From IMG/VR virus record IMGVR_UViG_3300036770_006296, positions 1 through 64,000 of that record: a stretch of 64,000 nucleotides of DNA. The stretch is one strand, 5' to 3'. The notes beneath the pieces are model-generated. The model was given only the letters and a program-made list of their open reading frames with translations. It searched no databases and was not told the DNA's origin. Of the stretch, positions 1 to 64,000 are shown piece by piece. The position numbers were made by a program, and so were the translations under genes. Numbering within the stretch: the first letter of the stretch is position 1; the number at the start of each line of letters is the position of its first letter.

Positions 1-2
1 AA

Positions 3-3000
3 AATCAGTTAACCACATTTAATGGTGTTAATTACCAGGTTGGTATATTTGATAAGAAGGGGGATTACTTAATAGATTATTATAAAAATCCAGAAACACA
101 AATAGGATTCGAAGATTTTATAACTAATGGATTTAGAAATAATGGTGTGTTAAGCTACAAGCTTTTAAATCTAGAATTCTTGTTCAATGATAACGATTCT
201 ACTAACTACACTATAAATAGATATTTTGGTTTATATGTTAATGCACCAGAAATAGCTAAATTTAAGATAGACGGAGACGCTCTTTATAAAAGTCAGGGCT
301 CGTCAGGTAATACCCCAGTACCAGAAAAAAATAATAAAGGATACTACTTCCAAGAAACTTCGTATTACCAATATAATGATAACGGGGTAAGATTATATTT
401 AGAACCTAATTACATCACAGGAATTATACCAAACTCCGATGATGTAAACATACTCGAGGAGACAAAACTTTTTTGGATAAAAGATAAGAATGATAATTTT
501 CACTCATTAAAAAGATATGAAGATTATGGGAATTCTTCACCAGATCCTTTGTATTCTGTTTACGGGATAAACGGATATGAGAACCAATTAGTAATACAGG
601 ATACTTCCATAGATTTATCACTGCTATCGGGAAAGGACACAGACACAAAAAAACAATATCCAGCAGTAACTACTGGGCAAAAAGGGAGAGGGTATAGTGT
701 TATTAGAATAGCGGGAGAGCTAAATAACTATAACGAGAATTCATTTATATTTTATAATCCTCTAGGGTATCATGGATTACCTGGAGCTAAATATGACATA
801 ATAAGAGCATCAGATCTTTCCTCCACTATTGATGAGTGGGGGCCAGGAAGTTTCTATGCTCAGGATGGAGTTTACTACTACCACCCATTTGGGACGAATG
901 AAAAAATTGCCGAGGCTTTAACTGGGATTTTTAACAGCTTTAATTATAACTCTTTCGAAGCATTTAATTCAGGAGATGAAGTTGTAATAAGAACCAATGC
1001 TACAGGTGTACAGGAAAACACTAAGTATTATTTAGACTTTTTCCAAAACTTTACAACACTCCAAAGAATGCCAGACCTGAAAAGGGGTATAGTGTTTATA
1101 AACGAAAAAGATGTCTGTGACATAAATCAAAGACAATCCTTTCTTGGAGGATCTAATTATTCCAATACAAGAGTTAAAGTTAAAATAGAGGATGCAAATA
1201 AGATAGAGGTAGGTAAAACTTTTATAGAAACTATAAAAAGTACATCTACTGATTCATTTAATAATATACCAGAATACTCTAATAAGGGAGCTTCGGTTGT
1301 TGTTGGAAAATATAGATTTGTTGATCAATATGCTAGGGATGAGAAAGGTGAAATAGTAGGACTTAAAGATTTTGAAACCCATGCCACTCTTGAAATAGCT
1401 AATTTTACTGAATCTATAGCTTTTGGTACATCAGGGTCTATTTCTGCCTTTAATACTTATGACGTTTCTCTAGGTATTTTTTCTTTCTATGGATTAAGAG
1501 AAATCGATATGGATTTCTGGTATAGCCAATATGGATATACACCAACCCCTGAATATTATAAACATTTAGATGTGCAACCTTCTGGGATAACTAAAATAAT
1601 TCCAGGAAAAACTTATTTTGTTTCTAATGGAGCATTCATAGATTATGATGGAAACACGATAGCTGGCCCTGATTTCTTTGAAGGTGTAGTAGGTGAGGAA
1701 GAATACACATTAGCGACAGGATCGACTGGAGCAGAGTCTAATGTTTTCCCTACTCTATCATCTAGAGGCAACATTACAGTTGGAGTTACTCCTAGTAATT
1801 TCGATTATTCTTTTTATCCAGATTTAGATGCCTTTCCTGGATTTTATGGAATACAATCTCTTCAGTTTATCGATAATGAGATAGGGCTAGATACAAAATA
1901 CAAGCAGTTAAATTTCGGTAAACTAAATTCTGAATATGACTACACACAGGACAACTATAATCCAGCGTTTGCCACAAACAGTAGAGTTAGTCCTTATATA
2001 ACTAAATGGGTCTATAGGGGAGGAACAGATGTTAGAGGAAACGGATACAGATTAAATGCTAACATAGCTTTTAGTCCTTTAAATTTTTCACCCAGCTTCT
2101 TCAGGAGATCACAGGATCCTCAGTACTTTACCCACGAATGGTATCAGTTACAAAAACCTCCTTATTCTTTCCCCGAAGAAAGCTTACATTCGGATAAGAA
2201 CTATTTGGCTAGAGAGATCAATCAGTCGTTCTTGTCTAATGCAAATCCAGCTTTAAGGGATTATTTCCTTGATTATTTTTCTATAGAGGGTGACGACCTA
2301 GCACAATATTATACAGGAAGCACAACAATAAACAAAATAGGACTAACTGAAAGATATTCAGTGTTTGATTTTAATACTGGCAGTAAATTTTCGGAGACAT
2401 TATTTAGAGGAGCTAAAGTAAGGATTAAAAGAACCTTTACCGACTATGCTCAGGGTGAATCTACTAAATACGTTGAGGACGATAGATTTTACGATGACTA
2501 CAAGTTTTCTTGTGTTATCGTGCCAATAAGAAATATAGTAGATGAGATACAAACTCCTGTTAAAGTAAAAGTAATAGAGAATAGAACATTTAAGAATATA
2601 ACTTTTATTGTTGAGGTTTTAATTGATGATGCTAGAGTTTTAAATTTTGAAGATATAAGTCCAGAAAATCAGTATTTAGATTTGGATTATTTCTTATTAT
2701 ACTCCCTAAAGGATAAGCTAGACAGTTCTTATTTTTCTACCGTTGTTAGTACTTCTCTTCCTTCTGGATTAGTAGAATTACCAACAGTGGGGGATATAAA
2801 ATTATCTTCTGCTCTCAATATATCATCTGCACCTAATATACAGGGATTATTTTCGACCGTTAATTCGGGTACAGTAGGAAACGAGGGTGAAATTTATATC
2901 ATCCCTAATCCTGATTATGAAACTGACCTAAGAGACGAGGTAAACTTTACTTATCTCCCGTCTGTTCAACCTGATCCCGTTTCTGGACCAGACTCTACTA

Positions 3001-4784
3001 GTCCTGGATCTTTCTATGGAATTGCTGGTCCTTCACCTTACAGCGGCTACACTCTTCCTTTTCCTACTGGTGTTGGACAGAGTGTTATAAATTTCACTAA
3101 TACACAGCCAGGATATGAGTTTAATTTTAGTGATATCGGTATCCCCGGTCCTGTTAATATACCAACCATAGCAAACTATTCATCGCTTTTAAATATTCCT
3201 ATTTACCAAAGACAGGGAGGAATTGGCTACTGGGAAAATATATTGGAAAAAATATCTTTTGCTAATCTTTCCTTATGGGTAAATACAGGATATCCTTACA
3301 TAGACTATTTAACTTATGAATGGGATGAATCAACAGGTACTACAAAGGTATTAGAGAATCAGTTTGTTTTAGAGTTTATAAAACCTTCATTCTTTGAACA
3401 GGACACTGTTATTGTTCCTGTAGAAATAACTGATAAACCTCAGGAGCTAAGCGTGTTTAATGTAGGATACGAAACCGAAGATGTTGAGGGGGAGAGCGAG
3501 CTTTATAGATATGGAGGCGAATACGTCCCTAGCTTTAGAGAGGTTTTAAATTTTGAGAATGTAAAATATGATGTTCCTGAATGGACAATACCGAACTATA
3601 ATACATTTACCGTAAAGATAATTGAAAAGCCTGAAAAATCATCATCTTATGATATTGGATCTACAAGCTGTTTAGAAATAAATAGTGTATCACAAGAAGA
3701 AATAAATTTAATTAAGGGAGTAACTTATTATTTTGATCTTAGTGATTCTAGTAATACAGGATATCAGATATATTTTTCAGAAGGACAAATTGGTAACGAC
3801 ATCTCCAATGATTCAATAACACAGGGATATACATTAGTTGGTACGCCAGGAACTACAGGAGCTTATGTAGAATTTAATGTACCTTATGATTTACCATCTC
3901 CTGTCTATTACGTAGCAGAGGGCGGAAAATACATGGGTGGAAATATAAAAGTAATAGATTCTATAGAGTACTCCTACTGTTCTTTTGGACCATATAAAGA
4001 TAATTTTGGGGTATCTAGAAATGTTAATTATTATAAGTATTCTCCTCAGTGGATATTTAGAATAGGACAGAATTCTCCTTACAACCCGGTTTACAACATC
4101 ATAGGTGAAACCCCAGTAGATAAAAGGAATCTTTCTATTTTTGAAAGCTCATGGGATCCTGGCTTTTATAGAGAATATACGGGTCCTACTGGATATGTAA
4201 ACCTACCAGGTACAAGAGTAATGAAGGAACAGAAATCTTTCTTTGGTAGCAAATTTATGCAGACCCCAGATTTAATAAATTCTCAAAAGCAGTTAGTATA
4301 TCCACAGTCCTTAAAAGATGTTCTTGATCTAAATTATAATAACTATCCTAACTATGAAATACTATGGGAAAATAACCCGATTGAATTAAAAGGTGTTATT
4401 TTAATGGATAGAATGTTAAATAGATATTTCCTAGAAAATGGAGGAAAAGAATCGTTTAATAAATTTATAATTCCTGAATTTGGATTTGGTAGTACATCCG
4501 ATATCGATGATGATTTTAAAGAATATATGAATCAAAATATAATTCCTATATTCCAATCCAAACTAAACAGAGGATATCTTAAAAAAATACCAATCACTGC
4601 AAACGAGACACTAGTGCCGGTGATAGGAAATTTAGCAGACTATCAGAAATTGATTAATGGATATTTCAATTCGGGGGAGGTCAGATACACTAAAGTAAAT
4701 GATCTAAGATATGAATTTAGAATTCCTAAAGATCCTTCTTTTAACTATTCTGTCTGTTTCTCTATAGATATAGGAAAAATTTAA
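3..4784 (+). CDS. Large virion structural protein (baseplate/tail-associated), 5'-truncated by the window edge
   Basis: The frame is open from position 3, upstream of the GTG at 147 used by the ORF track. It is longer than 1545 aa, rich in Y/N/G/S/T, contains a cupredoxin-like module typical of phage virion proteins (about 3703-3957), and lies next to a tail fibre gene. Confidence 0.6.
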   Translation, partial: NQLTTFNGVNYQVGIFDKKGDYLIDYYKNPETQIGFEDFITNGFRNNGVLSYKLLNLEFLFNDNDSTNYTINRYFGLYVNAPEIAKFKIDGDALYKSQGSSGNTPVPEKNNKGYYFQETSYYQYNDNGVRLYLEPNYITGIIPNSDDVNILEETKLFWIKDKNDNFHSLKRYEDYGNSSPDPLYSVYGINGYENQLVIQDTSIDLSLLSGKDTDTKKQYPAVTTGQKGRGYSVIRIAGELNNYNENSFIFYNPLGYHGLPGAKYDIIRASDLSSTIDEWGPGSFYAQDGVYYYHPFGTNEKIAEALTGIFNSFNYNSFEAFNSGDEVVIRTNATGVQENTKYYLDFFQNFTTLQRMPDLKRGIVFINEKDVCDINQRQSFLGGSNYSNTRVKVKIEDANKIEVGKTFIETIKSTSTDSFNNIPEYSNKGASVVVGKYRFVDQYARDEKGEIVGLKDFETHATLEIANFTESIAFGTSGSISAFNTYDVSLGIFSFYGLREIDMDFWYSQYGYTPTPEYYKHLDVQPSGITKIIPGKTYFVSNGAFIDYDGNTIAGPDFFEGVVGEEEYTLATGSTGAESNVFPTLSSRGNITVGVTPSNFDYSFYPDLDAFPGFYGIQSLQFIDNEIGLDTKYKQLNFGKLNSEYDYTQDNYNPAFATNSRVSPYITKWVYRGGTDVRGNGYRLNANIAFSPLNFSPSFFRRSQDPQYFTHEWYQLQKPPYSFPEESLHSDKNYLAREINQSFLSNANPALRDYFLDYFSIEGDDLAQYYTGSTTINKIGLTERYSVFDFNTGSKFSETLFRGAKVRIKRTFTDYAQGESTKYVEDDRFYDDYKFSCVIVPIRNIVDEIQTPVKVKVIENRTFKNITFIVEVLIDDARVLNFEDISPENQYLDLDYFLLYSLKDKLDSSYFSTVVSTSLPSGLVELPTVGDIKLSSALNISSAPNIQGLFSTVNSGTVGNEGEIYIIPNPDYETDLRDEVNFTYLPSVQPDPVSGPDSTSPGSFYGIAGPSPYSGYTLPFPTGVGQSVINFTNTQPGYEFNFSDIGIPGPVNIPTIANYSSLLNIPIYQRQGGIGYWENILEKISFANLSLWVNTGYPYIDYLTYEWDESTGTTKVLENQFVLEFIKPSFFEQDTVIVPVEITDKPQELSVFNVGYETEDVEGESELYRYGGEYVPSFREVLNFENVKYDVPEWTIPNYNTFTVKIIEKPEKSSSYDIGSTSCLEINSVSQEEINLIKGVTYYFDLSDSSNTGYQIYFSEGQIGNDISNDSITQGYTLVGTPGTTGAYVEFNVPYDLPSPVYYVAEGGKYMGGNIKVIDSIEYSYCSFGPYKDNFGVSRNVNYYKYSPQWIFRIGQNSPYNPVYNIIGETPVDKRNLSIFESSWDPGFYREYTGPTGYVNLPGTRVMKEQKSFFGSKFMQTPDLINSQKQLVYPQSLKDVLDLNYNNYPNYEILWENNPIELKGVILMDRMLNRYFLENGGKESFNKFIIPEFGFGSTSDIDDDFKEYMNQNIIPIFQSKLNRGYLKKIPITANETLVPVIGNLADYQKLINGYFNSGEVRYTKVNDLRYEFRIPKDPSFNYSVCFSIDIGKI

Positions 4785-4801
4785 TAGAGGGATGGATTTT
4801 T

Positions 4802-4810
4802 GATATATAA
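4802..4810 (+). promoter_or_regulatory. Putative phage late promoter GATATATAA
   Basis: Intergenic, just upstream of the ATG at 4828. The same motif recurs before many putative late genes. Confidence 0.6.
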
Positions 4811-4827
4811 TGTAACTATAAAAAGAG

Positions 4828-7596
4828 ATGCCACAGATTAATATACTAAATATTTTACAAGGAGACGCACAGTCTACCATAGTTGATAAATTAAATTATA
4901 ACTTCGATCAAATACTTAGTGCAGGTGGAGGACCACAAGGAGCCCAAGGATTGATAGGTCCTACGGGACCCATAGGACCTCAGGGTCCACAGGGGGTTCA
5001 GGGAGTTCAAGGGCCTTCTGGAACTAAATGGTTCGTACAAGACACGTCACCTGCATCTGGAGGCATAACCGGGGCTAACCCGTGGACATTTCCGACACTT
5101 GGTGATTATTGGTTAGATCCGGACTCGGCAAATCAGGATGTTTATGTGTTCACTGCCACTGGATGGGTTAATACTGGATATGGATTAAATGCAGGGGAGC
5201 TATTTCAAAATGTAACTCCTATTAATATAATTGGTGGAGCAACTGCACAAGCTATATTAATAGCAGGTGCAACTTCAGGTGATAAGGGACTAGTTCTATC
5301 TGATTCTACTATTAATGGATACACTCCAGGTGGAACTGCAATAGACAATCTAAACTTCGAAAATGCAAAGTTAAAGATTGCTACTAAAGATGCCAGAACA
5401 AAACTAATAAGCTTTGCTAGATCTACTTTCGACATAAGCCCAAGTGGATCCGGTTCGACCGGAAGTTTTTACAATCCGTATTTTTCTTGGGATCTTTCTG
5501 TTAATCCATCTGGATCTACCGGCGTAGGATTAGGATTTTATAATCTTAGCTTCGTAAATCCAAAGGGATCTATAGGAATAGTATCCAATGGAGCAACTGC
5601 TGAATCCGGTATAAATATGCTGAGCAGTAGCGAGATAACTGCAACTTCATCTAGTGATAATATCTTACTTAAGACATCTTCAATTAATAAAGGAACTTTT
5701 ATAGATGCCAGTACTAATGGCGGATTTTTAGAGCTTTCTAATAATACATCAACCCCGGTTAATCAAGCTGACGCCCCTATTTTTGCTAACTCTACTGGTG
5801 TAGGATTAGGACTAGGGACAGGACAGTTTAAACATGTTGGTGTTTCTGTTGATAATCGAAGATTGGCCGTTAATGGTAACGTAAGTATAGGAACAGGATC
5901 TGCTCCTCATACATCTTCCTTATTTGTGGGGGAATCAGGAACACCTAATTATAATAAAGGTGTTTTATTTGCAGAGGGACATGCTATGTTCGGATATACA
6001 AACCCGACCGGAGATAGCTCAGGCGGATTACAAACTACTGGCCCTTCTGAATTAGCCGGAAGATATCCTCAGTTATTTGTTACATCCCCTAACTATGGTC
6101 CTGGTATACAAATAAAAACTAAGGGTGCTAATTACTCACCTAGAACTATAATAGGTGACGGCATCTTTGACGGATCTGGAACCGGCCCTAGTATAGTCCA
6201 AGAATTTTTTGCAGGGACTGGGTATAATCTAGGCTCATTTAATCAACCTTTAATAAATTACACACAGAAGATATCAAATGTCTCTAACTCTGGGGCTTCT
6301 GGTCCTGTTTTTTCAGTTACGACATTTGTAAACGGCGGTGTTTATAATTATGTTAATGCAGCATACAGAACTCTTATAGAAACTAAAAATTCTAATAGGA
6401 GATTAGAAATCATGTCCAATGGTACTGGTGGAGGAAACACCATTACTATGGGAACAATAAATAGCTCCTTATTATCAATCTATGGAGCTTCTGGAAGTAC
6501 AACAGGAGGAGTTTCTATCGGTGTTAACTCAAATATATCTCCAGAATTAGCTTCTCTAACAGGTGCAACATTTAGAGTAAACAATAGAGCTAATCACAGC
6601 TTATATGTTACAGGGGTTCAAACAATAGGTACAGATGATCCTCGTTCTTTATTTAATCTCGGAGCGACAGGAAATAATGCTGCTGTTGGCGGAAACTCTT
6701 TACTAAAAGTACACAGAAATTTATATTCAACAACTGTTACGCCATTTGGAAAGGGTACTTTTGCAGGGGGTCTTTCTGTAAACAATTATCCGAATGGAAT
6801 AGAAATAACTTCTATCGTTCCTCTCAATCCTTCTACAGGTCCTAGTGCTAATGATTCGGTTGCTATTGCTGTAGGTGCATCTACCGGAACATCACCTTTT
6901 ACTCAAGCCAACACTACTGGATTCTTCGTTTCCAATTTAGGTACAAACATATCAATAGGTCAGTCGATAGATTATAGCGCTGCGATAGGGGTATCTGGAG
7001 CTGGATCGGATTTTGCTATTAAAGCAAAAGGAGCAGTTGGAGTAACTGGTAACGTTTCAGTAAAAGGTGATGTTGGTATAACTGGTGGCGTTGGTGTAGA
7101 GCTAACAGGTGGTGAATTTTTTGATTGTTTCGGTACAACAGCATCAAATCCAGATATACGAATTACTTCTACTGGAAGGGTGTACAATCCAACTAAAAGT
7201 TTACATCATAACACAACAACAGATCCACCGGGAGGTGTCGTCTATGTAGGACCAGGAGACGAAGTTATTTCATCTGGGGTTTTTAGTTACACCTCATCTG
7301 GAACAGTCGCTGGTACATGGATGAAAGTCGGTCAAGTGATACATGTAGCTGGTAGATGGTCTAGGACCGGATCAGATCAATTTTACCTTCCCGTTCAACC
7401 ACAAGCAGGTTCTTCAATTGGTACTCTATTCGGAGTTTGTTACCTTGCCATATCTCAGCCAAATACTTGCTATGGTGTTAGAGCAATAGCTACCCCTGGT
7501 CCTCCACCGACATTTAATGCACAAATATATAATAACGGGTTGGGTCTTCCGGCTAATGATGATTACTATTTTACTCTTCAATACGTAATAGCATAA
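4828..7596 (+). CDS. Tail fibre-like protein with a collagen-like segment
   Basis: N-terminal G-X-Y run (GPQGAQGLIGPTGPIGPQGPQGVQGVQGPSG) followed by a long G/S/T-rich beta-type body (e.g. GNVSIGTG, GAVGVTGNVSVKGDVGITG). Confidence 0.7.
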   Translation: MPQINILNILQGDAQSTIVDKLNYNFDQILSAGGGPQGAQGLIGPTGPIGPQGPQGVQGVQGPSGTKWFVQDTSPASGGITGANPWTFPTLGDYWLDPDSANQDVYVFTATGWVNTGYGLNAGELFQNVTPINIIGGATAQAILIAGATSGDKGLVLSDSTINGYTPGGTAIDNLNFENAKLKIATKDARTKLISFARSTFDISPSGSGSTGSFYNPYFSWDLSVNPSGSTGVGLGFYNLSFVNPKGSIGIVSNGATAESGINMLSSSEITATSSSDNILLKTSSINKGTFIDASTNGGFLELSNNTSTPVNQADAPIFANSTGVGLGLGTGQFKHVGVSVDNRRLAVNGNVSIGTGSAPHTSSLFVGESGTPNYNKGVLFAEGHAMFGYTNPTGDSSGGLQTTGPSELAGRYPQLFVTSPNYGPGIQIKTKGANYSPRTIIGDGIFDGSGTGPSIVQEFFAGTGYNLGSFNQPLINYTQKISNVSNSGASGPVFSVTTFVNGGVYNYVNAAYRTLIETKNSNRRLEIMSNGTGGGNTITMGTINSSLLSIYGASGSTTGGVSIGVNSNISPELASLTGATFRVNNRANHSLYVTGVQTIGTDDPRSLFNLGATGNNAAVGGNSLLKVHRNLYSTTVTPFGKGTFAGGLSVNNYPNGIEITSIVPLNPSTGPSANDSVAIAVGASTGTSPFTQANTTGFFVSNLGTNISIGQSIDYSAAIGVSGAGSDFAIKAKGAVGVTGNVSVKGDVGITGGVGVELTGGEFFDCFGTTASNPDIRITSTGRVYNPTKSLHHNTTTDPPGGVVYVGPGDEVISSGVFSYTSSGTVAGTWMKVGQVIHVAGRWSRTGSDQFYLPVQPQAGSSIGTLFGVCYLAISQPNTCYGVRAIATPGPPPTFNAQIYNNGLGLPANDDYYFTLQYVIA

Positions 7597-7601
7597 AATT
7601 T

Positions 7602-7817
7602 ATGAATAAAGAATGGTTCATACAAAGATATTCGGATATACACGATGATCTGAATAGACTTGAAAGAGAGATAGAAGAGCATTTGAAAGATAAAAAAGAT
7701 CTATTAGAAAACGATCAAAAATTGGAAGACCTAAAAATAAAAACAATTGAGACAATAGATCTACTAAATAAAACAAGAGAAGATGAAAGAAGAATCTTTA
7801 ATTACCAAAATTCTTAA
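7602..7817 (+). CDS. Small charged coiled-coil hypothetical protein
   Basis: 71-aa ORF with heptad-like E/K/L pattern, located between the fibre gene and a membrane protein gene. Confidence 0.5.
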   Translation: MNKEWFIQRYSDIHDDLNRLEREIEEHLKDKKDLLENDQKLEDLKIKTIETIDLLNKTREDERRIFNYQNS

Positions 7818-8580
7818 AAGAAAAGATATAGTGCTTGTTGCAGTTATTGCAATATTGCTCTTATTGCTATTTAGACAGTGTAGTAGCAACGCAGATCTTA
7901 AGTCTCAGATGTTTATACAGAATCACAATCTAGATGCACTAAAAGACACTGTAAGGCTTCAAAAAAACAGAGCGGGTGAGGACATGTATGTTAGAAAAAC
8001 CCTTCTTGCTTCTAAGAAAAATTTAGAGGATCTAAATAAGAATCTTGCGGAGGAGCTTAAAAAAGTTAAAGGACAGGTTATTGTTATACATGACGTAGAA
8101 ACTGTTGTTGAGACGGACACTCAATATGTTAATAATTATTTAACTGTTTATGCTGACGGTAGCTATAGTCTAGACTGGAAATTTGATAGTACATTTTCGG
8201 AAAATAACTATAGAAAATTCTCGGGTAACAGCTTCTTCAAAATAGATTCAACCACTAACAAGGTGATCCCTGGTACAACTAGAATCAACGAGGATGAGAT
8301 GGGATTTTCTTTTGTAACTGGGATAAGAGAAAAAAATAAATCTTTAGAGATTTTTGTAACTCCTAAATATCCAGGGATGAAGATAACAGATATTGAAGGA
8401 GCAATTATCGATCCTTATAAATCTACTGTTCTAAAGAACATGTTTCCTAGTAAGAAATTCTCCGTTGGTCCTTATGTTGGGGTTGGTTTAGGTGCTGGTT
8501 ATGGTATAAACGGAAAACCAATAATGGGTGCAATGTTTAACGTCGGGGTGGGTATACAATATTCTATCATTAAATTTTAA
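7783..8580 (+). CDS. Membrane-anchored coiled-coil protein with C-terminal amphipathic beta strands (spanin-like candidate)
   Basis: N-terminal TM segment (IVLVAVIAILLLLLF), a coiled coil, and a C-terminus FSVGPYVGVGLGAGYG...FNVGVGIQYSIIKF ending in an aromatic residue. Confidence 0.45.
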   Translation: MKEESLITKILKRKDIVLVAVIAILLLLLFRQCSSNADLKSQMFIQNHNLDALKDTVRLQKNRAGEDMYVRKTLLASKKNLEDLNKNLAEELKKVKGQVIVIHDVETVVETDTQYVNNYLTVYADGSYSLDWKFDSTFSENNYRKFSGNSFFKIDSTTNKVIPGTTRINEDEMGFSFVTGIREKNKSLEIFVTPKYPGMKITDIEGAIIDPYKSTVLKNMFPSKKFSVGPYVGVGLGAGYGINGKPIMGAMFNVGVGIQYSIIKF

Positions 8581-8582
8581 GC

Positions 8583-8591
8583 GATATATAA
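8583..8591 (+). promoter_or_regulatory. Putative late promoter GATATATAA
   Basis: Intergenic, immediately before the ATG at 8595. Confidence 0.55.
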
Positions 8592-8594
8592 ACC

Positions 8595-10928
8595 ATGGCT
8601 TATACCTCGACAGAAAGATTTATAAAGTTTGGTAGTTACTTATTAATGGAGTATGACTACACGACTGCACCAACTCCAGAGATTTATTATGTTAACACGG
8701 GTAATCCTGCTATAGGATACGAGAAGATTGTTAATGGATACTTCAATAATTCGGTTCAGATATTAAATAACCCAGCATCCGAATTCACAACTGGAAACGT
8801 AAGAGATCTTAGTGTTGTTCAAACAGATAAAAATAGATTTGTAACATTAGATCAGGATTATTTAGTTCCTTATCTAGACACGGATCCTAAATTAACTTCA
8901 GTAAACAATCTGCCGGTAGTATTTCCTTCCAATATAGGGGTTTACTATGACACTATAAAATTTCATATAGTAGCAGGATACAATTTCGAAAACATAGATG
9001 GCATAATAATAAAAGGAGAATTTCAGGAGAGGACAGGAAAGAAAGCAACTATATTTCAGAGATTAATAACTAAATCTGACACTTCTTCTGTGGTGCTTAA
9101 TCCTAATCCTATCTATTTAGGTGGTGCTCTTTATGATCATTATATAGAGGTAAAGATTCCTGCTTATGCTAATATGGTTTATGAGTTTGATATATTAGCA
9201 AACACTCCAGCACAGGCAAACACTTTAGCAGCTAAGATATCTTCAGACGGAAATGGATTTTTAAAGGACGCTCCGATAAATGTTTCCTTGTATGAGATAA
9301 CACAGTCTGTTCTTAAAAATGGATATGAAAATTATATAGCGCAGTTAAGGAGTTCTTTGTCTGTAATACCCAAGGATAATTTTTCTTCCTTAGCTGCTGT
9401 TATCCAACAGAATCAATTCTATAATTATCTAGAATTTTATCCAACTTGGGATGGAAATTTTTTAGAAGATTTTCTAAACGCTGAAGGTAAGGTTGGAAAC
9501 ATTTATTATGTGATAAATGAAATAGAAGTTAAAGAGCAAGTTGGACTAACATATATTACAACATATAGCTTCAGTAACACACAGACACAAGATTTCAATG
9601 CTCCTAGTATATTTAGACCTATTCTTATAAATCCGTTGACCACTTCTTTCTTAGTTAACTACACTATGAGATTAGTTAACAGAGGAAATCAGAATCAAAT
9701 AATCAGAAGATCGTCTATTAGTTCTTTTGATGTAAACAAATACGGGAAAGAAAACAACGTTATCTCTCTTACTACTGGAGCTTATTCACAGAAGGTTTAT
9801 AATAAAATAGTTCAAGCACCAAACGTTGTATCTGGCGGAATTATGCCAAATCCTGCTGCTCCTATAGAAAAAAGAATTCCAGTTTTTTATAAGGATAACA
9901 ACATATCAATAACAAAAGAAACACTGGTAATAGATAGGAATGGTGATTTGATATCAGAAACATCCGTTCCTGGTGCAACCCAAATATTTGGACAGGGTAA
10001 AGGAAAAATAGTTGTTGATCCTTTTGATAACTTCTATAAGTTTACAGTCTATAATTACAAGGAAGGAACATCTCCTGAAATAATAGATCTAGGAACATCT
10101 CTAAGCTATTATATAGTTTTTCTTGATAGCAGCGGACAAAGTGTAAGAGTTGAAAATATAAAAAATAAATCTACCGTTTCTAATCCTTCTGCTGGACAGA
10201 TAGCATTTAAAGTTGTAGACACTAATTCTAAAAAAGTATTAGGGTTTACATCCAGAGATTTTTATATTATAACAAAAACACCCGATGGAACTGAAACTAA
10301 GCTATATTCTGGATCTTGGGAAACCCAGGCAGAATACATAGCAAGAACAAGTGTTACCACTGGAGAAGTTACACCAGCTACAGGTGGAGTTACAGGAGCT
10401 ACTGTTGTTACTACTACAGACGTGGCAGTTACCGGATCGACTGGAACAACCGGGACCAGTACCACTGAAGGAAATCAGAGAATTTCTAAAGTTCCTTTAA
10501 CAAAACTAGTTAATCTTAAAAAGCCTTATCCTTTAGGAAGTAGTTCTATTTTAAGTGTTAAACCTGCATCTCTCTTAAATACAACAGGAGGTTTCGTAAA
10601 AACTGGAAAAGGTGAAACTACTACGCCTTTAAAAAGCAGCGTACAGGCTAATAATATAAACATTGATGCTTTGGCGGATTCTATATCAGGAAGAGAATCT
10701 CAGGGCTTAAACGTGCAGAAGGTTGTTAATTATTATTTTACTCCAGGAGCTCCAGGTGCTAATTTATTTAAAGGACTTAAAGCAGCTCAGTTCTTAACAG
10801 CAGCTCTTCAAGTTCACCCAAAACTAGAAAATGGGGCATTCGACCAAAAATATATACAATACTGTAACGCTTTAGGGTTCCCAGTTACTGATGATCCTAA
10901 TTCTGCTAAAAATAATCCTAATAAATGA
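8595..10928 (+). CDS. Putative virion structural protein
   Basis: 777 aa, beta-rich, with a T/G/V-rich linker near the C-terminus. It sits in the structural cluster behind a GATATATA motif. Confidence 0.5.
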   Translation: MAYTSTERFIKFGSYLLMEYDYTTAPTPEIYYVNTGNPAIGYEKIVNGYFNNSVQILNNPASEFTTGNVRDLSVVQTDKNRFVTLDQDYLVPYLDTDPKLTSVNNLPVVFPSNIGVYYDTIKFHIVAGYNFENIDGIIIKGEFQERTGKKATIFQRLITKSDTSSVVLNPNPIYLGGALYDHYIEVKIPAYANMVYEFDILANTPAQANTLAAKISSDGNGFLKDAPINVSLYEITQSVLKNGYENYIAQLRSSLSVIPKDNFSSLAAVIQQNQFYNYLEFYPTWDGNFLEDFLNAEGKVGNIYYVINEIEVKEQVGLTYITTYSFSNTQTQDFNAPSIFRPILINPLTTSFLVNYTMRLVNRGNQNQIIRRSSISSFDVNKYGKENNVISLTTGAYSQKVYNKIVQAPNVVSGGIMPNPAAPIEKRIPVFYKDNNISITKETLVIDRNGDLISETSVPGATQIFGQGKGKIVVDPFDNFYKFTVYNYKEGTSPEIIDLGTSLSYYIVFLDSSGQSVRVENIKNKSTVSNPSAGQIAFKVVDTNSKKVLGFTSRDFYIITKTPDGTETKLYSGSWETQAEYIARTSVTTGEVTPATGGVTGATVVTTTDVAVTGSTGTTGTSTTEGNQRISKVPLTKLVNLKKPYPLGSSSILSVKPASLLNTTGGFVKTGKGETTTPLKSSVQANNINIDALADSISGRESQGLNVQKVVNYYFTPGAPGANLFKGLKAAQFLTAALQVHPKLENGAFDQKYIQYCNALGFPVTDDPNSAKNNPNK

Positions 10929-11476
10929 TTTTAAATGTCAGGCAAAACGGCTTCATATTTAATTTCCCTAAGGGATTTATTTTACCAGAAGTCGTTCAAA
11001 AATATGAAAAGTATATCAATAGGATGCCTATTCCTTATGATACTGTAGATAGCTTTATAAACGCTACGATACAGCAGGTTAACTTCCCAACTCTAAGAAC
11101 TATAGATTCAGTAGAACAGATTAGACCAGGTGGATTTAAGCAGACTTATAAAAGTGCAACAACTCTTCAGAATTTAATTCAGAGAGACTTCACAGTAACT
11201 TTTAAGCTAGGCGAGGGATTTATAAACTATTGGGTTTTATATGAGAACATTATAAAGTTCCTAGACTTCCAAAATCCTAATGAATATCTTCCGGATTTTA
11301 GATTATTGCTTTTAGATAATGATGGTATAGTTATGGCTAGTGTACTTTTACAACAGCCGATATACACATCATTGTCGGAGATACAATTAAATTATGCTAG
11401 TACTACTCCTCAATTTTCCACTTTTAGTATAGGCTTTAAATGCAACTACATTAATCTTAATCTTGAAATCGGATAG
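10925..11476 (+). CDS. Putative tail tube/tube-initiator-fold structural protein
   Basis: 183 aa; the pattern QQVNFPTL...RDFTVTFKL...YWVLYE...FSTFSIGFK loosely resembles T4 gp19/gp48/gp54-fold proteins. Coupled to the previous gene by an ATGA overlap. Confidence 0.3.
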   Translation: MILNVRQNGFIFNFPKGFILPEVVQKYEKYINRMPIPYDTVDSFINATIQQVNFPTLRTIDSVEQIRPGGFKQTYKSATTLQNLIQRDFTVTFKLGEGFINYWVLYENIIKFLDFQNPNEYLPDFRLLLLDNDGIVMASVLLQQPIYTSLSEIQLNYASTTPQFSTFSIGFKCNYINLNLEIG

Positions 11477-12149
11477 AATAATAGGTATAGATTTTTCGTT
11501 GAATTCCCCTGGTATTTGTATATTGGAAGAAACATCTTGTAAATGGGTTAGTCTACACAGAACTAAAAACATTATAGATAAGATGCTGAAAAAAGAGGGA
11601 TCGCCTTTTCATGTGTTGAATGATAGTAAATCAATAGATATAAATATAATCGAGAAAAAAGAATTTAAAGGCGAATATCACATAATAGAAAGGGACAAAA
11701 TAGTAAATGCAGTTTATTTTTCTGAAAAACTAATAGATTTAATTGATCCATATTTAAGTGAGAAAACTATAGTTGGTATGGAGGGACTTTCGTTTGGATC
11801 TTCAGGTAATTCTCTTATTGATATTTCTATGACTACTGCTTTGGTTAGATCTGCTATAATAAAAAAGATAGATCCTAATAATTTTTTTGTCCTATCACCT
11901 ACGACAATTAAAAAATATGCTTTAAAGGGAAACTCTAAGAAGGATGAATTATATAATACATTAATAGAGAAAAGAATGGATGACGATAGGCTTAAGCCAT
12001 TTTTGAGTATTTTGAAAGAATATAGGGATTCGTGGGTAAAAGGAACTAATAAAGTGGAAGGACCTTGTTCTGATTTAGTAGATGCAACATGGATATCTTT
12101 ATTCGTTGAGGAAAATTTAGAGAAACTTTTATCTGGTAAGAAGGTATAA
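11463..12149 (+). CDS. RuvC-like Holliday junction resolvase (RNase H fold)
   Basis: Acidic RuvC motifs IIGIDFSLNSPG, MEGLSFGS, SPTTIKKYA.KGN..KDE and DLVDA. Confidence 0.75.
   Translation: MKSDRIIGIDFSLNSPGICILEETSCKWVSLHRTKNIIDKMLKKEGSPFHVLNDSKSIDINIIEKKEFKGEYHIIERDKIVNAVYFSEKLIDLIDPYLSEKTIVGMEGLSFGSSGNSLIDISMTTALVRSAIIKKIDPNNFFVLSPTTIKKYALKGNSKKDELYNTLIEKRMDDDRLKPFLSILKEYRDSWVKGTNKVEGPCSDLVDATWISLFVEENLEKLLSGKKV
12122..12149 (+). promoter_or_regulatory. Putative early/middle promoter GAAAC-N16-GGTATAA upstream of the SSB gene
   Basis: Same bipartite motif and spacing as the copies at 26039, 28886, 37476, 44287 and 53636. Confidence 0.55.
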
Positions 12150-12189
12150 GTATTAAATAATAAGTAATAATTTAAATAATTTAAGTATC

Positions 12190-13155
12190 ATGGAAGAAAA
12201 TTTTGACATTTTTAATCTGGACAATGAGGCATTTGTTAAACAAGAAGTTAAAAAGGACGAGGATGAATCCCTCTATAAGCCTTACCCCGAATTAGGTAAA
12301 GATGGGGTTTACAAATCTTTGGTTAGATTTTTACCAAACATTACAAATCCAAAAAAATCGAAAATTCACCAATACTACGTTTGGTTGAAAGACCCGGTAG
12401 ATGGAACAAATCACAAAGCTATTTGTCCATCAACAGTGGGAAAAAAATCAATTCTTAAAGACCTCTTCTGGAAGCTTAAGAATTCTCCTTCTGCTAAAGA
12501 TCAAGAGATTTCTAAATCTTTCTCTAGAAAAGAAGATTTTTATTCTTTAATTCAGGTAGTTAAAGACGCAAACCGTCCAGACCTTGAAGGTAAGATTATG
12601 ATCTTCAAATTCGGTAGAAAAGTTAACGATCTTATTGAACAGCAAATTAAACCAGAATTTGGTAATCCTTCAAATCCTTATGATTTGTTTGAGGGTAAGA
12701 ACTTTGGTATTCAAGTAAGAAAAGTAGGGGAGTGGAACAACTATGATCTTTGCCAATTCGTTGGAGATAAAATGCCAATCATGATTGACGGAGAAGCAGT
12801 AGAGAAAACAGAGAAGGGAAGAGATATCGTAACTAAATATCTTAAGACAGGTCCTTTGGATCTAGAAAAATATGACTATAGTGATTGGTCTGATGAAGAA
12901 TCTGAAAAGATCATGAGAATTGTTAGAAATACTATTCCTGATGGAAGAATGGTTTCTGAGATTATCGGATCTAGCTCTGATTCTAAAACATCTTCAGCAC
13001 CAACGGTTTCCGCAGATGATTTCTATGAGCAAGCTAATTCAAGATCAACCACATCAACAACTGATGATGATGTTGAGGAAGCACCTGCAAAACCTGCTAA
13101 GTCCTCACCTAAAAAATCAGCACCGTCTCTTGACGATCTTTATAACGATCTATAA
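12190..13155 (+). CDS. Single-stranded DNA-binding protein, T4 gp32-like
   Basis: LVRFLP, IMIFKFGRKV..LI, PYDLFEGKNF.I.VRKVGEWNNYD.CQF, and an acidic tail ending LDDLYNDL. Only one of the T4 zinc-site cysteines is apparent. Confidence 0.85.
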   Translation: MEENFDIFNLDNEAFVKQEVKKDEDESLYKPYPELGKDGVYKSLVRFLPNITNPKKSKIHQYYVWLKDPVDGTNHKAICPSTVGKKSILKDLFWKLKNSPSAKDQEISKSFSRKEDFYSLIQVVKDANRPDLEGKIMIFKFGRKVNDLIEQQIKPEFGNPSNPYDLFEGKNFGIQVRKVGEWNNYDLCQFVGDKMPIMIDGEAVEKTEKGRDIVTKYLKTGPLDLEKYDYSDWSDEESEKIMRIVRNTIPDGRMVSEIIGSSSDSKTSSAPTVSADDFYEQANSRSTTSTTDDDVEEAPAKPAKSSPKKSAPSLDDLYNDL

Positions 13156-13173
13156 TTAAAATAATGGATTGTT

Positions 13174-14247
13174 ATGGAATCAAAGGCTATAAGTGGTCTA
13201 TCAGTAGATAGAGTAAAAGGAATAGTATCTTCCGCTCTACTTAAGTTCTTTGGAAACGATTCTCAGAGATTAAAAATCTATCAAGGGGGCAACAGATTAA
13301 ATTTCTGTTGCCCTTATTGTGGAGACTCTAAGGATGCTAAAAAGAAAAGAGGTAATCTATATCTAGACACTTTAACTTACAAATGTTATAATGGAGGTTG
13401 TGGTATTTTCAAAAATCTCAACCAATTCACAAGAGATTTTGAAATACAATCAATGCTTTCTTCTGATGAAATATCGGAGATAGCAGAAATCTCTAGAAAT
13501 TCCACTATAAGGAAAAAGATAAGAAACTCCCTGGATTATTTCTTTGCTGAAAATTACAAAGATATACTTGTTGATCGCGAGGAGTTTAAAGAAAAACTTG
13601 GCTTGATTGAAACGCAAGGAACATACGGGGAGAAGTGGTTAAAGGAAAGGAATCACATTGCCGATGATAAATTTCTATGGGATCCTTATAGGAGAAATCT
13701 CTATCTTTTAAATTTATCTGGAGACGAGAAAAAGATTTTAGGTCTCCAGATTAGACCTGTCGTAAAAAAGAATGGGGGAAGTAAATACTACACATATAAG
13801 TTAAGTGGCATTTATAAGAATCTATTAAAAATAACAGATCCTGACACAATCTTAAAAGCCGAAGAGGTTGATCCAATATCTAATGTTTTTGGATTTTCTA
13901 CTGTCGATCTAGATTCTATGATAACAACTTTTGAAGGTCCATTGGATGCTTGGCTTTGTCCTAATGCAATAGCTTTATGTTCAATAAACAATCCATTCCC
14001 TTTTGATGTGTCCAATAAAAGATGGATGCTAGATGGTGACGATATTGGAAGACAAAAAGCTAGGGAGTTTTTAGAAAAGGGTGAACAGGTTTTTCTTTGG
14101 GGGAGATTTATAAAAGAATGTGATTTACCAGAAAGAAGCAAATGGGATTTAAATGATGTGGTTAACTATGTCAGATCCACCGGAAAAAAGATAAGGAGAT
14201 TAGATAATTACTTTTCTTCCGATAAATGGGATATTATAGATATATGA
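13174..14247 (+). CDS. DNA primase (T4 gp61/DnaG-like)
   Basis: Zinc finger CCPYCGDS...KCYNGGC and TOPRIM motifs FEGPLDA and LDGDDIG. Confidence 0.85.
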   Translation: MESKAISGLSVDRVKGIVSSALLKFFGNDSQRLKIYQGGNRLNFCCPYCGDSKDAKKKRGNLYLDTLTYKCYNGGCGIFKNLNQFTRDFEIQSMLSSDEISEIAEISRNSTIRKKIRNSLDYFFAENYKDILVDREEFKEKLGLIETQGTYGEKWLKERNHIADDKFLWDPYRRNLYLLNLSGDEKKILGLQIRPVVKKNGGSKYYTYKLSGIYKNLLKITDPDTILKAEEVDPISNVFGFSTVDLDSMITTFEGPLDAWLCPNAIALCSINNPFPFDVSNKRWMLDGDDIGRQKAREFLEKGEQVFLWGRFIKECDLPERSKWDLNDVVNYVRSTGKKIRRLDNYFSSDKWDIIDI

Positions 14248-14435
14248 AAAAGGCTAAGAAGAACAACAACAAGATAAAATTTCCTATTGATATTAAAGGA
14301 GATTTAGAGCTACCTGAATTTGATATTTCTGAAAACTTTTCGATTCCTAAACTAAAAAATAAGATAAGTTCCGAAGTGAAAGAAATATCTAAAACTAAAA
14401 AAAATAATAAATGTCAGAGCAACAGCCTAATGTAG
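14226..14435 (+). CDS. Small basic hypothetical protein
   Basis: K/N-rich 69-aa ORF filling the gap between primase and the UvsY-like gene; the true start may be the second Met. Confidence 0.4.
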   Translation: MGYYRYMKKAKKNNNKIKFPIDIKGDLELPEFDISENFSIPKLKNKISSEVKEISKTKKNNKCQSNSLM

Positions 14436-14878
14436 ATAAAAAAGATTTCGCTAGGGATTTTCAGCTAGAGAGAGAAGAATGGACGGAGAAAATAAGAGTT
14501 CTCTCCGTCAGAATGAAAAATATAAAAGAGCTAGCGGAGGTTCAAGTCGAATTGTATTCAAGCAGACAAATGCTTCTTGAAATGTATTCTAAGCTGGGTC
14601 AAGTGATGGTAAAATTAAACTCTAAATACAGAAGAGATAAAGCTGAAAGACTAAGATATTATTCGGAGTCGGTTCAGGTTAAATACGGGGCAAACGAAAA
14701 GACACCTTTAATAGAGGGAGACCTTTCTGAGCTAAAAGAAAGAATGGATCTTGTCGATGGACAAATCTCTTTTTTCAACGAGACTATGAAAACCGTGGAT
14801 CACATGCTCTACGGGGTGAAGTCAAGAATATCACTGGAAGAATATTTAAGATCTGGTGCTGTTAGAAATAATTACTAA
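14411..14878 (+). CDS. uvsY: UvsY-like recombination mediator
   Basis: All-helical 155 aa. The C-terminus IEGDLSELKERMDLVDGQISFFNETMKTVDHMLYGVKSRISLEEYLRSG parallels the T4 UvsY C-terminus, and the gene is directly upstream of uvsW. Confidence 0.6.
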   Translation: MSEQQPNVDKKDFARDFQLEREEWTEKIRVLSVRMKNIKELAEVQVELYSSRQMLLEMYSKLGQVMVKLNSKYRRDKAERLRYYSESVQVKYGANEKTPLIEGDLSELKERMDLVDGQISFFNETMKTVDHMLYGVKSRISLEEYLRSGAVRNNY

Positions 14879-14880
14879 TA

Positions 14881-16422
14881 ATGTTAAGATTTGTAGTAAG
14901 TGAAGATAATAATTGGTTAAGCTTAGTAGACTATTCAGAAGATTTTGAAAGAAAACAGATAGAAATATCTTTAACTAAGAAAATACACAACCATTTTTTT
15001 CATCCCCTTGTTAAGAAAAAACATTGGGATGGGTCTATATGCTTTGTGGATAAAAAATTACCCGTCTGGAGAGTTCCTATAGGTCTTTGGTCTGAGGTAT
15101 ATCAGATCTGCGAAAAATACAAGATAGAAGTAAACATTGAGGGATTAGAGAGATTAATAGATTCGGGTTTCACTCTAGAATCTTATACTGATTGGTGTAA
15201 CGAGTTCTTTAAAGATGGTGTCGGTGGAGATCCTAATAAAATGCCTAGGGATTACCAAATAGAAACAGCTTGGAAGATAATAAAATTTAAACTTTCAGTT
15301 TCAGAAGTTGCAACAAGCTCAGGTAAAACATTAATTGCTTTTATGGTAATGGCTTACCTAAAAGAGGTAATGAAAGTTAAGAAATTCTTAATGATTGTTC
15401 CTAATACGAATCTTGTTATACAGGGATCTGAAGATTTTGAAGAATATGGACTTGAAAAATTAGAGGACTGTGAAATTCAACAGATACATGGAGCAAATAA
15501 GAAAAAAATATCAGGGGGATTAATGATAGGAACATATCAATCCCTTGTAAAAATGGAACCCGAATTTTTTGATGATGTTGAAGCAGTTTTTGTTGATGAG
15601 TGTCACCAGGCACAAAGCGCATCTATAAAAAAGGTTGTTGCTGTATGTAAGGATTCTAAATGGAGATTTGGTTTATCCGGAACACTAGCAAATAAAAACA
15701 CTGCAGAATATTTGACCATCCAGCAATTCCTCGGTCCTCTTATAATGGAGATATCTCCTAAGTTTTTATTCGATAACAAATATGCTACCCCAGTTTCGAT
15801 TAAGATCGTAAAAATGGACTGGATGGATGACGAGATAAAAGAAAAGCTATCATCCCTTAAAGAGAACAAGACTGAAATGGAAGGTAATGAGATCTTTAAT
15901 CTGGAAAGAAAATTAGTTGTTGGTTCAGATAAAAGACTTAACTATATAATAGATTTTGTTCTCAAAACATCAAAGAACTCATTAATACTTTTCCAATCTG
16001 TTGGAGAAGGCTACGGCAAGAAGATTTATGATGGAATAAGGGAAAGAACTAATGATAGGGAGGTCTACTATATTGATGGGGATACCGATCCTGACAAAAG
16101 AGACATATTTACTAAGAGGATGGAGGAAGGAGTTAACAAAATAATGGTTGCTTCTTTTGGTACTATGTCCACTGGTATATCAGTAAAAAACATTCACAAT
16201 ATATTCTTAACCGAATCATATAAGTCGGAGGTACTTATAAAGCAGAGTTTAGGAAGGGGCATGAGATTGTTCGAGGGTAAGGAGAAAGTTAACATAATAG
16301 ATTTCGTAGATGATTTTGCTTGGGGCGGAAAAGAGAACTATTTGCTAAAGCATTCGAAGGAAAGAATAGAAATTTATAAAAGGGAACATTTCGATTATAA
16401 AATTTATAATGTCAAAATTTAG
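14881..16422 (+). CDS. uvsW: UvsW-like SF2 DNA helicase
   Basis: PRDYQ, ATSSGKT (Walker A), VDECH (motif II), LSGT, STGISVKNIHN and QSLGRGMR. Confidence 0.9.
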   Translation: MLRFVVSEDNNWLSLVDYSEDFERKQIEISLTKKIHNHFFHPLVKKKHWDGSICFVDKKLPVWRVPIGLWSEVYQICEKYKIEVNIEGLERLIDSGFTLESYTDWCNEFFKDGVGGDPNKMPRDYQIETAWKIIKFKLSVSEVATSSGKTLIAFMVMAYLKEVMKVKKFLMIVPNTNLVIQGSEDFEEYGLEKLEDCEIQQIHGANKKKISGGLMIGTYQSLVKMEPEFFDDVEAVFVDECHQAQSASIKKVVAVCKDSKWRFGLSGTLANKNTAEYLTIQQFLGPLIMEISPKFLFDNKYATPVSIKIVKMDWMDDEIKEKLSSLKENKTEMEGNEIFNLERKLVVGSDKRLNYIIDFVLKTSKNSLILFQSVGEGYGKKIYDGIRERTNDREVYYIDGDTDPDKRDIFTKRMEEGVNKIMVASFGTMSTGISVKNIHNIFLTESYKSEVLIKQSLGRGMRLFEGKEKVNIIDFVDDFAWGGKENYLLKHSKERIEIYKREHFDYKIYNVKI

Positions 16423-16429
16423 GAAATAG

Positions 16430-16438
16430 GATATATAG
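16430..16438 (+). promoter_or_regulatory. Putative late promoter GATATATAG
   Basis: Intergenic, upstream of a gene with the packaging-tag-like N-terminus. Confidence 0.55.
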
Positions 16439-16455
16439 AGTAGAAATAAAGCACT

Positions 16456-17064
16456 TTGATGTATAAAATTAAAAACTTCAAGGATTTTTGCCAAATTAAT
16501 GAGTCTAATGAGGATCTTTTCTTCAGAAGACATTTGGGAAGTAATGCCTCTACTTATGAAGATAGAGCTAAGAACCACTATGATTTAGGCAGTAATCCCA
16601 CTGTCCTACAGAAAACTCGAGACTTTTTCCAAAAAATGGAAAATAGAATAAACAGAGCGGCAGAAATAGGAAAGCAACAGGTAAGGCAAAACAGAGCGAC
16701 AAGAACTCACGGAGGTCCAGACACAGGATTTGAGATACTCTTTGGGGCTTTATCAGTTGTGCCCAATGTATTAAAAAGAGTATTTGGTCCTACTAAATAT
16801 GAATTCACTAAAAAATCTCCTAGCGATGAGAAAGTGGATATAGAATTCATGAGGCACACAAATGAAGACTTTGCACAAAATGAACTTCCTGCTATAAAAA
16901 CGGAAGATCAATTAGCAGATCATATAGGTGATCTTTATAATAGAGGTGACGTAGTAATGGGACAAGTTCCTGTATTAGATGATATAGCTAGAAATAGGGT
17001 AAATCTCTATTATCAACATCAGGCAAATCCAGCTCAGCCTATATTCCAAACAAATAATGTATAA
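16456..17064 (+). CDS. Hypothetical protein with CTS-like N-terminus (putative internal head protein)
   Basis: Begins KIKNFKDFCQINES. Confidence 0.5.
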   Translation: MMYKIKNFKDFCQINESNEDLFFRRHLGSNASTYEDRAKNHYDLGSNPTVLQKTRDFFQKMENRINRAAEIGKQQVRQNRATRTHGGPDTGFEILFGALSVVPNVLKRVFGPTKYEFTKKSPSDEKVDIEFMRHTNEDFAQNELPAIKTEDQLADHIGDLYNRGDVVMGQVPVLDDIARNRVNLYYQHQANPAQPIFQTNNV

Positions 17065-17067
17065 AAA

Positions 17068-17913
17068 ATGAAAAAATTCTCTTCAGCAGTAGAAAAAAAG
17101 AAGCAAGAACTAAAAGAAAGCCAAGTAGTTAATGAAAGAAACATGTACCTTGAGTTCTCTAAAAAATATCACAAAAAACATGGGGTTTCAGGACCTTTCG
17201 ATAAAAAATTCCAAGGAGATAAAAAAGCTCAGGAAGAATACATGGAAGGCCTATCTAAAGCTTGGAGTGATTATAAAAAAGAGAAGGGTATAAAACCTAA
17301 ATCTACTGGATCAAAATTTGACTTTGCTAAAAAGAAAATAAATGAGTCTAAAGCTCTTGAAATGGCTAAGAGCATGATAGGTGACGGAGGAGATCCTAAT
17401 TATCATTTCGTAACAATGTGTGACGACTTCTATTTTGAAAAAGGCGGGGAAATGATCAGATACAGTAAAGACATGATGTCCGCTCCACTTAAAGTGAAAA
17501 CCACTCCAGATTTAGGAGCTTACACTTTTGGGCCTTTTGCTAATTTAGATGAGTCTAAAATGTTTGCAGCAAGTATAGAATTAGACGAGATCAATGGTCC
17601 TAGAATGGTAACAATCGAAGACAGAAAAACCGGAGACGTCTATTGTAAATATTTAACTTGTAAGATGCAGCCAGTCTGGAACGAGATAGAGGAAGAAGAA
17701 ATAGAGGACGAGGAAGAACTTGAAGATCCAAATTCTGGGTATACTTACGGAGAGGAGCATGATGGTCACCCGGAGGAAACAGAAGACAGCTACGACGATG
17801 AAGATGAGGATGAAGATGATGAGTACGCTGCTACTATTCCTCAAGGGGATGACGATGAGGTCGAAGATGAAATTGAAGACGACGAAGACGAGGACGAATA
17901 CGACGAGGAATAA
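17068..17913 (+). CDS. Hypothetical protein with basic N-terminus and very acidic C-terminal tail (scaffold/core-like)
   Basis: LKES and INES sites, and a D/E-dominated C-terminal region of about 75 aa. Confidence 0.45.
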   Translation: MKKFSSAVEKKKQELKESQVVNERNMYLEFSKKYHKKHGVSGPFDKKFQGDKKAQEEYMEGLSKAWSDYKKEKGIKPKSTGSKFDFAKKKINESKALEMAKSMIGDGGDPNYHFVTMCDDFYFEKGGEMIRYSKDMMSAPLKVKTTPDLGAYTFGPFANLDESKMFAASIELDEINGPRMVTIEDRKTGDVYCKYLTCKMQPVWNEIEEEEIEDEEELEDPNSGYTYGEEHDGHPEETEDSYDDEDEDEDDEYAATIPQGDDDEVEDEIEDDEDEDEYDEE

Positions 17914-17918
17914 TAAAA

Positions 17919-18362
17919 ATGTTTGGCCCTATACAAAGTACCGCACTTTATCCGGTTTTACAACACTACACAGGATGTAAGATACATTCAATCTCACCAG
18001 ATGGGGATGATTTTTCATTTAGAACATTTCTAGGGGAAAGAGGAATACTTACTGAGGATACTACCGGAAATTGGAACATTACTATAGGAAAAGAGCTTGT
18101 ATACACGATCGAAAAGGATATCTTTAAGGTATTGATTAAGCCAGATAAAAAAAGCTCTTTAGAAGACTATATAGACATATTAAATGACTTAAATAACAAT
18201 CCAGACGTAAGCTATAGATCCAGGATTTTGGTAGCAAATATCATGAAATTTTTAGAGGAATATATAATAAGTTCTGATTTTGTCCCAAAGAAAAATTTAA
18301 GGATAGGACATCTTTTGATTTGTAATTTAAAAGGTAGAAAAATTATTAATTGTTTAAACTAA
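17919..18362 (+). CDS. Hypothetical protein
   Basis: 147-aa ORF in a tight operon arrangement. Confidence 0.5.
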   Translation: MFGPIQSTALYPVLQHYTGCKIHSISPDGDDFSFRTFLGERGILTEDTTGNWNITIGKELVYTIEKDIFKVLIKPDKKSSLEDYIDILNDLNNNPDVSYRSRILVANIMKFLEEYIISSDFVPKKNLRIGHLLICNLKGRKIINCLN

Positions 18363-20365
18363 TGGCTGGAATAAAATATTTAACGGACATATACGAAAAA
18401 AAAGGAAAGTCCTTTATTGAAAGCCTTTTCAATAAAAATTTAACTGTAACGGAAAATCTAGACGGTCCTTCTTTTTCTTTTGAAAGAGATTTTACTGGCG
18501 ATAACATATCTTTCTATAAAAAGGATCAAGATAATCCTATAACCAAGGTGGATAGGATATTAATGAGATATTACGAAAAGCCCATAAGCTATATAGAATC
18601 TCTATCTCTTGAAATCACAGATCAACTTCCTAAGGGATGGAGATTCGGAATGGTTTACTTTCCTAACAAAAAGCCAGTCAGAATTGAATACGATAGGATA
18701 CCAAAGAATCATCTTGTTTTAACACATGTTGTTGTTAGGGATGAATTTGGTGATATCATTAAAAATTTACAGGATAGGAATGAGCTCGATGAATGGGCGG
18801 ACAAGCTAGGAGTTGAAAGATCACCTATTATATTCCAAGGTAAACTTGATAGGGATCAAAAGATAGCTATAATGGATTTCCTTTCCACCCCATTAGCAGA
18901 TCTTAAAAATAAATTCCAGACCTCTAGTTTTAGTAACTATCTAATTTCAATCTTAAATAAAAAAGTAGAAAGAACAACACTTGGTAAGGATTTACAAGGT
19001 GAGATAGATTCCCTAGTTTTTAGATTCGAGGATGAAGACGGAAAAGAGGAAACTGTTTTAGCAAAAATGGTTGACCCTATTTTTCATGAGATAAACAGAA
19101 GCAGAAAAGTTACTCAAACATCTTATTTTCCTAGTGATGTTTATTCTTTGTGTCTTATAGATGTAATGAATTTTATACTAGAGACAGGAGTAGAAAACTT
19201 TATGGCTGAAGGCAATGATCCAGAGGAAAGATACATCAGTTTTGTTTTTGATGTATTTAAGAAGTTTGTATACGAGGAGGGTGAGAAATATGTAGGTGCA
19301 GATTTTCAAAAACCAGAATACTTGAAAACCGAAGGATTTGAAATAAATAAGGATTTAATAACTGACGAAGAAATTTTAAAGTCTATAGAAGACGACGAAG
19401 TTTATATAGACATTCTACAAATGATCCTTAACTCTTTTAGAAAGCTTAAAAGAAAACCACATGGATTTTTTACAGAGGGGCTAATCCAGCAATTTAATAT
19501 GCTAGTTGAAGATATTGCTAGCTATATAAACGCCAAAAAGAAAGATTTAGTTGAAGAGTCTTTAGGAGTTCCCAGCTTTGTTTGGTTTAAAAAAGTCGGT
19601 AGTAAATTTAATCCGATAATGAGTGACGAGGATGAAATAGACGAACTAGAAGAAATCATAGAAGGTTCTTCTTCTGGAGATGTTCTACCTCTTAATGAAT
19701 CTGAAATCCCAGAGACTATAACTGAAGACGAGAAGAAAGAAGACGCTTCAGAATTTTTCTCATTTAAGGATTTTAAAAAGGTAGTAGCTACACACAAAGA
19801 AAAAAAGAAGATAAAGATATTAAACGAGAATAGCCAGAAGGTAAATATTGTAATAGGTAAATTTCAGCCATTTAACAATGGGCATTTAAAAATGTGTACA
19901 AGATTAAAGAAGGAAAACAATTTACCGGTATTTCTATGTGTAGTACATCCTGGAAGTGAGCCAGGATCTAAATATCCATTCTCTGAGGATTTAATAAAAA
20001 AATCTATAGGTGCTTTAACATCAGAGAACAACAAACTTTTTGCTGGATATGAAATAATTCCGTCCAACCTTTTGGAGGATGCTCTAAATGCAGTAGTAAA
20101 ACATGCTAATCCTGCTTCTATATGTATAGGGGAAAGGGATTTTGAAAATATGATTCTTCAAAGAGAATGGGTAAGAAATAAATATGATTTAGAAGGAGGA
20201 GATATAGAAATATACAAAACACCGCAATGGTCAAATAATAATGATATTAGAACCTATATAAAAGATGGGGATTTCCAGCAATTTAAAAGTAAAGTCCCTA
20301 AATCTGTAGCGGTTCTTTTCAATGAATTTACTAAACAAATAAACGGATCCGAGAAGGATATATAA
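18350..20365 (+). CDS. Fusion of an RNA-ligase-like nucleotidyltransferase fold (degenerate) and a HIGH-superfamily cytidyltransferase-like domain
   Basis: N-terminal VTENLDG in the position of ligase motif I (K-x-D-G), and later IDSLVFRF/LAKMVD. C-terminal IVIGKFQPFNNGH resembles GRFQPxHxGH. Confidence 0.6.
   Translation: MFKLMAGIKYLTDIYEKKGKSFIESLFNKNLTVTENLDGPSFSFERDFTGDNISFYKKDQDNPITKVDRILMRYYEKPISYIESLSLEITDQLPKGWRFGMVYFPNKKPVRIEYDRIPKNHLVLTHVVVRDEFGDIIKNLQDRNELDEWADKLGVERSPIIFQGKLDRDQKIAIMDFLSTPLADLKNKFQTSSFSNYLISILNKKVERTTLGKDLQGEIDSLVFRFEDEDGKEETVLAKMVDPIFHEINRSRKVTQTSYFPSDVYSLCLIDVMNFILETGVENFMAEGNDPEERYISFVFDVFKKFVYEEGEKYVGADFQKPEYLKTEGFEINKDLITDEEILKSIEDDEVYIDILQMILNSFRKLKRKPHGFFTEGLIQQFNMLVEDIASYINAKKKDLVEESLGVPSFVWFKKVGSKFNPIMSDEDEIDELEEIIEGSSSGDVLPLNESEIPETITEDEKKEDASEFFSFKDFKKVVATHKEKKKIKILNENSQKVNIVIGKFQPFNNGHLKMCTRLKKENNLPVFLCVVHPGSEPGSKYPFSEDLIKKSIGALTSENNKLFAGYEIIPSNLLEDALNAVVKHANPASICIGERDFENMILQREWVRNKYDLEGGDIEIYKTPQWSNNNDIRTYIKDGDFQQFKSKVPKSVAVLFNEFTKQINGSEKDI
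20357..20365 (+). promoter_or_regulatory. Putative late promoter GATATATAA overlapping the upstream stop codon
   Basis: The motif ends in the TAA of the preceding gene and precedes the peptidase gene. Confidence 0.55.
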
Positions 20366-20382
20366 GTTAATTAAAAAGATGA

Positions 20383-21243
20383 ATGAAAAGAATATTATCC
20401 TTTAATGACTTTGCAATTTTTGAATATAACACTTTTAACTACACTCCAGGAGATAAGTTAAATGAAGCTATATACCTAGACGAAAGAGAGAAAAGACCAG
20501 TAGACGAAGCGGCACTCAAGAAAATGAAAGCCTGCGTGTTTTTCTTAAACGGATCTTATCCGTTTTTTTCATCAATGCTATCTAGATTGATAATCAGAGA
20601 AAACAGAAATCTTAGATTTAAAACAATGGCAACTGACGGTGTTAGTATACACTATGATCCTGATTTTGTAAATGAGCACAGCGATGCAGAGATAATGTGG
20701 GTAATAGCACATGAGGTTTTACATAATACTCTACTTCACTTCCTAAGATGCCCTAAAGATAAAACTAAAGCGGGTGTATGGAATGTTGCAGCAGATTATG
20801 CACTTAACCAGGTATTAACTCCGATAGACCCAGGAACAATAAACACCGCTAAACCTGAACCTGTATCTAAGGGAGGAGTAGGAAAAATGGTGAAGGGTTC
20901 TTTATATCCAGGATGCGGGCACGTTTCTTACGATCGTGAGTTTGTTAACAGAAGTGCAGAATGGATATACGAAAAACTTTTAGCTAATGGATATGTTCCT
21001 GAGCCAGGTGAAGATACACCACCACCCCCACCACCCCCACCACCTCCACAGGATCCTGTAGTTGGTGATATCATATATGATAAAGATAATGATTCTTATG
21101 GTATAATTAAATCTATAGACGATTCTTCAGGCGAGCTTGAGTATGATCCTATACCTAAAAATAAGGTTAAAGAATACTTACAAAGAAAAGCTAAGGGTGA
21201 GAATATATTGGGAGACGATATAGAAAAAGAATTAGACTTCTAA
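20383..21243 (+). CDS. DUF2201-N-like HExxH metallopeptidase (stand-alone N-half)
   Basis: TMATDG..IHYDPDFV, VIAHEVLHNTLLH and WNVAADYALNQ, then a poly-Pro linker and a short SH3/KOW-like C-terminus. CTS-like N-terminus MKRILSFNDF. Confidence 0.8.
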   Translation: MKRILSFNDFAIFEYNTFNYTPGDKLNEAIYLDEREKRPVDEAALKKMKACVFFLNGSYPFFSSMLSRLIIRENRNLRFKTMATDGVSIHYDPDFVNEHSDAEIMWVIAHEVLHNTLLHFLRCPKDKTKAGVWNVAADYALNQVLTPIDPGTINTAKPEPVSKGGVGKMVKGSLYPGCGHVSYDREFVNRSAEWIYEKLLANGYVPEPGEDTPPPPPPPPPPQDPVVGDIIYDKDNDSYGIIKSIDDSSGELEYDPIPKNKVKEYLQRKAKGENILGDDIEKELDF

Positions 21244-21256
21244 TTTAATACGTTCT

Positions 21257-22240
21257 ATGAAAGCTAAGATAACTGACGTTAAAATACAAAAACTCCAGGA
21301 AGATGGAGGAGGGGGAGGAGGAAAGGGCCCAAGGAATCCTAAAAATGTAGAAGTTTGGCCAGGAGATGTTAATGATGTACCGGATAGGGACGAAGATGGA
21401 AACATCAAAGGAGATGACGTAGAAGGAGATTTTAAAAGATATTCCGGACCTAAAACAGATCCTGGATATAATCCAGGAGAAGTACTTAGACCTGGAGAAT
21501 TAGGGGATGTTGGAGATGGTGGAAATATAGACCCAGATAAGATAGCTGAGGAATGGGATGATATAACTAGAATAGCAACCACGGGAGGAAGTGCTCAACC
21601 ACCTCCTTCTATAAGAAGAGCTTTAACTAAACTAAAAGAGCCTGTTATTGACTGGAGAGCTGAGTTGGATAAATTTATAGATCAGGCAATATCCAAATCT
21701 AAGTACACATTGCCGGTTAGAAGATTTTTAGGAGCTGGGAAAGCACAGTATGGATATAAGAAATATAAAGAGGATTTTCAAAATATAGTTATTGCTATAG
21801 ATACATCCGGTTCTATTATTGATCCTTTATTAAAACAATTTATTTCAGAGGTCATTAAAATAACCGAAATATACAAACCCGATGAAACGACAATAATATA
21901 TTGTAGCGACAATATAGATAATATAGATACATTCGGTGTGGGTGAAGAGCCAGATTTAAATAAGATAGCATCAACTGGAGGAAACTATGAAGGATTCCAT
22001 CCACCTTTTAAATGGGTACAAAAAAATATGATTGACGAGGGAAAAACACCTTCGGTTTTTATTTATTTTACTGATGGATATGCAGATTTTCCACCACCCG
22101 AATATTATGATATAGAGAATTATTCAGATAGGTGTATTTGGGTACTCATTTCTTTTAATGATGAACCATTTCCTAGACCCGTTCCTTTTGGTGAAAGAAT
22201 AGATATAGTTTTAGCCAATAATAACGTAAAAAGAATTTAA
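21257..22240 (+). CDS. VWA-domain protein (DUF2201 C-half-like), copy A
   Basis: IDWRAEL, MIDAS motif AIDTSGSI, and TGGN...IYFTDG. Confidence 0.8.
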   Translation: MKAKITDVKIQKLQEDGGGGGGKGPRNPKNVEVWPGDVNDVPDRDEDGNIKGDDVEGDFKRYSGPKTDPGYNPGEVLRPGELGDVGDGGNIDPDKIAEEWDDITRIATTGGSAQPPPSIRRALTKLKEPVIDWRAELDKFIDQAISKSKYTLPVRRFLGAGKAQYGYKKYKEDFQNIVIAIDTSGSIIDPLLKQFISEVIKITEIYKPDETTIIYCSDNIDNIDTFGVGEEPDLNKIASTGGNYEGFHPPFKWVQKNMIDEGKTPSVFIYFTDGYADFPPPEYYDIENYSDRCIWVLISFNDEPFPRPVPFGERIDIVLANNNVKRI

Positions 22241-22243
22241 TCT

Positions 22244-23251
22244 ATGAAAGCAAAAATAACAGGCGTAAGAATTCAGCAAATGAAAGAATCCGGTGGTGGT
22301 GGTGGGGGAGGAGACGTAGAGGGGGACGACTTCGGTATCAGAAATCCTGAAAATGTCGACGAGTGGAAAGACGATGTTCCTGATGGGGATACTCCTGAAA
22401 GAGACAAAGATGGTAAAATAAAAGAGGAGGATTCCGAGTTCAAAAGATCTGATAGATCCGGAGGTGGTGGAGGTCCAGCTCCTGACGGATACAATCCTGG
22501 TGAAGTTCTTAGACCTGGGGAGTTGGGGGATCTTGGTGGAGACAGTGGACTTAACGGAGAAGCATTAGCTGAAGAATGGGAAGATATTACTAGAATAGCT
22601 GCAGCAGCGGGTAACGTTCCAGCATCTATAAAAAGAGCACTGACCAAAGTTAAAAGACCTGTTATTGATTGGAAGGCTGAATTAGCTAAGTATATAGACG
22701 AGGCAATAGCTAAATCTAAATATACATTACCAGCTAGAAGATTTTTAGGAGCGGGAAAAGCACAATATGGATATAAGAAATACAAAGAGGATTTCGAAAG
22801 CGTGGTTGTTGCAATAGATACTTCCGGATCTATCACTAGAGAAATGATAGAACAATTTTTAGGGGAGGTTATGAATATAACACAAGCATATACCCCTAAG
22901 AAAACCATTATATTATACTGCGACACCCAAGTTTACGAGCCGGATATATTAGAGCCAGGAGACACTCCTGATTTTAATAAAATAGCCGGAGGTGGTGGAA
23001 CATATTTTTGGCCTCCATTCAAATGGGTAGAAAGAAATTTAATAGAAGAAGGCGAAAAACCGACAGTATTTATATACTTTACTGACGGTGAAGCAAACTT
23101 CCCGTCTGCGGATGACTATGAGATTTCTCAATATGAAAATAGATGTATTTGGGTATTTCTCACATTTAATGATGAACCCTATCCAAACCCGCAACCTTTT
23201 GGCGAGAGAATAGACATAGTACTTGCCAATAAGAATGTAAAAAGAATATAA
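22244..23251 (+). CDS. VWA-domain protein (DUF2201 C-half-like), copy B; tandem paralog
   Basis: AIDTSGSI, GGGGT.F and IYFTDG; long near-identical blocks shared with copy A (e.g. RRFLGAGKAQYGYKKYKEDF, YNPGEVLRPGELGD). Confidence 0.8.
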   Translation: MKAKITGVRIQQMKESGGGGGGGDVEGDDFGIRNPENVDEWKDDVPDGDTPERDKDGKIKEEDSEFKRSDRSGGGGGPAPDGYNPGEVLRPGELGDLGGDSGLNGEALAEEWEDITRIAAAAGNVPASIKRALTKVKRPVIDWKAELAKYIDEAIAKSKYTLPARRFLGAGKAQYGYKKYKEDFESVVVAIDTSGSITREMIEQFLGEVMNITQAYTPKKTIILYCDTQVYEPDILEPGDTPDFNKIAGGGGTYFWPPFKWVERNLIEEGEKPTVFIYFTDGEANFPSADDYEISQYENRCIWVFLTFNDEPYPNPQPFGERIDIVLANKNVKRI

Positions 23252-23257
23252 AAAGTA

Positions 23258-23266
23258 GATATATAA
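23258..23266 (+). promoter_or_regulatory. Putative late promoter GATATATAA
   Basis: Intergenic, before the AAA+ gene. Confidence 0.6.
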
Positions 23267-23284
23267 AGAAAATAAAAAAATAAA

Positions 23285-24889
23285 ATGGGCAAAAGAATTT
23301 ATAATTTTAACGAGTTTGTCAATGAATCCTATATGAGTGAGGGATTTTTCTCTGATTTGGGATCGAAAATATCATCATGGGCAAAAAGTTTATATAATGC
23401 AGTTAAGTCAGGATTAGTTAGATTGATATCATCAGGACCTAAGAAAGGAACCCCTAGGGTGGCATTGTTTGACGATAGCAAGAGTGATTCAATCTTAAAT
23501 CAGGTTAACAATTTCTACAAAGGTACTGAATTCTATAATATGAATAACCTTGAGATCCCTGAGACCCTTGAAGAAAGCTTCTTATGGGAAGATGCAGTTC
23601 CTTTAACTTATCCTATAGAAGACGACGTACCAAACTATTCTGAACAGGAGATAAAAGAGACTATTAAAAGAAACATGAGAGATATCTTTAGAATTGCAGA
23701 TGAAATGGAAGCAGCTAAAGAATCTGGAGCATCTGATGACGAGTTAGATGATATTTACAGAGGAATTCTAGATGTTAAACCAATATTCATATACGGAGCT
23801 CCAGGGATTGGTAAAACTCAAATAGTAGCCCAAGTTTGTGACGAATTAGGAAAAGAATTATACGGACATAAACTATCTTTAGTTAACGTAGATGGTGAGA
23901 ACGCAGAGCCTGTTGATTTTGCTGGGGTACCTAGTGTAGTAGATATTGAATCACCAAATGAAGAAAACCCAATTGGAAGAGGTGTTACCAGATCTAATAT
24001 TAATGTTGATATACTCCCTTATGATAACGGAAAAAATCAAAAAGGGGGAATCCTATTCATCGACGAGTTAAACCGTATGCCTAAAGAAGTTATTAAGATA
24101 TTTATGAAACTTGCTCAGTCCAGAAGAATCGGTAACAATTATAAGGTTCCTTCTAGATGGTATATCGTTGCAGCAGGTAACCGAAAAGAAGATGATAGAG
24201 GAAATATCGAAGAATTAGGTACTGCTCTTAGAGACAGATTCGAAGCTGTTAACTTTGTACCAACTATAAAAGGATTTAGAGGATATATCGAGGGAAGCAG
24301 ATACAAAGACGTTGTTCTTCCAGAGCTTCTAGATTTCTTAGAATTCCAGCCAGTATACTTCCATAATTTGGATCCGGCTCTTAAGAAAACAAAATATCCA
24401 ACTCCTAGGGCTTGGGTAGATGCTTCGAACTCTTTAAGAAGAGTTATTAGAGAATTGGAAGCTAAAGGAGTTACAAAGATTCCGGAAGATGTGATAAGAA
24501 AAGAATTCTCTAAAAATGTTGGATATGATGCAACATCAGCTTTCTTGAATTTCTACAAGATTGCTAAAGATATTCCAGTAAAAGATCTTATTCTACCTTA
24601 CACGGATCCCGATAAAGCTCCAGTTCCTGCGGATAAAGGGGATAGACCAGATTATACACACGCTTTATTTGGAGCGGTTATGAGAAAAAGCACAGAGATG
24701 CAATTAACACCTAAAGAGGTTTGTAATTATGCTAAATGGTTAGAAAGAATTGATAAAGAGGAAGAAGGAGCAGCACAGATTACAACTTTCTTTAAGCTTC
24801 ATCCAGAATTGGCAAAAGATCCTGCAATGTACTCTTGCTTAGGACCTTTGGCTGATAAATGGGGAGCTAAAGTTGGACAAGAGTTCTAA
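23285..24889 (+). CDS. MoxR-type AAA+ ATPase, locus 1
   Basis: Walker A GAPGIGKT, Walker B ILFIDE, AAGNR, ALRDRF and PTPRAW. CTS-like N-terminus IYNFNEFVNES. Confidence 0.85.
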   Translation: MGKRIYNFNEFVNESYMSEGFFSDLGSKISSWAKSLYNAVKSGLVRLISSGPKKGTPRVALFDDSKSDSILNQVNNFYKGTEFYNMNNLEIPETLEESFLWEDAVPLTYPIEDDVPNYSEQEIKETIKRNMRDIFRIADEMEAAKESGASDDELDDIYRGILDVKPIFIYGAPGIGKTQIVAQVCDELGKELYGHKLSLVNVDGENAEPVDFAGVPSVVDIESPNEENPIGRGVTRSNINVDILPYDNGKNQKGGILFIDELNRMPKEVIKIFMKLAQSRRIGNNYKVPSRWYIVAAGNRKEDDRGNIEELGTALRDRFEAVNFVPTIKGFRGYIEGSRYKDVVLPELLDFLEFQPVYFHNLDPALKKTKYPTPRAWVDASNSLRRVIRELEAKGVTKIPEDVIRKEFSKNVGYDATSAFLNFYKIAKDIPVKDLILPYTDPDKAPVPADKGDRPDYTHALFGAVMRKSTEMQLTPKEVCNYAKWLERIDKEEEGAAQITTFFKLHPELAKDPAMYSCLGPLADKWGAKVGQEF

Positions 24890-25162
24890 ATGAAAAAATA
24901 TAGTCAAATAAAGGAGGGTCATACCTATAAGTATGACCTTTCTAATAGTAAGAAACTTCTAGAGGAAGCCATGGAAAAGATAAACATGGTTAAAGAAGAA
25001 TTTTCTAAGCTAGATGATATAGACTTACAAGAACTCGAGGAAGGTTGGAATCTTATAGATAAATACTACGGAAACGTTGTTAGAGGAGAGATATTCAAAA
25101 GAAATAAAAAAAGGTATATCCCAAACACTTCTGCAGTTTTTCCAAGAAAAGGAGATAGTTAA
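24890..25162 (+). CDS. Hypothetical protein
   Basis: 90-aa helical ORF abutting the AAA stop codon. Confidence 0.5.
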   Translation: MKKYSQIKEGHTYKYDLSNSKKLLEEAMEKINMVKEEFSKLDDIDLQELEEGWNLIDKYYGNVVRGEIFKRNKKRYIPNTSAVFPRKGDS

Positions 25163-25164
25163 CT

Positions 25165-25701
25165 ATGAAACATATAAAATTATTTGAGCATTTTTTAATG
25201 GAAGAGGATGGATTCGGTAGAGACTTCTTTGTTAAAAGGAAGGACGGAAAAGTTTCCAAATACTATTTTAAAATAGAAGGTGAGGAAGAAAATCTAGGAT
25301 TCATTATCAATATAGGCAAACTTTCACGAGGATCTTCTATAGATGAAGCAGAAAATAGCTATTGTGTTGTATCGGCAGAACCAATTAAAATCGGAATACT
25401 TGATGACTATTTAGTAAATGATACAGATTATAAGTCTAGAGAGGATGACGATTTTAATCTCACTAGATCAGAGTTTATGAGATTTTATAGAATCTTAAGT
25501 GAAACAATAAAAGACTATTTACAAAATAATCCTAAGGTCTCTAAAATCTATGACGAGATTACAATGAATCTAAATGTAGATTTCTCTGAGTATAAAGACA
25601 GGGTAGAAACATTAATGGGAGAATGGAGCTACGAAAAATGGAGCGTTCAGGAAGGACCGGATGATGAAACTTTAATTTATACTAGAAGGGACCATGACTA
25701 A
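25165..25701 (+). CDS. Hypothetical protein with CTS-like N-terminus
   Basis: Begins MKHIKLFEHFLMEE. Confidence 0.5.
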   Translation: MKHIKLFEHFLMEEDGFGRDFFVKRKDGKVSKYYFKIEGEEENLGFIINIGKLSRGSSIDEAENSYCVVSAEPIKIGILDDYLVNDTDYKSREDDDFNLTRSEFMRFYRILSETIKDYLQNNPKVSKIYDEITMNLNVDFSEYKDRVETLMGEWSYEKWSVQEGPDDETLIYTRRDHD

Positions 25702-26005
25702 TAATATTCTTTCATATAAAGAATTTATAAATGAATCCAGGATTCCAATAGCTTGGGCTAAGCCATCGGCTACAACAATAAAGGTTCTTTCTTTTATAGG
25801 GGAGAAAGAAAAAGTAACCAAAAGAGAACTCACGGAATTCATAGATAGCATACCGGAAGACGCTTCTGGAAAAAAGCCTTCTATGAACTGGGTTAGGGGT
25901 CAAAAAAAGTATATCAAATATAAAGTCCAAGAGGAGGAAGCAAACTATTTCTCACTAACAACTCTAGGTAAAAGAATCCTAAAAGCATCTAGCGTAAACG
26001 AATAA
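25694..26005 (+). CDS. Putative winged-helix DNA-binding protein with CTS-like N-terminus
   Basis: ILSYKEFINES leader; KVLSFIGEKEKVTKRELTEFI...YFSLTTLGKRIL matches the wHTH pattern. Confidence 0.5.
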   Translation: MTNNILSYKEFINESRIPIAWAKPSATTIKVLSFIGEKEKVTKRELTEFIDSIPEDASGKKPSMNWVRGQKKYIKYKVQEEEANYFSLTTLGKRILKASSVNE

Positions 26006-26038
26006 ATCTTATATTTTTTACTAAATCCTTTAAAAAAT

Positions 26039-26067
26039 GAAACATTTTAATAGATTTGCAGTAGAAT
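26039..26067 (+). promoter_or_regulatory. GAAAC-N16-AGTAGAAT promoter, overlapping a Bacteroidota-type TAGATTTG element (26051-26058)
   Basis: Intergenic, upstream of the Hc1-like ORF. Confidence 0.5.
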
Positions 26068-26083
26068 AATAAAATATTTAACA

Positions 26084-26263
26084 ATGGAAAATTACGAAAA
26101 AATCAAGGAATTAGTAGAAAGCATGTCTAAAGATATGGAAGCTTTTTACGTAAAAGGTAACAAGTCTGCTGGTACACGTGTAAGAACAGCTTGTCAAGAG
26201 CTTAAGAAATTAGCTCAAGATTTAAGAGTTAACGTACAAGAAACTAAAAACACCAAAGCTTAA
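26084..26263 (+). CDS. Histone H1-like (Hc1 family, short Bacteroidota type) protein; absent from the ORF track
   Basis: Translates as MENYEKIKELVESMSKDMEAFYVKGNKSAGTRVRTACQELKKLAQDLRVNVQETKNTKA (59 aa), with the GNKxAGTR.R signature. Confidence 0.75.
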   Translation: MENYEKIKELVESMSKDMEAFYVKGNKSAGTRVRTACQELKKLAQDLRVNVQETKNTKA

Positions 26264-26268
26264 TCTTT

Positions 26269-26499
26269 ATGAGTTACTATATTTGTAAAGTTAGCTTTTT
26301 TACTGGTGAGGTTTCTAAAAGTACTGGTAAGGCAAAGGCATCTAGATCTGAAATACTTGTAGAGGCGGAGAGTGTAACTGATGCTGAAGCAACTCTTCAC
26401 AAGCACTTAGCTGGTGATAATGCAACTGCTCATTTAGATTTCGAGGTTACTTCAGTAGCACAGTCTAAAATCGAGTCTGTAGTACAGATTAGAGGTTAA
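26269..26499 (+). CDS. DUF4494-like protein
   Basis: YYICKV...ILVEAESVTDAEA...FEVTSV pattern resembles the Bacteroidota/crAss-type DUF4494 family. Confidence 0.55.
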   Translation: MSYYICKVSFFTGEVSKSTGKAKASRSEILVEAESVTDAEATLHKHLAGDNATAHLDFEVTSVAQSKIESVVQIRG

Positions 26500-26506
26500 A
26501 AAACAT

Positions 26507-26541
26507 AATCCCCGATGATATATAATCTATCGGGGATTTTT
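26507..26541 (+). terminator. Intrinsic terminator hairpin with GATATATAA in its loop
   Basis: AATCCCCGAT (26507-26516) / ATCGGGGATT (26529-26538) is a perfect 10-bp inverted repeat followed by a T-run. Confidence 0.7.
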
Positions 26542-26564
26542 GTATTCCCTAATTAAATTAAACT

Positions 26565-26738
26565 ATGGGAAAACCTAAAAAAAAATCTGCGGAGACCAGT
26601 TCATATGAACCTCCTGTTTCGCCAGTAAAAATACCAAAGGGGGATACTGGGTTTAATATAGTTAAAAATAATTACAGAAGATTTATTTGGACCTGGAATC
26701 AATACACGGATAAAAAACCCAAGTTTCAAAAAACGTAG
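26565..26738 (+). CDS. Small basic hypothetical protein; absent from the ORF track
   Basis: 57-aa ORF MGKPKKKSAETSSYEPPVSPVKIPKGDTGFNIVKNNYRRFIWTWNQYTDKKPKFQKT that fills the gap after the late motif. Confidence 0.45.
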   Translation: MGKPKKKSAETSSYEPPVSPVKIPKGDTGFNIVKNNYRRFIWTWNQYTDKKPKFQKT

Positions 26739-26742
26739 TAAT

Positions 26743-27087
26743 ATGCCAGCAGTTTCTAAAACACAACAGAGATTAATGGGACAAGCTCACGGAGTCAGAA
26801 AATTCTTGGACACCAATGGGAAAGAGGGTTTGAACCCAAGAAAGATTGATTCAGCATACAGAGAAACTATAGTGGAGATAGCTAAGAACATGAAGAAAAA
26901 AGCTCTTAAGGATTACGCTAGCACTAAACACGCTAACCTTCCGGAAGAAGTTGAGGAAGTAGAAGAGGGAATTGCTACTATAATACCACATCTTAGTCCT
27001 GAGTCTAATAAGCCTAAGAAATCTAAAGCAAGAAAGATGCAGAATCTTTCCGATTATAGAGAATTTGTAACTAAAATAAAAAAATAA
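26743..27087 (+). CDS. DUF3008-like small basic protein
   Basis: MPAVSKTQQRLMGQAHG N-terminus and ...LKDYASTKHANLPE. Confidence 0.55.
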   Translation: MPAVSKTQQRLMGQAHGVRKFLDTNGKEGLNPRKIDSAYRETIVEIAKNMKKKALKDYASTKHANLPEEVEEVEEGIATIIPHLSPESNKPKKSKARKMQNLSDYREFVTKIKK

Positions 27088-27088
27088 T

Positions 27089-27556
27089 ATGAGTGAAGAT
27101 TGCGGATGTGGCGGAGTCACAGATAATATCAGAAGCTATGATTCACATAGAGCTTCTAAATACGACCAAGATCCTTTAGTTGGTAAGAGAGTTTCTCTTA
27201 TAGATGGAAGAAGCGGAAGAGTTGATGATTCTATTAGAAACAGCGTTGGTGAGGTGATAGGATATGTTATAGAAGGTGAAAGAGGTATGTATAGGGTGTT
27301 TAAGGATAAGATCTCTAGCGAGCTTGAAGAAAGCGGAGGTGCCATGGCTTCTTTAGCTGGAACCCCTGGAATGGGTAACGTTGTGCCTCCTGGACCAGGG
27401 AGAACTGGATCAGGAGATCAATTTCCTAGTTTAACTGTGGGTACACCTGCAGCTAAAAAAAAGAAGAAAAAGGTTTCTAAAGAAACACCTAATCCAATAA
27501 GTAATTCGTTGATGGATTTTAAAACATTCCAAAGAGCATCGAAATCGAACCAATAA
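27089..27556 (+). CDS. Hypothetical protein with an SH3/KOW-like segment
   Basis: LVGKRVSLIDGRSGRV...VIGYVIEGERGMYRVFKDKI, then a G/P-rich linker and a C-terminal LMDFKTF. Confidence 0.4.
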   Translation: MSEDCGCGGVTDNIRSYDSHRASKYDQDPLVGKRVSLIDGRSGRVDDSIRNSVGEVIGYVIEGERGMYRVFKDKISSELEESGGAMASLAGTPGMGNVVPPGPGRTGSGDQFPSLTVGTPAAKKKKKKVSKETPNPISNSLMDFKTFQRASKSNQ

Positions 27557-27581
27557 TATTTATTTTTCTTAATTTAGCTAT

Positions 27582-27968
27582 GTGCAAAGAATTAAGATAA
27601 TACAGGAAGAATATGCTAATGATCCTTGGAAGGTTTTAGTATGTTGTATATTACTTAATCAAACTAGTAATAAACAAGTAAGACCTTTAATAGAAAATTT
27701 CTTTAAAAAATGGCCAAATTCTAAATCCTTGATATGGGAGGATGATTTGGTCATTTCCGATTTTATAAAAACCACAGGATTCCAAAATGTGAAAGCAAAG
27801 AGAATAAAAAATTTCTCCAGTGCATGGGAATCAGGAGTAAGAGATCCTTTTAAATTTCCTGGTATAGGAGATTATGGAAGGGAAGCCTGGAGGATCTTTG
27901 TAACCAAAGACATATCATTTATTCCTAAGGATAAGAAGCTTAAAATGTATTTAGAATCGATTCAGTAA
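27582..27968 (+). CDS. MBD4-like HhH-GPD DNA glycosylase (minimal catalytic domain)
   Basis: IQEEYANDPWKVLVCCILLNQTS...FFKKWP...GFQNVKAKRI..FS...PGIGDYGREAWRIF parallels the MBD4 glycosylase domain. Confidence 0.75.
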   Translation: MQRIKIIQEEYANDPWKVLVCCILLNQTSNKQVRPLIENFFKKWPNSKSLIWEDDLVISDFIKTTGFQNVKAKRIKNFSSAWESGVRDPFKFPGIGDYGREAWRIFVTKDISFIPKDKKLKMYLESIQ

Positions 27969-27978
27969 TATATACTAC

Positions 27979-28560
27979 ATGAATCATTTATTTACGTTTC
28001 AACAGCTTTTTGAAAAGCTTCAAATGGTAACAGCTAACTGGGCAATAGTAAGCAACGAATCTTCTTTTGAAAAGAAAGACGAGAATGGATATTTAGTTTT
28101 TAGTAAAAATGGAACATTCTCAATTATATACAACAAGAAAAAGGAGAACGAAGAAGCTAGAATAGAATTTTATTCTAGTAAAGAAAATTCAACAGATAAA
28201 AAATCAGTTTGTGAGTGTAAAATAACTACTACTTCAGGATCTGACAGAGTAAAAAAAGGATTTCCTGATATCACGCCAGATAATATGTGGGATATATTGG
28301 TGACTTTCTTTGATTACAGTGATCTTGAGAAAGTAGATAAAAATGCGGTAGATGTATTTATGATGGGATTCACTAAATCTATCAAAGAGGTTAATAAGAG
28401 TGAGGAAAAAGATCAGCTATCCCCATCATTTAAAGTTTTCTATAAATATTTAAGCGAGTGGAGCAAGAAATCTAAAGAAATTCCTCCGGTTACCACTGAC
28501 GAGTATAATTTCATGGATATAGTAAACAAATTTGCTTCCTATTTTAAATCAAACAAATAA
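27979..28560 (+). CDS. Hypothetical protein with CTS-like N-terminus
   Basis: Begins MNHLFTFQQLFEK and is preceded by AATATATAC (27967-27975). Confidence 0.5.
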   Translation: MNHLFTFQQLFEKLQMVTANWAIVSNESSFEKKDENGYLVFSKNGTFSIIYNKKKENEEARIEFYSSKENSTDKKSVCECKITTTSGSDRVKKGFPDITPDNMWDILVTFFDYSDLEKVDKNAVDVFMMGFTKSIKEVNKSEEKDQLSPSFKVFYKYLSEWSKKSKEIPPVTTDEYNFMDIVNKFASYFKSNK

Positions 28561-28866
28561 TTAGATTGATTCTTTCTTTTTGAGTTGTTCTAGATAGTCT
28601 TTCCAGACAAGTCCGCCCTCTTTAATTCCTGCTTTTTGAAATTTATGTAGCTCTGCTCTTTTAGACATTATATAGGAAGCTATAATTGCGTCCTTCAATT
28701 CTATTTCTTTACGATCTAGCATTTCCTGAACCTTTTTAATTGATTTCATTGCTTCATCCCTGTTAGCAAATCTAAGGCCTGGAGTATACTTCCTTTCTCC
28801 GTCAAAAGGATTTACGTCTTTTAGGTATACATCCTCGAATAATTTGAAAGATAGAATTTTTTTCAC
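28561..28866 (-). CDS. Hypothetical protein with CTS-like N-terminus (minus strand)
   Basis: Begins MKKILSFKLFED (GTG start). GAATATATAA lies on the minus strand at 28870-28879, and the stop abuts the stop of the upstream plus-strand gene. Confidence 0.6.
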   Translation of the reverse strand: MKKILSFKLFEDVYLKDVNPFDGERKYTPGLRFANRDEAMKSIKKVQEMLDRKEIELKDAIIASYIMSKRAELHKFQKAGIKEGGLVWKDYLEQLKKKESI

Positions 28867-28885
28867 CTATTATATATTCCTTTTT

Positions 28886-28914
28886 GAAACCTCTTCCCTA
28901 TAACACTATAAAAT
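28886..28914 (+). promoter_or_regulatory. GAAAC-N16-TATAAAAT promoter upstream of the polB N-half
   Basis: Same spacing as the other copies; also readable as TTGAAA-N17-TATAAA. Confidence 0.5.
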
Positions 28915-28918
28915 AGAT

Positions 28919-30325
28919 ATGATCATAGATATTGAGAATACAGGAAATGGATTATCTGTTTCACATTACACTGAGGAAGGGGAAGTTAATTTATTGAAAA
29001 TTCAGGTACCAAAGCATCTACAATTTGTTTGGCAAAAAACATCGGAGAACGACAAAAGTAAAGATAAGGAATGGAGGTCATGGGACAATTTTCCTGTGAA
29101 GAAAGTCACCACTAGCAAGTTTGACAAATATAGAGTGGTAGAAATATTAGAAGCGATAGATCCCGAAATAACAAAACCACTTTGGGATTACCAAACTCCT
29201 AAAAAATACTTTGTCGATATAGAGGTTGAGATCACTGACAATCGTGCGGATTCTTTAGATACTGAAAATTCTAAGAACCGGGTGCTTTCAATAGGGATGG
29301 CTTCTTCTCACGGAAAGATTCTGGTTATTGGACTCGAAGATATTCCGCAGGATAAAATATTAAAAATAGAAAAAAGGATAAAGGAACACTTTAAGGATCA
29401 GCCAGGAGAATGGACTTTTAATTATAGGAAGTTCGAGACTGAGTTCGATATGCTTTACACTTTCTTCTCTAAGCTAGTTCCTAAAATGCCTTTAATAACT
29501 GGATGGAACTGGTTTGGGTATGACTGGCCTTATCTTATCAATCGAGCAAAAAGATTAGGAATAGATCCAAAGATAGCTTCACCCAGTGGGATTCTCTTAG
29601 GAATGAACCAGATTCCGATGCACATACTAATGGTTGACTACCTGGACATCTATAAGAAATGGGATAGGGTTATAAAAATCAGAGAATCTAACTCATTAGA
29701 CTATGTTGCTAATCAAGCTATAGGGATAAAAAAGATTTCTTATAACGGAACATTAAAAGATTTATATGAATCAGATTTTGAGACATTTATCTTTTATAAC
29801 GCAGTCGACTGTGCTTTAGTTCATTATATAGATAAAAGGCTGGACACGCTTTCAACTTTCTTTAAAATTGCCGAAGTTAGTAGAGTGGAAATAAACAGAG
29901 CCCTATCACCTGTGTGGACCACTGAGGTACTGATGCTAAGAAAATTCCTGGAAAGAAAAAGAGTTATTGTCAACGAGAGAAAAGGAGAATCACATGTAAA
30001 GTTTGAAGGAGCTTATGTTAAGAAGCCAGAAAAAGGATTATATGAATGGATCGCTTGTTTTGACTTTGCCTCACTATATCCTAACACGATGATGCAATGG
30101 GGAATTTCACCAGAGGCTTATATTGGGAAGAATTTAAAAGAAATACCAGAAGGTGCAATTAAAACATCTTCAGGTGCGGTGTTTTACAACAAAGATGGGC
30201 AAGAACCTATACTAAGAGAAATATTAAAAGGACTTTATGCACAAAGGAAAGCTACTAAGAAAAAATATTTTGAGTGTGAAAAGGAAATAGAAAAAATTAA
30301 AAAAGCAATAAAATCAAAATCATAA
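28919..30325 (+). CDS. polB: Family B DNA polymerase, N-terminal half (3'-5' exonuclease plus motif A)
   Basis: ExoI FVDIEVE, ExoII ITGWNWFGYDWPYL, ExoIII YNAVD and motif A FDFASLYP. Ends in the first fingers helix (LYAQRKATKKK); motifs B and C are absent. Confidence 0.9.
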   Translation: MIIDIENTGNGLSVSHYTEEGEVNLLKIQVPKHLQFVWQKTSENDKSKDKEWRSWDNFPVKKVTTSKFDKYRVVEILEAIDPEITKPLWDYQTPKKYFVDIEVEITDNRADSLDTENSKNRVLSIGMASSHGKILVIGLEDIPQDKILKIEKRIKEHFKDQPGEWTFNYRKFETEFDMLYTFFSKLVPKMPLITGWNWFGYDWPYLINRAKRLGIDPKIASPSGILLGMNQIPMHILMVDYLDIYKKWDRVIKIRESNSLDYVANQAIGIKKISYNGTLKDLYESDFETFIFYNAVDCALVHYIDKRLDTLSTFFKIAEVSRVEINRALSPVWTTEVLMLRKFLERKRVIVNERKGESHVKFEGAYVKKPEKGLYEWIACFDFASLYPNTMMQWGISPEAYIGKNLKEIPEGAIKTSSGAVFYNKDGQEPILREILKGLYAQRKATKKKYFECEKEIEKIKKAIKSKS

Positions 30326-30328
30326 ATT

Positions 30329-30793
30329 ATGGCAAACACAGATAACAAATGTTCAGATCTTCCGGTGGAGGATTTTTACACAGGGTCGGAAGACACTTTA
30401 GGATTAGTTTATAACAAACAAAAAGAACTTCAGGAAAGATATGGGTTCGATTTCAAGGATTGGTCCATCAAGCAAATAGCAGATTTTTGGATGGTCAATA
30501 AGCATGCTCTTGGCGACGAGTTGAACGAAATGTTTGATGCACTAGGAGGAATCAATGATGGTATAGGATCTGCTGGTTGGAAATACTGGAAAGGTGACAA
30601 CAAAAAAACGGAGACTATGAAAATCTCAGATCTTTCAGAAGCCGACAAATTAGAGCTATATTATGAATGGATAGATGGATTACATTTTTACATGAATTTC
30701 GCTATTTCTATCGGTATGACAAGTAAGGATATTGTTAATCTTTATATGGCAAAAAATTCTGAAAATCACGACCGTCAGGAGAGAGGATACTAA
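30329..30793 (+). CDS. Dimeric all-alpha dUTPase/dCTPase (T4 gp56/dUTPase_2-like)
   Basis: [21 protein letters not shown] and [16 protein letters not shown]. Confidence 0.8.
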
Positions 30794-30812
30794 TATATAT
30801 AATAAAAAATTC

Positions 30813-31793
30813 ATGGAAAAATTACTAACACCAAACCCTAGGAGATTCTCATTGTTTCCTGTTCAGCACCACGATATGTGGACAATGTATAAAACTGCAG
30901 AAGCATCTTTTTGGACTGCTGAGGAAATAGATCTAGCTCAAGATATAACGCACTGGAGAGATAAATTAAACGATAATGAGAGATATTTTATTAAGCATGT
31001 TATTGCTTTCTTTAATAACTCCGATGGGATTGTTAATGAAAATCTAGCTGCAAACTTTTTTAATCAAGTACAATACCCAGAGGCAAGATGCTTTTATGGA
31101 TTTCAATTAGCAATAGAGAACATTCACGGAGAAACCTATTCTCTTCTTATTGATTCCTATATAAGAGACGAAGAAGAAAAGGAACATCTATTTAATGCTA
31201 TCGATACTGTTCCTTCAGTCAAAAGAAAAGCTGATTGGGCTATGAAATGGATAGAGAAAGGGTCATTCATAGAAACATTAATTGCTTTTGCTGCGGTGGA
31301 AGGAATCTTCTTCTCCGGATCATTTTGTTCCATCTTCTGGTTAAAGAAAAGAGGACTAATGCCGGGTCTATGTTTTGCTAATGAACTAATATCTAGGGAT
31401 GAAGGATTGCATTGTGATTTTGCTTGTTTACTTTACACTAGCCACATCGAAAACAAACTTCCGGAAGAAACAGTTGTCGAGATAATTAGTGAAGCTGTAG
31501 AGATCGAAAAAGAGTTTGTTACTTCGTCATTACCTGTAAGACTTATTGGAATGAATTCTGATCTTATGTGCCAATATATAGAATTTGTTGCAGATCGTCT
31601 ACTAATTTCTCTAGGATGTAATAAGATATACAACACTAAATGTCCTTTTGATTTCATGGTTAACATAGCCCTTGAAAACAAGGGTAACTTCTTTGAAGGA
31701 AGAGTGGGTTCATACCAAAAATCCGGTGTTATGGACAGTACTAAAGATAATAAGGATTCTGGCAAAGCCTTTACAATGGATGCTGACTTTTAA
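30813..31793 (+). CDS. nrdB: Ribonucleotide reductase class Ia beta subunit
   Basis: [21 protein letters not shown] (radical Tyr), [10 protein letters not shown] and ISRDEGLH. The likely start is the ATG at 30813; the track starts at 30732, overlapping the dUTPase gene. Confidence 0.95.
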
Positions 31794-31843
31794 TTTAGTA
31801 ACAGATCCCAATCGAATATATATAAGGCATATAATTAACAACT

Positions 31844-32170
31844 GTGGCTCAGAAAACTAGATCTCAATTTAAAGTAATATTTTCTCAGGGAAATATCCCA
31901 ACTCAGCAGGATTTCCATGACTTTATAGATAGTTATTGGAACTTGCCTGATGATGGTTCTTTTACTGGGATAACTGGACCTTCCGGACCTACTGGTGCTA
32001 CTGGGTTCGGTGTACAAGGAGCAACCGGGCCAACAGGATCTACTATGCTAACATCAGTACCTAGCGCAACTTCCTCAACAGGAACAACTGGAAATTACGC
32101 AGCTGCTTCCGGATCCTTTTATTTTCATGATGGATCTCAATGGTGGGTTATCAATGGTACTGGTTTCTGA
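31844..32170 (+). CDS. Small collagen-like virion decoration/fibre protein
   Basis: N-terminal FSQGNIPTQQDFHDFIDS module and GPSGPTGATG...GATGPTG repeats; preceded by GAATATATATAA (31814-31825). Confidence 0.55.
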   Translation: MAQKTRSQFKVIFSQGNIPTQQDFHDFIDSYWNLPDDGSFTGITGPSGPTGATGFGVQGATGPTGSTMLTSVPSATSSTGTTGNYAAASGSFYFHDGSQWWVINGTGF

Positions 32171-32277
32171 TTTTTATTTATTGGTATCCTCAAAGGGATA
32201 AAACCAACGATTTTAAAAAAAAATTAAAACAAGGGAAACTAATTGTCGATTAAAAAATAAAAAAATAAACTTGTAAA

Positions 32278-34644
32278 ATGGAAGTAATAAAAAGAGATGG
32301 CTCTAGAGAAAGAGTAAAACTGGACAAGATCCTTAGTAGGGTTAAGAAACAGTGTTATGGATTAAATATGGATTATATAGAGCCGATGGAGATAGCCAAA
32401 AAGGTTATTCATGGTCTTTATGACGGAATTACATCTATTGAATTAGATACATTGGCGGCGGAAACAGCTGCAGCACTAACTCCGACACACCCAGATTATT
32501 CTATACTCGCTTCTAGAATTTGTGTTACCTCCTTACATAAAAGAACACCAAAAAGTTTTTCACAGGTTATTGAGCAACTCTATAATTACATTGATCCTAG
32601 AACAGGATTAAAAGCACCTATGATTGCTGATGATGTCTACGAGATCATCATGAATAATTCAAAAGATATAGATTCTCAAATAATAACAGATAGAGATTTA
32701 GAATACGATTATTTTGGATTTAAAACTCTAGAAAAATCATATCTATTAAAAATAGATGGTCTTCCCGCAGAAAGACCGCAGCAAATGTTAATGAGAGTAG
32801 CTATAGGAATTCATAAAAATGATTTGCCCTCCGCTTATAAGACCTATGATTTAATGAGTCAGGGATATTTTACTCACGCGACACCTACATTGTTTAACTC
32901 TGGTACTAGGAGACCTCAACTTTCTTCTTGTTTTTTAGTTTCGATGGATGATGATTCAATCCAAGGGATTTATAAAACACTCTCTGATGTAGCTCAAATT
33001 TCTAAGAATGCGGGAGGTATTGGATTACACATACACAACGTAAGAGGTACAGGAGCTTACATTAGAGGCACTAACGGAACATCTAATGGTATTATTCCGA
33101 TGCTTAAGGTTTTCAATGAGACTGCAAGATACGTTGACCAAGGAGGAGGAAGAAGAAAAGGATCATTTGCTGTTTATCTAGAGCCTTGGCACTGTGACGT
33201 TGAAGATTTTTTAAATCTTAGAAAAAATCACGGTAAGGAAGAAATGAGAGCCCGGGATCTTTTCTTGGCTTTATGGACTCCTGATTTATTTATGGAAAGA
33301 GTAAAAGAAAATGGAGACTGGACATTGTTTTCACCAGATGAGGCACCAGGATTAGACGATGCTTATGGAGAAGAGTTCAATAAGCTTTATACTAAATATG
33401 AAAACGAAGGAAAGGGAAGAAAGACAGTAAAAGCCCAAGACCTTTGGTATAAAATTATTGAAGCACAAATAGAAACAGGAACTCCTTATATTCTTTACAA
33501 GGATTCTGCAAATATTAAATCTAATCAGAAAAATTTAGGAACTATTAAATCTTCCAATCTTTGCACCGAGATCATCGAGTACTCAGATTCAAAAGAAACT
33601 GCAGTTTGTAATTTAGCTTCTATTGCACTGCCTAAATTTATTACCCCTGGTAAGAAACCTAAATACGATCTTAATGCACTTAAAGATATAGCTTACACGG
33701 CTACAATAAATCTTAATAGAGTAATAGACGTTAATTATTATCCTACTAAAGAGACCAAGACTTCTAATATGAAGCACAGACCTATAGGTATAGGCGTACA
33801 GGGATTAGCAGATACTTTTGCTATATTAAAAATACCTTTCGATTCCGAAGAAGCTAAACAATTAGATAGGGATATTTTTGAAGCTATTTATTATGGCGCT
33901 ATGTGTGCATCAGTGGATCTTGCAGAAAAAGAGGGAGCATACCAATCTTTTAAAGGATCTCCTCTATCTAAAGGACTATTCCAGTTTGATTTATGGAATG
34001 AATCTCCAAGCACAAGATGGGATTGGGAAGCTTTAAGAGAAAGAGTAAAAACACACGGAGCTAGAAACTCATTATTGCTTGCCCCGATGCCTACAGCATC
34101 TACAAGTCAAATACTAGGTAACAATGAATGTTTTGAACCATTTACATCTAATATCTACATTAGAAAAACACTATCCGGAGAATTTCCAGTAGTTAACAAG
34201 CACTTAGTTAAAGAGTTAGTCAAACTAGGTATGTGGAGTGAATCACTTAGAGATAAGATAATTATCAATAACGGATCGGTCCAGGACATAAAAGAAATTC
34301 CAGACGAAATTAAGGAAATTTATAAGACTGCTTGGGAAATGAGCCAAAAGGTTATTATAGACCACGCAGCAATAAGAGCACCTTTCATTTGTCAAAGTCA
34401 AAGTATGAACTTATTTGTACAGGACGCAAATTTTGCTAAACTCTCTTCCGCACATTTTTATGGATGGTCTAAAGGATTAAAAACCGGAAGCTATTATATC
34501 AGAACTAAAGCTGCTACAACTGCTATAAAAGGATTAGGGATAGATACTAATAAGCAGGAAGATATAAAATCAGAGGATGAAAATTACAGCGACTTAGTTT
34601 GTAGTATAGATAATCCTGAAGATTGTCAAGCCTGCGGATCATAA
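32278..34644 (+). CDS. nrdA: Ribonucleotide reductase class Ia alpha subunit with ATP cone
   Basis: VIKRDG ATP cone, [41 protein letters not shown] and C-terminal CQAC. Confidence 0.97.
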
Positions 34645-34652
34645 ATAATATT

Positions 34653-35312
34653 ATGGAAGGAAAAAAGAATACCACTAAAAAAATAACAAACTTTAAAGAT
34701 TTCGTAAAAGATCACGGAGACATTGATGGTAAAGAAAATCTTGAAGAAATACCTTGTATAATTTTAGCTGGTCCTCCTGGGTGTGGCAAAGGAACACAAT
34801 CGAAAATAATATCTAAAGGTATGAGATGGAAACACGTTTCTACTGGCGATATATTAAGAGCTTCTGATGATAAAGAAATTAAAAAGATGATGAAGACTGG
34901 GGAATTACTTCCTGACGAATTAGTAGGAAAAGAACTAATCTCCTATCTTAAAGATTACTCTAAGCATCACGATCCTAAAGGATTTATATTTGATGGATAT
35001 CCAAGAAATCTTGCACAGAGAGATATTTTTGAAGAAATATGTAGAGTAAACAAATTAAAGCTTGTATATGTTTTCTTTTTAAACGGACCTGAGGATTTAT
35101 TAAAGAAGAGAATTATTAACCGAGGTAAATCATCGGGAAGATCAGACGACAAAAGCGAGAAAGCTTTTGAAAAAAGAATGAAAGAATATAATGAGCAGAC
35201 ACTTCCTATGATAGAATCAATGAGAAATGGTGGGAACTTTCTAGAAATATCTGCTACTAAAGATCTCGAGGATGTTTCTTCTTTAATATTTAAGAAATTG
35301 AATGAAATTTAA
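34653..35312 (+). CDS. adk: Adenylate kinase, short (LID-less) type, with an N-terminal extension
   Basis: GPPGCGKGTQ, HVSTGDILR, GFIFDGYPRN and GRSDD. The likely start is the ATG at 34653. Confidence 0.9.
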   Translation: MEGKKNTTKKITNFKDFVKDHGDIDGKENLEEIPCIILAGPPGCGKGTQSKIISKGMRWKHVSTGDILRASDDKEIKKMMKTGELLPDELVGKELISYLKDYSKHHDPKGFIFDGYPRNLAQRDIFEEICRVNKLKLVYVFFLNGPEDLLKKRIINRGKSSGRSDDKSEKAFEKRMKEYNEQTLPMIESMRNGGNFLEISATKDLEDVSSLIFKKLNEI

Positions 35313-35348
35313 TTTATAAACTAGTCTATAACTATTAAAAACAATAAA

Positions 35349-36581
35349 ATGGATAATGTCGAAAAAGAATCCCCTGTTGAAAATCGGGAAATAAATCAAC
35401 CAACACAACCAACTATCTGTTTAACTATGATAGTTAAAAACGAATCTCAAGTAATTAGAAGATGTATAGATTCGGTAAAAGATTATATCAGCTATTGGGT
35501 TATTGTAGACACAGGATCTACTGACGGAACACAAGATCTCATTAAAGAAATCATGGCTGAGTATAACATTCCCGGTGAACTACACGAAAGACCTTGGGTT
35601 GATTTTGGACACAATAGAACTGAAAATCTACGATATGCTAAGGATAAGGCAGATTACCGATTAATAATAGATGCGGATGATGTACTTTTCGTTGAAAATC
35701 CTGAAGTTAATCCATTCTTAAATGTAACCAAGGATTTCTATAAAATAAAAATAAGATTAGGTTCATTAGCATATTATAGATCTCAACTAATCAGAGGGGA
35801 TCAAGATTGGAAATATGTTGGTGTTTTACACGAATATCTTTCTGGACCAGAAGACATGGATCTCGAGGAGGACTTTTTAGAAGGAGTAGAAATGCACGCT
35901 TCAGTTTCGGGACACAATAGAGACATTAAAGGTAAAGACAAATACTATAATGATGCTTTAATTTTCGAAAAGGCTATTTTAACTACACCAAAAGAAGAAC
36001 TTCCCATAGATTTAGAAAGAAGATATGTCTTCTATATGGCACAAAGCTATAGAGATGCTGGAATGCACGAAAGATCTATCGAAGCTTATCAAAGAAGAGC
36101 TGATCTAGGAGGATGGAACGAAGAAGTTTATATTTCTAAATATTGGATTGCTAGACAAAAGCAGACAATGCAAAAACCCGACGAGGAAATAATTGATGCT
36201 TATTTAAAAGCTTGGGAATACAGACCAAATAGACTTGAATCATTATATCACCTTATTAAATTTCTAGGAAGTAGAAAGAGATATGCTTTAGCTTTTGCTC
36301 TGTCTGCAATAGGAATGAAAACTGGACCATGCTCAGATATCCTTTTCGTCGAAGATGAAATTTGGAAATGGAGAATGCCTGATGAATATTCAGTACTTGC
36401 TTACTATAACGGAAATGCAGAGGAAGCACGTAAGACTACAAGTATTATAATTAATTCCCCAGTATTCCAAAAAATAACTAAGGGTGAGCAAGATAGAATC
36501 CTTAAGAATTTGGATTTCTATAAAAAAGCTATAGACCGAAATACAGAAGAAGAGCCTAAAGAGGAATTACAGGAATCTTAG
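35349..36581 (+). CDS. GT2 glycosyltransferase with a C-terminal TPR-like domain
   Basis: CLTMIVKNE, VDTGSTDGT, IDADD and GVLHE, followed by TPR-like helices (FYMAQSYRDAG..E.SIEAY, AYLKAWEYRPNRLE). Confidence 0.85.
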   Translation: MDNVEKESPVENREINQPTQPTICLTMIVKNESQVIRRCIDSVKDYISYWVIVDTGSTDGTQDLIKEIMAEYNIPGELHERPWVDFGHNRTENLRYAKDKADYRLIIDADDVLFVENPEVNPFLNVTKDFYKIKIRLGSLAYYRSQLIRGDQDWKYVGVLHEYLSGPEDMDLEEDFLEGVEMHASVSGHNRDIKGKDKYYNDALIFEKAILTTPKEELPIDLERRYVFYMAQSYRDAGMHERSIEAYQRRADLGGWNEEVYISKYWIARQKQTMQKPDEEIIDAYLKAWEYRPNRLESLYHLIKFLGSRKRYALAFALSAIGMKTGPCSDILFVEDEIWKWRMPDEYSVLAYYNGNAEEARKTTSIIINSPVFQKITKGEQDRILKNLDFYKKAIDRNTEEEPKEELQES

Positions 36582-36589
36582 AGAATGTA

Positions 36590-36598
36590 GATATATAA
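36590..36598 (+). promoter_or_regulatory. Putative late promoter GATATATAA
   Basis: Intergenic, before a CTS-tagged ORF. Confidence 0.6.
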
Positions 36599-36614
36599 CA
36601 TAAAAAGTTATATA

Positions 36615-37097
36615 ATGAGAATTCTAAGATTTGTGGATTTTTTAAATGAGTCTGTTTATAACGTAGGAATTCCTCTTTACAGAGGATCTAGCTTCCAACC
36701 GGAAAGAACAATAAAAAGGAATAAGTTTATTGGGGAGCTTCAGGATTTCCTTACTCAAGTTGCTAACGGTACGCTTTCTGAAATCACAGTAATAGCTGAA
36801 ATACCAACACAAGGTAAGAACGCACCACAATATCTAAAAGATATTTATGCTGAAATGGGATACGATCCTAGCAGAGATCAGGAAGATATGTATGACCCAG
36901 AGACTGATGTTTACATGGGAGATAGAAGCAGAACAGCAGATGAACCTTCTAGAAATATATTCGTAGACTCTGAGTTTATTGTTAAAGATGTTGATCAGAC
37001 AAAAGGAGTTATTATTGCAGTTCCTTATTCTTTAAAAAGAAAGAATGTTACTGTAGAATTAACCCCCGATATGATTGACGAGGCTTACGTTAAATAA
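36615..37097 (+). CDS. Hypothetical protein with CTS-like N-terminus
   Basis: Begins MRILRFVDFLNES. Confidence 0.5.
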   Translation: MRILRFVDFLNESVYNVGIPLYRGSSFQPERTIKRNKFIGELQDFLTQVANGTLSEITVIAEIPTQGKNAPQYLKDIYAEMGYDPSRDQEDMYDPETDVYMGDRSRTADEPSRNIFVDSEFIVKDVDQTKGVIIAVPYSLKRKNVTVELTPDMIDEAYVK

Positions 37098-37115
37098 TTT
37101 AGCACTTACTAATAC

Positions 37116-37475
37116 ATGGATTTTGATGATTTTTATATAGCAAAAATCGGAGACCATACTTTCATATTAGAAGATTGCAAAGACTTTCCAAAAGGACTTT
37201 CAGAAAGAGAGCATCTCCTCGAAAATGAGGGGATGCTTTTTAAGTTTAATGATCCTGGACATAGGTCCTTTCATATGAAAGGATGTTTAATACCTTTAGA
37301 TATTATCTTTATTAAAAAAGGAAGAGTTGAAAAAATATACCACAACTGTAATCCATGTGAGCTTAATGAGTGTGATCAATTTGAACACGAAGATGCTGAT
37401 ACAGTAGTCGAGCTTATGGGAGGAACTTGCAAGAAAAATAACATCAACGAGGGGCTCATCTACAGGCTCATGTAA
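37116..37475 (+). CDS. DUF192 family protein
   Basis: KGLSERE.L.ENEGMLFKF......FHMKGCLIPLDIIFI...VVELMGG. Confidence 0.8.
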   Translation: MDFDDFYIAKIGDHTFILEDCKDFPKGLSEREHLLENEGMLFKFNDPGHRSFHMKGCLIPLDIIFIKKGRVEKIYHNCNPCELNECDQFEHEDADTVVELMGGTCKKNNINEGLIYRLM

Positions 37476-37504
37476 GAAACTTTTCTCCCTTATTCATTTA
37501 TAAT
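37476..37504 (+). promoter_or_regulatory. GAAAC-N16-TTTATAAT promoter upstream of the topoisomerase II B subunit
   Basis: Bipartite motif with conserved spacing. Confidence 0.55.
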
Positions 37505-37510
37505 CAATAT

Positions 37511-39298
37511 ATGTCATCAAAAAAAGAGATACAAGTTCTCTCTGAAAGAGAACACATTTTATTGAGACCTACTGTTTATGTAGGTAGTGTTAAGCCAACT
37601 GACGAAAAGGTTCCTATAATAAGAAATAACACACTTTTTATTGAATCTAAGAAGATTTCGGTGGGAATGTATAAGTTATTTGACGAAGTGTTTTCTAATG
37701 CGTTAGACGAAGCTAAAAGGATGAAAGGCAAGATGAAGACCATTGGGATATGGGTTCATTCTAAAGATAACAAAATATCAATTACTGACACAGGTAATGG
37801 ATTTTATAAAGGGACCGAAATTAACAAAGTTAGTGGTAAAACTAATATTGAAACAGCAGTTTCCCAATTAAGAGCTGGGTCTAATTTTGAAAATGATGAT
37901 ATCGAAGAATCCCTAGTTGGTACTAATGGTATGGGGGTTAGTCTTGTCAATGTGCTCTCTAAATATTTTTCCATAGAAACTATAAATGATAAGTATCATT
38001 ATTTTCAAGAATGGAAAGATTACGAAGGCAGCAGTCCAAAAATAACTAAGAACACAATAAAGTCTAAAACCGGAACAACTGTGACTTTTAAACCTCTCTC
38101 AGAAGTTTTCGGAGGCGATAAATGGGACAAAGAAGTTCTATCATCCATATTGATTCTTAAATATGACCTCATAAAAAGAGACCCGATACTTAGTAATTTA
38201 ACTATAAATGTTAACTGGGATGGAGAGGATATAGATTTAAACACAAGATTTATATCTGAGGACTCTTTTAAGATTAACACTGATATAGGACAGATAACCA
38301 TTTGGGAAAAATATGAGGGATCTGGATCTATTAGTTTTGTTAATTCCGCTATGTGCACTGGAATACATCAGAAGATAGTAAATGACTTTGTAAACTCTAA
38401 GTTGGAAGACACATTAGGACATCATTTTTATGACGCAATGATCGTTTTGAATCTTCCTCCTAAGTATGTTAAATTTGGAGACCAGAACAAAACTAGGTTT
38501 GTAACAACAAGAGAGGAGATAGAAAATCTTCTTATGAACAAATTCGGATCTAAACTCCAGGGATTTTTCAAAACTGAAATTTTTGAAAGGATCTTAAAAA
38601 AAGTGGAGGAGAGAAAGAATGATGGATATGTAAAAAAGTTAAGAGCAGAAAAAAGGAAGGTTAATTTAAAACATTCCCATAAATATTTTCCAGCACAGAA
38701 ATCATTAGCTGAGAATCTTTTTATAGTTGAGGGATTATCTGCGATGGGATCTATACTTCAAAAAAGAAATCCTAAGGAAGACGGGGTATATGCTCTAAAA
38801 GGAAAAATAAAAAACTGTAAAAATATAGGAGATCTATCTGACAACAAAGAGATATTAGAACTAATGCAAATATTAGGTCTTGATCCCACTGCTAGAAACA
38901 TAGAGACAGTAGGATATAAAAGAATTGTTATAGCTACAGATCCAGATCCAGATGGATCACACATTACTTCCCTACTTATAAATCTTTTCTATAAATGGTT
39001 TCCTATGATTATAAGATCAAGGAGACTTAGTTTTTTAAAGATCCCTTTAGTTTCTGTTGGAGATTCTAAAAAAAGAAAATACTATTGGGATATGGATGAA
39101 TTCAAAAAAGCAAAGCCTAGCGGAAATATTAGATATCTAAAAGGACTAGGATCTCTTTCACTAGATGATTGGGAATGGGTGATGAGTGATAAAACACTTA
39201 TATCAATAGAAGAAAGCGAGGATAGTAAAGAAAAACTAGAAATGGCTTTTGGAGATTCATCAGAATTAAGAAAAAAATGGCTTTCGAATGTTAAGTAG
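37511..39298 (+). CDS. Type IIA DNA topoisomerase, ATPase+TOPRIM subunit (GyrB/ParE; T4 gp39+gp60-like)
   Basis: EHILLRP.VYVGS, DEVFSNALDE, DTGNG, GTNGMG, EGLSA, ALKGK, DPDPDGSH and YLKGLG. Confidence 0.93.
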   Translation: MSSKKEIQVLSEREHILLRPTVYVGSVKPTDEKVPIIRNNTLFIESKKISVGMYKLFDEVFSNALDEAKRMKGKMKTIGIWVHSKDNKISITDTGNGFYKGTEINKVSGKTNIETAVSQLRAGSNFENDDIEESLVGTNGMGVSLVNVLSKYFSIETINDKYHYFQEWKDYEGSSPKITKNTIKSKTGTTVTFKPLSEVFGGDKWDKEVLSSILILKYDLIKRDPILSNLTINVNWDGEDIDLNTRFISEDSFKINTDIGQITIWEKYEGSGSISFVNSAMCTGIHQKIVNDFVNSKLEDTLGHHFYDAMIVLNLPPKYVKFGDQNKTRFVTTREEIENLLMNKFGSKLQGFFKTEIFERILKKVEERKNDGYVKKLRAEKRKVNLKHSHKYFPAQKSLAENLFIVEGLSAMGSILQKRNPKEDGVYALKGKIKNCKNIGDLSDNKEILELMQILGLDPTARNIETVGYKRIVIATDPDPDGSHITSLLINLFYKWFPMIIRSRRLSFLKIPLVSVGDSKKRKYYWDMDEFKKAKPSGNIRYLKGLGSLSLDDWEWVMSDKTLISIEESEDSKEKLEMAFGDSSELRKKWLSNVK

Positions 39299-39317
39299 AG
39301 TTATCTAACAATAAGTA

Positions 39318-39326
39318 GATATATAC
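39318..39326 (+). promoter_or_regulatory. Putative late promoter GATATATAC
   Basis: Immediately before the ATG at 39331. Confidence 0.55.
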
Positions 39327-39330
39327 AAAG

Positions 39331-40077
39331 ATGATTTTAAGGTTAAAAGATTTTGTTAGTGAGCAAGAAAACGTAGGAGCTGAAACTCCTCAAAGCTCTC
39401 TTTCTACTAGTTCTAGTAAGAACCTAAAGATAAATTGGACTAAGCCAGACCTAGCTATGGAGATTGATCACTATGACGATAAAGCAAAATTAGAGTTTTA
39501 TCAGCACAACATAACTATAGGAAACAAGGACATTGGTAAAACATCCCCAAGAGCAACTAAATTTTATAAATATATTTCAGAGCCTTTTAGAAAGGGTCAC
39601 TTTGAAAATATTCCAATAGTTTCTGAAGGGAGCTTTGATGTTAACAGTATACAGAACTTTATGGTTTATGAATACGACAACATCGTAAACGGAGCATACG
39701 GAAGAGCATATGGTGATGTACTTATAAAAACAACCGAAGAATTAAAGAAAAGTGGATCTATAAGTTTACCTGCTCCGATCGTAATAAAATTTATAAACTT
39801 CGGAGAAACTAGAACATCAGAGGAAGCAAGCTATTATCTATTCTCCGGAAACAGAGTCGCTAACTTGGCTCTTCAATATAACATACCTATAAAAGCATGG
39901 GTTGTTGACCTAATTCCTTCCAGAAGGGATGTTAGACAATTTGCAGATCAATCTGGTGCTTCTGCAAATCCTACTAAATTTAAGAAGCTTCTTAGAAGAG
40001 AAACAGGGAAAGAAAACATCGACGACTTAAATGCTAGGGAAAGATTCAAAATCATCCAATCCCTTAAGAATTTTTAA
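39331..40077 (+). CDS. Hypothetical protein with CTS-like N-terminus and a possible ParB/Srx-like domain
   Basis: MILRLKDFVSEQ leader; LPAPIVIKF...YYLFSGNRVANLA...IKAWVV resembles a ParB-N core. Confidence 0.4.
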   Translation: MILRLKDFVSEQENVGAETPQSSLSTSSSKNLKINWTKPDLAMEIDHYDDKAKLEFYQHNITIGNKDIGKTSPRATKFYKYISEPFRKGHFENIPIVSEGSFDVNSIQNFMVYEYDNIVNGAYGRAYGDVLIKTTEELKKSGSISLPAPIVIKFINFGETRTSEEASYYLFSGNRVANLALQYNIPIKAWVVDLIPSRRDVRQFADQSGASANPTKFKKLLRRETGKENIDDLNARERFKIIQSLKNF

Positions 40078-40091
40078 TCTACCTTTATGGT

Positions 40092-41009
40092 ATGAAATAC
40101 AACACTAGAATGGGTTATTGTTGTCTTTGTCTTTCATTAGAAAAAGAAAAAGTCACAACAAACAGAGGAATGGTAAAAAAGACGTTCCTAGAAAAGGGAC
40201 TTCCTTACGTCTCTGAACTTGCTGTAAAGAACACGGAAGATCTTATAAGAATAATAAATTTTAACGCCAAAAGTGGAATTAGAATGTATAGGATGAGTTC
40301 TGATATGTTCCCTTGGATGTCTGAATATGAAATATCTGATCTACCGGACTACGAAATCATAGATCTTAACCTTAAAATAGCTGGAGATATAGCTAGGGCT
40401 ATGGACCAGAGACTAAGCTTCCATCCGTCTCCATATTGTGTAATTGCTTCAGAAAATCCATCTGTTGTTGAAAAATCTATAAAGGAACTCAGACAACACG
40501 CAGAGATAATGGATCTAATGGGATTAGAAAGAAGCCACAAGTATCCAATAAACATACATATAAACACAACTAAGCCTTCCAAGGAAGATGCTGCTAAAAG
40601 ATTTTTAAAATCTTTTGAACTACTTCCTGAGGGGGTAAAGAAGAGATTGGTTGTTGAAAATGACGATAAGAAAAGCCAGTTCACTCCTACTGATTTGTAT
40701 AATATGATATATAAAGAGTCAGGGATTCCTATAACATATGATTTTTTACATCATAAATGTAATCCGGACGAGATATCTGAAGAAGAAGCTTTAGATCTTT
40801 GTATATCAACATGGCCCGAAAATACAATAGCTCTAACTCATTTTTCAGATTCTAGAAAACTTTACGAAGATTCTGGTGCTAAAGAGGTAGCACACTCCGA
40901 TTGGATTTGGAGTAAAATAGAAACTTATGGTCGAGTTTTCGATATAGAATTAGAGGTCAAGATGAAAGATCTTGCCTTACTGAAATATTTAGAGGAATGG
41001 AAGGAATAG
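40092..41009 (+). CDS. uvsE: UV-damage endonuclease (UvsE/UVDE)
   Basis: MGYCC, YRMSSDMFPW, RLSFHPSPY, RLVVENDD, YDFLHH, HFSDS, HSD, IELEVKMKDLAL. Confidence 0.92.
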   Translation: MKYNTRMGYCCLCLSLEKEKVTTNRGMVKKTFLEKGLPYVSELAVKNTEDLIRIINFNAKSGIRMYRMSSDMFPWMSEYEISDLPDYEIIDLNLKIAGDIARAMDQRLSFHPSPYCVIASENPSVVEKSIKELRQHAEIMDLMGLERSHKYPINIHINTTKPSKEDAAKRFLKSFELLPEGVKKRLVVENDDKKSQFTPTDLYNMIYKESGIPITYDFLHHKCNPDEISEEEALDLCISTWPENTIALTHFSDSRKLYEDSGAKEVAHSDWIWSKIETYGRVFDIELEVKMKDLALLKYLEEWKE

Positions 41010-41212
41010 AAGAAATAGATTTATCCAAATCTAAATGGAACCCAGAAAATGAGATTTATCTCATGTCTGTCGTAGAAGGTATAAAAGAAAATTATCCTCA
41101 GATAGATCTGGACGAAGAGCTAAAAGAATCTGGTTATTCAATAGACGAATTAGCAGATTCTAAAATTATTGTTTCATTTATGAAAAAGCTCAATGAAAAA
41201 TATCCAGATTAA
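40997..41212 (+). CDS. Small acidic hypothetical protein
   Basis: 71-aa ORF overlapping the end of uvsE. Confidence 0.45.
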   Translation: MEGIEEIDLSKSKWNPENEIYLMSVVEGIKENYPQIDLDEELKESGYSIDELADSKIIVSFMKKLNEKYPD

Positions 41213-41348
41213 TGCTTGTGCTATTAAAAAGGATATCTTTTATGGCTCTTGCTTTAGCTAGCGGGTTTTTTATCTATGCTCTTTTATTTCTGATAGAGTT
41301 TCCTAAAATAATTTCTGGTATTTTTTATTCTTTTAAAAAACATTAAAG

Positions 41349-42386
41349 TTGATTAATTACTACGAAATTTTAGGCGTCCAAGAAAATGCCGACCAGGAGT
41401 CTATAAAGAAAGCTTACAGACAAATGGCTAAGAAATTCCACCCCGACCGGAACAAAGATCAAGGGGCGGAGGAAAGGTTCAAGAAAATTACAGAAGCTTA
41501 TGAAAACATAGGAGATCCTACTAAGAGGAGAGAATATGACAATAAGAGAAATTTTAAAGATCATTTCTTCGGCGGGTTTGAAAATTTTAATCACTGGAAT
41601 CAAAAAGATCCTTTTGCAAGCCACTATAATCCAGGATTTCCTCAAGATCCTAAGGGAGGACACATTAGTATCACGCTAAAAGTGACATTGAATGATGTGC
41701 TAAATGGAGTAGAGAAGAAAATCAAATTAAAAAGAGATAAAAAATGTAAATCATGTGAAGCCACGGGAGCAGAAGGAGGTGCGTCCTTTCAAACTTGCGG
41801 AAATTGTAACGGAACTGGACAAATTACAATAAATAAAACCAATGGATTTGTACAGATTCATTCAGTTACCGTTTGTAATATTTGTAGAGGCAATGGGAAA
41901 ACTATACTGGAATATTGTATGAGCTGTCTAGGTAAGGGATTGATAGCAGAAGATGATCTGATTGATATAAATATACCCGCAGGATCTTCAGATGGAATGC
42001 AATTTGTAGTGGCAAATAAAGGAAACGAGGGTAAAGGAAACGGATTACCAGGGGATCTTTATGTGAAGATAAGTGAGATCGAGAATGAAAATTTTGTGAG
42101 AAGAGGAATCGATCTTATATCAGCAAAACAAATAACCTTTATAGACGCTGTTCTTGGAACTAATATAGATGTTGAGATGCCGGACGGGGAGGAATTAAAA
42201 GCTATTATTTCCCCAGGTACAATTCCGGGTACCATCCTTAAATTTTCTCAAAAAGGAATACCTAATATGGGATACGGAGGCAGGGGAGATTTCTTGGTGG
42301 AAATAAACGTAAAGATTCCTTCAGATCTTAATAAGGAAGAAATAAGATTCATGGAGGAGTTAAGAGAGTACGATATGTTTAAATAA
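41349..42386 (+). CDS. dnaJ: DnaJ (Hsp40) co-chaperone, full type I architecture
   Basis: J-domain with HPD, a G/F-rich region, four CxxCxGxG-type repeats (CKSCEATG, CGNCNGTG, CNICRGNG, CMSCLGKG) and a C-terminal domain. Confidence 0.92.
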   Translation: MINYYEILGVQENADQESIKKAYRQMAKKFHPDRNKDQGAEERFKKITEAYENIGDPTKRREYDNKRNFKDHFFGGFENFNHWNQKDPFASHYNPGFPQDPKGGHISITLKVTLNDVLNGVEKKIKLKRDKKCKSCEATGAEGGASFQTCGNCNGTGQITINKTNGFVQIHSVTVCNICRGNGKTILEYCMSCLGKGLIAEDDLIDINIPAGSSDGMQFVVANKGNEGKGNGLPGDLYVKISEIENENFVRRGIDLISAKQITFIDAVLGTNIDVEMPDGEELKAIISPGTIPGTILKFSQKGIPNMGYGGRGDFLVEINVKIPSDLNKEEIRFMEELREYDMFK

Positions 42387-42395
42387 ATTTAATTA

Positions 42396-42722
42396 ATGAT
42401 GGAATTCTTTTTTTATATACTTGCAGTTTGGGGACTAACCCACATACTAGTAGCATCCAAAATAATGGAACCCACTAGAAATTGGCTTCTTATAAAAGCT
42501 CCCTTTTTTGGAGATATGCTTAATTGCTACCAGTGCACCTCCTTTTGGTCATCTATGATTTTATACTTTATGTTTAACGACTTAAATGTGGGGGGACTCT
42601 ACTTTTATCTTAATGGAATCAAAATAGGATTTGATTTCTTATTAATTTCTTTTATTGGATCTGGTATAGTGTCATTTATATCCATAATAATGTCAATCCT
42701 GATAAATAAATCTAAAGGATAG
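42396..42722 (+). CDS. DUF1360-like membrane protein
   Basis: Hydrophobic helices with LAVWGLTHIL...MLNCYQCTSFW. Confidence 0.6.
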   Translation: MMEFFFYILAVWGLTHILVASKIMEPTRNWLLIKAPFFGDMLNCYQCTSFWSSMILYFMFNDLNVGGLYFYLNGIKIGFDFLLISFIGSGIVSFISIIMSILINKSKG

Positions 42723-42727
42723 GTTTC

Positions 42728-42736
42728 GATATATAC
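42728..42736 (+). promoter_or_regulatory. Putative late promoter GATATATAC
   Basis: Immediately before the ATG at 42740. Confidence 0.55.
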
Positions 42737-42739
42737 ATT

Positions 42740-44287
42740 ATGGAAAGAAAAGTATTATCATTTAGCCAATTTTTAAATGAACAAGAAACCGGAACAACCG
42801 GAGCCACAGGATCTTCAGATTCGGGAAATCTAGGTAGACCTGAAACGGAAAGAGAAGCAAAATCAAGGATCGCAAAAAATATAGTACAATCTGTTTTTGG
42901 CGATATAGGAGGAAGTGGTGGTGTTGATAGTTATATCGACCAAACTAAAGAGGTAAAAGAATCTTTACCTTACAAAGGATGCGGAGTATCTGATCCATAT
43001 AAATTAGAGAAGACCCCTCTTTCTGTAATGACTATTAAGCTGCTTCTTAATTATTTACAAGAGAAAAAAGTTGGTGACTATACAAGAGTTATAAACGAAC
43101 TAAATGAGAAGAGAGCGGTAATAATTGGTATAAGAAATAGAATAGCAACAAAAAAGGAAAGTGCAAATCAAGATAGATTTTGTGATGCCTTATATTTCAT
43201 ACCTGGCAATGCAAAAGATGGAACTGAAAGTGCTGGCGCTACTGGAGCTACCGGAGCTACTGGAGCATCGTCTGGTTTTATGCAACAAAAGAAAAATGAA
43301 TCTCTATCCCTTTACGACTACATAGAACAAAGAATAACGGAATTAGAAACGGTTTCTGAATCTGGACTTTGGACATTTGAGGATTTTGCTCGGATGAACG
43401 GGGAAAGAGAATTTTTAATTAAAAATAGGGATCTTTTAGAGTCCGGAGAAATATCGGAGAATGATTTCGTAGAGTTATACGAGGATTTCTTAGGGATAGG
43501 CGGATTCTTTAAAGGAGCTTGGGATAAAGGAAAACAAGCGGTTAACTGGGTAGGTAAGAAACTTGGATTGGTCGACGATAAACCTAAAACCGGGAAAGTT
43601 GATATGGATAGTGAGGACGATACTAAATCTTCTTCACAAAAACAATCTGGTGCTGCCGGTGCTACTGGTGCTACTGGTGCTACTGGTCCAACTCCCCCAT
43701 CTGACTTAGGTGATAAAATTGAACCATACCAAATAACAACAGTTGCTAGTTTAGCTTACTATGGTAAAAAGCCTATGAATCCTAAAGGTGTAGGTATTAA
43801 GCTACCTGGGGATACTCTTTATGTATTACAGGAAAGTACATTAGGAGGAAAAACTAAATATAAGATGATGGTGGAGGCCGAAAAAATTAAAGTAGGCAGA
43901 TATCCTATAGGGGTTACTAAATATGAAACCTATAAACCAGCTGAAACATATACCGAAAGTTGTGGAATGCAAATACACAGATCCTCAACTAAAGGCGTAG
44001 GGGTTTGTATAGGACCCTGGTCAGCAGGATGCCAAGTATTTTCTGATTATGCTGAATGGCAAGAATTTATATCTAAAGCTGAAAAGGAATCGATGAATGC
44101 CTCAAAATTCCTATATGGATTGATCCAACTGGATGACATACCAGAGGAAGTATTAAAGTCTGCAATAATTGGTTTACCGTATAGCCCTCAACAAGAACAA
44201 CAACCTGTTGCTCAAAACGTTACAGGCGGAACTCAAGTAAAAGGATCAGGAAAAGACGTAAGAAAGGTCGGTTTTAACGAGGAATAG
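42740..44287 (+). CDS. CTS-tagged protein with an L,D-transpeptidase (YkuD)-like catalytic motif and GAT repeats
   Basis: VLSFSQFLNEQ leader; IIGIRN...RFCDALY; GMQIHRS...PWSAGCQV (His...Cys); two (GAT)n linkers flanking an insertion. Confidence 0.55.
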   Translation: MERKVLSFSQFLNEQETGTTGATGSSDSGNLGRPETEREAKSRIAKNIVQSVFGDIGGSGGVDSYIDQTKEVKESLPYKGCGVSDPYKLEKTPLSVMTIKLLLNYLQEKKVGDYTRVINELNEKRAVIIGIRNRIATKKESANQDRFCDALYFIPGNAKDGTESAGATGATGATGASSGFMQQKKNESLSLYDYIEQRITELETVSESGLWTFEDFARMNGEREFLIKNRDLLESGEISENDFVELYEDFLGIGGFFKGAWDKGKQAVNWVGKKLGLVDDKPKTGKVDMDSEDDTKSSSQKQSGAAGATGATGATGPTPPSDLGDKIEPYQITTVASLAYYGKKPMNPKGVGIKLPGDTLYVLQESTLGGKTKYKMMVEAEKIKVGRYPIGVTKYETYKPAETYTESCGMQIHRSSTKGVGVCIGPWSAGCQVFSDYAEWQEFISKAEKESMNASKFLYGLIQLDDIPEEVLKSAIIGLPYSPQQEQQPVAQNVTGGTQVKGSGKDVRKVGFNEE

Positions 44288-44315
44288 AAACTTTAATCCA
44301 TTATCCCAGTATAAT
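44287..44315 (+). promoter_or_regulatory. GAAAC-N16-AGTATAAT promoter upstream of the topoisomerase II A subunit, clamp and polB C-half
   Basis: Bipartite motif with conserved spacing. Confidence 0.6.
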
Positions 44316-44338
44316 TTTCATCAGTGAAAATATTTTAA

Positions 44339-45754
44339 GTGGATAAGAGGATAACAATTTCAGATCAGATAAATCAGGATTACCGTAAGTACGCATTATA
44401 CGTTATTCAAAGCAGAGGCATTCCTAATTTCTATGATGCACTAACACCTGTACAAAGACTAATTCTTCAGAATTCCCCGAGTAACTTCAAAAAAACAGTA
44501 GGTGTAATAGGTGAAGTTTTTAGTACTGGCTTATACCATCATGGTGATTCTTCAATGGCTCAAGCCATATCCAAGTTAGCGAGGCCTTTTTCGTGTGCTG
44601 AACAGATATTATTGGGAGATGGATTTTTTGGAAGTCCAGTCAATCCAGTTCCATCTGCTCCTAGATACACCCAGGTAAAAATCTCTAATAAGTATAAAGA
44701 GATAATAGAAAAATATAAGGATCTAAATGTACCCAACGAGGAGGGTGGATTTGATTGGATCCATGTTGACTATCCTGTGGGTCTTTCCACTCACATTGTT
44801 GGGATAGCAGTTGGATATAAATCTAACGTGCTTCCACGAAAGCCTGAAGATATAGTTGCATACATAACAGGAAATAAATCTAAGAAATTAAAACCATATT
44901 TTAGGGGATTTAAAGGAAAGGTAACAAGAATGGATTCTCTTAAATCAGCTTGGCTTATAGAAGGGGACACTGAAATAGATGTTACAACTAGAACATTCAA
45001 GATAAACTCTATATCACCCCTTCAGAGATATGAATCTTTTTTTATTAGGCTCAACAACATTCTGGAAAGAAAATCCCTTAATTACAAGATGGATAATTTC
45101 TCAACTGATGAAGTTAAGATCACGATAAAGTTTAGGTGCACAGATCAGGAATTCAAGGAAGTCTCAGATCTAATAGCTAAAGAAACAAAACAGATAGTTA
45201 CTGAAAATATAGTTTTCGTGCGGGATGGATCGGTCTTGGAATATGATTGTATAGAAGATTATTTAGAAGACTTCATTGTACACAGGGAAAGAACTATTTT
45301 AAAAAGATATGAGAGGGATCTACTTTATCTTGACGATGAATTAGAATTTTTAGAAGCTAAGCTTAAATTTCTTATTTTTATGCAGGAAAGGAAGAGAGGA
45401 GTTGATGAGGTTTCAGCATTTCTTAGCGATTATAAAAGGGAAATATCCAGAAGGCTAGAATCCATATCTTTAATAAAGCTAACAAAGGAGGAAATAATTA
45501 AGACAAAAGAAGAAATTAATTCAATAAAATCTGATATAAAGATTAAGAATCAAGAAATAAAGAAACAAAGAGATAGAGTTAAAGTTATCGAAAAAGAAAA
45601 TTCTTTATTAAAAAAGAAAACGACTTCAAGAACAACTTCGCTCTTAGGAGAATTAAAAGAAGAATTTCATAATGGAATAAGAATATTTGATCCAGAAGAA
45701 GAAATAATAGAAGAAGTAGAACAAGAAAACGAATTAAATATAGAAAATGAGTAA
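44339..45754 (+). CDS. Type IIA DNA topoisomerase, breakage-reunion subunit (GyrA/ParC; T4 gp52-like)
   Basis: YRKYALYVI..RGIP...DALTPVQRLIL, YHHGDSS, GDGFFGS and SAPRYT (catalytic Tyr); no gyrase CTD. Confidence 0.92.
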   Translation: MDKRITISDQINQDYRKYALYVIQSRGIPNFYDALTPVQRLILQNSPSNFKKTVGVIGEVFSTGLYHHGDSSMAQAISKLARPFSCAEQILLGDGFFGSPVNPVPSAPRYTQVKISNKYKEIIEKYKDLNVPNEEGGFDWIHVDYPVGLSTHIVGIAVGYKSNVLPRKPEDIVAYITGNKSKKLKPYFRGFKGKVTRMDSLKSAWLIEGDTEIDVTTRTFKINSISPLQRYESFFIRLNNILERKSLNYKMDNFSTDEVKITIKFRCTDQEFKEVSDLIAKETKQIVTENIVFVRDGSVLEYDCIEDYLEDFIVHRERTILKRYERDLLYLDDELEFLEAKLKFLIFMQERKRGVDEVSAFLSDYKREISRRLESISLIKLTKEEIIKTKEEINSIKSDIKIKNQEIKKQRDRVKVIEKENSLLKKKTTSRTTSLLGELKEEFHNGIRIFDPEEEIIEEVEQENELNIENE

Positions 45755-46514
45755 GAAACAAGCAACTTGGAATTTTAGGATTACTAATCCTGCCAATTTT
45801 ATGTCTTTCCTTAAAAAATTAAAATTGGTAGACAAAAGCGTTCCTCTAGAAATAGAAGGAGGTAATTTATTTGCTAAAGTAAGAACACCAGATAAATCTG
45901 TTATTAAGTATGTCAGTGTGGATATTAATGATATACTGGAAGGAGATTTTCCTCCAAATAGATTAAAAATAGGTATTCTTGAGATAAGTAAGTTAATCGA
46001 TGTGTTTAAATATTTTGGACCGGAAGAAGAACTTAACTTGACAGTTGATTCCCAGCCTTATGATTCAGATCTAATCGCAACGGGATTAAAATTCTCTTCT
46101 TCATCATTAAACATATTTGTTAAATGTGCAGATATAAGTTTACTTGCTTATATAGACGATAATATACAAAGGCAGATACATTCAACTGAAGGATCGGAAG
46201 TTAATTTTGAAATATCAAAAGAAAACTTCCAAAAAGTATCTTCATTAACGGGGATAGAATCTAACTCTGAAGAACTCCTAAATTTTGATATCGAAGAAAA
46301 TGGGGTGACTATCAGAGGAAATTCATTCCAATACAATTTAATAAAAGGCAAAAAGCCTAATGGATTTTCTAGCTCTAGTGTTTATACAATCTACAAAAAC
46401 CAATTCTCTTATATAGATCAGGAAAATTCGGAGATACACTTCCATGACAATAGAATATTAGTTAAATCAACCGAATCTGATTCTATAATAGCAATAGGTT
46501 TAGTAGAGGTATAA
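45747..46514 (+). CDS. Putative sliding clamp (T4 gp45/PCNA-like)
   Basis: 255 aa with a repeating beta-alpha-beta pattern; KIGILEISKLIDVF resembles gp45 AIYDLxxFL; sits directly upstream of the polB C-half. Confidence 0.55.
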   Translation: MSKKQATWNFRITNPANFMSFLKKLKLVDKSVPLEIEGGNLFAKVRTPDKSVIKYVSVDINDILEGDFPPNRLKIGILEISKLIDVFKYFGPEEELNLTVDSQPYDSDLIATGLKFSSSSLNIFVKCADISLLAYIDDNIQRQIHSTEGSEVNFEISKENFQKVSSLTGIESNSEELLNFDIEENGVTIRGNSFQYNLIKGKKPNGFSSSSVYTIYKNQFSYIDQENSEIHFHDNRILVKSTESDSIIAIGLVEV

Positions 46515-46515
46515 G

Positions 46516-47685
46516 ATGGAAGAAATAGATTACATGTCAATGAGCTTGGAAGAGCTCAATCAAAAACTGCAGGAGTTCCAAAAAAAATCCTCCGATTTTT
46601 ACAATACTGAACAGGGCATTAAACTAACTCTTAATAGTATATACGGAGCGACGGGAAATCAATACTTTGCTCTTTTCAATCCGGACGTAGCAGAGAGTGT
46701 AACTCTACAAGGTCAAGATATATGGAAATTTGCAGAGAAAATAGTTAACAAGTACTTCAATGAGATGTGGCACCTTGACACTGAGCTTCATGAGAAGATG
46801 GGTGTTAGGAACGTAAGAAAGATTACTCTTGATTTTATTATATACGGGGACACTGACTCTAACTATATAAACCTTGGAGCAGTAATGGACTCTTGTGAAT
46901 TTGATTACGATCCTTTTGATTTCGTAAAAAAACTCAACGATTATAGGCTCAAGGACTACATAAAAAAATGTTACGACATCTATTCTAAGAAATGGAATAC
47001 TGAGAACTATCAAGACTTTGAACTGGAAAGTTTATCTTATGCAGGTATATTCTTAGGAAAAAAGAAATACGTACTACACATAGCATGGCAAGATCCTAAT
47101 AAGGATTTATTCCCTAGACTATCTAAAATTAAATCCACAGGTATCGAATTAGCACAGGGAGGTACTGCTCCTTTTGCTAGGGAGAAACTAACATTCCTCC
47201 TTAGACATATCTTTGAAAAGGGTAAGTCATTTGATATAAGGGAATTTGTAAAGATACTGAAGGATATCAAGAATGAATTTAAAGTACAAAGTCCGGATCA
47301 AATATCAATAGGTACTTCAGTTAACAATATAGAAAAGTTCATAGTAAATGATACAAGTAAGTTCGAGGTTGCTAAGGGATGTCCAATGCACGTTAGAGCT
47401 GCTGGATATCATAACTATATCTTGAATAATTCTAAACATAAAGCAAAGTACAGCTTAATAAGATCCTCTGAGAAGATAAAATACTATTACGTTAAAGTTA
47501 ACAACGAAAGGGAGAATAACGTATTCGGATATCTTAATGGTTCTTATCCCTACGAGTTTGCTCCTCCTGTTGATTTCGACGAGCAGTTTAATCGAGTTAT
47601 CCTTGATCCTATAAATAGATTCATTGAAGCTATGGGATATACACCGCTTTCTCCTAATCTTTTACTAGTTAGGGCTCTTTTTTAA
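46516..47685 (+). CDS. polB: Family B DNA polymerase, C-terminal half (motifs B and C, thumb)
   Basis: KLTLNSIYG (motif B), YGDTDS (motif C), KKKYV, KSTGIE and HVRAA. Confidence 0.9.
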   Translation: MEEIDYMSMSLEELNQKLQEFQKKSSDFYNTEQGIKLTLNSIYGATGNQYFALFNPDVAESVTLQGQDIWKFAEKIVNKYFNEMWHLDTELHEKMGVRNVRKITLDFIIYGDTDSNYINLGAVMDSCEFDYDPFDFVKKLNDYRLKDYIKKCYDIYSKKWNTENYQDFELESLSYAGIFLGKKKYVLHIAWQDPNKDLFPRLSKIKSTGIELAQGGTAPFAREKLTFLLRHIFEKGKSFDIREFVKILKDIKNEFKVQSPDQISIGTSVNNIEKFIVNDTSKFEVAKGCPMHVRAAGYHNYILNNSKHKAKYSLIRSSEKIKYYYVKVNNERENNVFGYLNGSYPYEFAPPVDFDEQFNRVILDPINRFIEAMGYTPLSPNLLLVRALF

Positions 47686-47728
47686 TTCTTTGCATATTAC
47701 CATAATGTTTTTTTGCTGCTTCTAGTTG

Positions 47729-47737
47729 GATATATAA
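47729..47737 (+). promoter_or_regulatory. Putative late promoter GATATATAA
   Basis: Intergenic, before AAA+ gene 2. Confidence 0.6.
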
Positions 47738-47756
47738 GATATCTAAAAAAATAAAG

Positions 47757-49250
47757 ATGTCTAAAAGAATAAAAAATTTCTCAGATTTTGTTAATGAATC
47801 ATACAGTCCTTCAAAATTAGACGAAGGGTTTCTTTCAACTATAAAGGATTATGCAAAAAGATTTTTTGGTTGGACTGGTAAATTTTTAAAGAGTCTAGCA
47901 CAGGGATTAATAGAGCCTATTCCTTATGGTCCTAAGAAAGGACTTCCTACTATTATGCTTTTCTTACCTGAAAATGGGTCTATCTACAAACAGATGACAG
48001 AATTTGAAATGGGTGTTAATCCTATAAAAGAAGCAAGGATACCTTTGGAATATACAGGAGAAGATCAGAGTGTAAGAAACATCTCTGCTGATCAATTAAA
48101 GCAAGATGTAATAAGATTATATAGAAGTAAAGAAAGAGGTGGTAGGGCTAAGCCTATCTTTATTTACGGAGCTCCTGGTATTGGTAAAACAGAAATAGTC
48201 GGACAAGCAGCTGATGAATTGGGTGTTCCGGTAATGAAGCTAGATTTACAATTTATGAATCCGGAGGATTTCTTAGGTATTCCTAGTAGACACGATATAG
48301 AGCCAGTTCAGGTAGAAGGTGGAAAATTGATTAGTTCAGGTAAAGGATTTACAAGATCTAATCCACCAATTTTACTTCCAACTGACAACGGTAATGAAGA
48401 TAGAGGAGGTATAATATTTATGGATGAGATGAACAGAGCTAATAAAGCAGTTCTTAACTCCATTATGCAATTTGTACAAAAAGGAGAAATAGGTCCTTAT
48501 AAATTACCAGATAGATGGGTGATTGTAGCAGCTGGTAACAGACCAGAAGAAGCTGAAGGTGTTGCTGATTTCGACTTTGCATTAGCAGACCGATTCACTA
48601 TTAAAAACTACGTCCCTACAATCGAGGGATATGCTTCTTGGGCTGATAAGAACGAAAAGATCCTTCCAGAGTTAGTTACTTTCTTAACGTTTAACCAAGA
48701 TTACTTCCATAATCTAGATGCCGATAAAAAATCTCTTAACTATCCTACGCCTAGATCTTGGACCGACGGAGCATTAATACTCCACGACGAGATCCAATAT
48801 AAAGGAGTAGATTCTTGGAGAGATATTTCTAGGCAAGATATATTAGACATCTTCTACGATCAAGTTGGTCCCGAAGCAGCTGGTAAATTTGTAGCTTACT
48901 TAGACATTTTAAGAAAAGTTACGGATTCTGATATGGAAGATATGATCAACAATCCTATGTCTGCTAAAATGGTACCAGAGGCACAATCCACAAAGAGCGT
49001 ACTTTATGGACTTATAGAAATGGTGATGAAGAGAGTTAAATCGTATGACACACAGAAATTCTATAACGTTATGGAGTATTTCAATAGATACAACGAGCTG
49101 GAACCGCTAAGCTGGCTATATAAAGATATCTTATCTAAATATCCTCAGTTCAAATTTGGAGGAAGTTCTAACACTCCGGAGGATGAATTAAAACACAAAG
49201 CAGCCTTAATGATTACAAAAGGAGCTAAAGATAAAGGTCTACAAGGATGA
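47757..49250 (+). CDS. MoxR-type AAA+ ATPase, locus 2
   Basis: GAPGIGKT, IIFMDE, AAGNR, ALADRF and PTPRSW; leader IKNFSDFVNES; shares a GPKKG-containing N-domain with the locus 1 ATPase. Confidence 0.85.
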   Translation: MSKRIKNFSDFVNESYSPSKLDEGFLSTIKDYAKRFFGWTGKFLKSLAQGLIEPIPYGPKKGLPTIMLFLPENGSIYKQMTEFEMGVNPIKEARIPLEYTGEDQSVRNISADQLKQDVIRLYRSKERGGRAKPIFIYGAPGIGKTEIVGQAADELGVPVMKLDLQFMNPEDFLGIPSRHDIEPVQVEGGKLISSGKGFTRSNPPILLPTDNGNEDRGGIIFMDEMNRANKAVLNSIMQFVQKGEIGPYKLPDRWVIVAAGNRPEEAEGVADFDFALADRFTIKNYVPTIEGYASWADKNEKILPELVTFLTFNQDYFHNLDADKKSLNYPTPRSWTDGALILHDEIQYKGVDSWRDISRQDILDIFYDQVGPEAAGKFVAYLDILRKVTDSDMEDMINNPMSAKMVPEAQSTKSVLYGLIEMVMKRVKSYDTQKFYNVMEYFNRYNELEPLSWLYKDILSKYPQFKFGGSSNTPEDELKHKAALMITKGAKDKGLQG

Positions 49251-50308
49251 GAAAGCTAAACGAAAACAAATATAAAACCGGAAAAGTAATAACATCTTTC
49301 TCTAATTATGTTAGATTCATAAACGAATCATCCTTATATGATCCGGATGAGGTCAACAAAAAAATAAGAAGGGTTATACTTTGGTTAAATATAAACCAGG
49401 GATTTTATGCTGAGCTTCTTAGCCATGTAAATATATTTGGATCTAGCGATCTTAATCCTAAAACAATGTGTACAAACGGTAGGGATATAATATTCCATCC
49501 TGAATTTGTTATGAGACAATCTGAGCCAGCTTTGAGATTTGTCCTTTGTCATGAAATATTACATTGCATAGGTGATCATATGAATAGGAGAGGAAGCAGA
49601 GATCCTATGGGATGGAACATAGCTTGTGACTATGCAATAAATCCATTACTCAAGGATGAAGCCGGATTCGAATTTCCCGTAGATGAAAACGGTAATAGAG
49701 AAGGATTATATGATTCAAGGTTCGAAGGGATGAGGGCAGAAGACATATATGATGCACTAGAAGAATCAGGAGAACTGAAAAAATTAATAGGAGACTCTAA
49801 AGTACAAAAGACTGTAGAGACTACAGGTAAAGTTGAAGATGAGGATAAAGAATTAGCAGACCCTGACGAAGAAATGGTGATACAAAAAGGGGATGACCCA
49901 GGAGAAGAGGGAGAAGATGGAGAACCAGGAGAAGATGGAGAACCAGGAGAAGATGGAGAGCCAGGAGAAGATGGAGAACCAGGAGATCAGCCAGGAGATC
50001 AGCCAGGAGATCAACCAGGAGATCAACCAGGAGATCAACCAGGAGATCAACCAGGAGACCAGCCAGGAGATCAACCAGGAGATCAACCAGGAGATCAACC
50101 AGGAGATCAACCAGGAGATCAACCAGGAGATCAACCAGGAGATCAACCAGGAGATCAACCAGGAGATCAACCAGGAGATCAACCAGGAGATCAACCGGGT
50201 GGAGATAAAAAGAGTCTTCCAAGAGTTGGCCAGAAGGTAATAACAAAAGACGGAAGGGAAGGAACTATAACTAAGGTTTATCCTAACGGAGATATAGAAA
50301 TTTCTTAA
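49247..50308 (+). CDS. DUF2201-N-like HExxH metallopeptidase (stand-alone N-half) with a repeat linker, locus 2
   Basis: TMCTNG..I.FHPEFV, VLCHEILHC..DH and WNIACDYAINP, then (GEDGEP)4(GDQP)18 and an SH3/KOW-like C-terminus. Confidence 0.8.
   Translation: MRKLNENKYKTGKVITSFSNYVRFINESSLYDPDEVNKKIRRVILWLNINQGFYAELLSHVNIFGSSDLNPKTMCTNGRDIIFHPEFVMRQSEPALRFVLCHEILHCIGDHMNRRGSRDPMGWNIACDYAINPLLKDEAGFEFPVDENGNREGLYDSRFEGMRAEDIYDALEESGELKKLIGDSKVQKTVETTGKVEDEDKELADPDEEMVIQKGDDPGEEGEDGEPGEDGEPGEDGEPGEDGEPGDQPGDQPGDQPGDQPGDQPGDQPGDQPGDQPGDQPGDQPGDQPGDQPGDQPGDQPGDQPGDQPGDQPGDQPGGDKKSLPRVGQKVITKDGREGTITKVYPNGDIEIS
49910..50197 (+). repeat. In-frame tandem repeats: 4 x 18 nt (GEDGEP) then 18 x 12 nt (GDQP)
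   Basis: Units ggagaagatggagaacca (49910-49981) and ggagatcaacca (49982-50197), with only synonymous variation. Confidence 0.95.
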
Positions 50309-50310
50309 TT

Positions 50311-51249
50311 ATGTTTATAAAAAACGGAGATTATTCAGTAGTATCTGACGACAAGAATAAAGAAAATGGAAAACCTGGGGATCAAAGAAAATCTTCTGGA
50401 GGAGAGGCCGAATTTTCAGATACCCCTGAGACAATGACTGACATACCTAAAGTGGGTCAAGAAACTCCTGGTATAAAAACATTCAGAGATTTTGAGGGAC
50501 CACAAGATTCCAAGGAAAAAGCTAAAGAGATAAAACCTAATAAGCCATCTAAAATATTTAAGGGTGATCTTCCAAAAAGAAATTGGCAGGATATAGCTAA
50601 TCAGGCTATGTCTAGAAATAAAGTTAGTGACAAAGCTAAAAGACTAATAAAAGCTTTAAAAACCAGTGAGCCTTTAGTTGATTGGAAGAAAGAGCTTAAA
50701 AAATTCTTTGATAACACTTTTAAATCCGATGAATGGGTTCTTCCTAATAAAAGATTCCTTGCTGGAGGTGACATGATATACGGGAGAAGAAACGTAGGTG
50801 ATGACACTTTAAAAACTATAGTTGCCGCAGTTGATACATCTTCATCTATTTCAAAAGAACAGATAAAGGTATTTATCAACGAAATAATGTATCTCACAAA
50901 AACATTTGATGCTGATAAAACTATAATCATATACTGTAGTGATCATATAGACAATATTGATATAGTTAAAAAGGGAGGATCTCCAGATCTAACAAAGATA
51001 GCTTCAACCGGTGGAAACGCGGAAGGATTTATACCGCCATTTCAGTGGGTAGAAAAAAATAAGATCAAGCCATCCGCATTTATTTATTTAACAGACACAG
51101 GAGGAGAAATGCCAGACCCTAGTAAATATGGTATAAATAAATACAGAAAGAAGGTGCTTTGGTTTATATGTTCTCCTGAAATGTATAATCCACCATCCTT
51201 CGGCAAGATACTTTTTGCCCCTGTGGGATCCATAAAAGTTAAAAGATAG
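50311..51249 (+). CDS. VWA-domain protein (DUF2201 C-half-like), locus 2
   Basis: VDWKKEL, AVDTSSSI, TGGNAEGF and IYLTD. Confidence 0.8.
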   Translation: MFIKNGDYSVVSDDKNKENGKPGDQRKSSGGEAEFSDTPETMTDIPKVGQETPGIKTFRDFEGPQDSKEKAKEIKPNKPSKIFKGDLPKRNWQDIANQAMSRNKVSDKAKRLIKALKTSEPLVDWKKELKKFFDNTFKSDEWVLPNKRFLAGGDMIYGRRNVGDDTLKTIVAAVDTSSSISKEQIKVFINEIMYLTKTFDADKTIIIYCSDHIDNIDIVKKGGSPDLTKIASTGGNAEGFIPPFQWVEKNKIKPSAFIYLTDTGGEMPDPSKYGINKYRKKVLWFICSPEMYNPPSFGKILFAPVGSIKVKR

Positions 51250-51250
51250 T

Positions 51251-52108
51251 ATGAAAAATTTAGTAGGATTTAATCTTTTTGAAAGTTATAGTTTTGATTA
51301 TAACGATGCTTTTTTAAATAAGGACTACGAAAAACATCTGAATATTGCTTTCATGGGAATGGCTAGAGCTAACGAGGATAAAAATTTCTTAAGATGGCTT
51401 CTATATTATTCTTATTTGGATGCTATTTATAGCTTAGGTTTAACGAGGTCTGACTATGAATACATGGGTAAACTTGTAGATAAACCATATCCCGAAGGTT
51501 TTTTAACTAGCTTCGATTTCAAGACAGAGCTAGACTCACTTGGAATGAAGAGTGTGTCTTGGCTTAGTAAGAATTTTTTAGCTGAAAAAATAAAAAGATT
51601 ACCGGCAGAAACCCCAGTGATAGGGATGGAAACAAAAAATATTTTGGCTTCTTCTATACGAGAGTCTATAATAAATGCAACAACCGATATTTTCTTACCT
51701 TCTAACATTAATAACATACAGAAGTTAAAATATCTAGATTATGTAAAAAAATACACAAAGGAATCATACTTTAATTCTTTGCTTGTTGATGATATAGTAG
51801 TTAGTCAAATAGATAAAAATTTTAAATCAGCTTCTGATCTTTATAAGGGAATGGAATTCTCAATTGATTTAGGGAAAAGACTATTTAATTTTCTTAAGAT
51901 ATTTTCTATTCACAATATGGAATATTTTAAGAATATTCCACTCCCTGAGAGGATGGCAAATTATGTAGTTTTATACTTCAAAGAGTCTGAAGATTCGTTT
52001 AAAGCTGCAGATGAACTTAGAAAATCTAATGTAGGGATATATAACAGAATAAAAGATCTTTTACCTAATATAGACACTGCAGCAGATCTAGGAGATCTAG
52101 GATTTTAA
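51251..52108 (+). CDS. Hypothetical helical protein with CTS-like N-terminus
   Basis: Begins MKNLVGFNLFES and ends AADLGDLGF. Confidence 0.5.
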   Translation: MKNLVGFNLFESYSFDYNDAFLNKDYEKHLNIAFMGMARANEDKNFLRWLLYYSYLDAIYSLGLTRSDYEYMGKLVDKPYPEGFLTSFDFKTELDSLGMKSVSWLSKNFLAEKIKRLPAETPVIGMETKNILASSIRESIINATTDIFLPSNINNIQKLKYLDYVKKYTKESYFNSLLVDDIVVSQIDKNFKSASDLYKGMEFSIDLGKRLFNFLKIFSIHNMEYFKNIPLPERMANYVVLYFKESEDSFKAADELRKSNVGIYNRIKDLLPNIDTAADLGDLGF

Positions 52109-52127
52109 AAATAAATAAAACAAAAAG

Positions 52128-52574
52128 ATGACTTTCGACGAATTCAAAGACAAAGGAACAGAATTAGAAATGGACCTAGATATGGTTACAAGAAAAACCA
52201 AATCTTTAGGATCATCATCTGATATTGATGATCATTTCATAAACCTTCTTTTATTCCAAGCACAGCTTAAAATAATGCACTGGGGTACAGAATCATATGC
52301 TCAGCACAACGCATTCGGAGATACTTATGGAAGTATCGATGAAGGCTTAGATGCTTTAGTAGAATCATATCAAGGATATCACGGAAGAATAGATTTCGGG
52401 TGTGGATGTGAGTTTATAAGTTTTAAAAACGTTGAGTGCGACTCTTGGCTTAATTCTATGCTAGAATGTCTAGATAACTTAAGGGGAATGTTAAAAGAAT
52501 CAGATTTACAAAATCTTATTGATGAGCTAATAGCAGCAGTTTCTAAACTTAAATATCTATTAACTCTTAAATAA
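52128..52574 (+). CDS. Ferritin/Dps-like four-helix protein (DUF5856-like)
   Basis: LKIMHWGTESYAQHNAF...YGSIDEGLDALVESYQG...LQNLIDE......KLKYLLTLK. Confidence 0.75.
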   Translation: MTFDEFKDKGTELEMDLDMVTRKTKSLGSSSDIDDHFINLLLFQAQLKIMHWGTESYAQHNAFGDTYGSIDEGLDALVESYQGYHGRIDFGCGCEFISFKNVECDSWLNSMLECLDNLRGMLKESDLQNLIDELIAAVSKLKYLLTLK

Positions 52575-52625
52575 CATTTTTTTCATAGGGGGTATTTTTA
52601 TATCTTTGTTAAAACATTGTACGCT

Positions 52626-53633
52626 ATGAAAATAATGAATTTTAGTCAATTTATAAACGAGAGCTATTCAGAATTCAATGAATTGCCTAAAGCTGTTAAG
52701 GACTTCTTTATTGATGGTGCTAGAAAAAATATCCTCTCGAAGGTTATAGGACTTAGAAATTTTTCTATATCCCTTGAAGGCGATAGAATTTATTTTACTA
52801 TAAATGGCAGAAAGATATTGTTCCCGTTTGTTAATTATATAGACGGAGAAGTCGTACCAAATACTAATAATCTTAAAAACCTTACATTAGTTGAGAACTT
52901 TTATAGGGATTTAGGATTGAACTATTCAACTGGAAAGTATCACCAAGATATAAAGAAAAGAATAGAAATTGAGGAGGGAACTTATACCCCTATCGAGGGT
53001 GTTGACTATAGGATAATGGATAGCGGAGAAAAATGGAATTTTATACGTAGTGTAGACCTAAATCTAGAAGCAATAATCTATATAATGTTCAATTCTTTAA
53101 GAGAAGTGGTAAAGGAGGATATTCCAGTTCTAAACCCCTTCACTGATATAGATTTAAATAATAATCCTTTAATTAAAATATTAGAAAAGCTTGGAGCTTA
53201 TATAGATACAAGCGAAGCTAGAAGGAAAAAAGGAATACTAAGATTTTCTATTAAAGACCTTAACTATGGTTTGATAATTCAGCCTAATGGTTATATCAGA
53301 AGGGACCTTGGAGATAAAACACCTGTTCTTAGCTCCAAGATGGAGATATCAGGTCCCATGTATACTGAGGATGATTTAAATCTGAAGCTTAGCTATTTAA
53401 TAGGATATCTTATGAAGGATTTACTTGTTTACAAGTTCAATGTTCCAGTAAAAGATGCAAACAAACTATGTAAATCTTATGTTTCTGGCGATCTGGATTC
53501 ATATAGTAATTTACTCTCGCAGATAGCATCAACGAATCCTCAGATCTCTGCCATGATGCCAGACCCTAACGCCGTATTAGATCCAGAGGTTAAAAAGGGT
53601 GCGTCTATGTTAAGCCGCTTCGGTTTGTTCTAA
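52626..53633 (+). CDS. Hypothetical protein with CTS-like N-terminus
   Basis: Begins MKIMNFSQFINES (ATG at 52626) and ends KKGASMLSRFGLF; TATCTTTG lies upstream at 52601-52608. Confidence 0.5.
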   Translation: MKIMNFSQFINESYSEFNELPKAVKDFFIDGARKNILSKVIGLRNFSISLEGDRIYFTINGRKILFPFVNYIDGEVVPNTNNLKNLTLVENFYRDLGLNYSTGKYHQDIKKRIEIEEGTYTPIEGVDYRIMDSGEKWNFIRSVDLNLEAIIYIMFNSLREVVKEDIPVLNPFTDIDLNNNPLIKILEKLGAYIDTSEARRKKGILRFSIKDLNYGLIIQPNGYIRRDLGDKTPVLSSKMEISGPMYTEDDLNLKLSYLIGYLMKDLLVYKFNVPVKDANKLCKSYVSGDLDSYSNLLSQIASTNPQISAMMPDPNAVLDPEVKKGASMLSRFGLF

Positions 53634-53635
53634 TT

Positions 53636-53664
53636 GAAACTTAACCAATCAACATCCGTATAAA
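53636..53664 (+). promoter_or_regulatory. GAAAC-N16-CGTATAAA promoter
   Basis: Intergenic; TGAAAC-N16-CGTA matches the ECF-sigma-type arrangement. Confidence 0.6.
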
Positions 53665-53682
53665 AGACATATTTTTTAGATT

Positions 53683-54042
53683 ATGTCATTTCACAAAAGG
53701 TACTATAATTGGGACAAAATAATGGACTACGCTAAAACCCACGATTTTAATGGTTTTGATTTATGGATATCAAAACCAGAGGCTCATATACTTCAGGACA
53801 ATGAATCTAATGATTTCTTCAAAGCATATTTTTGTTATGAAAGCGACGACAGCAGAAACACTCTTTTTGATTGTCTTAAATCAGAGCCTACTGAATTTGT
53901 AAGGGATATTATAAAGTGTATAAATGTCGTAATGGATAAAAGAAATCAAGAAATACACAAAGAGTCTATTGAAATTTATCGAGATCTGTTTATAGTTAAA
54001 TGGGACACATTAGCAGATAAATATAAATCATTAATATTTTAA
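53683..54042 (+). CDS. Hypothetical protein
   Basis: 119-aa ORF behind the GAAAC promoter. Confidence 0.5.
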   Translation: MSFHKRYYNWDKIMDYAKTHDFNGFDLWISKPEAHILQDNESNDFFKAYFCYESDDSRNTLFDCLKSEPTEFVRDIIKCINVVMDKRNQEIHKESIEIYRDLFIVKWDTLADKYKSLIF

Positions 54043-54047
54043 ATAAG

Positions 54048-54305
54048 ATGGAAGAAAAAACACTAAAAGTAGATCTTAGTTCTACACCTTGGATTAAATG
54101 CGAGGGAGGTAATATGTTATGGGAATCATCCATGCTTTTTAAAAGACTGTCCCCACTTATGAGCCCTTCTGGGAAGGAAGAGCTTATGCCCGCCGAGGTA
54201 ATTACTTGTAAGAAATGCGGTAAAGTTCCTAAATTTTTCTTTGATGCTGCTAAGGGTATTCCTGAAGAGCTTAAATCAACATGTCACACCGACATAATAT
54301 CATAA
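54048..54305 (+). CDS. Small zinc-ribbon-like protein
   Basis: WIKCEGG...ITCKKCGKV. Confidence 0.45.
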   Translation: MEEKTLKVDLSSTPWIKCEGGNMLWESSMLFKRLSPLMSPSGKEELMPAEVITCKKCGKVPKFFFDAAKGIPEELKSTCHTDIIS

Positions 54306-54380
54306 AATAAACATTTTTACAGAATCGTTTTTTTCTTGTATCCATTTACTCTACCTTTGGGTAAACTAAAAATAAAAAAA

Positions 54381-54710
54381 ATGGAAAGAAAAGAAATGAA
54401 AGTCATGCTGACTAACTACGCAGCTAAAGCTGGTAAATTTGCCTTAATAGGGGGAATCTTTATTTTAGGATACGTTTGCTCCGATGTTTATCACAGGATA
54501 ATTAAAGCAGAATCACAAAAAACTGAGGAGGCTTCAATCCCTAAGTTAACCAAAAAGATTGATAAGATATCAGTAGCCATAAACGAAAGAAATGAGCTAA
54601 TGATTATCGACCGTACAGATGGTAGCTATGAGATTTACCAGGACTCAATAGGTCGATGTATATTTAATCTTTATGCAAACGGTATCCAAACTAAATACCA
54701 GAATCCATGA
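54381..54710 (+). CDS. Single-TM hypothetical membrane protein
   Basis: FALIGGIFILGYV segment; likely start is the ATG at 54381; TACCTTTG lies upstream at 54352-54359. Confidence 0.5.
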   Translation: MERKEMKVMLTNYAAKAGKFALIGGIFILGYVCSDVYHRIIKAESQKTEEASIPKLTKKIDKISVAINERNELMIIDRTDGSYEIYQDSIGRCIFNLYANGIQTKYQNP

Positions 54711-55237
54711 AAACCTATTCTTTAGTATTAAAGATAGGATTAGTAGGCATTTTAACAGTCCCATTAAGGCTATATTTTGAGTCTAATGAGATAAAAAGGA
54801 TAAATTATAATGTAAACCATGGGAGCGTTATTTTAAACGCTCCTACGGCTGTTAAAATGTTTAATTCTATCGAGGTATACTCCAAAAAATATGATATACC
54901 TTTAAAGTATGCGTTGGGTATTGCCTATGCAGAAACAAGATATCAAGGACCTTTTCATTGGTCTTATAACCCTCAGCAAAAATCTTCCGCAGGAGCATTA
55001 GGTCCTATGCAAATAATGCCAGGCACCGCTAATTATGTATGGGGAAGGCAAATACCGAAGGATCAATTGATTTCTGATATCGATTTTAATGTTGAAACTT
55101 CAATGAAGGTTTTGAGAAGACTACACGACAAGTATGGCAATTGGAAGCTAGTTTTTGGGTGCTATAATACTGGAAGACCTTGCATCAATGGTTATGCTGA
55201 AAAAGTTTATAATTTTAATCCAAAATCTAAAAAATGA
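54707..55237 (+). CDS. Soluble lytic transglycosylase (SLT) domain protein with an N-terminal hydrophobic anchor
   Basis: IAYAETRY (catalytic Glu), SSAGALGPMQIMPGTA and CYNTG. Confidence 0.85.
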   Translation: MKTYSLVLKIGLVGILTVPLRLYFESNEIKRINYNVNHGSVILNAPTAVKMFNSIEVYSKKYDIPLKYALGIAYAETRYQGPFHWSYNPQQKSSAGALGPMQIMPGTANYVWGRQIPKDQLISDIDFNVETSMKVLRRLHDKYGNWKLVFGCYNTGRPCINGYAEKVYNFNPKSKK

Positions 55238-55935
55238 AATATGTATCGATTGATTTAGAAACAACTGGACTTTCGTCGGAGAAGCACCAGATTCTTACGT
55301 TCTCTGGTATATTAGAGGACACAACAAAACTACTGAGCTATGATGATGCTCCTAAATTTAACATCTACGTGCTTAGGGAAGACATAACAGGAAGTCCTTT
55401 TGCTATAAACATGAATTCTGAAATTATAGAGAGAATTTCTAAATACATGAACACTAAAGAGCAATCTGAAAAAATGATACAAAGGAGGATCGTTGATGGC
55501 GTTTTTCTCTATGAGCACGAAATACCTTTTTATCTTTATTTATGGTTCTTAGTTTACCACGAGGGTAAAGAAGAGTTCGAGGAATTATTGGATTCAGAAG
55601 ATTGGGGAAATAGAAAAAACCCGCGTCTCATCAGTAAAACAAATGACATAAAGCAAAGTAACAGCAATCAAAAAATAGGATGTAACGTAGCTGGTAAGAA
55701 CTTTTCTAGCTTTGATAAAAAATTCATTGATAAGATTGAAAAAATTTACGATTTTATCTATTTTAGACAAAGAGTATTGGATCCTAGCGCACTCTATATA
55801 GATTGGGAAACCGATGCAACATCACCGGATCTTAGTACTTGTAAAAAAAGAGCAGGTCTGGATGAATTTGTTTCACATGAATCATTAGATGATGCTTGGG
55901 ACGTGATACAATTATTTAGAAAAAAATATAAATGA
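55234..55935 (+). CDS. DEDDh 3'-5' exonuclease (DnaQ-like)
   Basis: SIDLETTG, AGKNFSSFD and HESLDDA. Confidence 0.8.
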   Translation: MKYVSIDLETTGLSSEKHQILTFSGILEDTTKLLSYDDAPKFNIYVLREDITGSPFAINMNSEIIERISKYMNTKEQSEKMIQRRIVDGVFLYEHEIPFYLYLWFLVYHEGKEEFEELLDSEDWGNRKNPRLISKTNDIKQSNSNQKIGCNVAGKNFSSFDKKFIDKIEKIYDFIYFRQRVLDPSALYIDWETDATSPDLSTCKKRAGLDEFVSHESLDDAWDVIQLFRKKYK

Positions 55936-55965
55936 AATGTTTTATTGAATTATAGAAGTTAAAAG

Positions 55966-56205
55966 ATGAGAATAATAGAAGACTCCCGATTTATTTTAAT
56001 ATTTTTAGCAACAGTGACCCTTATTCTGCTAATGATATCCAAAAGGGGAAAGTGTGAGTACAGAGTAATTCTTAAAGATAAGGAGGTTATTCTGTCAAGG
56101 AGAGTAAATTTTTACGAGAATGGATACGTCGATATAAGAAAATGTGACGGGAATTCTATAATAATCTATGATAGAGAGATAGACACAGTAAAAATAATAA
56201 AATAA
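55966..56205 (+). CDS. Small membrane-anchored hypothetical protein
   Basis: N-terminal TM FILIFLATVTLILLMI. Confidence 0.45.
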   Translation: MRIIEDSRFILIFLATVTLILLMISKRGKCEYRVILKDKEVILSRRVNFYENGYVDIRKCDGNSIIIYDREIDTVKIIK

Positions 56206-56206
56206 C

Positions 56207-56443
56207 ATGCTCAATATAATTGCATACGTAGGATCTTTTTTTATACTCGTCTCCTTCATGCTAAAGGATCAGATAAAACTGAGAATATTGAACTCCATAG
56301 GAGCTTCTATATTTGTTTATTATTCTTTTTCCAAAGGTGATTATCCTGTTATCTTCATTAACACATCTATAGTTTTAATAAATATTGTTTATATACTAAA
56401 AAACACCCGATGGAAAAAAGATATCAAGAATGTAATCCATTAG
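56207..56443 (+). CDS. YgjV-like/PQ-loop-type three-TM membrane protein
   Basis: IIAYVGSFFILVSF...KLRILNSIGASIFVYY.....YPVIFIN..IVLINI. Confidence 0.6.
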   Translation: MLNIIAYVGSFFILVSFMLKDQIKLRILNSIGASIFVYYSFSKGDYPVIFINTSIVLINIVYILKNTRWKKDIKNVIH

Positions 56444-56643
56444 AAAAATTATGGAGAAGGAGACATTATCTAAAAATACCCTTTAGATGGATTGGGTGGA
56501 AACTTTTTTCTAAAGATAAGCAATTAAACGGAAAAACCACATGGAGACTTCTAATAGGGATGGCACAAAGTGATATGCGTTGGTACTATACAGAGGATGA
56601 GCTGGGTGATGTATTTGAGAAGAGGATAAAAAAGAAGAAATGA
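56410..56643 (+). CDS. Hypothetical protein
   Basis: W-rich 77-aa ORF overlapping its neighbours. Confidence 0.45.
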   Translation: MEKRYQECNPLEKLWRRRHYLKIPFRWIGWKLFSKDKQLNGKTTWRLLIGMAQSDMRWYYTEDELGDVFEKRIKKKK

Positions 56644-57206
56644 AAGTATATTTAGTAGAAAGTATGCTTAAAGGCGGAAGATATTTTAATGACGAAAATT
56701 CATTAATAAATTTTTTAGCAGCAGAAAAGAATAAGAAAAAAACAACCACAGAATACAACGTAAAAGTAATAGAGGGGGATGTAGTTAAAGAGTGTATTGG
56801 GGAGCTTTACTTAAATGATATCTCGTCTAGTAATATAGAAAAAGCAGAAGATAAAGTACTTCTTAGTATGCTAGAAGATTTTAAGAATCTTTTCAAAGAA
56901 TTAGCACCAAATAATTATAAAAAAGACAAATTTTTAGTTAGTCTGGGGATTATTCCTATTAATAAAAAGGAGATTAATAAATTCTTCAAAAAATGGGAAA
57001 TTTATTTGGTTTATGAGGTATCTAGTAAGATTGAGTGGTATCGATGTATACTGGGGATTTATTCGTACGAAAAAGTTGAGCCTTATCACATAAGAGAATT
57101 TATATACAAGAACGGCACTAACAATCTTGGGAGATGTAAAACTTCTGAAGAAACTGTAAAAAATTTCAATAAGGCGAAATCTGAATCCACTAAAAAGCCC
57201 TCATAA
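56640..57206 (+). CDS. Hypothetical protein
   Basis: 188-aa ORF whose stop codon lies in the terminator loop. Confidence 0.5.
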   Translation: MKVYLVESMLKGGRYFNDENSLINFLAAEKNKKKTTTEYNVKVIEGDVVKECIGELYLNDISSSNIEKAEDKVLLSMLEDFKNLFKELAPNNYKKDKFLVSLGIIPINKKEINKFFKKWEIYLVYEVSSKIEWYRCILGIYSYEKVEPYHIREFIYKNGTNNLGRCKTSEETVKNFNKAKSESTKKPS

Positions 57207-57217
57207 GAGGGCTTTTT
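57192..57217. terminator. Bidirectional intrinsic terminator
   Basis: AAAAAGCCCTC-ATAA-GAGGGCTTTTT between convergent genes. Confidence 0.85.
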
Positions 57218-57238
57218 CATTTTCATTTATTATCTGGA

Positions 57239-57775
57239 TTAATAACCACCTCCGAAGATGTGAGTTTTGTAGTATGATCTATCTTTCTTAATGGCTGGGT
57301 GTTGTTTTCCACCTTCCCATTTTGATTTTTTAAGCATTTCTCTAATTTTTGGATCATTTTTAATATCTTCAGCAACTTTAGAAGTTAGTTCTTCTTGTCT
57401 GTCGATAAGGGTCGGATCTTTCTTGATCATTTCTTTAACTCTCTGCTCAGCTTCAGTTTTAATCCATTGCTTATTAGTTCTCCAACCTTCTAGCCAAGTA
57501 CCTCCCAAAGCTAATGTAACAAGTCCTGCAATTACGCTAGGGAAAAGAATAAAGAAATCTGTGATTGTTAAAAGTCCATCAGATCCTAAAAATTCATAAA
57601 CTCTTCCTTCGTGCATTCCTTCTTCTTCCAAGTCAGATTGCACCATTCTTAAAAGTTCTTCCGGATCCACTCCCATTCTAGCAGCAGCGTCTCTCACAAA
57701 GTTTTTAGATACTGGTTTTAATCCTTCGTTCATTCCTTTTCCTAGGAAATTTTCGAATTGTTCTATATTTATCAT
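57239..57775 (-). CDS. CTS-tagged protein with a hydrophobic segment (minus strand)
   Basis: MINIEQFENFL...MNEG leader and TM-like FFILFPSVIAGLVTLALGG; GATATATAG lies on the minus strand at 57795-57803. Confidence 0.6.
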   Translation of the reverse strand: MINIEQFENFLGKGMNEGLKPVSKNFVRDAAARMGVDPEELLRMVQSDLEEEGMHEGRVYEFLGSDGLLTITDFFILFPSVIAGLVTLALGGTWLEGWRTNKQWIKTEAEQRVKEMIKKDPTLIDRQEELTSKVAEDIKNDPKIREMLKKSKWEGGKQHPAIKKDRSYYKTHIFGGGY

Positions 57776-57857
57776 CTTGTTATGCTTTTTATAACTATAT
57801 ATCTCTTCCTAGGTAAGATTTTAATGTATGGATATATAAGGTAAATAATATATAGTT

Positions 57858-58013
57858 ATGAAATTTAAAAATTCATGGAAATCCAACACTAAACAATGGG
57901 ACAAGCTTCAAATAAATGTTAGAGTTGGAGCAGTTACAGTATTTAGTCTCGACCTTGACTGGTCTAAAAGAAAGTTTGCTCTTTCTATAATGAACTTTAA
58001 AATAAGCAACTAA
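57858..58013 (+). CDS. Small hypothetical protein; absent from the ORF track
   Basis: 51 aa, MKFKNSWKSNTKQWDKLQINVRVGAVTVFSLDLDWSKRKFALSIMNFKISN, behind GATATATAA (57831-57839) and abutting the next gene. Confidence 0.55.
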   Translation: MKFKNSWKSNTKQWDKLQINVRVGAVTVFSLDLDWSKRKFALSIMNFKISN

Positions 58014-58014
58014 A

Positions 58015-58521
58015 ATGAGTTCAATAAAAAGATTTGAACAGTTTCTTAATGAAGAAAAATGGATCAAAGGCGCTATAGAACATCCAGGAGCTCTTAGAAG
58101 ACATTTTCATAAGAAGGAGGGAGAAAAGATCACTAAAACTGAAATAGGTGATGAAATTGCCGATCTTATGAGAAAAGATATGGACAAGAAAAAACCTGGT
58201 GCTCAGTTAGGTAAAAGAGATGCTACTCTTTACAAAAGACTTCAATTAGCAAAAACCCTCAGAGGTATGAATGAGGATCACGATGAGATGGATAATTATA
58301 TGTTCTTTGCAAATGTTTCTAATATAAAAAGAATGTGTGAGGAGATATTACAAATGGATCCTTCACAAGTTGATTCGCTTCTTAGTGACGGACACGGATG
58401 GGCTACTGATCACATAGCAACTTCTAAAGATGATGTTGAAGAAGTTTATGGATTTTTAAAATCCTCAATGGAATTACATCATGATGAAGAGGGAATGATC
58501 TCCGATGGAGAGGAATGTTAA
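58015..58521 (+). CDS. Hypothetical protein with CTS-like N-terminus
   Basis: MSSIKRFEQFLNEE leader; basic KWIKGAIEHPGALRR domain; internal MNE site; acidic C-domain. Confidence 0.55.
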   Translation: MSSIKRFEQFLNEEKWIKGAIEHPGALRRHFHKKEGEKITKTEIGDEIADLMRKDMDKKKPGAQLGKRDATLYKRLQLAKTLRGMNEDHDEMDNYMFFANVSNIKRMCEEILQMDPSQVDSLLSDGHGWATDHIATSKDDVEEVYGFLKSSMELHHDEEGMISDGEEC

Positions 58522-58537
58522 GATAAAAAATAAAAAA

Positions 58538-60694
58538 ATGAAATACCTTTCTTTATTTGATGATTATAAATTATCCGAAGAAGAATCCTACCTGTTTGAT
58601 AATGATTCATTGTTTGAGTCTAAAATAAACCAGATGATGTCACTTAGACAAAATGGGTGTGCAGCTGGTATGGATCTTAATGAATTTAAGTCAGCTTTTA
58701 GAAGAGATTCTTTACTTGAGAATAGGGGATATGAAGAATCTGAGGCCTTATTAGAAAAAGCCCATAGCGTATATGAACTAGGAATGCTACAAGAATCTAA
58801 ATCACATTGGTTTGATGATGATAAACCCCTTATGTATGAACACTCCAAGGGGGTTATTTCTTATCTAGAATTTGAAGGTAATATACTTTTATTTAAAGAG
58901 GGTGAAGCTTTTGCAATCACTGAAAAATCGCTAAGGATGCTTAAAGATAACGATCAATCAATCAATGAGGATCTTTTTAATGAAGTGATAGGAGGTAAAT
59001 TATATGAGTATTCATTTAGCGATTTCTGTGGAGATGTGTGGAGTGGAGTAAAATCAGGAGCTAAATGGGTAGACAGAAACATAGTGCAGCCTGCTAAAAA
59101 AGTTGTTACTGAATATGTAATAGATCCTTTAAAACAATTGTGGGATAATCTAACTGATGGCGCTAAAAAACTTTACCAATTTGCCAAGAAAGTTATGAAT
59201 GCTATAGCATCTTTTGTTTCTGAGAATTGGCAAGACATTCTATTCTATGTTTCTGTCGCTTTACAGGTTATTGCCGGTATAATAGCTTTTATTCCTGCAG
59301 CTGGTCAAGTCGCAGGACCTGTTCTGTTGATAATAGCAGGAGCTATACAAATAGGAACCGGAGCGTATGATATTTACGAAGGTGTAAAAATAACGAGAGA
59401 GTGCCCAACTGATCCTATAAAAAAAGCTGCACCGGAATTTATAAAAGGTGGAGCTAAACTTCTGGGAGGTGGTGTTAGTTTGTTATTAGGTATACACGAT
59501 GTATCTACTAGTGCTAAAGCAGCAATACCAGGAGCAGCAGCTACCAGTACTGCAGTTGCAGTTCCTGCAAAGGCTTGGGTTAAAACAACTACTGCAGGAT
59601 TAAGCAAGGCTGGAGCAGCTGTGGGTATGTTCGAAACCCTTATTAAATTTTTAATTGATTCTGCTGGAACTGCTGCTAGTAAAGCCGTTACCAAAAAAGT
59701 AGCAACTACCGGCGGAAAATATGTTGCACAGAAAACTTCACTACTAGCTGGTGAAGCCCTAACTAAAGCAGGAGCTGAGATACTGGGAAAAAAATTAGGG
59801 GATAAAGCTAATGAATCTGCAATTCCTATGTTATGTATAGCTGGACAATACGCTTTAGGGTGGTTATGGGACATTATATTATCTGCAGTTTCTGGAATAG
59901 GTAAATTAATTAATGGCATACTGGATTTACCAACTAGAACAGTTAAAGCCATAGACAATTTTAATAGAGAATATTCCGATAGTGCATTTGGATGGATAGT
60001 AGGAGGAGCATTAAAGCTTTTTGTGAAACCAGTTGCTAAAGTTCTCTCCTGGTTTTGTGAAAATAAAATAAAACCCTTAGTTAAGCCCGTTACTGACTGG
60101 ATGATTGGATTAGGTAAACATAACAAATCCATAAAGCAATCAGTGGAGGGTAACGCATCTTTAAAAGCTGCAGTTAGCGGAGGAAAAATACCTCAACCTA
60201 AGGGAGGAATACCACAAGAAAAAGTTACTGTAACAGAAAAAGATAAAAGTAATCTTGCTAAAATAATGGCGTCTGAATCTGGGAAAGCTTCAGATAAATC
60301 CATAGCTAAATCAAGTGGATTTTACAATGAAAAATTCAAGAAAATTCAATCGGATATACAATCGAAGATTAAGAAACAACAGGAAAAACTTTATAAAGAT
60401 AAATTCCCAGGCATTTTAAAGAATGAAGCTAAAGGTAAATGGCACACCCTAAAGGATGGAACTTTATGTTTCGAATTTAAATCAGATTCTGCAAAAGGCT
60501 CTGTAATACTTTATAATAACGGCAGGTATATGGTTAGCGACGGTCCTAATAAAGGGGCCAAAGGAAACTATACAGCAAAAAATAATATCGATATACAACC
60601 ACCTAAAGGAGGATTTAAGAATCCAAAGAAGGAAGGCAAGAAGAACGAATCTAGAAACTATATAAGAACTTTCGAATCCTTCTCTTTCTCCTAA
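58538..60694 (+). CDS. Large CTS-tagged protein with hydrophobic/amphipathic helices, paralog A (ejection/pore-forming candidate)
   Basis: MKYLSLFDD leader (ATG at 58538); W-spaced amphipathic helices; TM-like ILFYVSVALQVIAGIIAFIPAAGQVAGPVLLIIAG. Confidence 0.5.
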   Translation: MKYLSLFDDYKLSEEESYLFDNDSLFESKINQMMSLRQNGCAAGMDLNEFKSAFRRDSLLENRGYEESEALLEKAHSVYELGMLQESKSHWFDDDKPLMYEHSKGVISYLEFEGNILLFKEGEAFAITEKSLRMLKDNDQSINEDLFNEVIGGKLYEYSFSDFCGDVWSGVKSGAKWVDRNIVQPAKKVVTEYVIDPLKQLWDNLTDGAKKLYQFAKKVMNAIASFVSENWQDILFYVSVALQVIAGIIAFIPAAGQVAGPVLLIIAGAIQIGTGAYDIYEGVKITRECPTDPIKKAAPEFIKGGAKLLGGGVSLLLGIHDVSTSAKAAIPGAAATSTAVAVPAKAWVKTTTAGLSKAGAAVGMFETLIKFLIDSAGTAASKAVTKKVATTGGKYVAQKTSLLAGEALTKAGAEILGKKLGDKANESAIPMLCIAGQYALGWLWDIILSAVSGIGKLINGILDLPTRTVKAIDNFNREYSDSAFGWIVGGALKLFVKPVAKVLSWFCENKIKPLVKPVTDWMIGLGKHNKSIKQSVEGNASLKAAVSGGKIPQPKGGIPQEKVTVTEKDKSNLAKIMASESGKASDKSIAKSSGFYNEKFKKIQSDIQSKIKKQQEKLYKDKFPGILKNEAKGKWHTLKDGTLCFEFKSDSAKGSVILYNNGRYMVSDGPNKGAKGNYTAKNNIDIQPPKGGFKNPKKEGKKNESRNYIRTFESFSFS

Positions 60695-60720
60695 GGAATA
60701 TATAAAGTAAAATGATAAGA

Positions 60721-62823
60721 ATGAAATACCTATCACTATTTGATGATTTTGACCAAATTGAAGAATCATACTCCTTTGATAACGATTCCTTATTAGAATC
60801 AAAATTGAATCAGATGAGTTCGCTAAAAGAAAGCTGCATGGCAGCATGGGACTTTGGAACATTTAGTGATTTTTTCAATGGATTCATTAATGAGAGCGTA
60901 TCTGATATCGAAAGAGAATTACTTTTAGAAAAAGCATATTACACATATGAGTTAGGCGTATTATACGAGCACAATAAAGATTGGTTTAATAGCAAGGATA
61001 ATATCTACTATCTGGAAGACAATTCTAATGATGTACCAAGGGCTATTCTTTTTAAAGATAATAGATTACATATAATATCCGGTGAAACTATATCCAAATT
61101 AAAAGAGGGATTAGATACTCTTAATGAGGGATTTTTTGGGGATTTAATAGACGGAGCAGCCAATCTAATAGGAAAAGGAGTAAAGGCAGTTAAAGGAGCT
61201 GTTAAAAAATACGTAGTGGAACCCGTCAAGAAAGCAGCTGCTTATGTTGGTGACAAGGTATCTAAAGCTTGGGATGCTTTATCAAGTGGAGCTAAAGCCG
61301 TTTGGGAATTTGGTAAAAAAATAGCTTCTGCAGTTGCTGCTTTTGTTAGCGAGGATCCAATAAATGCAATAGCAATAGGATTAATGATTATATCTGGTAT
61401 AATCTCTTTTATACCTGCTGCAGGTACAGTTATTGGACCAGTCCTCATGGTGATAGCAGGAGTTTTACAGCTATATACAGGAGGAAGAGATTTAGTAAAA
61501 GCTAGTAAAGAGGTGGGATCAGCAGAAAAGGTTGTTGATATATTAAAAGGAGGCACCAAAATTATATTTGGGTCTGCTAGCTTATTGTTAGGAATAAAAG
61601 ATATTGTAACATCAGCTGCATCTGCCCTTCCCGGAATGGGAGCAACCGGCGTTGCTATAAAATCATCAGTTACTAGCTGGGCAACAAACTTCAGTAAAAC
61701 TGCTTTTGGCGCACCTGCAAGTAAAGGAATAGGAGCAGCTTTAGGATGTTCCGCTTGGATTTCTGAATTTTTCTCTACCCTCTGTCTTAATGCTCCCTTT
61801 ATGAAAAAATTTGTAGATGTGGCAGCAGATGGTTCTAAGGTTATAAATAAAAAATGGCTGGATGTAGGAACCAAAATTGCTAATGCAGGAGCAGGAAAGG
61901 GTGTAGAAGCCGTAACTGCTACAGATAAAAAACAAAATGCAAGTCTAGATTTAGACTCATATAACAATCATTTGGACGAAGATAAAGGCGGGGGATCATG
62001 GGGATTCGGAGAACTTGTAGTAAACTTCCTAGCCTATGTGGGAAAAGCATGTTTCTCGTGGTTATTTAAAGCTATTACCGGTGCTTTATCAGGGATAGGC
62101 AAGCTTATAAATGGAATAATGGATCTTCCCTCGAGAATAACAAAGGGAATAGATTCATTTAGAGAAAAATATAAATCATCCTTCATAGGAGGTATTCTAT
62201 CAGGGGCTCTTGCAACATTTGTAAGACCTTTTTCTAGCGTTGCATCTAAAGTGATAGATGGATATGTTAAACCAATAGTTAAACCGGTTACAGGTTGGAT
62301 GATAGATCTTGGTAAAAAAGAGGCATCTATTTCAGCTAAAATAAAAGCTAATCCAGTACTGGCAAAACCTCCTATACCAGGAGTAAAAGACCCAGGTAAA
62401 GTAACTATCCCACAGAAAAAAGTTGAGATATCACCTAAAGATCAGGCAGCTATAAAGAAAATCGGAGTTACTGGAGTAAAAACAATGGTTAAATCTGGAG
62501 GTGGATCGGAAAAAATGGTGGAAAAGATCAACAAAGCTCAGGATGAATTCAAAAAGAAATTTCCTGGGGTTTCTAAAGAAAAAGGATCCTGGGGACAAAG
62601 TCCTAGCGGTAAAGCAACTTACACCATAAAATCAAAAGAAGCAGAAGGCTCAGTTACCCTGTTCAATGACGGTAAATACACAGTTGTAACAGGTCCCAAC
62701 AAAAAAGCTAGAGGGGAATTTAAAGCCGACAAGGGAATAAAATTGATGGAGCCTAAGGATGGATGGAAGAAAAAGAATGAATCTAGAAGATATGTTCTAC
62801 CTATAAATTCTTTCTTGGGTTGA
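60721..62823 (+). CDS. Large CTS-tagged protein with hydrophobic/amphipathic helices, paralog B
   Basis: MKYLSLFDD leader; IAIGLMIISGIISFIPAAGTVIGPVLMVIAG; colinear similarity to paralog A; preceded by GAATATATAA (60696-60705). Confidence 0.5.
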   Translation: MKYLSLFDDFDQIEESYSFDNDSLLESKLNQMSSLKESCMAAWDFGTFSDFFNGFINESVSDIERELLLEKAYYTYELGVLYEHNKDWFNSKDNIYYLEDNSNDVPRAILFKDNRLHIISGETISKLKEGLDTLNEGFFGDLIDGAANLIGKGVKAVKGAVKKYVVEPVKKAAAYVGDKVSKAWDALSSGAKAVWEFGKKIASAVAAFVSEDPINAIAIGLMIISGIISFIPAAGTVIGPVLMVIAGVLQLYTGGRDLVKASKEVGSAEKVVDILKGGTKIIFGSASLLLGIKDIVTSAASALPGMGATGVAIKSSVTSWATNFSKTAFGAPASKGIGAALGCSAWISEFFSTLCLNAPFMKKFVDVAADGSKVINKKWLDVGTKIANAGAGKGVEAVTATDKKQNASLDLDSYNNHLDEDKGGGSWGFGELVVNFLAYVGKACFSWLFKAITGALSGIGKLINGIMDLPSRITKGIDSFREKYKSSFIGGILSGALATFVRPFSSVASKVIDGYVKPIVKPVTGWMIDLGKKEASISAKIKANPVLAKPPIPGVKDPGKVTIPQKKVEISPKDQAAIKKIGVTGVKTMVKSGGGSEKMVEKINKAQDEFKKKFPGVSKEKGSWGQSPSGKATYTIKSKEAEGSVTLFNDGKYTVVTGPNKKARGEFKADKGIKLMEPKDGWKKKNESRRYVLPINSFLG

Positions 62824-62840
62824 AAACAATTTATTAATTA

Positions 62841-62849
62841 GATATATAA
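62841..62849 (+). promoter_or_regulatory. Putative late promoter GATATATAA
   Basis: Intergenic, before the ATG at 62866. Confidence 0.6.
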
Positions 62850-62865
62850 AACATAAAAAAACAAA

Positions 62866-64000
62866 ATGAAAAAACAAGTATTATCTTTCAACGAATTTAT
62901 ATTCGAAGCTTATAATTCAGTATCTAGAATAATGGAAGGAGAAGTATCCGGAGCTGAAGAATTGATAGAAGCTATAAGTAAATTGGACAAAGCCGGATTA
63001 TCAGCAGAGGCCAAGAAACAGTTAGGCAATTTATCAGGAATAGCTAAAGCAGTTCAAACTACTGAAAATCCAAATGCCGAGAAACATCTAGGAGAAGGCT
63101 TACTAGGGGTTTTGGATAATCTAACAACAACCGGTGTTGAAATAACAGGTATCGTATCAAAGGTTAATACTATTACCTATGACAATCTAATTGCTGGGCA
63201 TGTTTTACTGGAGGATGATAAAAGAGTTAATCTATTGGATTTCTTATATCTTATTAATAGTGAAAACTGTTACAGTAAAATCAATATAGGAGCTTTTGAG
63301 GAAGATGGAAAATTAGAATGGAGCAAGATTCAAACTGATAGAAGATTTACCTTAGCAATGGAGGATTACAGGAAAACAGCAGGTGGCAAAAGATTGAAAC
63401 CTGGAGCAGCTAAATTTGGCAACTTTATTGGATCTTTCTTTTCAAGAGACCCTAATGTTGAGAAAAAAACTAAAGATAGTGTTTACTTAACAGGATCTGG
63501 ATTATTAGGAAATGAAGTTATAACAGGTATCGAAAGCGGAGTTATAAAGACAGAAAAATCTGTTTCCACTTATAAAGATATGGCTCTTGGAGGTAAAAGT
63601 AAAAAAGGAAGAGATAAAAAAGGGTTTTCTAATATTGGAGGAGATAAGAGCGTAATTACTGGATATAATATTGCTCTTCCTTTAGGTGCTGAACTAACGC
63701 CCAATCAAAAATTCCCAACTAAAGGAGCTACTAAAGTATCTAAGAATCCTAAGGCTTACTTTAGTCTTGTTCTTTATACTATGGGACAATCAGAAAAATC
63801 AAATAGAGAAATACCATTTAGTGATTTAGTACTCATAGAAAAAATGAGACCTACTGGCGAAACTATCGTTGAATATACGCTTGATATGTACAACAATGAC
63901 GAAAATGGTAAGCCTCTATTATTTGCTGTGGATTCATCAGTACTTACTGCAGCAGGGAAGGACAACATTAAAGCTGCCATAGAGCAATTTTATGCAATTG
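62866..64000 (+). CDS. CTS-tagged protein running off the right edge, with the probable start of an OmpA-like peptidoglycan-binding domain
   Basis: Read by hand as open from the ATG at 62866 (MKKQVLSFNEFIFEA...) to the window end (...LLFAVDSSVLTAAGKDNIKAAIEQF); not in the ORF track because it has no stop in the window. Confidence 0.6.
   Translation, partial: MKKQVLSFNEFIFEAYNSVSRIMEGEVSGAEELIEAISKLDKAGLSAEAKKQLGNLSGIAKAVQTTENPNAEKHLGEGLLGVLDNLTTTGVEITGIVSKVNTITYDNLIAGHVLLEDDKRVNLLDFLYLINSENCYSKINIGAFEEDGKLEWSKIQTDRRFTLAMEDYRKTAGGKRLKPGAAKFGNFIGSFFSRDPNVEKKTKDSVYLTGSGLLGNEVITGIESGVIKTEKSVSTYKDMALGGKSKKGRDKKGFSNIGGDKSVITGYNIALPLGAELTPNQKFPTKGATKVSKNPKAYFSLVLYTMGQSEKSNREIPFSDLVLIEKMRPTGETIVEYTLDMYNNDENGKPLLFAVDSSVLTAAGKDNIKAAIEQFYAI

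Follow-up and report, generated by a model that had tools for sequence, protein, structure and literature searches.

Does a freshwater jumbo phage make its replicative family-B DNA polymerase (PolB) from two separate genes, and are the two products halves of one enzyme or proteins with lives of their own? The locus lies in a 64,000-nucleotide stretch of DNA (the window), positions 1 to 64,000 of IMG/VR record IMGVR_UViG_3300036770_006296, and the phage record as a whole is 206.6 kb long and ~81 % complete. Both polymerase halves were found on the + strand where the original prediction had placed them, with the peptides that it had quoted present, and both are open, together with all of their neighbours, under translation table 11, with no other genetic code needed. 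Taken as a whole, the observations are best explained by an obligate two-subunit replicative polymerase, a reading that is very probably correct and whose mechanism is ordinary rather than new. The features of the locus are shown in Table 1.

Table 1. Coordinates of the polymerase halves, of the genes between them and of associated sequence elements in the window
Feature	Position	Strand	Remarks
Promoter-like GAAAC-N16-TATAA	28886..28911	+	8 nt before the polB N-half start
polB N-half	28919..30325	+	468 aa; N-terminal domain, 3'-5' exonuclease, motif A, first fingers helix
NTP pyrophosphohydrolase/dimeric dUTPase-like	30329..30793	+	ortholog of PAU gp106 (38 % identity, E 3e-31)
Ribonucleotide reductase (RNR) small subunit	30732-31793	+	followed by a 108-aa ORF
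RNR block, small subunit to large subunit	30732..34644	+	
RNR large subunit	32278-34644	+	own GAAAC...ATAA motif at 32235
Adenylate kinase, family-2 glycosyltransferase, 160-aa unknown ORF, DUF192 protein	34623..37475	+	
Promoter-like GAAACTTT-N15-TATAA	37476..37503	+	upstream of the topo II B-like gene
Type II topoisomerase ATPase/Toprim subunit (GyrB/gp39-like)	37511..39298	+	
248-aa unknown ORF, UvdE UV endonuclease, 71-aa ORF, DnaJ, DUF1360 protein, 515-aa unknown ORF	39331..44287	+	
Terminator-like hairpin	41248-41275		in the sole long intergenic gap
Promoter-like GAAACTTT-N15-TATAA	44287..44314	+	upstream of topoA-clamp-polB-C
Type II topoisomerase A subunit (gp52-like)	44339..45754	+	8-nt overlap with the clamp gene
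Sliding clamp (supported by predicted fold and homology)	45747..46514	+	255 aa; two-domain PCNA/gp45-like fold
polB C-half	46516..47685	+	389 aa; second fingers helix and motif B, palm motif C, thumb, conserved C-terminal tail (...NLLLVRALF)

The N-half carries Exo I (FVDIEVE; D100, E102), Exo II (WNWFGYDWPY; N197, D202), Exo III (YNAVDCALV; Y293, D297) and motif A (DFASLYPN; D382, S385, L386, Y387, P388), the listed residues being invariant in 36 relatives. Motif B (KLTLNSIYG; K36, N40, S41, Y43, G44), motif C (YGDTDS; Y110, D112, T113, D114, S115) and KKKY (G181, K182, K183) are in the C-half, invariant at the listed residues in 33 relatives. Pfam PF03104 was matched (E 7e-10), and PF00136 was matched by the two halves (E 1.5e-16 and 9.4e-17), the N-half accounting for profile positions 16-147 and the C-half for 139-238 and also 254-411. 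On the full-length PHROG profile phrog_262 the N-half covers positions 111 to 497 or 498 and the C-half begins at 489 or 493 and runs to 840, so that the two ORFs together make up one family-B profile from end to end without loss; separate PHROG families (phrog_2062 and phrog_1918) also exist for the individual halves. A different adjacent partner for each half elsewhere in the genome had been named as one finding that would speak against their pairing; a profile search of the whole 206,617-bp record (~81 % complete) returned no polB piece besides these two.

The stop codon of the N-half and the start codon of the C-half are 16,190 bp apart, with 17 ORFs between them, all on the + strand and mostly concerned with nucleotide metabolism and replication. 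This agrees with the predicted distance of about 16 kb and is far beyond the spacing of 2 bp to 3 kb given for the split genes of T4-like phages in PMC3061061. The gene for the NTP pyrophosphohydrolase/dUTPase-like protein comes next after polB-N in nearly all relatives. A conserved ORF on the opposite strand (28561-28866, minus) closely precedes the N-half, so a new + strand unit must start before polB-N.

The motif GAAAC-N16-19-TATAA is found directly upstream of polB-N, of topoA-clamp-polB-C, and of the genes for gp32 SSB, the RNR large subunit and topo II B; with 12 matches where 3.0 are expected, it is enriched. A GAAAC...(T)ATAA element is kept in diverged relatives at both polymerase positions, and in two of them (G012 and G008), in which an insertion parts the clamp gene from polB-C, a GAAAC...ATAAA element stands directly upstream of polB-C. 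The shared GAAAC promoter of the original prediction thus holds as an enriched and conserved element at both units, and its action as a promoter is suggested by the motif. The C-half has no promoter of its own in the window; it begins 1 nt after the clamp stop codon, and the motif lies before topoA. The halves do fall into different predicted transcription units, as had been claimed, these units being defined purely by motifs; read-through from one to the other may occur, as all of the intervening genes are on the same strand. Between 28 and 48 kb, generic scans revealed no enrichment of sigma-70 promoters (67 sites versus 75.5 in shuffled sequence) or of intrinsic terminators (11 versus 9.7), and just one terminator-like hairpin (41248) falls within an intergenic gap. 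Four RNA-labelled runs yielded only three or four short contigs (150-240 nt, possibly from DNA carry-over), of which one is identical to the window over 46772-46922, in the C-half, and two cross the topoA/clamp junction; because the libraries may contain DNA, these contigs show neither transcription nor transcript ends.

The genes beside the C-half had been named as those of a clamp and of topo A, and both identities are supported. The clamp ORF has no match in Pfam or PHROG, and its assignment as a sliding clamp is supported by predicted fold and homology. The AlphaFold2 model (pLDDT 81, pTM 0.69) has two tandem beta-alpha-beta-beta-beta domains, as in clamps of ~230-270 aa, its top Foldseek matches in the PDB are without exception PCNAs or beta-clamps (E ~1e-10, TM 0.57-0.71), and a profile search of the PDB returned PCNAs at E 0.005. 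The ORF is homologous to PAU gp109, a predicted gp45-like clamp (PMC4889955). A clamp-family HMM built from 10 sequences recovered the homolog in LR756500 and had no match in the PAU, pT24, MA9V-1, Lak-A2, LR756504 or G013 neighbours; pairwise BLASTP ties PAU gp109, pT24 gp167, MA9V-1 ORF137 and the LR756500 neighbour to the family, and no clamp was recognised beside the C-half in Lak-A2, LR756504 and G013. In five lineages the gap contains the clamp gene. Candidate AAA+ clamp-loader-like frames are present elsewhere in the phage record. The C-half, which has AGAGG 6 nt upstream of its ATG, is probably the third gene, translationally coupled, of a topoA-clamp-polB-C unit, and its conserved tail probably binds the clamp.

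Motif A and motif C each give one catalytic aspartate to the single active site of a family-B polymerase. Because these aspartates sit in different halves, neither half can polymerise alone. In a predicted complex the N-half and C-half scored an ipSAE of 0.81, against 0.00 for the best of three controls, although the model may score high by memory of single-chain PolB structures and so attest likeness rather than binding. Of 80 solved complexes, 58 reach such a score, as do 2 of 110 mismatched pairs; these counts apply only roughly, since the halves were modelled with alignments made for this analysis. At least 93 % of contacts are shared between the runs, the partner pLDDT is at least 85, and the modelled interface of ~370 contacts joins N 362-394 (motif A) to C 108-121 (motif C) and C 160-187, and N 432-468 to C 4-71. 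The pairing of terminal helices across the break, proposed from the sequence, reappears in the model, where N 432-468 touches C 4-35 with a periodicity of 3-4 residues. Physical association of the halves is thus suggested by the model and by analogy.

In the enzyme so proposed, the N subunit (468 aa) would bring the N-terminal domain and the proofreading exonuclease, together with palm motif A and the first of the long fingers helices, and the C subunit (389 aa) would bring motif B on the second fingers helix, as well as palm motif C, the thumb and a putative clamp-binding tail. The chains would join non-covalently and re-form one palm beta-sheet, the two terminal helices would pack antiparallel to give the fingers, and neither protein nor RNA splicing would be involved. 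The N-half would open, and the C-half close, a block for replication and nucleotide metabolism, the GAAAC...TATAA promoter-like element before both units allowing coordinated expression. An unlikely alternative is that the halves are partly autonomous, the N-half as a stand-alone exonuclease and the C-half in company with the clamp, and assemble transiently, the split serving regulation or subunit exchange. The coupling of the C-half to the clamp gene, its conserved tail, the different predicted units and the separation of megaphage halves by >100 kb on opposite strands would all suit such an arrangement, but the motif A and motif C aspartates are needed in one active site, as in the PhiKZ structure (PMC13648687), and an interface of the modelled size is typical of an obligate complex.

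The break falls at the finger tip, as had been predicted, at T4 gp43 residues ~504-512. Residue 464 of the 468 in the N-half aligns to RB69 gp43 residue 503, residue 8 of the C-half aligns to residue 532, and the equivalent T4-type (RB14) break position is 504/505; the break thus falls between the two long helices of the fingers, leaving motif A on its upstream side and motif B on its downstream side. The N-half ends in ...QRKATKKKYFECEKEIEKIKKAIKSKS before its stop codon and the C-half begins with MEEIDYMSMSLEELNQKLQEFQKKSSDF..., both of them charged helices and not intein blocks. A split intein joining the two products after translation, the protein trans-splicing of a "fractured" gene, is very improbable here: inteins and split inteins do occur in the PolB of relatives, but at motif C of the C-half, and in the window Pfam returned no Hint or intein domain in either ORF, as the original prediction had held, nor were intein N- and C-fragments (Hint blocks), with a +1 nucleophile, found on either side of the break. 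Alignment to PolB stops just 4 and 8 residues short of the two termini, which leaves no room for an N-intein of ~100 aa or a C-intein of ~35 aa. Some relatives have a C-half in two ORFs and others have frames of 563 and 601-603 aa, P0236 and P0237 carrying PF14890.

Mapping of the split point across relatives, as had been proposed, placed the same break in 76 of 76 complete N-half ORFs from IMG/VR, with no C-half within the next 10 kb. Both halves are present in 21 of 24 large contigs, in 20 of them in the order and strand of the window and with gaps of 12.8-21.5 kb, and the gap genes are syntenic down to ~55-60 % PolB identity. Matching half-size database proteins numbered 748 and 1,070 for the two halves, in a protein word search that covers only 0.55-1.75x the query length and to which full-length, unsplit relatives are invisible; the absence of unsplit forms is drawn instead from GenBank phage relatives and IMG/VR contigs. 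The halves are roughly 100-280 kb apart in Lak and megaphage records. No near-identical DNA was found for the N-half gene by megablast against 50,697 GenBank phage records, and among deposited relatives LR756500 comes closest, at 41 % protein identity. The split arrangement is therefore a fixed trait of a large clade rather than a peculiarity of this genome. That the halves are remnants of a decaying polB in a phage dependent on another polymerase is scarcely credible: a second polymerase could lie outside the ~81 % of the genome in the record, and an additional minimal split Pol III alpha is reported in related group 2.2 jumbo phages (Iyer et al., PMC7824862), but the exonuclease and polymerase motifs are invariant across relatives at just 32-60 % identity, dozens of independent contigs carry the two ORFs intact, and the same split is present in the cultured, viable phages PAU, pT24 and MA9V-1. 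An assembly or chimera artefact, conceivable for a single metagenome-derived viral contig, has a negligible chance of being correct, given that 20 other large contigs, from different samples, repeat the gene order with a gap of similar size, and that 16 DNA runs contain a fraction of 0.86-1.00 of the words sampled from the C-half region, 13 of these runs, from ten studies, not being the possible source. The trans-splicing, pseudogene and artefact readings were all rejected.

In a tree of only 20 taxa, which may have missed unsplit members of the clade, 11 split forms fall on one branch (100/100), and the split form of 44RR nests inside the Straboviridae (100/100). The window PolB does not descend with Straboviridae gp43; it groups with the PAU, Lak and megaphage polymerases across a 100/100 branch. 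Because 44RR lies within the Straboviridae and the window PolB in a separate deep branch, the two splits are independent events. The break probably arose once, in the common ancestor of PAU, pT24, MA9V-1, the freshwater phages of ~200-250 kb, Lak phages and the megaphages of >600 kb, and the gap probably grew afterwards from ~1-2 kb to 13-21 kb here and >100 kb in megaphages. More tentatively, in this lineage, which ranges upwards from cultured jumbo phages of ~210 kb (PAU, pT24, MA9V-1), the ancient break may have come about when a cassette with the sliding-clamp gene was inserted into the polymerase gene. The gap would then have been a growth zone, in which an island for replication and nucleotide metabolism accreted (1.2 kb, then 2.4, 10 and 13-21 kb) and finally broke up to leave the halves 100-280 kb apart on opposite strands; the clamp and the C-half, with its presumed clamp-binding tail, would meanwhile have stayed translationally coupled. 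If this is true, the heterodimeric polymerase is a synapomorphy and a handy marker of the entire huge-phage lineage.

Half-size polB ORFs in jumbo phage and megaphage contigs are easily miscalled as truncated, duplicated or "two polymerases", and recognising a two-gene enzyme corrects gene counts, completeness estimates and PolB phylogenies for a widespread lineage of freshwater and gut phages. In this lineage a break in the finger-tip loop known from the T4-like splits has been fixed separately and far longer ago, a second case that supports this loop as a structurally permissive cut site of family-B polymerases. The split also offers a graded natural series of gene dispersal after a split, from 1 kb to >250 kb, and a natural system for asking how polymerase chains meet without co-translation and whether the coupling of the C-half and clamp genes matters.

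Among known split polymerases, that of Methanothermobacter also has two distant genes, 85 kb apart, and is an active enzyme (Kelman et al. 1999, as cited in PMC3061061); it differs from the window in being archaeal and broken in the palm, ~83 residues C-terminal to the finger-tip position. PhiKZ DNAP-N (gp82) and DNAP-C (gp50) form a stable 1:1 complex by cryo-EM, and resemble the window halves in belonging to a jumbo phage, in having distant genes and in placing motif A and motif C in different chains (PMC13648687). The window PolB is nevertheless not of the PhiKZ type, in which the break is within a large palm insertion and the fingers are wholly in the C subunit, whereas the window N-half holds the first fingers helix; PhiKZ also belongs to a different PolB clade and uses an RNase H-clamp fusion (Rhc), not a ring-type clamp gene. 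An engineered split of Pfu near the finger tip gave separately expressed fragments that reconstitute a fully active enzyme with wild-type kinetics (PMC3061061), although this split is artificial, from a bicistronic clone, and in a much shorter finger tip. Split gp43A/gp43B of T4-like phages is known in Aeromonas 44RR2.8t, 25, 31 and 65 and in Acinetobacter 133 (Petrov et al. 2006/2010, as cited in PMC3061061). These splits are likewise intein-free, with a start and a stop codon for each half, and that of 44RR lies in the same loop (T4 residue ~510, against ~504/505 for the window) and gives halves of similar size (498 + 391 aa against 468 + 389 aa), but its halves are 49 bp apart rather than 16.2 kb with 17 genes, and the T4-like clamp gene (45) lies elsewhere than between the halves. 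Sphingomonas phage PAU (gp105/gp110), Tenacibaculum phage pT24 (gp165/gp168) and Chryseobacterium phage MA9V-1 (ORF135/ORF138) share the PolB lineage and the break point of the window, at ~25-29 % identity to its halves. Their records already label both halves as DNA polymerase and no discussion of their split was found in searchable papers; the dispersal across the clade and the placing of the clamp gene immediately before the C-half appear to be undescribed. A gene of the same clamp family directly precedes the C-half in all three, and in PAU, as in the window, the NTP-PPase/dUTPase gene comes next after the N-half; they differ in a gap of only 1.2-2.4 kb with 2-4 genes.

The split of the B-family DNA polymerase (polB) into two genes about 16 kb apart, as made in the original prediction, is real, both ORFs and a 16,190-bp gap between them being seen, and the peptides it cited were both found at the two termini of the break. 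The window has a G+C content of ~34 % and bears nearly all of its genes on the plus strand. The N-half contains Exo I-III as well as the polymerase's motif A (DFASLYPN), and the C-half contains motif B (KLTLNSIYG), motif C (YGDTDS), the KKKY motif, the thumb and the conserved C-terminal ...NLLLVRALF, with the motif residues invariant in alignments of 36 (N-half) and 33 (C-half) relatives. The N-half matches positions 16-147 of the Pfam profile PF00136 and the C-half 139-238 plus 254-411, while in the full-length PHROG profile phrog_262 they occupy positions 111-497/498 and 489/493-840, respectively. As judged by these profiles, the two ORFs tile one family B polymerase. No further match to PF00136 or phrog_262 was found anywhere in the IMG/VR virus record, which is linear, 206,617 bp long and ~81 % complete (CheckV) and has the window as its first 64 kb. 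Each ORF is also matched over its whole length by a half-length PHROGs family (phrog_2062 for the N-half, E 2e-78; phrog_1918 for the C-half, E 1e-69), and the existence of such separate families indicates that split halves of this type are already common in phage databases. The main features are listed in the table.

Features of the window and of related loci
Feature	Position	Strand	Remark
gp32-like single-strand DNA-binding protein (SSB)	12190-13155		preceded by GAAACTTT...TATAA motif
UvsW/ResIII-type SF2 helicase	14881-16422
MoxR/DUF2201 modules	20383-24889, 47757-51249
Conserved ORF just before N-half	28561-28866	-	
polB N-half	28919-30325	+	468 aa
DnaJ	41349-42386	+	full-length: J domain, zinc-finger CXXCXGXG domain, C-terminal domain
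topo II A subunit (topoA)	44339-45754	+
Clamp gene	45747-46514	+	255 aa, last in gap, directly upstream of C-half
polB C-half	46516-47685	+	389 aa
Very large ORFs	3-10928, 58505-63999		1545, 922, 777, 729, 703, 378+ aa
Intergenic GAAAC...TATAA	12122		upstream of gp32-like SSB gene
Intergenic GAAAC...TATAA	28886		upstream of N-half
Intergenic GAAAC...TATAA	32235		upstream of RNR large subunit
Intergenic GAAAC...TATAA	37476		upstream of topo II B
Intergenic GAAAC...TATAA	44287		upstream of topoA
Intergenic GAAAC...TATAA	53636		upstream of one more gene
Gaps with (T)AGATATATAA	4785-4827, 16423-16455, 23252-23284, 31794-31843, 36582-36614, 39299-39330, 47686-47756, 62824-62865
Interrupted C-half, L091 (G001)	10,813-14,000		relative
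Interrupted C-half, L090 (G006)			relative
Interrupted C-half, L089 (G013)	1074-2882		relative
Interrupted C-half, L005 (LR756500)	31721-35118		relative
Interrupted C-half, L097 (Lak-A2)	3908-6056		relative
C-half ~18 kb upstream of N-half, L082/L089 (G013)		same	reverse of window order
C-half ~8 kb upstream of N-half, MK250028 (Lak-B9)	509527-520038	same	reverse of window order

In the alignment to RB69 gp43 structures, residue 464 of the N-half falls at position 503 and residue 8 of the C-half at position 532, and in an alignment of 20 sequences the break corresponds to T4-type (RB14) residue 504/505. By these alignments, which bear out the predicted position, the break site is the loop at the fingers tip, between two long helices. 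An intein at the break, already discounted in the original prediction, is dismissed by a domain search that found no intein/Hint domain in either half and by the polB homology, which leaves no room for one. The polB of Serratia phage PS2 is split at another site, at ~residue 369.

The same break was found when the split point was mapped across the jumbo-phage relatives. Among 77 related loci in IMG/VR, all 76 complete N-half ORFs share one end point (462-485 aa), no C-half lies within the 10 kb that follow any of them, and almost all have the NTP-PPase gene next. Both halves were present on 21 of 24 large contigs, 20 of them with the order and strand of the window and gaps of 12.8-21.5 kb; the remaining one is the distant relative G013, the sister of Lak-A2 in the tree. 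The gap genes are syntenic to as low as ~55-60 % polB identity. Word-based protein searches, which are blind to full-length proteins, gave 748 (N-half) and 1,070 (C-half) half-length homologs. The C-half region was near-complete in 16 DNA runs, mostly freshwater, 13 of which, from ten studies, are not the possible source. Both halves were also found in Tenacibaculum phage pT24 (gp165/gp168, gap 1.2 kb), Chryseobacterium phage MA9V-1 (ORF135/ORF138, 2.2 kb), Sphingomonas phage PAU (gp105/gp110, 2.4 kb), the 462-kb LR756500 (~10 kb) and Lak-A2 (~221 kb), and on opposite strands in LR745206 (~101 kb), LR756502 (~132 kb) and LR756504 (~281 kb).

The gap holds 17 ORFs, every one on the plus strand, encoding an NTP pyrophosphohydrolase/dUTPase-like protein, the RNR small and large subunits, adenylate kinase, a GT2 glycosyltransferase, a DUF192 protein, a GyrB/gp39-like topo II subunit, UvdE, DnaJ, a DUF1360 protein, the topo II A subunit, the clamp and several proteins without assigned function. 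DnaJ, whose gene lies within the replication block of the window, is conserved across all of the relatives examined. The clamp ORF had no Pfam or PHROG match, and its assignment comes from a predicted fold (AlphaFold2, pLDDT 81; Foldseek top matches only PCNA and beta-clamp, E ~1e-10, TM 0.57-0.71), a family profile matching archaeal PCNAs at E 0.005, and homology to PAU gp109, predicted as a gp45-like clamp by Kazlauskas et al. (PMC4889955); the clamp and topo II A genes are present beside the C-half, as first noted. The topoA and clamp genes overlap by 8 nt and the C-half starts 1 nt past the clamp stop codon, with AGAGG ahead of it; the three look like one translationally coupled unit. Since the conserved ORF just before the N-half lies on the minus strand, a new plus-strand unit must begin at the N-half.

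The GAAAC promoter proposed to be shared by these units stood as to its enrichment and conservation, and its function is putative. GAAAC-N14-20-TATAA occurs in 12 copies in the window against 3.0 expected, and the tighter GAAACYTT form in 3 against 0.29. Each intergenic copy lies directly upstream of the gene given for it in the table. The element is kept upstream of the N-half and topoA in relatives with diverged flanks, and in two relatives in which an insertion uncouples the C-half from the clamp gene a copy directly precedes the C-half. Another motif, (T)AGATATATAA, recurs in many other short intergenic gaps, and ahead of ORF 28561-28866 on the minus strand it stands in reverse orientation. 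It is similar to a T4 late-promoter-like TATAAATA element and is a candidate for a second class of promoter.

Several relatives have a C-half that is interrupted in its turn, at motif C or next to it (window residue ~114), where the window C-half has no insertion. Some interrupted C-halves form one longer frame (563 or 601-603 aa) that looks like one containing an intein, and others are two ORFs with 1.7-2.2 kb between; in these relatives three pieces would encode the polymerase. PF14890 (Intein_splicing) is present in the database homologs P0236 and P0237. Uninterrupted in the window, the genes for the RNR large subunit, topo II B and topo II A are in two or three pieces in the relatives G006, G001 and G012, with ~0.5-1.5 kb insertions that are putative mobile introns, inteins or homing endonucleases. 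Two paralogous modules, one upstream of the polymerase block and the other directly downstream of the C-half, each encode a MoxR-like AAA+ ATPase (534 and 497 aa) and two DUF2201 (VWA-like/putative metallopeptidase) proteins, a duplication also seen in relatives. The very large ORFs had no Pfam match and probably encode virion or other phage-specific proteins.

Modelling of the two halves together, proposed earlier as a check on the helices across the break, gave an ipSAE of 0.81, the best of three controls scoring 0.00. Among solved complexes 58 of 80 attained this mark, and among mismatched pairs 2 of 110 (rough counts, own alignments used); at least 93 % of contacts agreed between runs, and partner pLDDT was at least 85. 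In the model the expected packing was obtained, N 432-468 lying on C 4-71 with helical periodicity, and the motif A strands (N 362-394) lie against motif C and the strands beside it (C 108-121, 160-187). The high score may stem from single-chain polB structures already learned by the predictor; the model shows a pair predicted to be able to rebuild the polB fold, and binding itself is a separate matter.

In a careful IQ-TREE tree of 20 polB sequences, for which split halves were concatenated, all 11 split forms of the wider group fell to the same side of a 100/100 branch, and Aeromonas phage 44RR2.8t fell within Straboviridae at 100/100, which indicates that the finger-tip break was fixed independently at least twice. 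The division of split forms into near-gap and far-gap was weakly supported (77/92). Within the literature searched, what appears to be an independent, ancient break, its clade-wide fixation, a clamp directly upstream of the C-half, within the gap, in five lineages (the window clade, LR756500, PAU, pT24 and MA9V-1) and a progressive dispersal of the halves from ~1 kb to >250 kb all seem undescribed.

With small corrections, the original prediction was supported overall. The mechanism is a predicted two-subunit family B polymerase of a kind already known, and a functional heterodimer is supported by analogy with T4-like 43A/43B, with an engineered Pfu polymerase that was fully active when split at the finger tip (both PMC3061061), and with the PhiKZ polB N+C complex seen by cryo-EM (PMC13648687). 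The gp32-like SSB and UvsW/ResIII-type helicase are T4-type replication/recombination components. The 43/43B genes of 44RR2.8t lie 49 bp apart, in contrast to 16,190 bp in the window. PAU, pT24, MA9V-1 and LR756500 share with the window the same clamp family directly upstream of the C-half, and PAU also has the ortholog of its NTP-PPase next after the N-half.

What the first reader, a model, noticed from the sequence alone, without database searches (positions are those of the whole stretch)
47757..51249. Second, paralogous AAA+ / split peptidase / VWA locus with rearranged order
The order here is AAA, peptidase, VWA under one late motif, whereas locus 1 is peptidase, VWA, VWA, AAA. The split falls at the equivalent position in both loci, and both ATPases share an unusual N-domain (EGF[FL]S...GPKKG.P) after the tag. 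Independent retention of the same break argues that it is ancestral and functional, not a sequencing artefact. The two ATPases might form distinct or mixed hexamers.
Basis: partly seen in the sequence, partly recalled or inferred. Interest (0 to 1): 0.75.

Follow-up and report, generated by a model that had tools for sequence, protein, structure and literature searches.

The report
Split phage ATPase-peptidase-VWA module, duplicated
An uncultured freshwater jumbo phage carries two old copies of a known phage ATPase / metal-protease–VWA module. In both copies the protease–VWA gene has been cut into two real, conserved genes that probably re-associate through small matching end-pieces.

Summary
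Window 47757-51249 encodes three genes: a MoxR-type AAA+ ATPase (497 aa), a zinc peptidase (DUF2201_N, 353 aa) and a VWA protein (DUF2201, 312 aa). A paralogous locus lies at 20383-24889 (peptidase, VWA, VWA, ATPase).

The module is already known. It matches N4 gp24/gp25 and the jumbo-phage MoxR–vWA pair, where peptidase and VWA are one protein of about 385 aa.

The split is real:
- Four metagenome assemblies (at least three independent) agree across the junction with no indels.
- At least eight diverged relatives keep separate genes, with different frames and spacers.
- Both loci break in the same low-complexity linker.

Trees place the fission before the duplication. A small clade of fused genes nests inside the split clade, which suggests re-fusion.

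Split peptidases end in a conserved KOW-like tail, and split VWA proteins start with a conserved hairpin-like head. All 11 fused relatives lack both. I infer a non-covalent clasp.

Locus 2 has the ancestral gene order and locus 1 is the rearranged one. The "late" class of the shared upstream motif is untested. One close relative has deleted locus 2 but kept locus 1.

The N-terminal tag resembles T4 capsid-targeting propeptides; this is a hypothesis.

This is a new variant of a known kind, of moderate interest.

The parts
47728..47738 (+). Promoter-like motif GGATATATAAG, 29 nt upstream of the AAA2 ATG. The temporal class is unknown.
   Evidence: The identical 11-mer precedes locus 1. GGATA[TA]ATAA sits 13-31 nt before many ORF starts genome-wide.
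47757..49250 (+). AAA2, a MoxR-type AAA+ ATPase of 497 aa. It has an N-terminal tag (residues 1-14, ends FVNE|S), a lineage-specific N-domain (residues 15-137), Walker A GAPGIGKT (48168-48191) and Walker B IIFMDE (48411-48428).
   Evidence: (phrog_1297, E 4.6e-52).
49247..50308 (+). PEP2, a stand-alone zincin peptidase of 353 aa. It has a tag-like stretch (residues 16-28), the motif HEILHCIGDH (49550-49579), a disordered acidic/PGDQ linker and a KOW-like tail.
   Evidence: H102, H106 and H111 invariant; E103 in at least 90% of rows; core pLDDT 88-98; selecase/SPRTN-like minimal zincins, weak.
49901..50196 (+). Low-complexity repeat coding for (GEDGEP)n and (PGDQ)n: an 18-nt unit x 4.3 copies, then a 12-nt unit x 18.3 copies. 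This is the expanded interdomain linker. The copy number is not verified by reads.
   Evidence: AF2 pLDDT is below 55.
50213..50305 (+). PEP2 C-terminal tail (residues 323-353, LPRVGQKVITKDGREGTITKVYPNGDIEIS). It is a three-strand KOW-like piece and is proposed as half of a clasp.
   Evidence: 110/120 homologs; pLDDT 81-93, three strands; uL24/Tudor pieces, weak; KOW over the cut-off in orthologs L006/L014, not in the window's own tail; 10 synonymous vs 2 non-synonymous codon changes vs L001.
50311..51249 (+). VWA2, 312 aa. It has a conserved N-terminal head (50311-50346, MFIKNGDYSVVS), a low-complexity stretch, a helical region equal to the C-terminal part of DUF2201_N, and a VWA domain (50818-51213) with MIDAS DTSSS (50833-50847).
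   Evidence: The VWA fold of the fused homolog model matches integrin I, Rpn10 and Ro60 VWA domains.
20356..20366 (+). The same GGATATATAAG motif, 27 nt upstream of the PEP1 ATG.
20383..21243 (+). PEP1, the paralogous stand-alone peptidase (286 aa). It has HEVLHNTLLH, a poly-Pro linker and its own conserved tail.
21257..22240 (+). VWA1a, an extra VWA copy (327 aa, MIDAS DTSGS). It is absent from the four related locus-1 contigs.
22244..23251 (+). VWA1b, the conserved locus-1 VWA (335 aa). It is the ortholog of the single VWA in relatives (76-83% identity in L019-L021, 52% in L022).
23285..24889 (+). AAA1, the paralogous ATPase (534 aa). It has the same tag and N-domain as AAA2.

Best explanation
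Both loci are real, expressed-as-separate-genes versions of a known two-gene phage module. That module is a MoxR-type AAA+ ATPase plus a zinc-metallopeptidase–VWA protein (DUF2201_N + DUF2201; N4 gp24/gp25).

In this lineage of uncultured freshwater jumbo phages, the peptidase–VWA gene underwent fission inside its naturally disordered, expandable interdomain linker. The whole module was then duplicated. One copy (locus 2) kept the ancestral order. The other (locus 1) moved its ATPase to the end, and in this genome it also gained a second VWA gene.

Shown:
- The catalytic motifs are intact: Walker A/B, HExxHxxxxH and MIDAS DxSxS.
- The split is conserved.
- The paralogy and its order relative to the fission hold in the trees.
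- Conserved end-pieces occur only in split forms.

Inferred:
- The peptidase and VWA halves still work as one unit. They would be held together non-covalently by the peptidase's C-terminal KOW-like three-strand tail and the VWA's N-terminal beta-hairpin-like head.
- The VWA/MIDAS domain selects a protein target, the AAA+ ring remodels or unfolds it with ATP, and the tethered minimal zincin cuts it.

Most likely role, at lower confidence (about 0.4): processing or assembly of virion or prohead proteins. The ATPases and peptidases carry T4-capsid-targeting-like N-terminal tags that end in hydrophobic-x-Glu, and the clade encodes a T4 gp21-type prohead protease.
For: - Domains and motifs.
- The fused form is the norm elsewhere. 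phrog_1314 spans both halves. Phage inbricus (N4-like) gp69 and S-TIM5 gp056 are single proteins with DUF2201_N + DUF2201. Of the best 150 family representatives, 97 carry the VWA in the same protein.
- The split is real. Four assemblies, at least three independent, show no indels. Split orthologs occur in L001/2/5/6/11/14 and L019-22, in three different frame relations and with 1-47 nt spacers.
- The break sits in the same linker in both loci. LR756500 carries a fused gene with a (GQ)n linker at that position.
- Trees: the AAA1 and AAA2 clades are each supported 100/100 and are sister at 84/74. The fused partners LR756500, N4-like and S-TIM5 fall outside. The VWA and PEP trees agree.
- Both loci co-occur about 25 kb apart in at least four records.
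- End-pieces: the tail is in 109-110/120 PEP homologs and the head in nearly all complete split VWA homologs (81 of 113 by a strict pattern; by eye most of the rest carry a variant). Both are absent from 11/11 fused homologs. Tail pLDDT is 81-93. KOW scores over the cut-off in orthologs. The tail is under protein-level purifying selection.
- The chaperone–cochaperone reading and a virion-assembly proposal for the fused jumbo-phage pair are in the literature: PMC7824862.
- Tag and protease.
Against: - No direct evidence that PEP and VWA bind each other.
- The window's own tail does not reach the Pfam KOW cut-off, and the Foldseek hits for it are weak (E 4-5).
- PEP1's tail and the VWA1 heads differ in sequence from the locus-2 ones, so the clasp idea is less clear for locus 1.
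- Both loci sit among replication and nucleotide-metabolism genes. N4 gp24/gp25 are middle genes (PMC4193335). This fits a non-structural role at least as well as a structural one.
- The phage's own record (81% complete) contains no prohead protease or capsid gene to compare.
- The sister relation of the AAA1 and AAA2 clades has only moderate support (84/74).
Confidence: 0.68

Rival explanations
1. The break is an assembly or sequencing artefact, or a recent pseudogenising mutation of a fused gene.
For: A 12-nt x 18 repeat lies just upstream of the junction and could not be checked with reads. Fused genes exist in some relatives.
Against: Four metagenome assemblies from different studies (two may be one data set) agree across 50225-51300 with no indel. 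The repeat unit is a multiple of 3. At least eight diverged relatives keep two ORFs. Hundreds of database clusters are peptidase-only or VWA-only with conserved ends. All catalytic motifs are intact.
Confidence: 0.02
2. A programmed frameshift or readthrough at the PEP/VWA junction produces a single fused protein, so the split is only apparent.
For: The genes are tightly packed: 2 nt apart here and 1-18 nt apart in the locus-2 relatives.
Against: The frame relation between the two ORFs differs among orthologs. It is same-frame with a stop plus 18 nt in L005, and other relations occur in L001, L006, L011 and L014. There is no conserved slippery sequence. Every VWA ORF starts with a conserved Met-led head.
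Confidence: 0.03
3. After fission the peptidase and the VWA protein became functionally independent. The conserved tail and head then bind other partners, for example the ATPase or a substrate, rather than each other.
For: Locus 1 has two VWA genes for one peptidase in this genome. The tail and head sequences differ between the two paralog families. No binding evidence exists.
Against: Peptidase and VWA genes remain strictly adjacent and co-oriented in every relative examined. The tail and head are present in split forms and absent in all 11 fused forms, which is what is expected if they substitute for the covalent link.
Confidence: 0.15
4. The module is not a virion-assembly factor. It acts in the infected cell during the replication period, for example by remodelling or degrading host proteins or defence factors, or by assembling replication complexes. 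The N-terminal tag is then something other than a capsid-targeting propeptide.
For: Both loci are embedded among the helicase, primase, SSB, split DNA polymerase, clamp and topoisomerase genes. N4 gp24/gp25 are middle genes next to replication genes. The tag-like start occurs on tens of ORFs, more than known CTS sets.
Against: There are no hits to known defence or anti-defence models. The tag's form (targeting-like aromatic residues, then hydrophobic-x-Glu) and the T4-type S77 protease in relatives fit a propeptide. The literature proposal for the jumbo-phage pair is virion assembly.
Confidence: 0.3

Closest known systems
N4 gp24 (AAA ATPase) / gp25 (vWFA-domain protein), core genes of N4-like phages (Schitoviridae)
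   Same: The same two protein families are present. AAA2 hits N4 gp24-like ATPases, and PEP2 + VWA2 together cover phrog_1314 / DUF2201_N + DUF2201. The order is the same, ATPase first, as in locus 2. The neighbourhood is the same, among replication genes.
   Different: In the N4-like phage examined (inbricus), and likewise in S-TIM5, peptidase and VWA are one protein of about 385 aa. The ATPase is about 330-350 aa with no N-domain and no tag. There is one locus per genome.
MoxR AAA+ / vWA (with N-terminal metallopeptidase) chaperone–cochaperone pair of 'group 2.2' jumbo phages (Iyer et al. 2021, Viruses 13:63, PMC7824862)
   Same: It is a jumbo-phage setting with the same domain set. That paper proposes a role in virion assembly with peptidolytic processing. 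This genome also encodes a DnaJ, as that paper notes for the group.
   Different: The published description is of a fused vWA-peptidase protein. It does not describe gene fission, duplication into two loci, the KOW-like tail and head, or the ATPase N-domain.
Fused homologs in huge uncultured phages (LR756500.1; P0182 on a 423-kb contig)
   Same: These are the closest fused relatives, at 34% (LR756500) and about 60% (P0182) identity to VWA2 over the aligned conserved part. They have the same ATPase N-domain and tag, and a long low-complexity linker at the position of the break.
   Different: They are single ORFs of 490-645 aa. They lack the tail and head motifs. Some carry DnaJ-like CxxCxGxG pairs around the linker.
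Cellular MoxR–VWA pairs such as RavA–ViaA (own knowledge, not tested here), and the MoxR–vWA system of Acidianus two-tailed virus cited in PMC7824862
   Same: An AAA+ ATPase of the MoxR type is paired with a VWA/MIDAS partner encoded next to it.
   Different: They have no peptidase. AAA2 is below the Pfam cut-offs for the specific MoxR models AAA_3 and bpMoxR. There are no sequence hits to solved structures.
T4 capsid targeting sequences of internal proteins (Mullaney & Black 1996, as reviewed in PMC9026906)
   Same: Both are short N-terminal leaders shared by otherwise unrelated proteins, with aromatic or hydrophobic positions followed by hydrophobic-x-Glu. A T4 gp21-type protease occurs in the same phage clade.
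   Different: The tag here is about 13-14 aa with a different consensus, M(K/R)xh(K)xFxxF(I/V/L)NE. It occurs on far more ORFs. Neither cleavage nor packaging has been shown.

Membership tests
MoxR-type AAA+ ATPase (Pfam AAA_5 / AAA_3; phrog_1297; N4 gp24-like) | AAA+ P-loop core with Walker A GxxGxGK[ST] and Walker B hhhhDE | tested here: met
   GAPGIGKT and IIFMDE in AAA2; GAPGIGKT and ILFIDE in AAA1. AAA_5 scores 36.4 and 38.1 bits against a cut-off of 22. phrog_1297 E 4.6e-52 and 8.5e-46.
MoxR-type AAA+ ATPase (Pfam AAA_5 / AAA_3; phrog_1297; N4 gp24-like) | Match to the MoxR-specific models (AAA_3, bpMoxR) over their curated cut-offs | tested here: not met
   AAA_3 scores 24.1 bits and bpMoxR 25.7 bits, both against a cut-off of 27. 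It is therefore a divergent, phage-specific branch. 'MoxR-type' rests on AAA_5, on the VWA partnership and on database annotations of relatives.
MoxR-type AAA+ ATPase (Pfam AAA_5 / AAA_3; phrog_1297; N4 gp24-like) | Encoded next to a VWA/MIDAS partner | tested here: met
   This holds in both loci and in all relatives examined.
MoxR-type AAA+ ATPase (Pfam AAA_5 / AAA_3; phrog_1297; N4 gp24-like) | Hexameric ring with ATPase activity (homo- or hetero-hexamer) | not testable with these tools
   No multimer prediction or assay was available.
DUF2201_N + DUF2201 metallopeptidase–VWA protein (phrog_1314; N4 gp25-like) | Zincin HExxH active-site motif in the N-terminal domain | tested here: met
   HEILHCIGDH in PEP2 and HEVLHNTLLH in PEP1. 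H102, H106 and H111 are invariant across 31 homologs and E103 is present in at least 90%. PF13203 scores 87.3 and 67 bits against a cut-off of 23.2.
DUF2201_N + DUF2201 metallopeptidase–VWA protein (phrog_1314; N4 gp25-like) | C-terminal VWA-like domain with MIDAS DxSxS | tested here: met
   PF09967 scores 52.2, 48 and 67.9 bits against a cut-off of 26.4. The motifs are DTSSS, DTSGS and DTSGS. The VWA fold was confirmed on the fused homolog model.
DUF2201_N + DUF2201 metallopeptidase–VWA protein (phrog_1314; N4 gp25-like) | Both domains on one polypeptide | tested here: not met
   There are separate ORFs in both loci and in close relatives, confirmed by independent assemblies. This is a fission variant of the family, not a canonical member.
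KOW / SH3-like small beta-barrel (PF00467) | KOW motif over the Pfam cut-off and a complete five-strand barrel | tested here: inconclusive
   The orthologous tails of L006 and L014 score 32.7 and 33.9 bits against a cut-off of 22.3. The window's own tail does not match KOW. AF2 gives only three strands. Foldseek finds uL24/Tudor pieces at E 4-5. Completion of the barrel by the VWA head is an inference.
T4-type capsid targeting sequence (CTS) propeptide | Short N-terminal leader shared by unrelated proteins, ending in a prohead-protease site (hydrophobic-x-Glu) | tested here: inconclusive
   The form fits for AAA1, AAA2, PEP1, PEP2 and others (against the description). Similarity of form is not proof.
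T4-type capsid targeting sequence (CTS) propeptide | A gp21-type (Peptidase_S77) prohead protease in the same phage | tested here: inconclusive
   It is absent from the window's own 81%-complete record. It is present over the cut-off in the relatives G004 and G001 and in LR756500.
T4-type capsid targeting sequence (CTS) propeptide | Cleavage after the Glu and presence of the mature protein in virions | not testable with these tools
   This needs virion proteomics of a cultured relative.
Known anti-phage defence or candidate systems (PADLOC) | Significant match to a defence-system model | tested here: not met
   There were only P-loop-level hits at E > 8e-5 for the ATPases, and none for the peptidase or VWA proteins.

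The most novel reading that the evidence does not exclude
The two ATPase/peptidase/VWA sets are capsid-targeted cargo. Their shared N-terminal tag would be a T4-CTS-like propeptide that loads them into the prohead, where a gp21-type protease removes it. The tag appears as a similar N-terminal start on tens of other ORFs of this phage, many behind the same GGATATATAA promoter-like motif. The untagged VWA protein would ride in through a split KOW-like beta-barrel formed with the peptidase's tail. The machine would then act inside the maturing head, or be ejected into the next host. It would be the first AAA+ protease-like machine delivered this way, and a natural example of gene fission rescued by a split-domain clasp.
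Probability: 0.15. Interest if true: 0.85.

Novelty: new variant of a known kind. Interest (0 to 1): 0.5.

Why it matters
The MoxR-type ATPase / peptidase–VWA pair is a core gene pair of N4-like phages and is widespread in jumbo phages, yet its function is unknown.

This lineage offers natural experiments on it:
- a clean fission of the peptidase from the VWA adaptor;
- conserved end-pieces that appear only when the link is broken;
- apparent re-fusions;
- a duplicated second set;
- a natural deletion of one set.

Together these features define which parts must stay together, and they give concrete constructs for pull-downs and structures. If the N-terminal tag is a capsid-targeting propeptide, it would also point to where the module works. 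It would also describe a large, previously unrecognised set of head-internal proteins in an abundant group of freshwater phages.

Tried and rejected
- blastn of the locus against deposited phages found nothing.
- PADLOC gave only P-loop noise.
- Sequence search of the PDB gave nothing for AAA2 or VWA2, and only low-complexity hits for PEP2.
- The ESM Atlas search with the ATPase N-domain gave only weak leads (best 0.63; CobS_N at 0.58) and is not used.
- Pfam S77 protease and T4 Gp23 searches in the phage's own record were empty. The record is 81% complete and seems to lack most of the head module, so the propeptide idea could not be checked against its own capsid genes.
Only 50200-51300 was laid, so the AAA2/PEP2 overlap and the repeat copy number are not read-verified.
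It was rebuilt without them.
The clasp is therefore untested structurally.
- I first thought the VWA head was homologous to the 'GSVVQ' strand of fused proteins. I dropped this after the PEP2 model showed PEP2 has its own 'MVIQ' strand at residues 211-213.
- The sigma-70-like promoter count in 47500-52300 matched chance (18 against 17.6 in shuffles). Terminator-like sites numbered 6 against 2.8 expected, but all were short weak stems and none separated the genes.
- With a strict tag pattern, the tag–motif association is not significant (p = 0.06). Only a looser pattern chosen after the fact gives p = 1.2e-4.
- The literature search found no experimental work on N4 gp24/gp25.

Full report
**What is there.**
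The window is the first 64 kb of a single 206,617-bp IMG/VR virus record. The record is linear, about 81% complete and 35% GC. Near-identical sequence is present in subsurface, drinking-water, lake and estuary metagenomes, so this is an uncultured freshwater jumbo phage.

At 47757-51249 there are three tightly packed + strand genes:
- AAA2 (497 aa) is an AAA_5-class ATPase. It is related to phage 'MoxR-like'/N4 gp24-like ATPases (phrog_1297, E 4.6e-52) and has intact Walker A and B motifs.
- PEP2 (353 aa) carries the N-terminal two-thirds of Pfam DUF2201_N, with the motif HEILHCIGDH.
- VWA2 (312 aa) carries the last third of DUF2201_N plus the DUF2201 VWA-like domain, with a DTSSS MIDAS motif.

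A paralogous set lies at 20383-24889, in the order PEP1, VWA1a, VWA1b, AAA1. The exact 11-mer GGATATATAAG precedes both loci, 27 and 29 nt before the first ATG.

**The module is known, and the fused form is the norm.**
PHROG family phrog_1314 (394 positions, misnamed 'HNH endonuclease') is covered by PEP2 at positions 8-162 and by VWA2 at positions 142-388. In the N4-like phage inbricus and in cyanophage S-TIM5, the gene after the ATPase is a single 382-385 aa protein with DUF2201_N and DUF2201.

A profile search of 1.84 billion representatives found 11,941 relatives of the peptidase. Among the best 150, 97 carry the VWA domain in the same protein, with a median length of 469 aa.

N4 gp24 and gp25 ('vWFA domain') are two of 14 core genes of N4-like phages and are middle genes (PMC4193335). 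Iyer et al. [quoted passage not shown] They proposed a role in virion assembly. What is new here is not the module but what has happened to it.

**The split is real and conserved.**
Contigs from four runs, each filed under a different study, were laid on 50200-51300. Two of them gave contigs of identical length and depth and may be one data set filed twice. None shows an indel, and one differs by eight substitutions only.

In IMG/VR relatives at 46-92% identity, the locus is always AAA, PEP, VWA as three ORFs. The frame relation of PEP to VWA and the spacer differ from contig to contig: 1, 2, 5 or 18 nt, with the same frame in L005. Locus-1 relatives are likewise PEP, VWA, AAA, with spacers of 3-47 nt.

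The 120 listed PEP2 homologs, all at 47% identity or above, carry only DUF2201_N. The 120 listed VWA2 homologs, all at 53% or above, carry only the VWA domain, except for three fused proteins and two VWA-length proteins with a partial DUF2201_N match like VWA2's own. This rules out artefact, recent pseudogene and conserved recoding.

**Where the break is.**
The pieces were aligned with fused proteins. Peptidase homology ends at the '...AEDIYD' helix, and VWA-side homology resumes at 'W.DI...'. In between, every fused protein has a low-complexity linker: Pro/Gly-rich in the N4-like protein and (GQ)n in LR756500. Both loci are cut in this linker. AF2 models agree with two well-folded parts joined by a disordered stretch:
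- PEP2: core pLDDT 88-98, linker below 55.
- The fused homolog P0182: peptidase 87-98, linker 29-45, VWA 78-95.

The peptidase core resembles minimal gluzincins (selecase probability 0.96, E 0.03; SPRTN; the BlaR1 protease domain). The VWA part resembles integrin I, Rpn10 and Ro60 VWA domains.

**Order of events.**
In the ATPase tree, the locus-1 and locus-2 types are each monophyletic (100/100) and are sisters (84/74). The partner of the fused LR756500 gene branches outside them, as does a distant split locus (L008). The N4-like, S-TIM5 and phage G ATPases are further out. The VWA and peptidase trees agree on the two clades.

The ATPase N-domain and the tag are shared by both paralogs, and also by ATPases that partner fused genes (L023, L024). 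They are therefore older than the fission.

Both loci occur about 25 kb apart in at least four records: this genome, the L012/L020 contig, G001 and G002. The simplest history is as follows:
1. A fused ancestor with an expandable linker.
2. One fission.
3. Duplication of the three-gene set.
4. Relocation of the ATPase in locus 1.
5. An extra VWA copy (VWA1a) in this genome only. The four related locus-1 contigs have a single VWA that groups with VWA1b.

The canonical order (ATPase first) is that of locus 2, so locus 1 is the rearranged locus.

**Fusions inside the split clade.**
The protein searches returned eleven fused cluster representatives of 490-645 aa (P0178, P0182, P0194, P0241-P0246, P0295, P0301). 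P0178, P0182 and P0194 are 59-62% identical to VWA2 in the conserved part. P0182 sits right after a 513-aa ATPase on a 423-kb contig.

In both the VWA and peptidase trees, these three nest within the otherwise split locus-2 clade. An AU test rejects placing all fused genes together (p = 0.003; the group was named after seeing the tree). Either the gene re-fused once in that sub-lineage, or it split many times. The shared end-pieces of the split genes favour re-fusion.

**End-pieces and the clasp idea.**
Within hypervariable repeats, two short islands are strongly conserved.
- The last ~30 residues of the peptidase have the consensus LPxVGQKVxxxxGxEGxIxKVYPNGDIEI. This tail is in 109-110 of 120 homologs.
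- The first ~12 residues of the VWA protein have the consensus M-h-h-K-K-G-x-Y-s-h-h. This head is in nearly all complete homologs: 81 of 113 by a strict pattern, and by eye most of the rest carry a variant such as KKGEFVIV.

The tail is under protein-level selection, with 10 synonymous against 2 non-synonymous codon differences to L001. AF2 predicts it as three strands at pLDDT 81-93. It matches the Pfam KOW motif over the cut-off in the L006 and L014 orthologs, though not in the window's own copy. It also picks up uL24/Tudor fragments weakly in Foldseek.

A KOW-type barrel needs about two more strands than the tail provides, and the VWA head looks like a two-strand hairpin. None of the 11 fused homologs has either island.

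I therefore infer that tail and head pair to hold the two halves together after the covalent link was lost. This is an inference from phyletic pattern and conservation, and I could not test it structurally. Locus 1 has its own tail (VVGDIIYDKDNDSYGIIKSID...) and head (MKAKITDVKIQ). They are different in sequence but equally conserved.

**Dispensability and the hexamer question.**
One relative (IMG/VR 3300044953_000377; loci L015 and L019) is 85-98% identical in the flanking genes. It has a clean in-frame deletion equivalent to window 47940-51021, leaving a 146-aa ORF that joins the first 75 residues of the ATPase to the last 72 of the VWA protein. The junction is at a short similar peptide, G(L/F)I.P. 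The same contig keeps an intact locus 1. Locus 2 is therefore dispensable in at least one natural background, and AAA1 does not need AAA2. Facultative mixed rings cannot be excluded.

**The tag and the motif.**
AAA1, AAA2 and PEP1 start with a common leader that ends in hydrophobic-x-Glu, for example MSKRIKNFSDFVNE|S. PEP2 has it slightly internally. The fused relatives and tens of other ORFs with no recognisable family also carry it or a looser version of it.

This resembles T4 capsid-targeting sequences. Those are 10-19-residue propeptides on otherwise unrelated internal proteins. Targeting depends on residues 4 and 7, and processing on residues 8 and 10, with cleavage after Glu by the prohead protease (PMC9026906 and PMC5694885).

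Relatives of this phage encode a T4 gp21-type Peptidase_S77 over the Pfam cut-off. The phage's own incomplete record does not. The VWA proteins lack the tag, which would give the clasp a second purpose.

The promoter-like GGATA[TA]ATAA motif sits 13-31 nt before about 20 ORFs. It is enriched before tag-like starts: 12/21 against 55/310, p = 1.2e-4 with a loose post-hoc pattern, but p = 0.06 with a strict one. Its temporal class is unknown, so 'late' remains a guess. I rate the capsid-cargo reading at about 0.15.

**Verdict.**
The order claim is corrected, and the 'late' and 'mixed hexamer' claims remain open. This is a new variant of a known phage module. Its interest lies in the fission/clasp/re-fusion pattern and in the possible link to a capsid-targeting tag, not in a new kind of system.

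Noticed in passing
genome-wide; in the window e.g. 23285, 25165, 25694, 36615, 42740, 47757, 52626, 58015, 62866: Tens of ORFs of unknown function start with a shared leader M(K/R)xh(K)xFxxF(I/V/L)NE(S/G). It resembles T4 capsid-targeting propeptides. The same leader is on homologs in many uncultured huge phages.
   Followed up: partly
window 20356, 47728, 57830; about 25 more sites in the 206-kb record: The promoter-like motif GGATA[TA]ATAA lies 13-31 nt (often exactly 27) upstream of ORF starts. It is enriched before ORFs with the N-terminal leader. No Shine-Dalgarno-like sequence is evident between the motif and the ATG in the sites read.
   Followed up: partly
window 28919-30325 and 46516-47685: The family-B DNA polymerase is encoded as two genes 16 kb apart. 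The N-terminal part hits phrog_2062/262, and the C-terminal part hits PF00136 positions 139-238 with YGDTDS. This is a second case of gene fission in this genome.
   Followed up: no
L015:3421-5097 (relative of window ~46855): A close relative has about 1.7 kb of extra DNA inside the equivalent of the polymerase C-terminal gene. It gives a weak Intein_splicing match (17.9 bits, below the cut-off).
   Followed up: no
L015:5932-6372 (equivalent of window 47757-51249): There is a natural in-frame deletion of most of locus 2 in a relative that keeps locus 1. The junction is at a short peptide similarity between the ATPase N-domain (GLIEPIP...KKGLPTIMLF) and the VWA domain (GFIPPFQW...IKPSAFIYL).
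   Followed up: yes
window 41349-42386: A full-length phage-encoded DnaJ is present (J domain, CxxCxGxG zinc-finger domain, C-terminal domain).
   Followed up: no
L023:7564-9039 (LR756500.1); proteins P0365, P0377, P0379: Fused peptidase–VWA relatives carry pairs of DnaJ-like CxxCxGxG motifs flanking the low-complexity linker. This is another way of pinning the two ends of the linker together.
   Followed up: no
window 58015-58521: A tagged 168-aa ORF has a weak match to the fusellovirus VP2 DNA-binding virion protein family (23.2 bits, cut-off 27).
   Followed up: no
L027:405-2327 and L025:31-1929: The T4 gp21-type (S77) protease domain in relatives is the N-terminal part of 632-640 aa proteins. 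This suggests a protease fused to a long scaffold-like extension.
   Followed up: no
window 62866-64380 and genome 64988-66268: Two adjacent paralogous ORFs (504 and 426 aa) have nearly identical tagged N-termini (MKKQVLSF(N/A)EF(I/V)FEAYN).
   Followed up: no
window 147-11476: Large ORFs at the start of the record (1545 aa with a tail-fibre-like stretch, then 922 and 777 aa) look like the end of a structural module. The rest of that module seems to be missing from the 81%-complete record.
   Followed up: no
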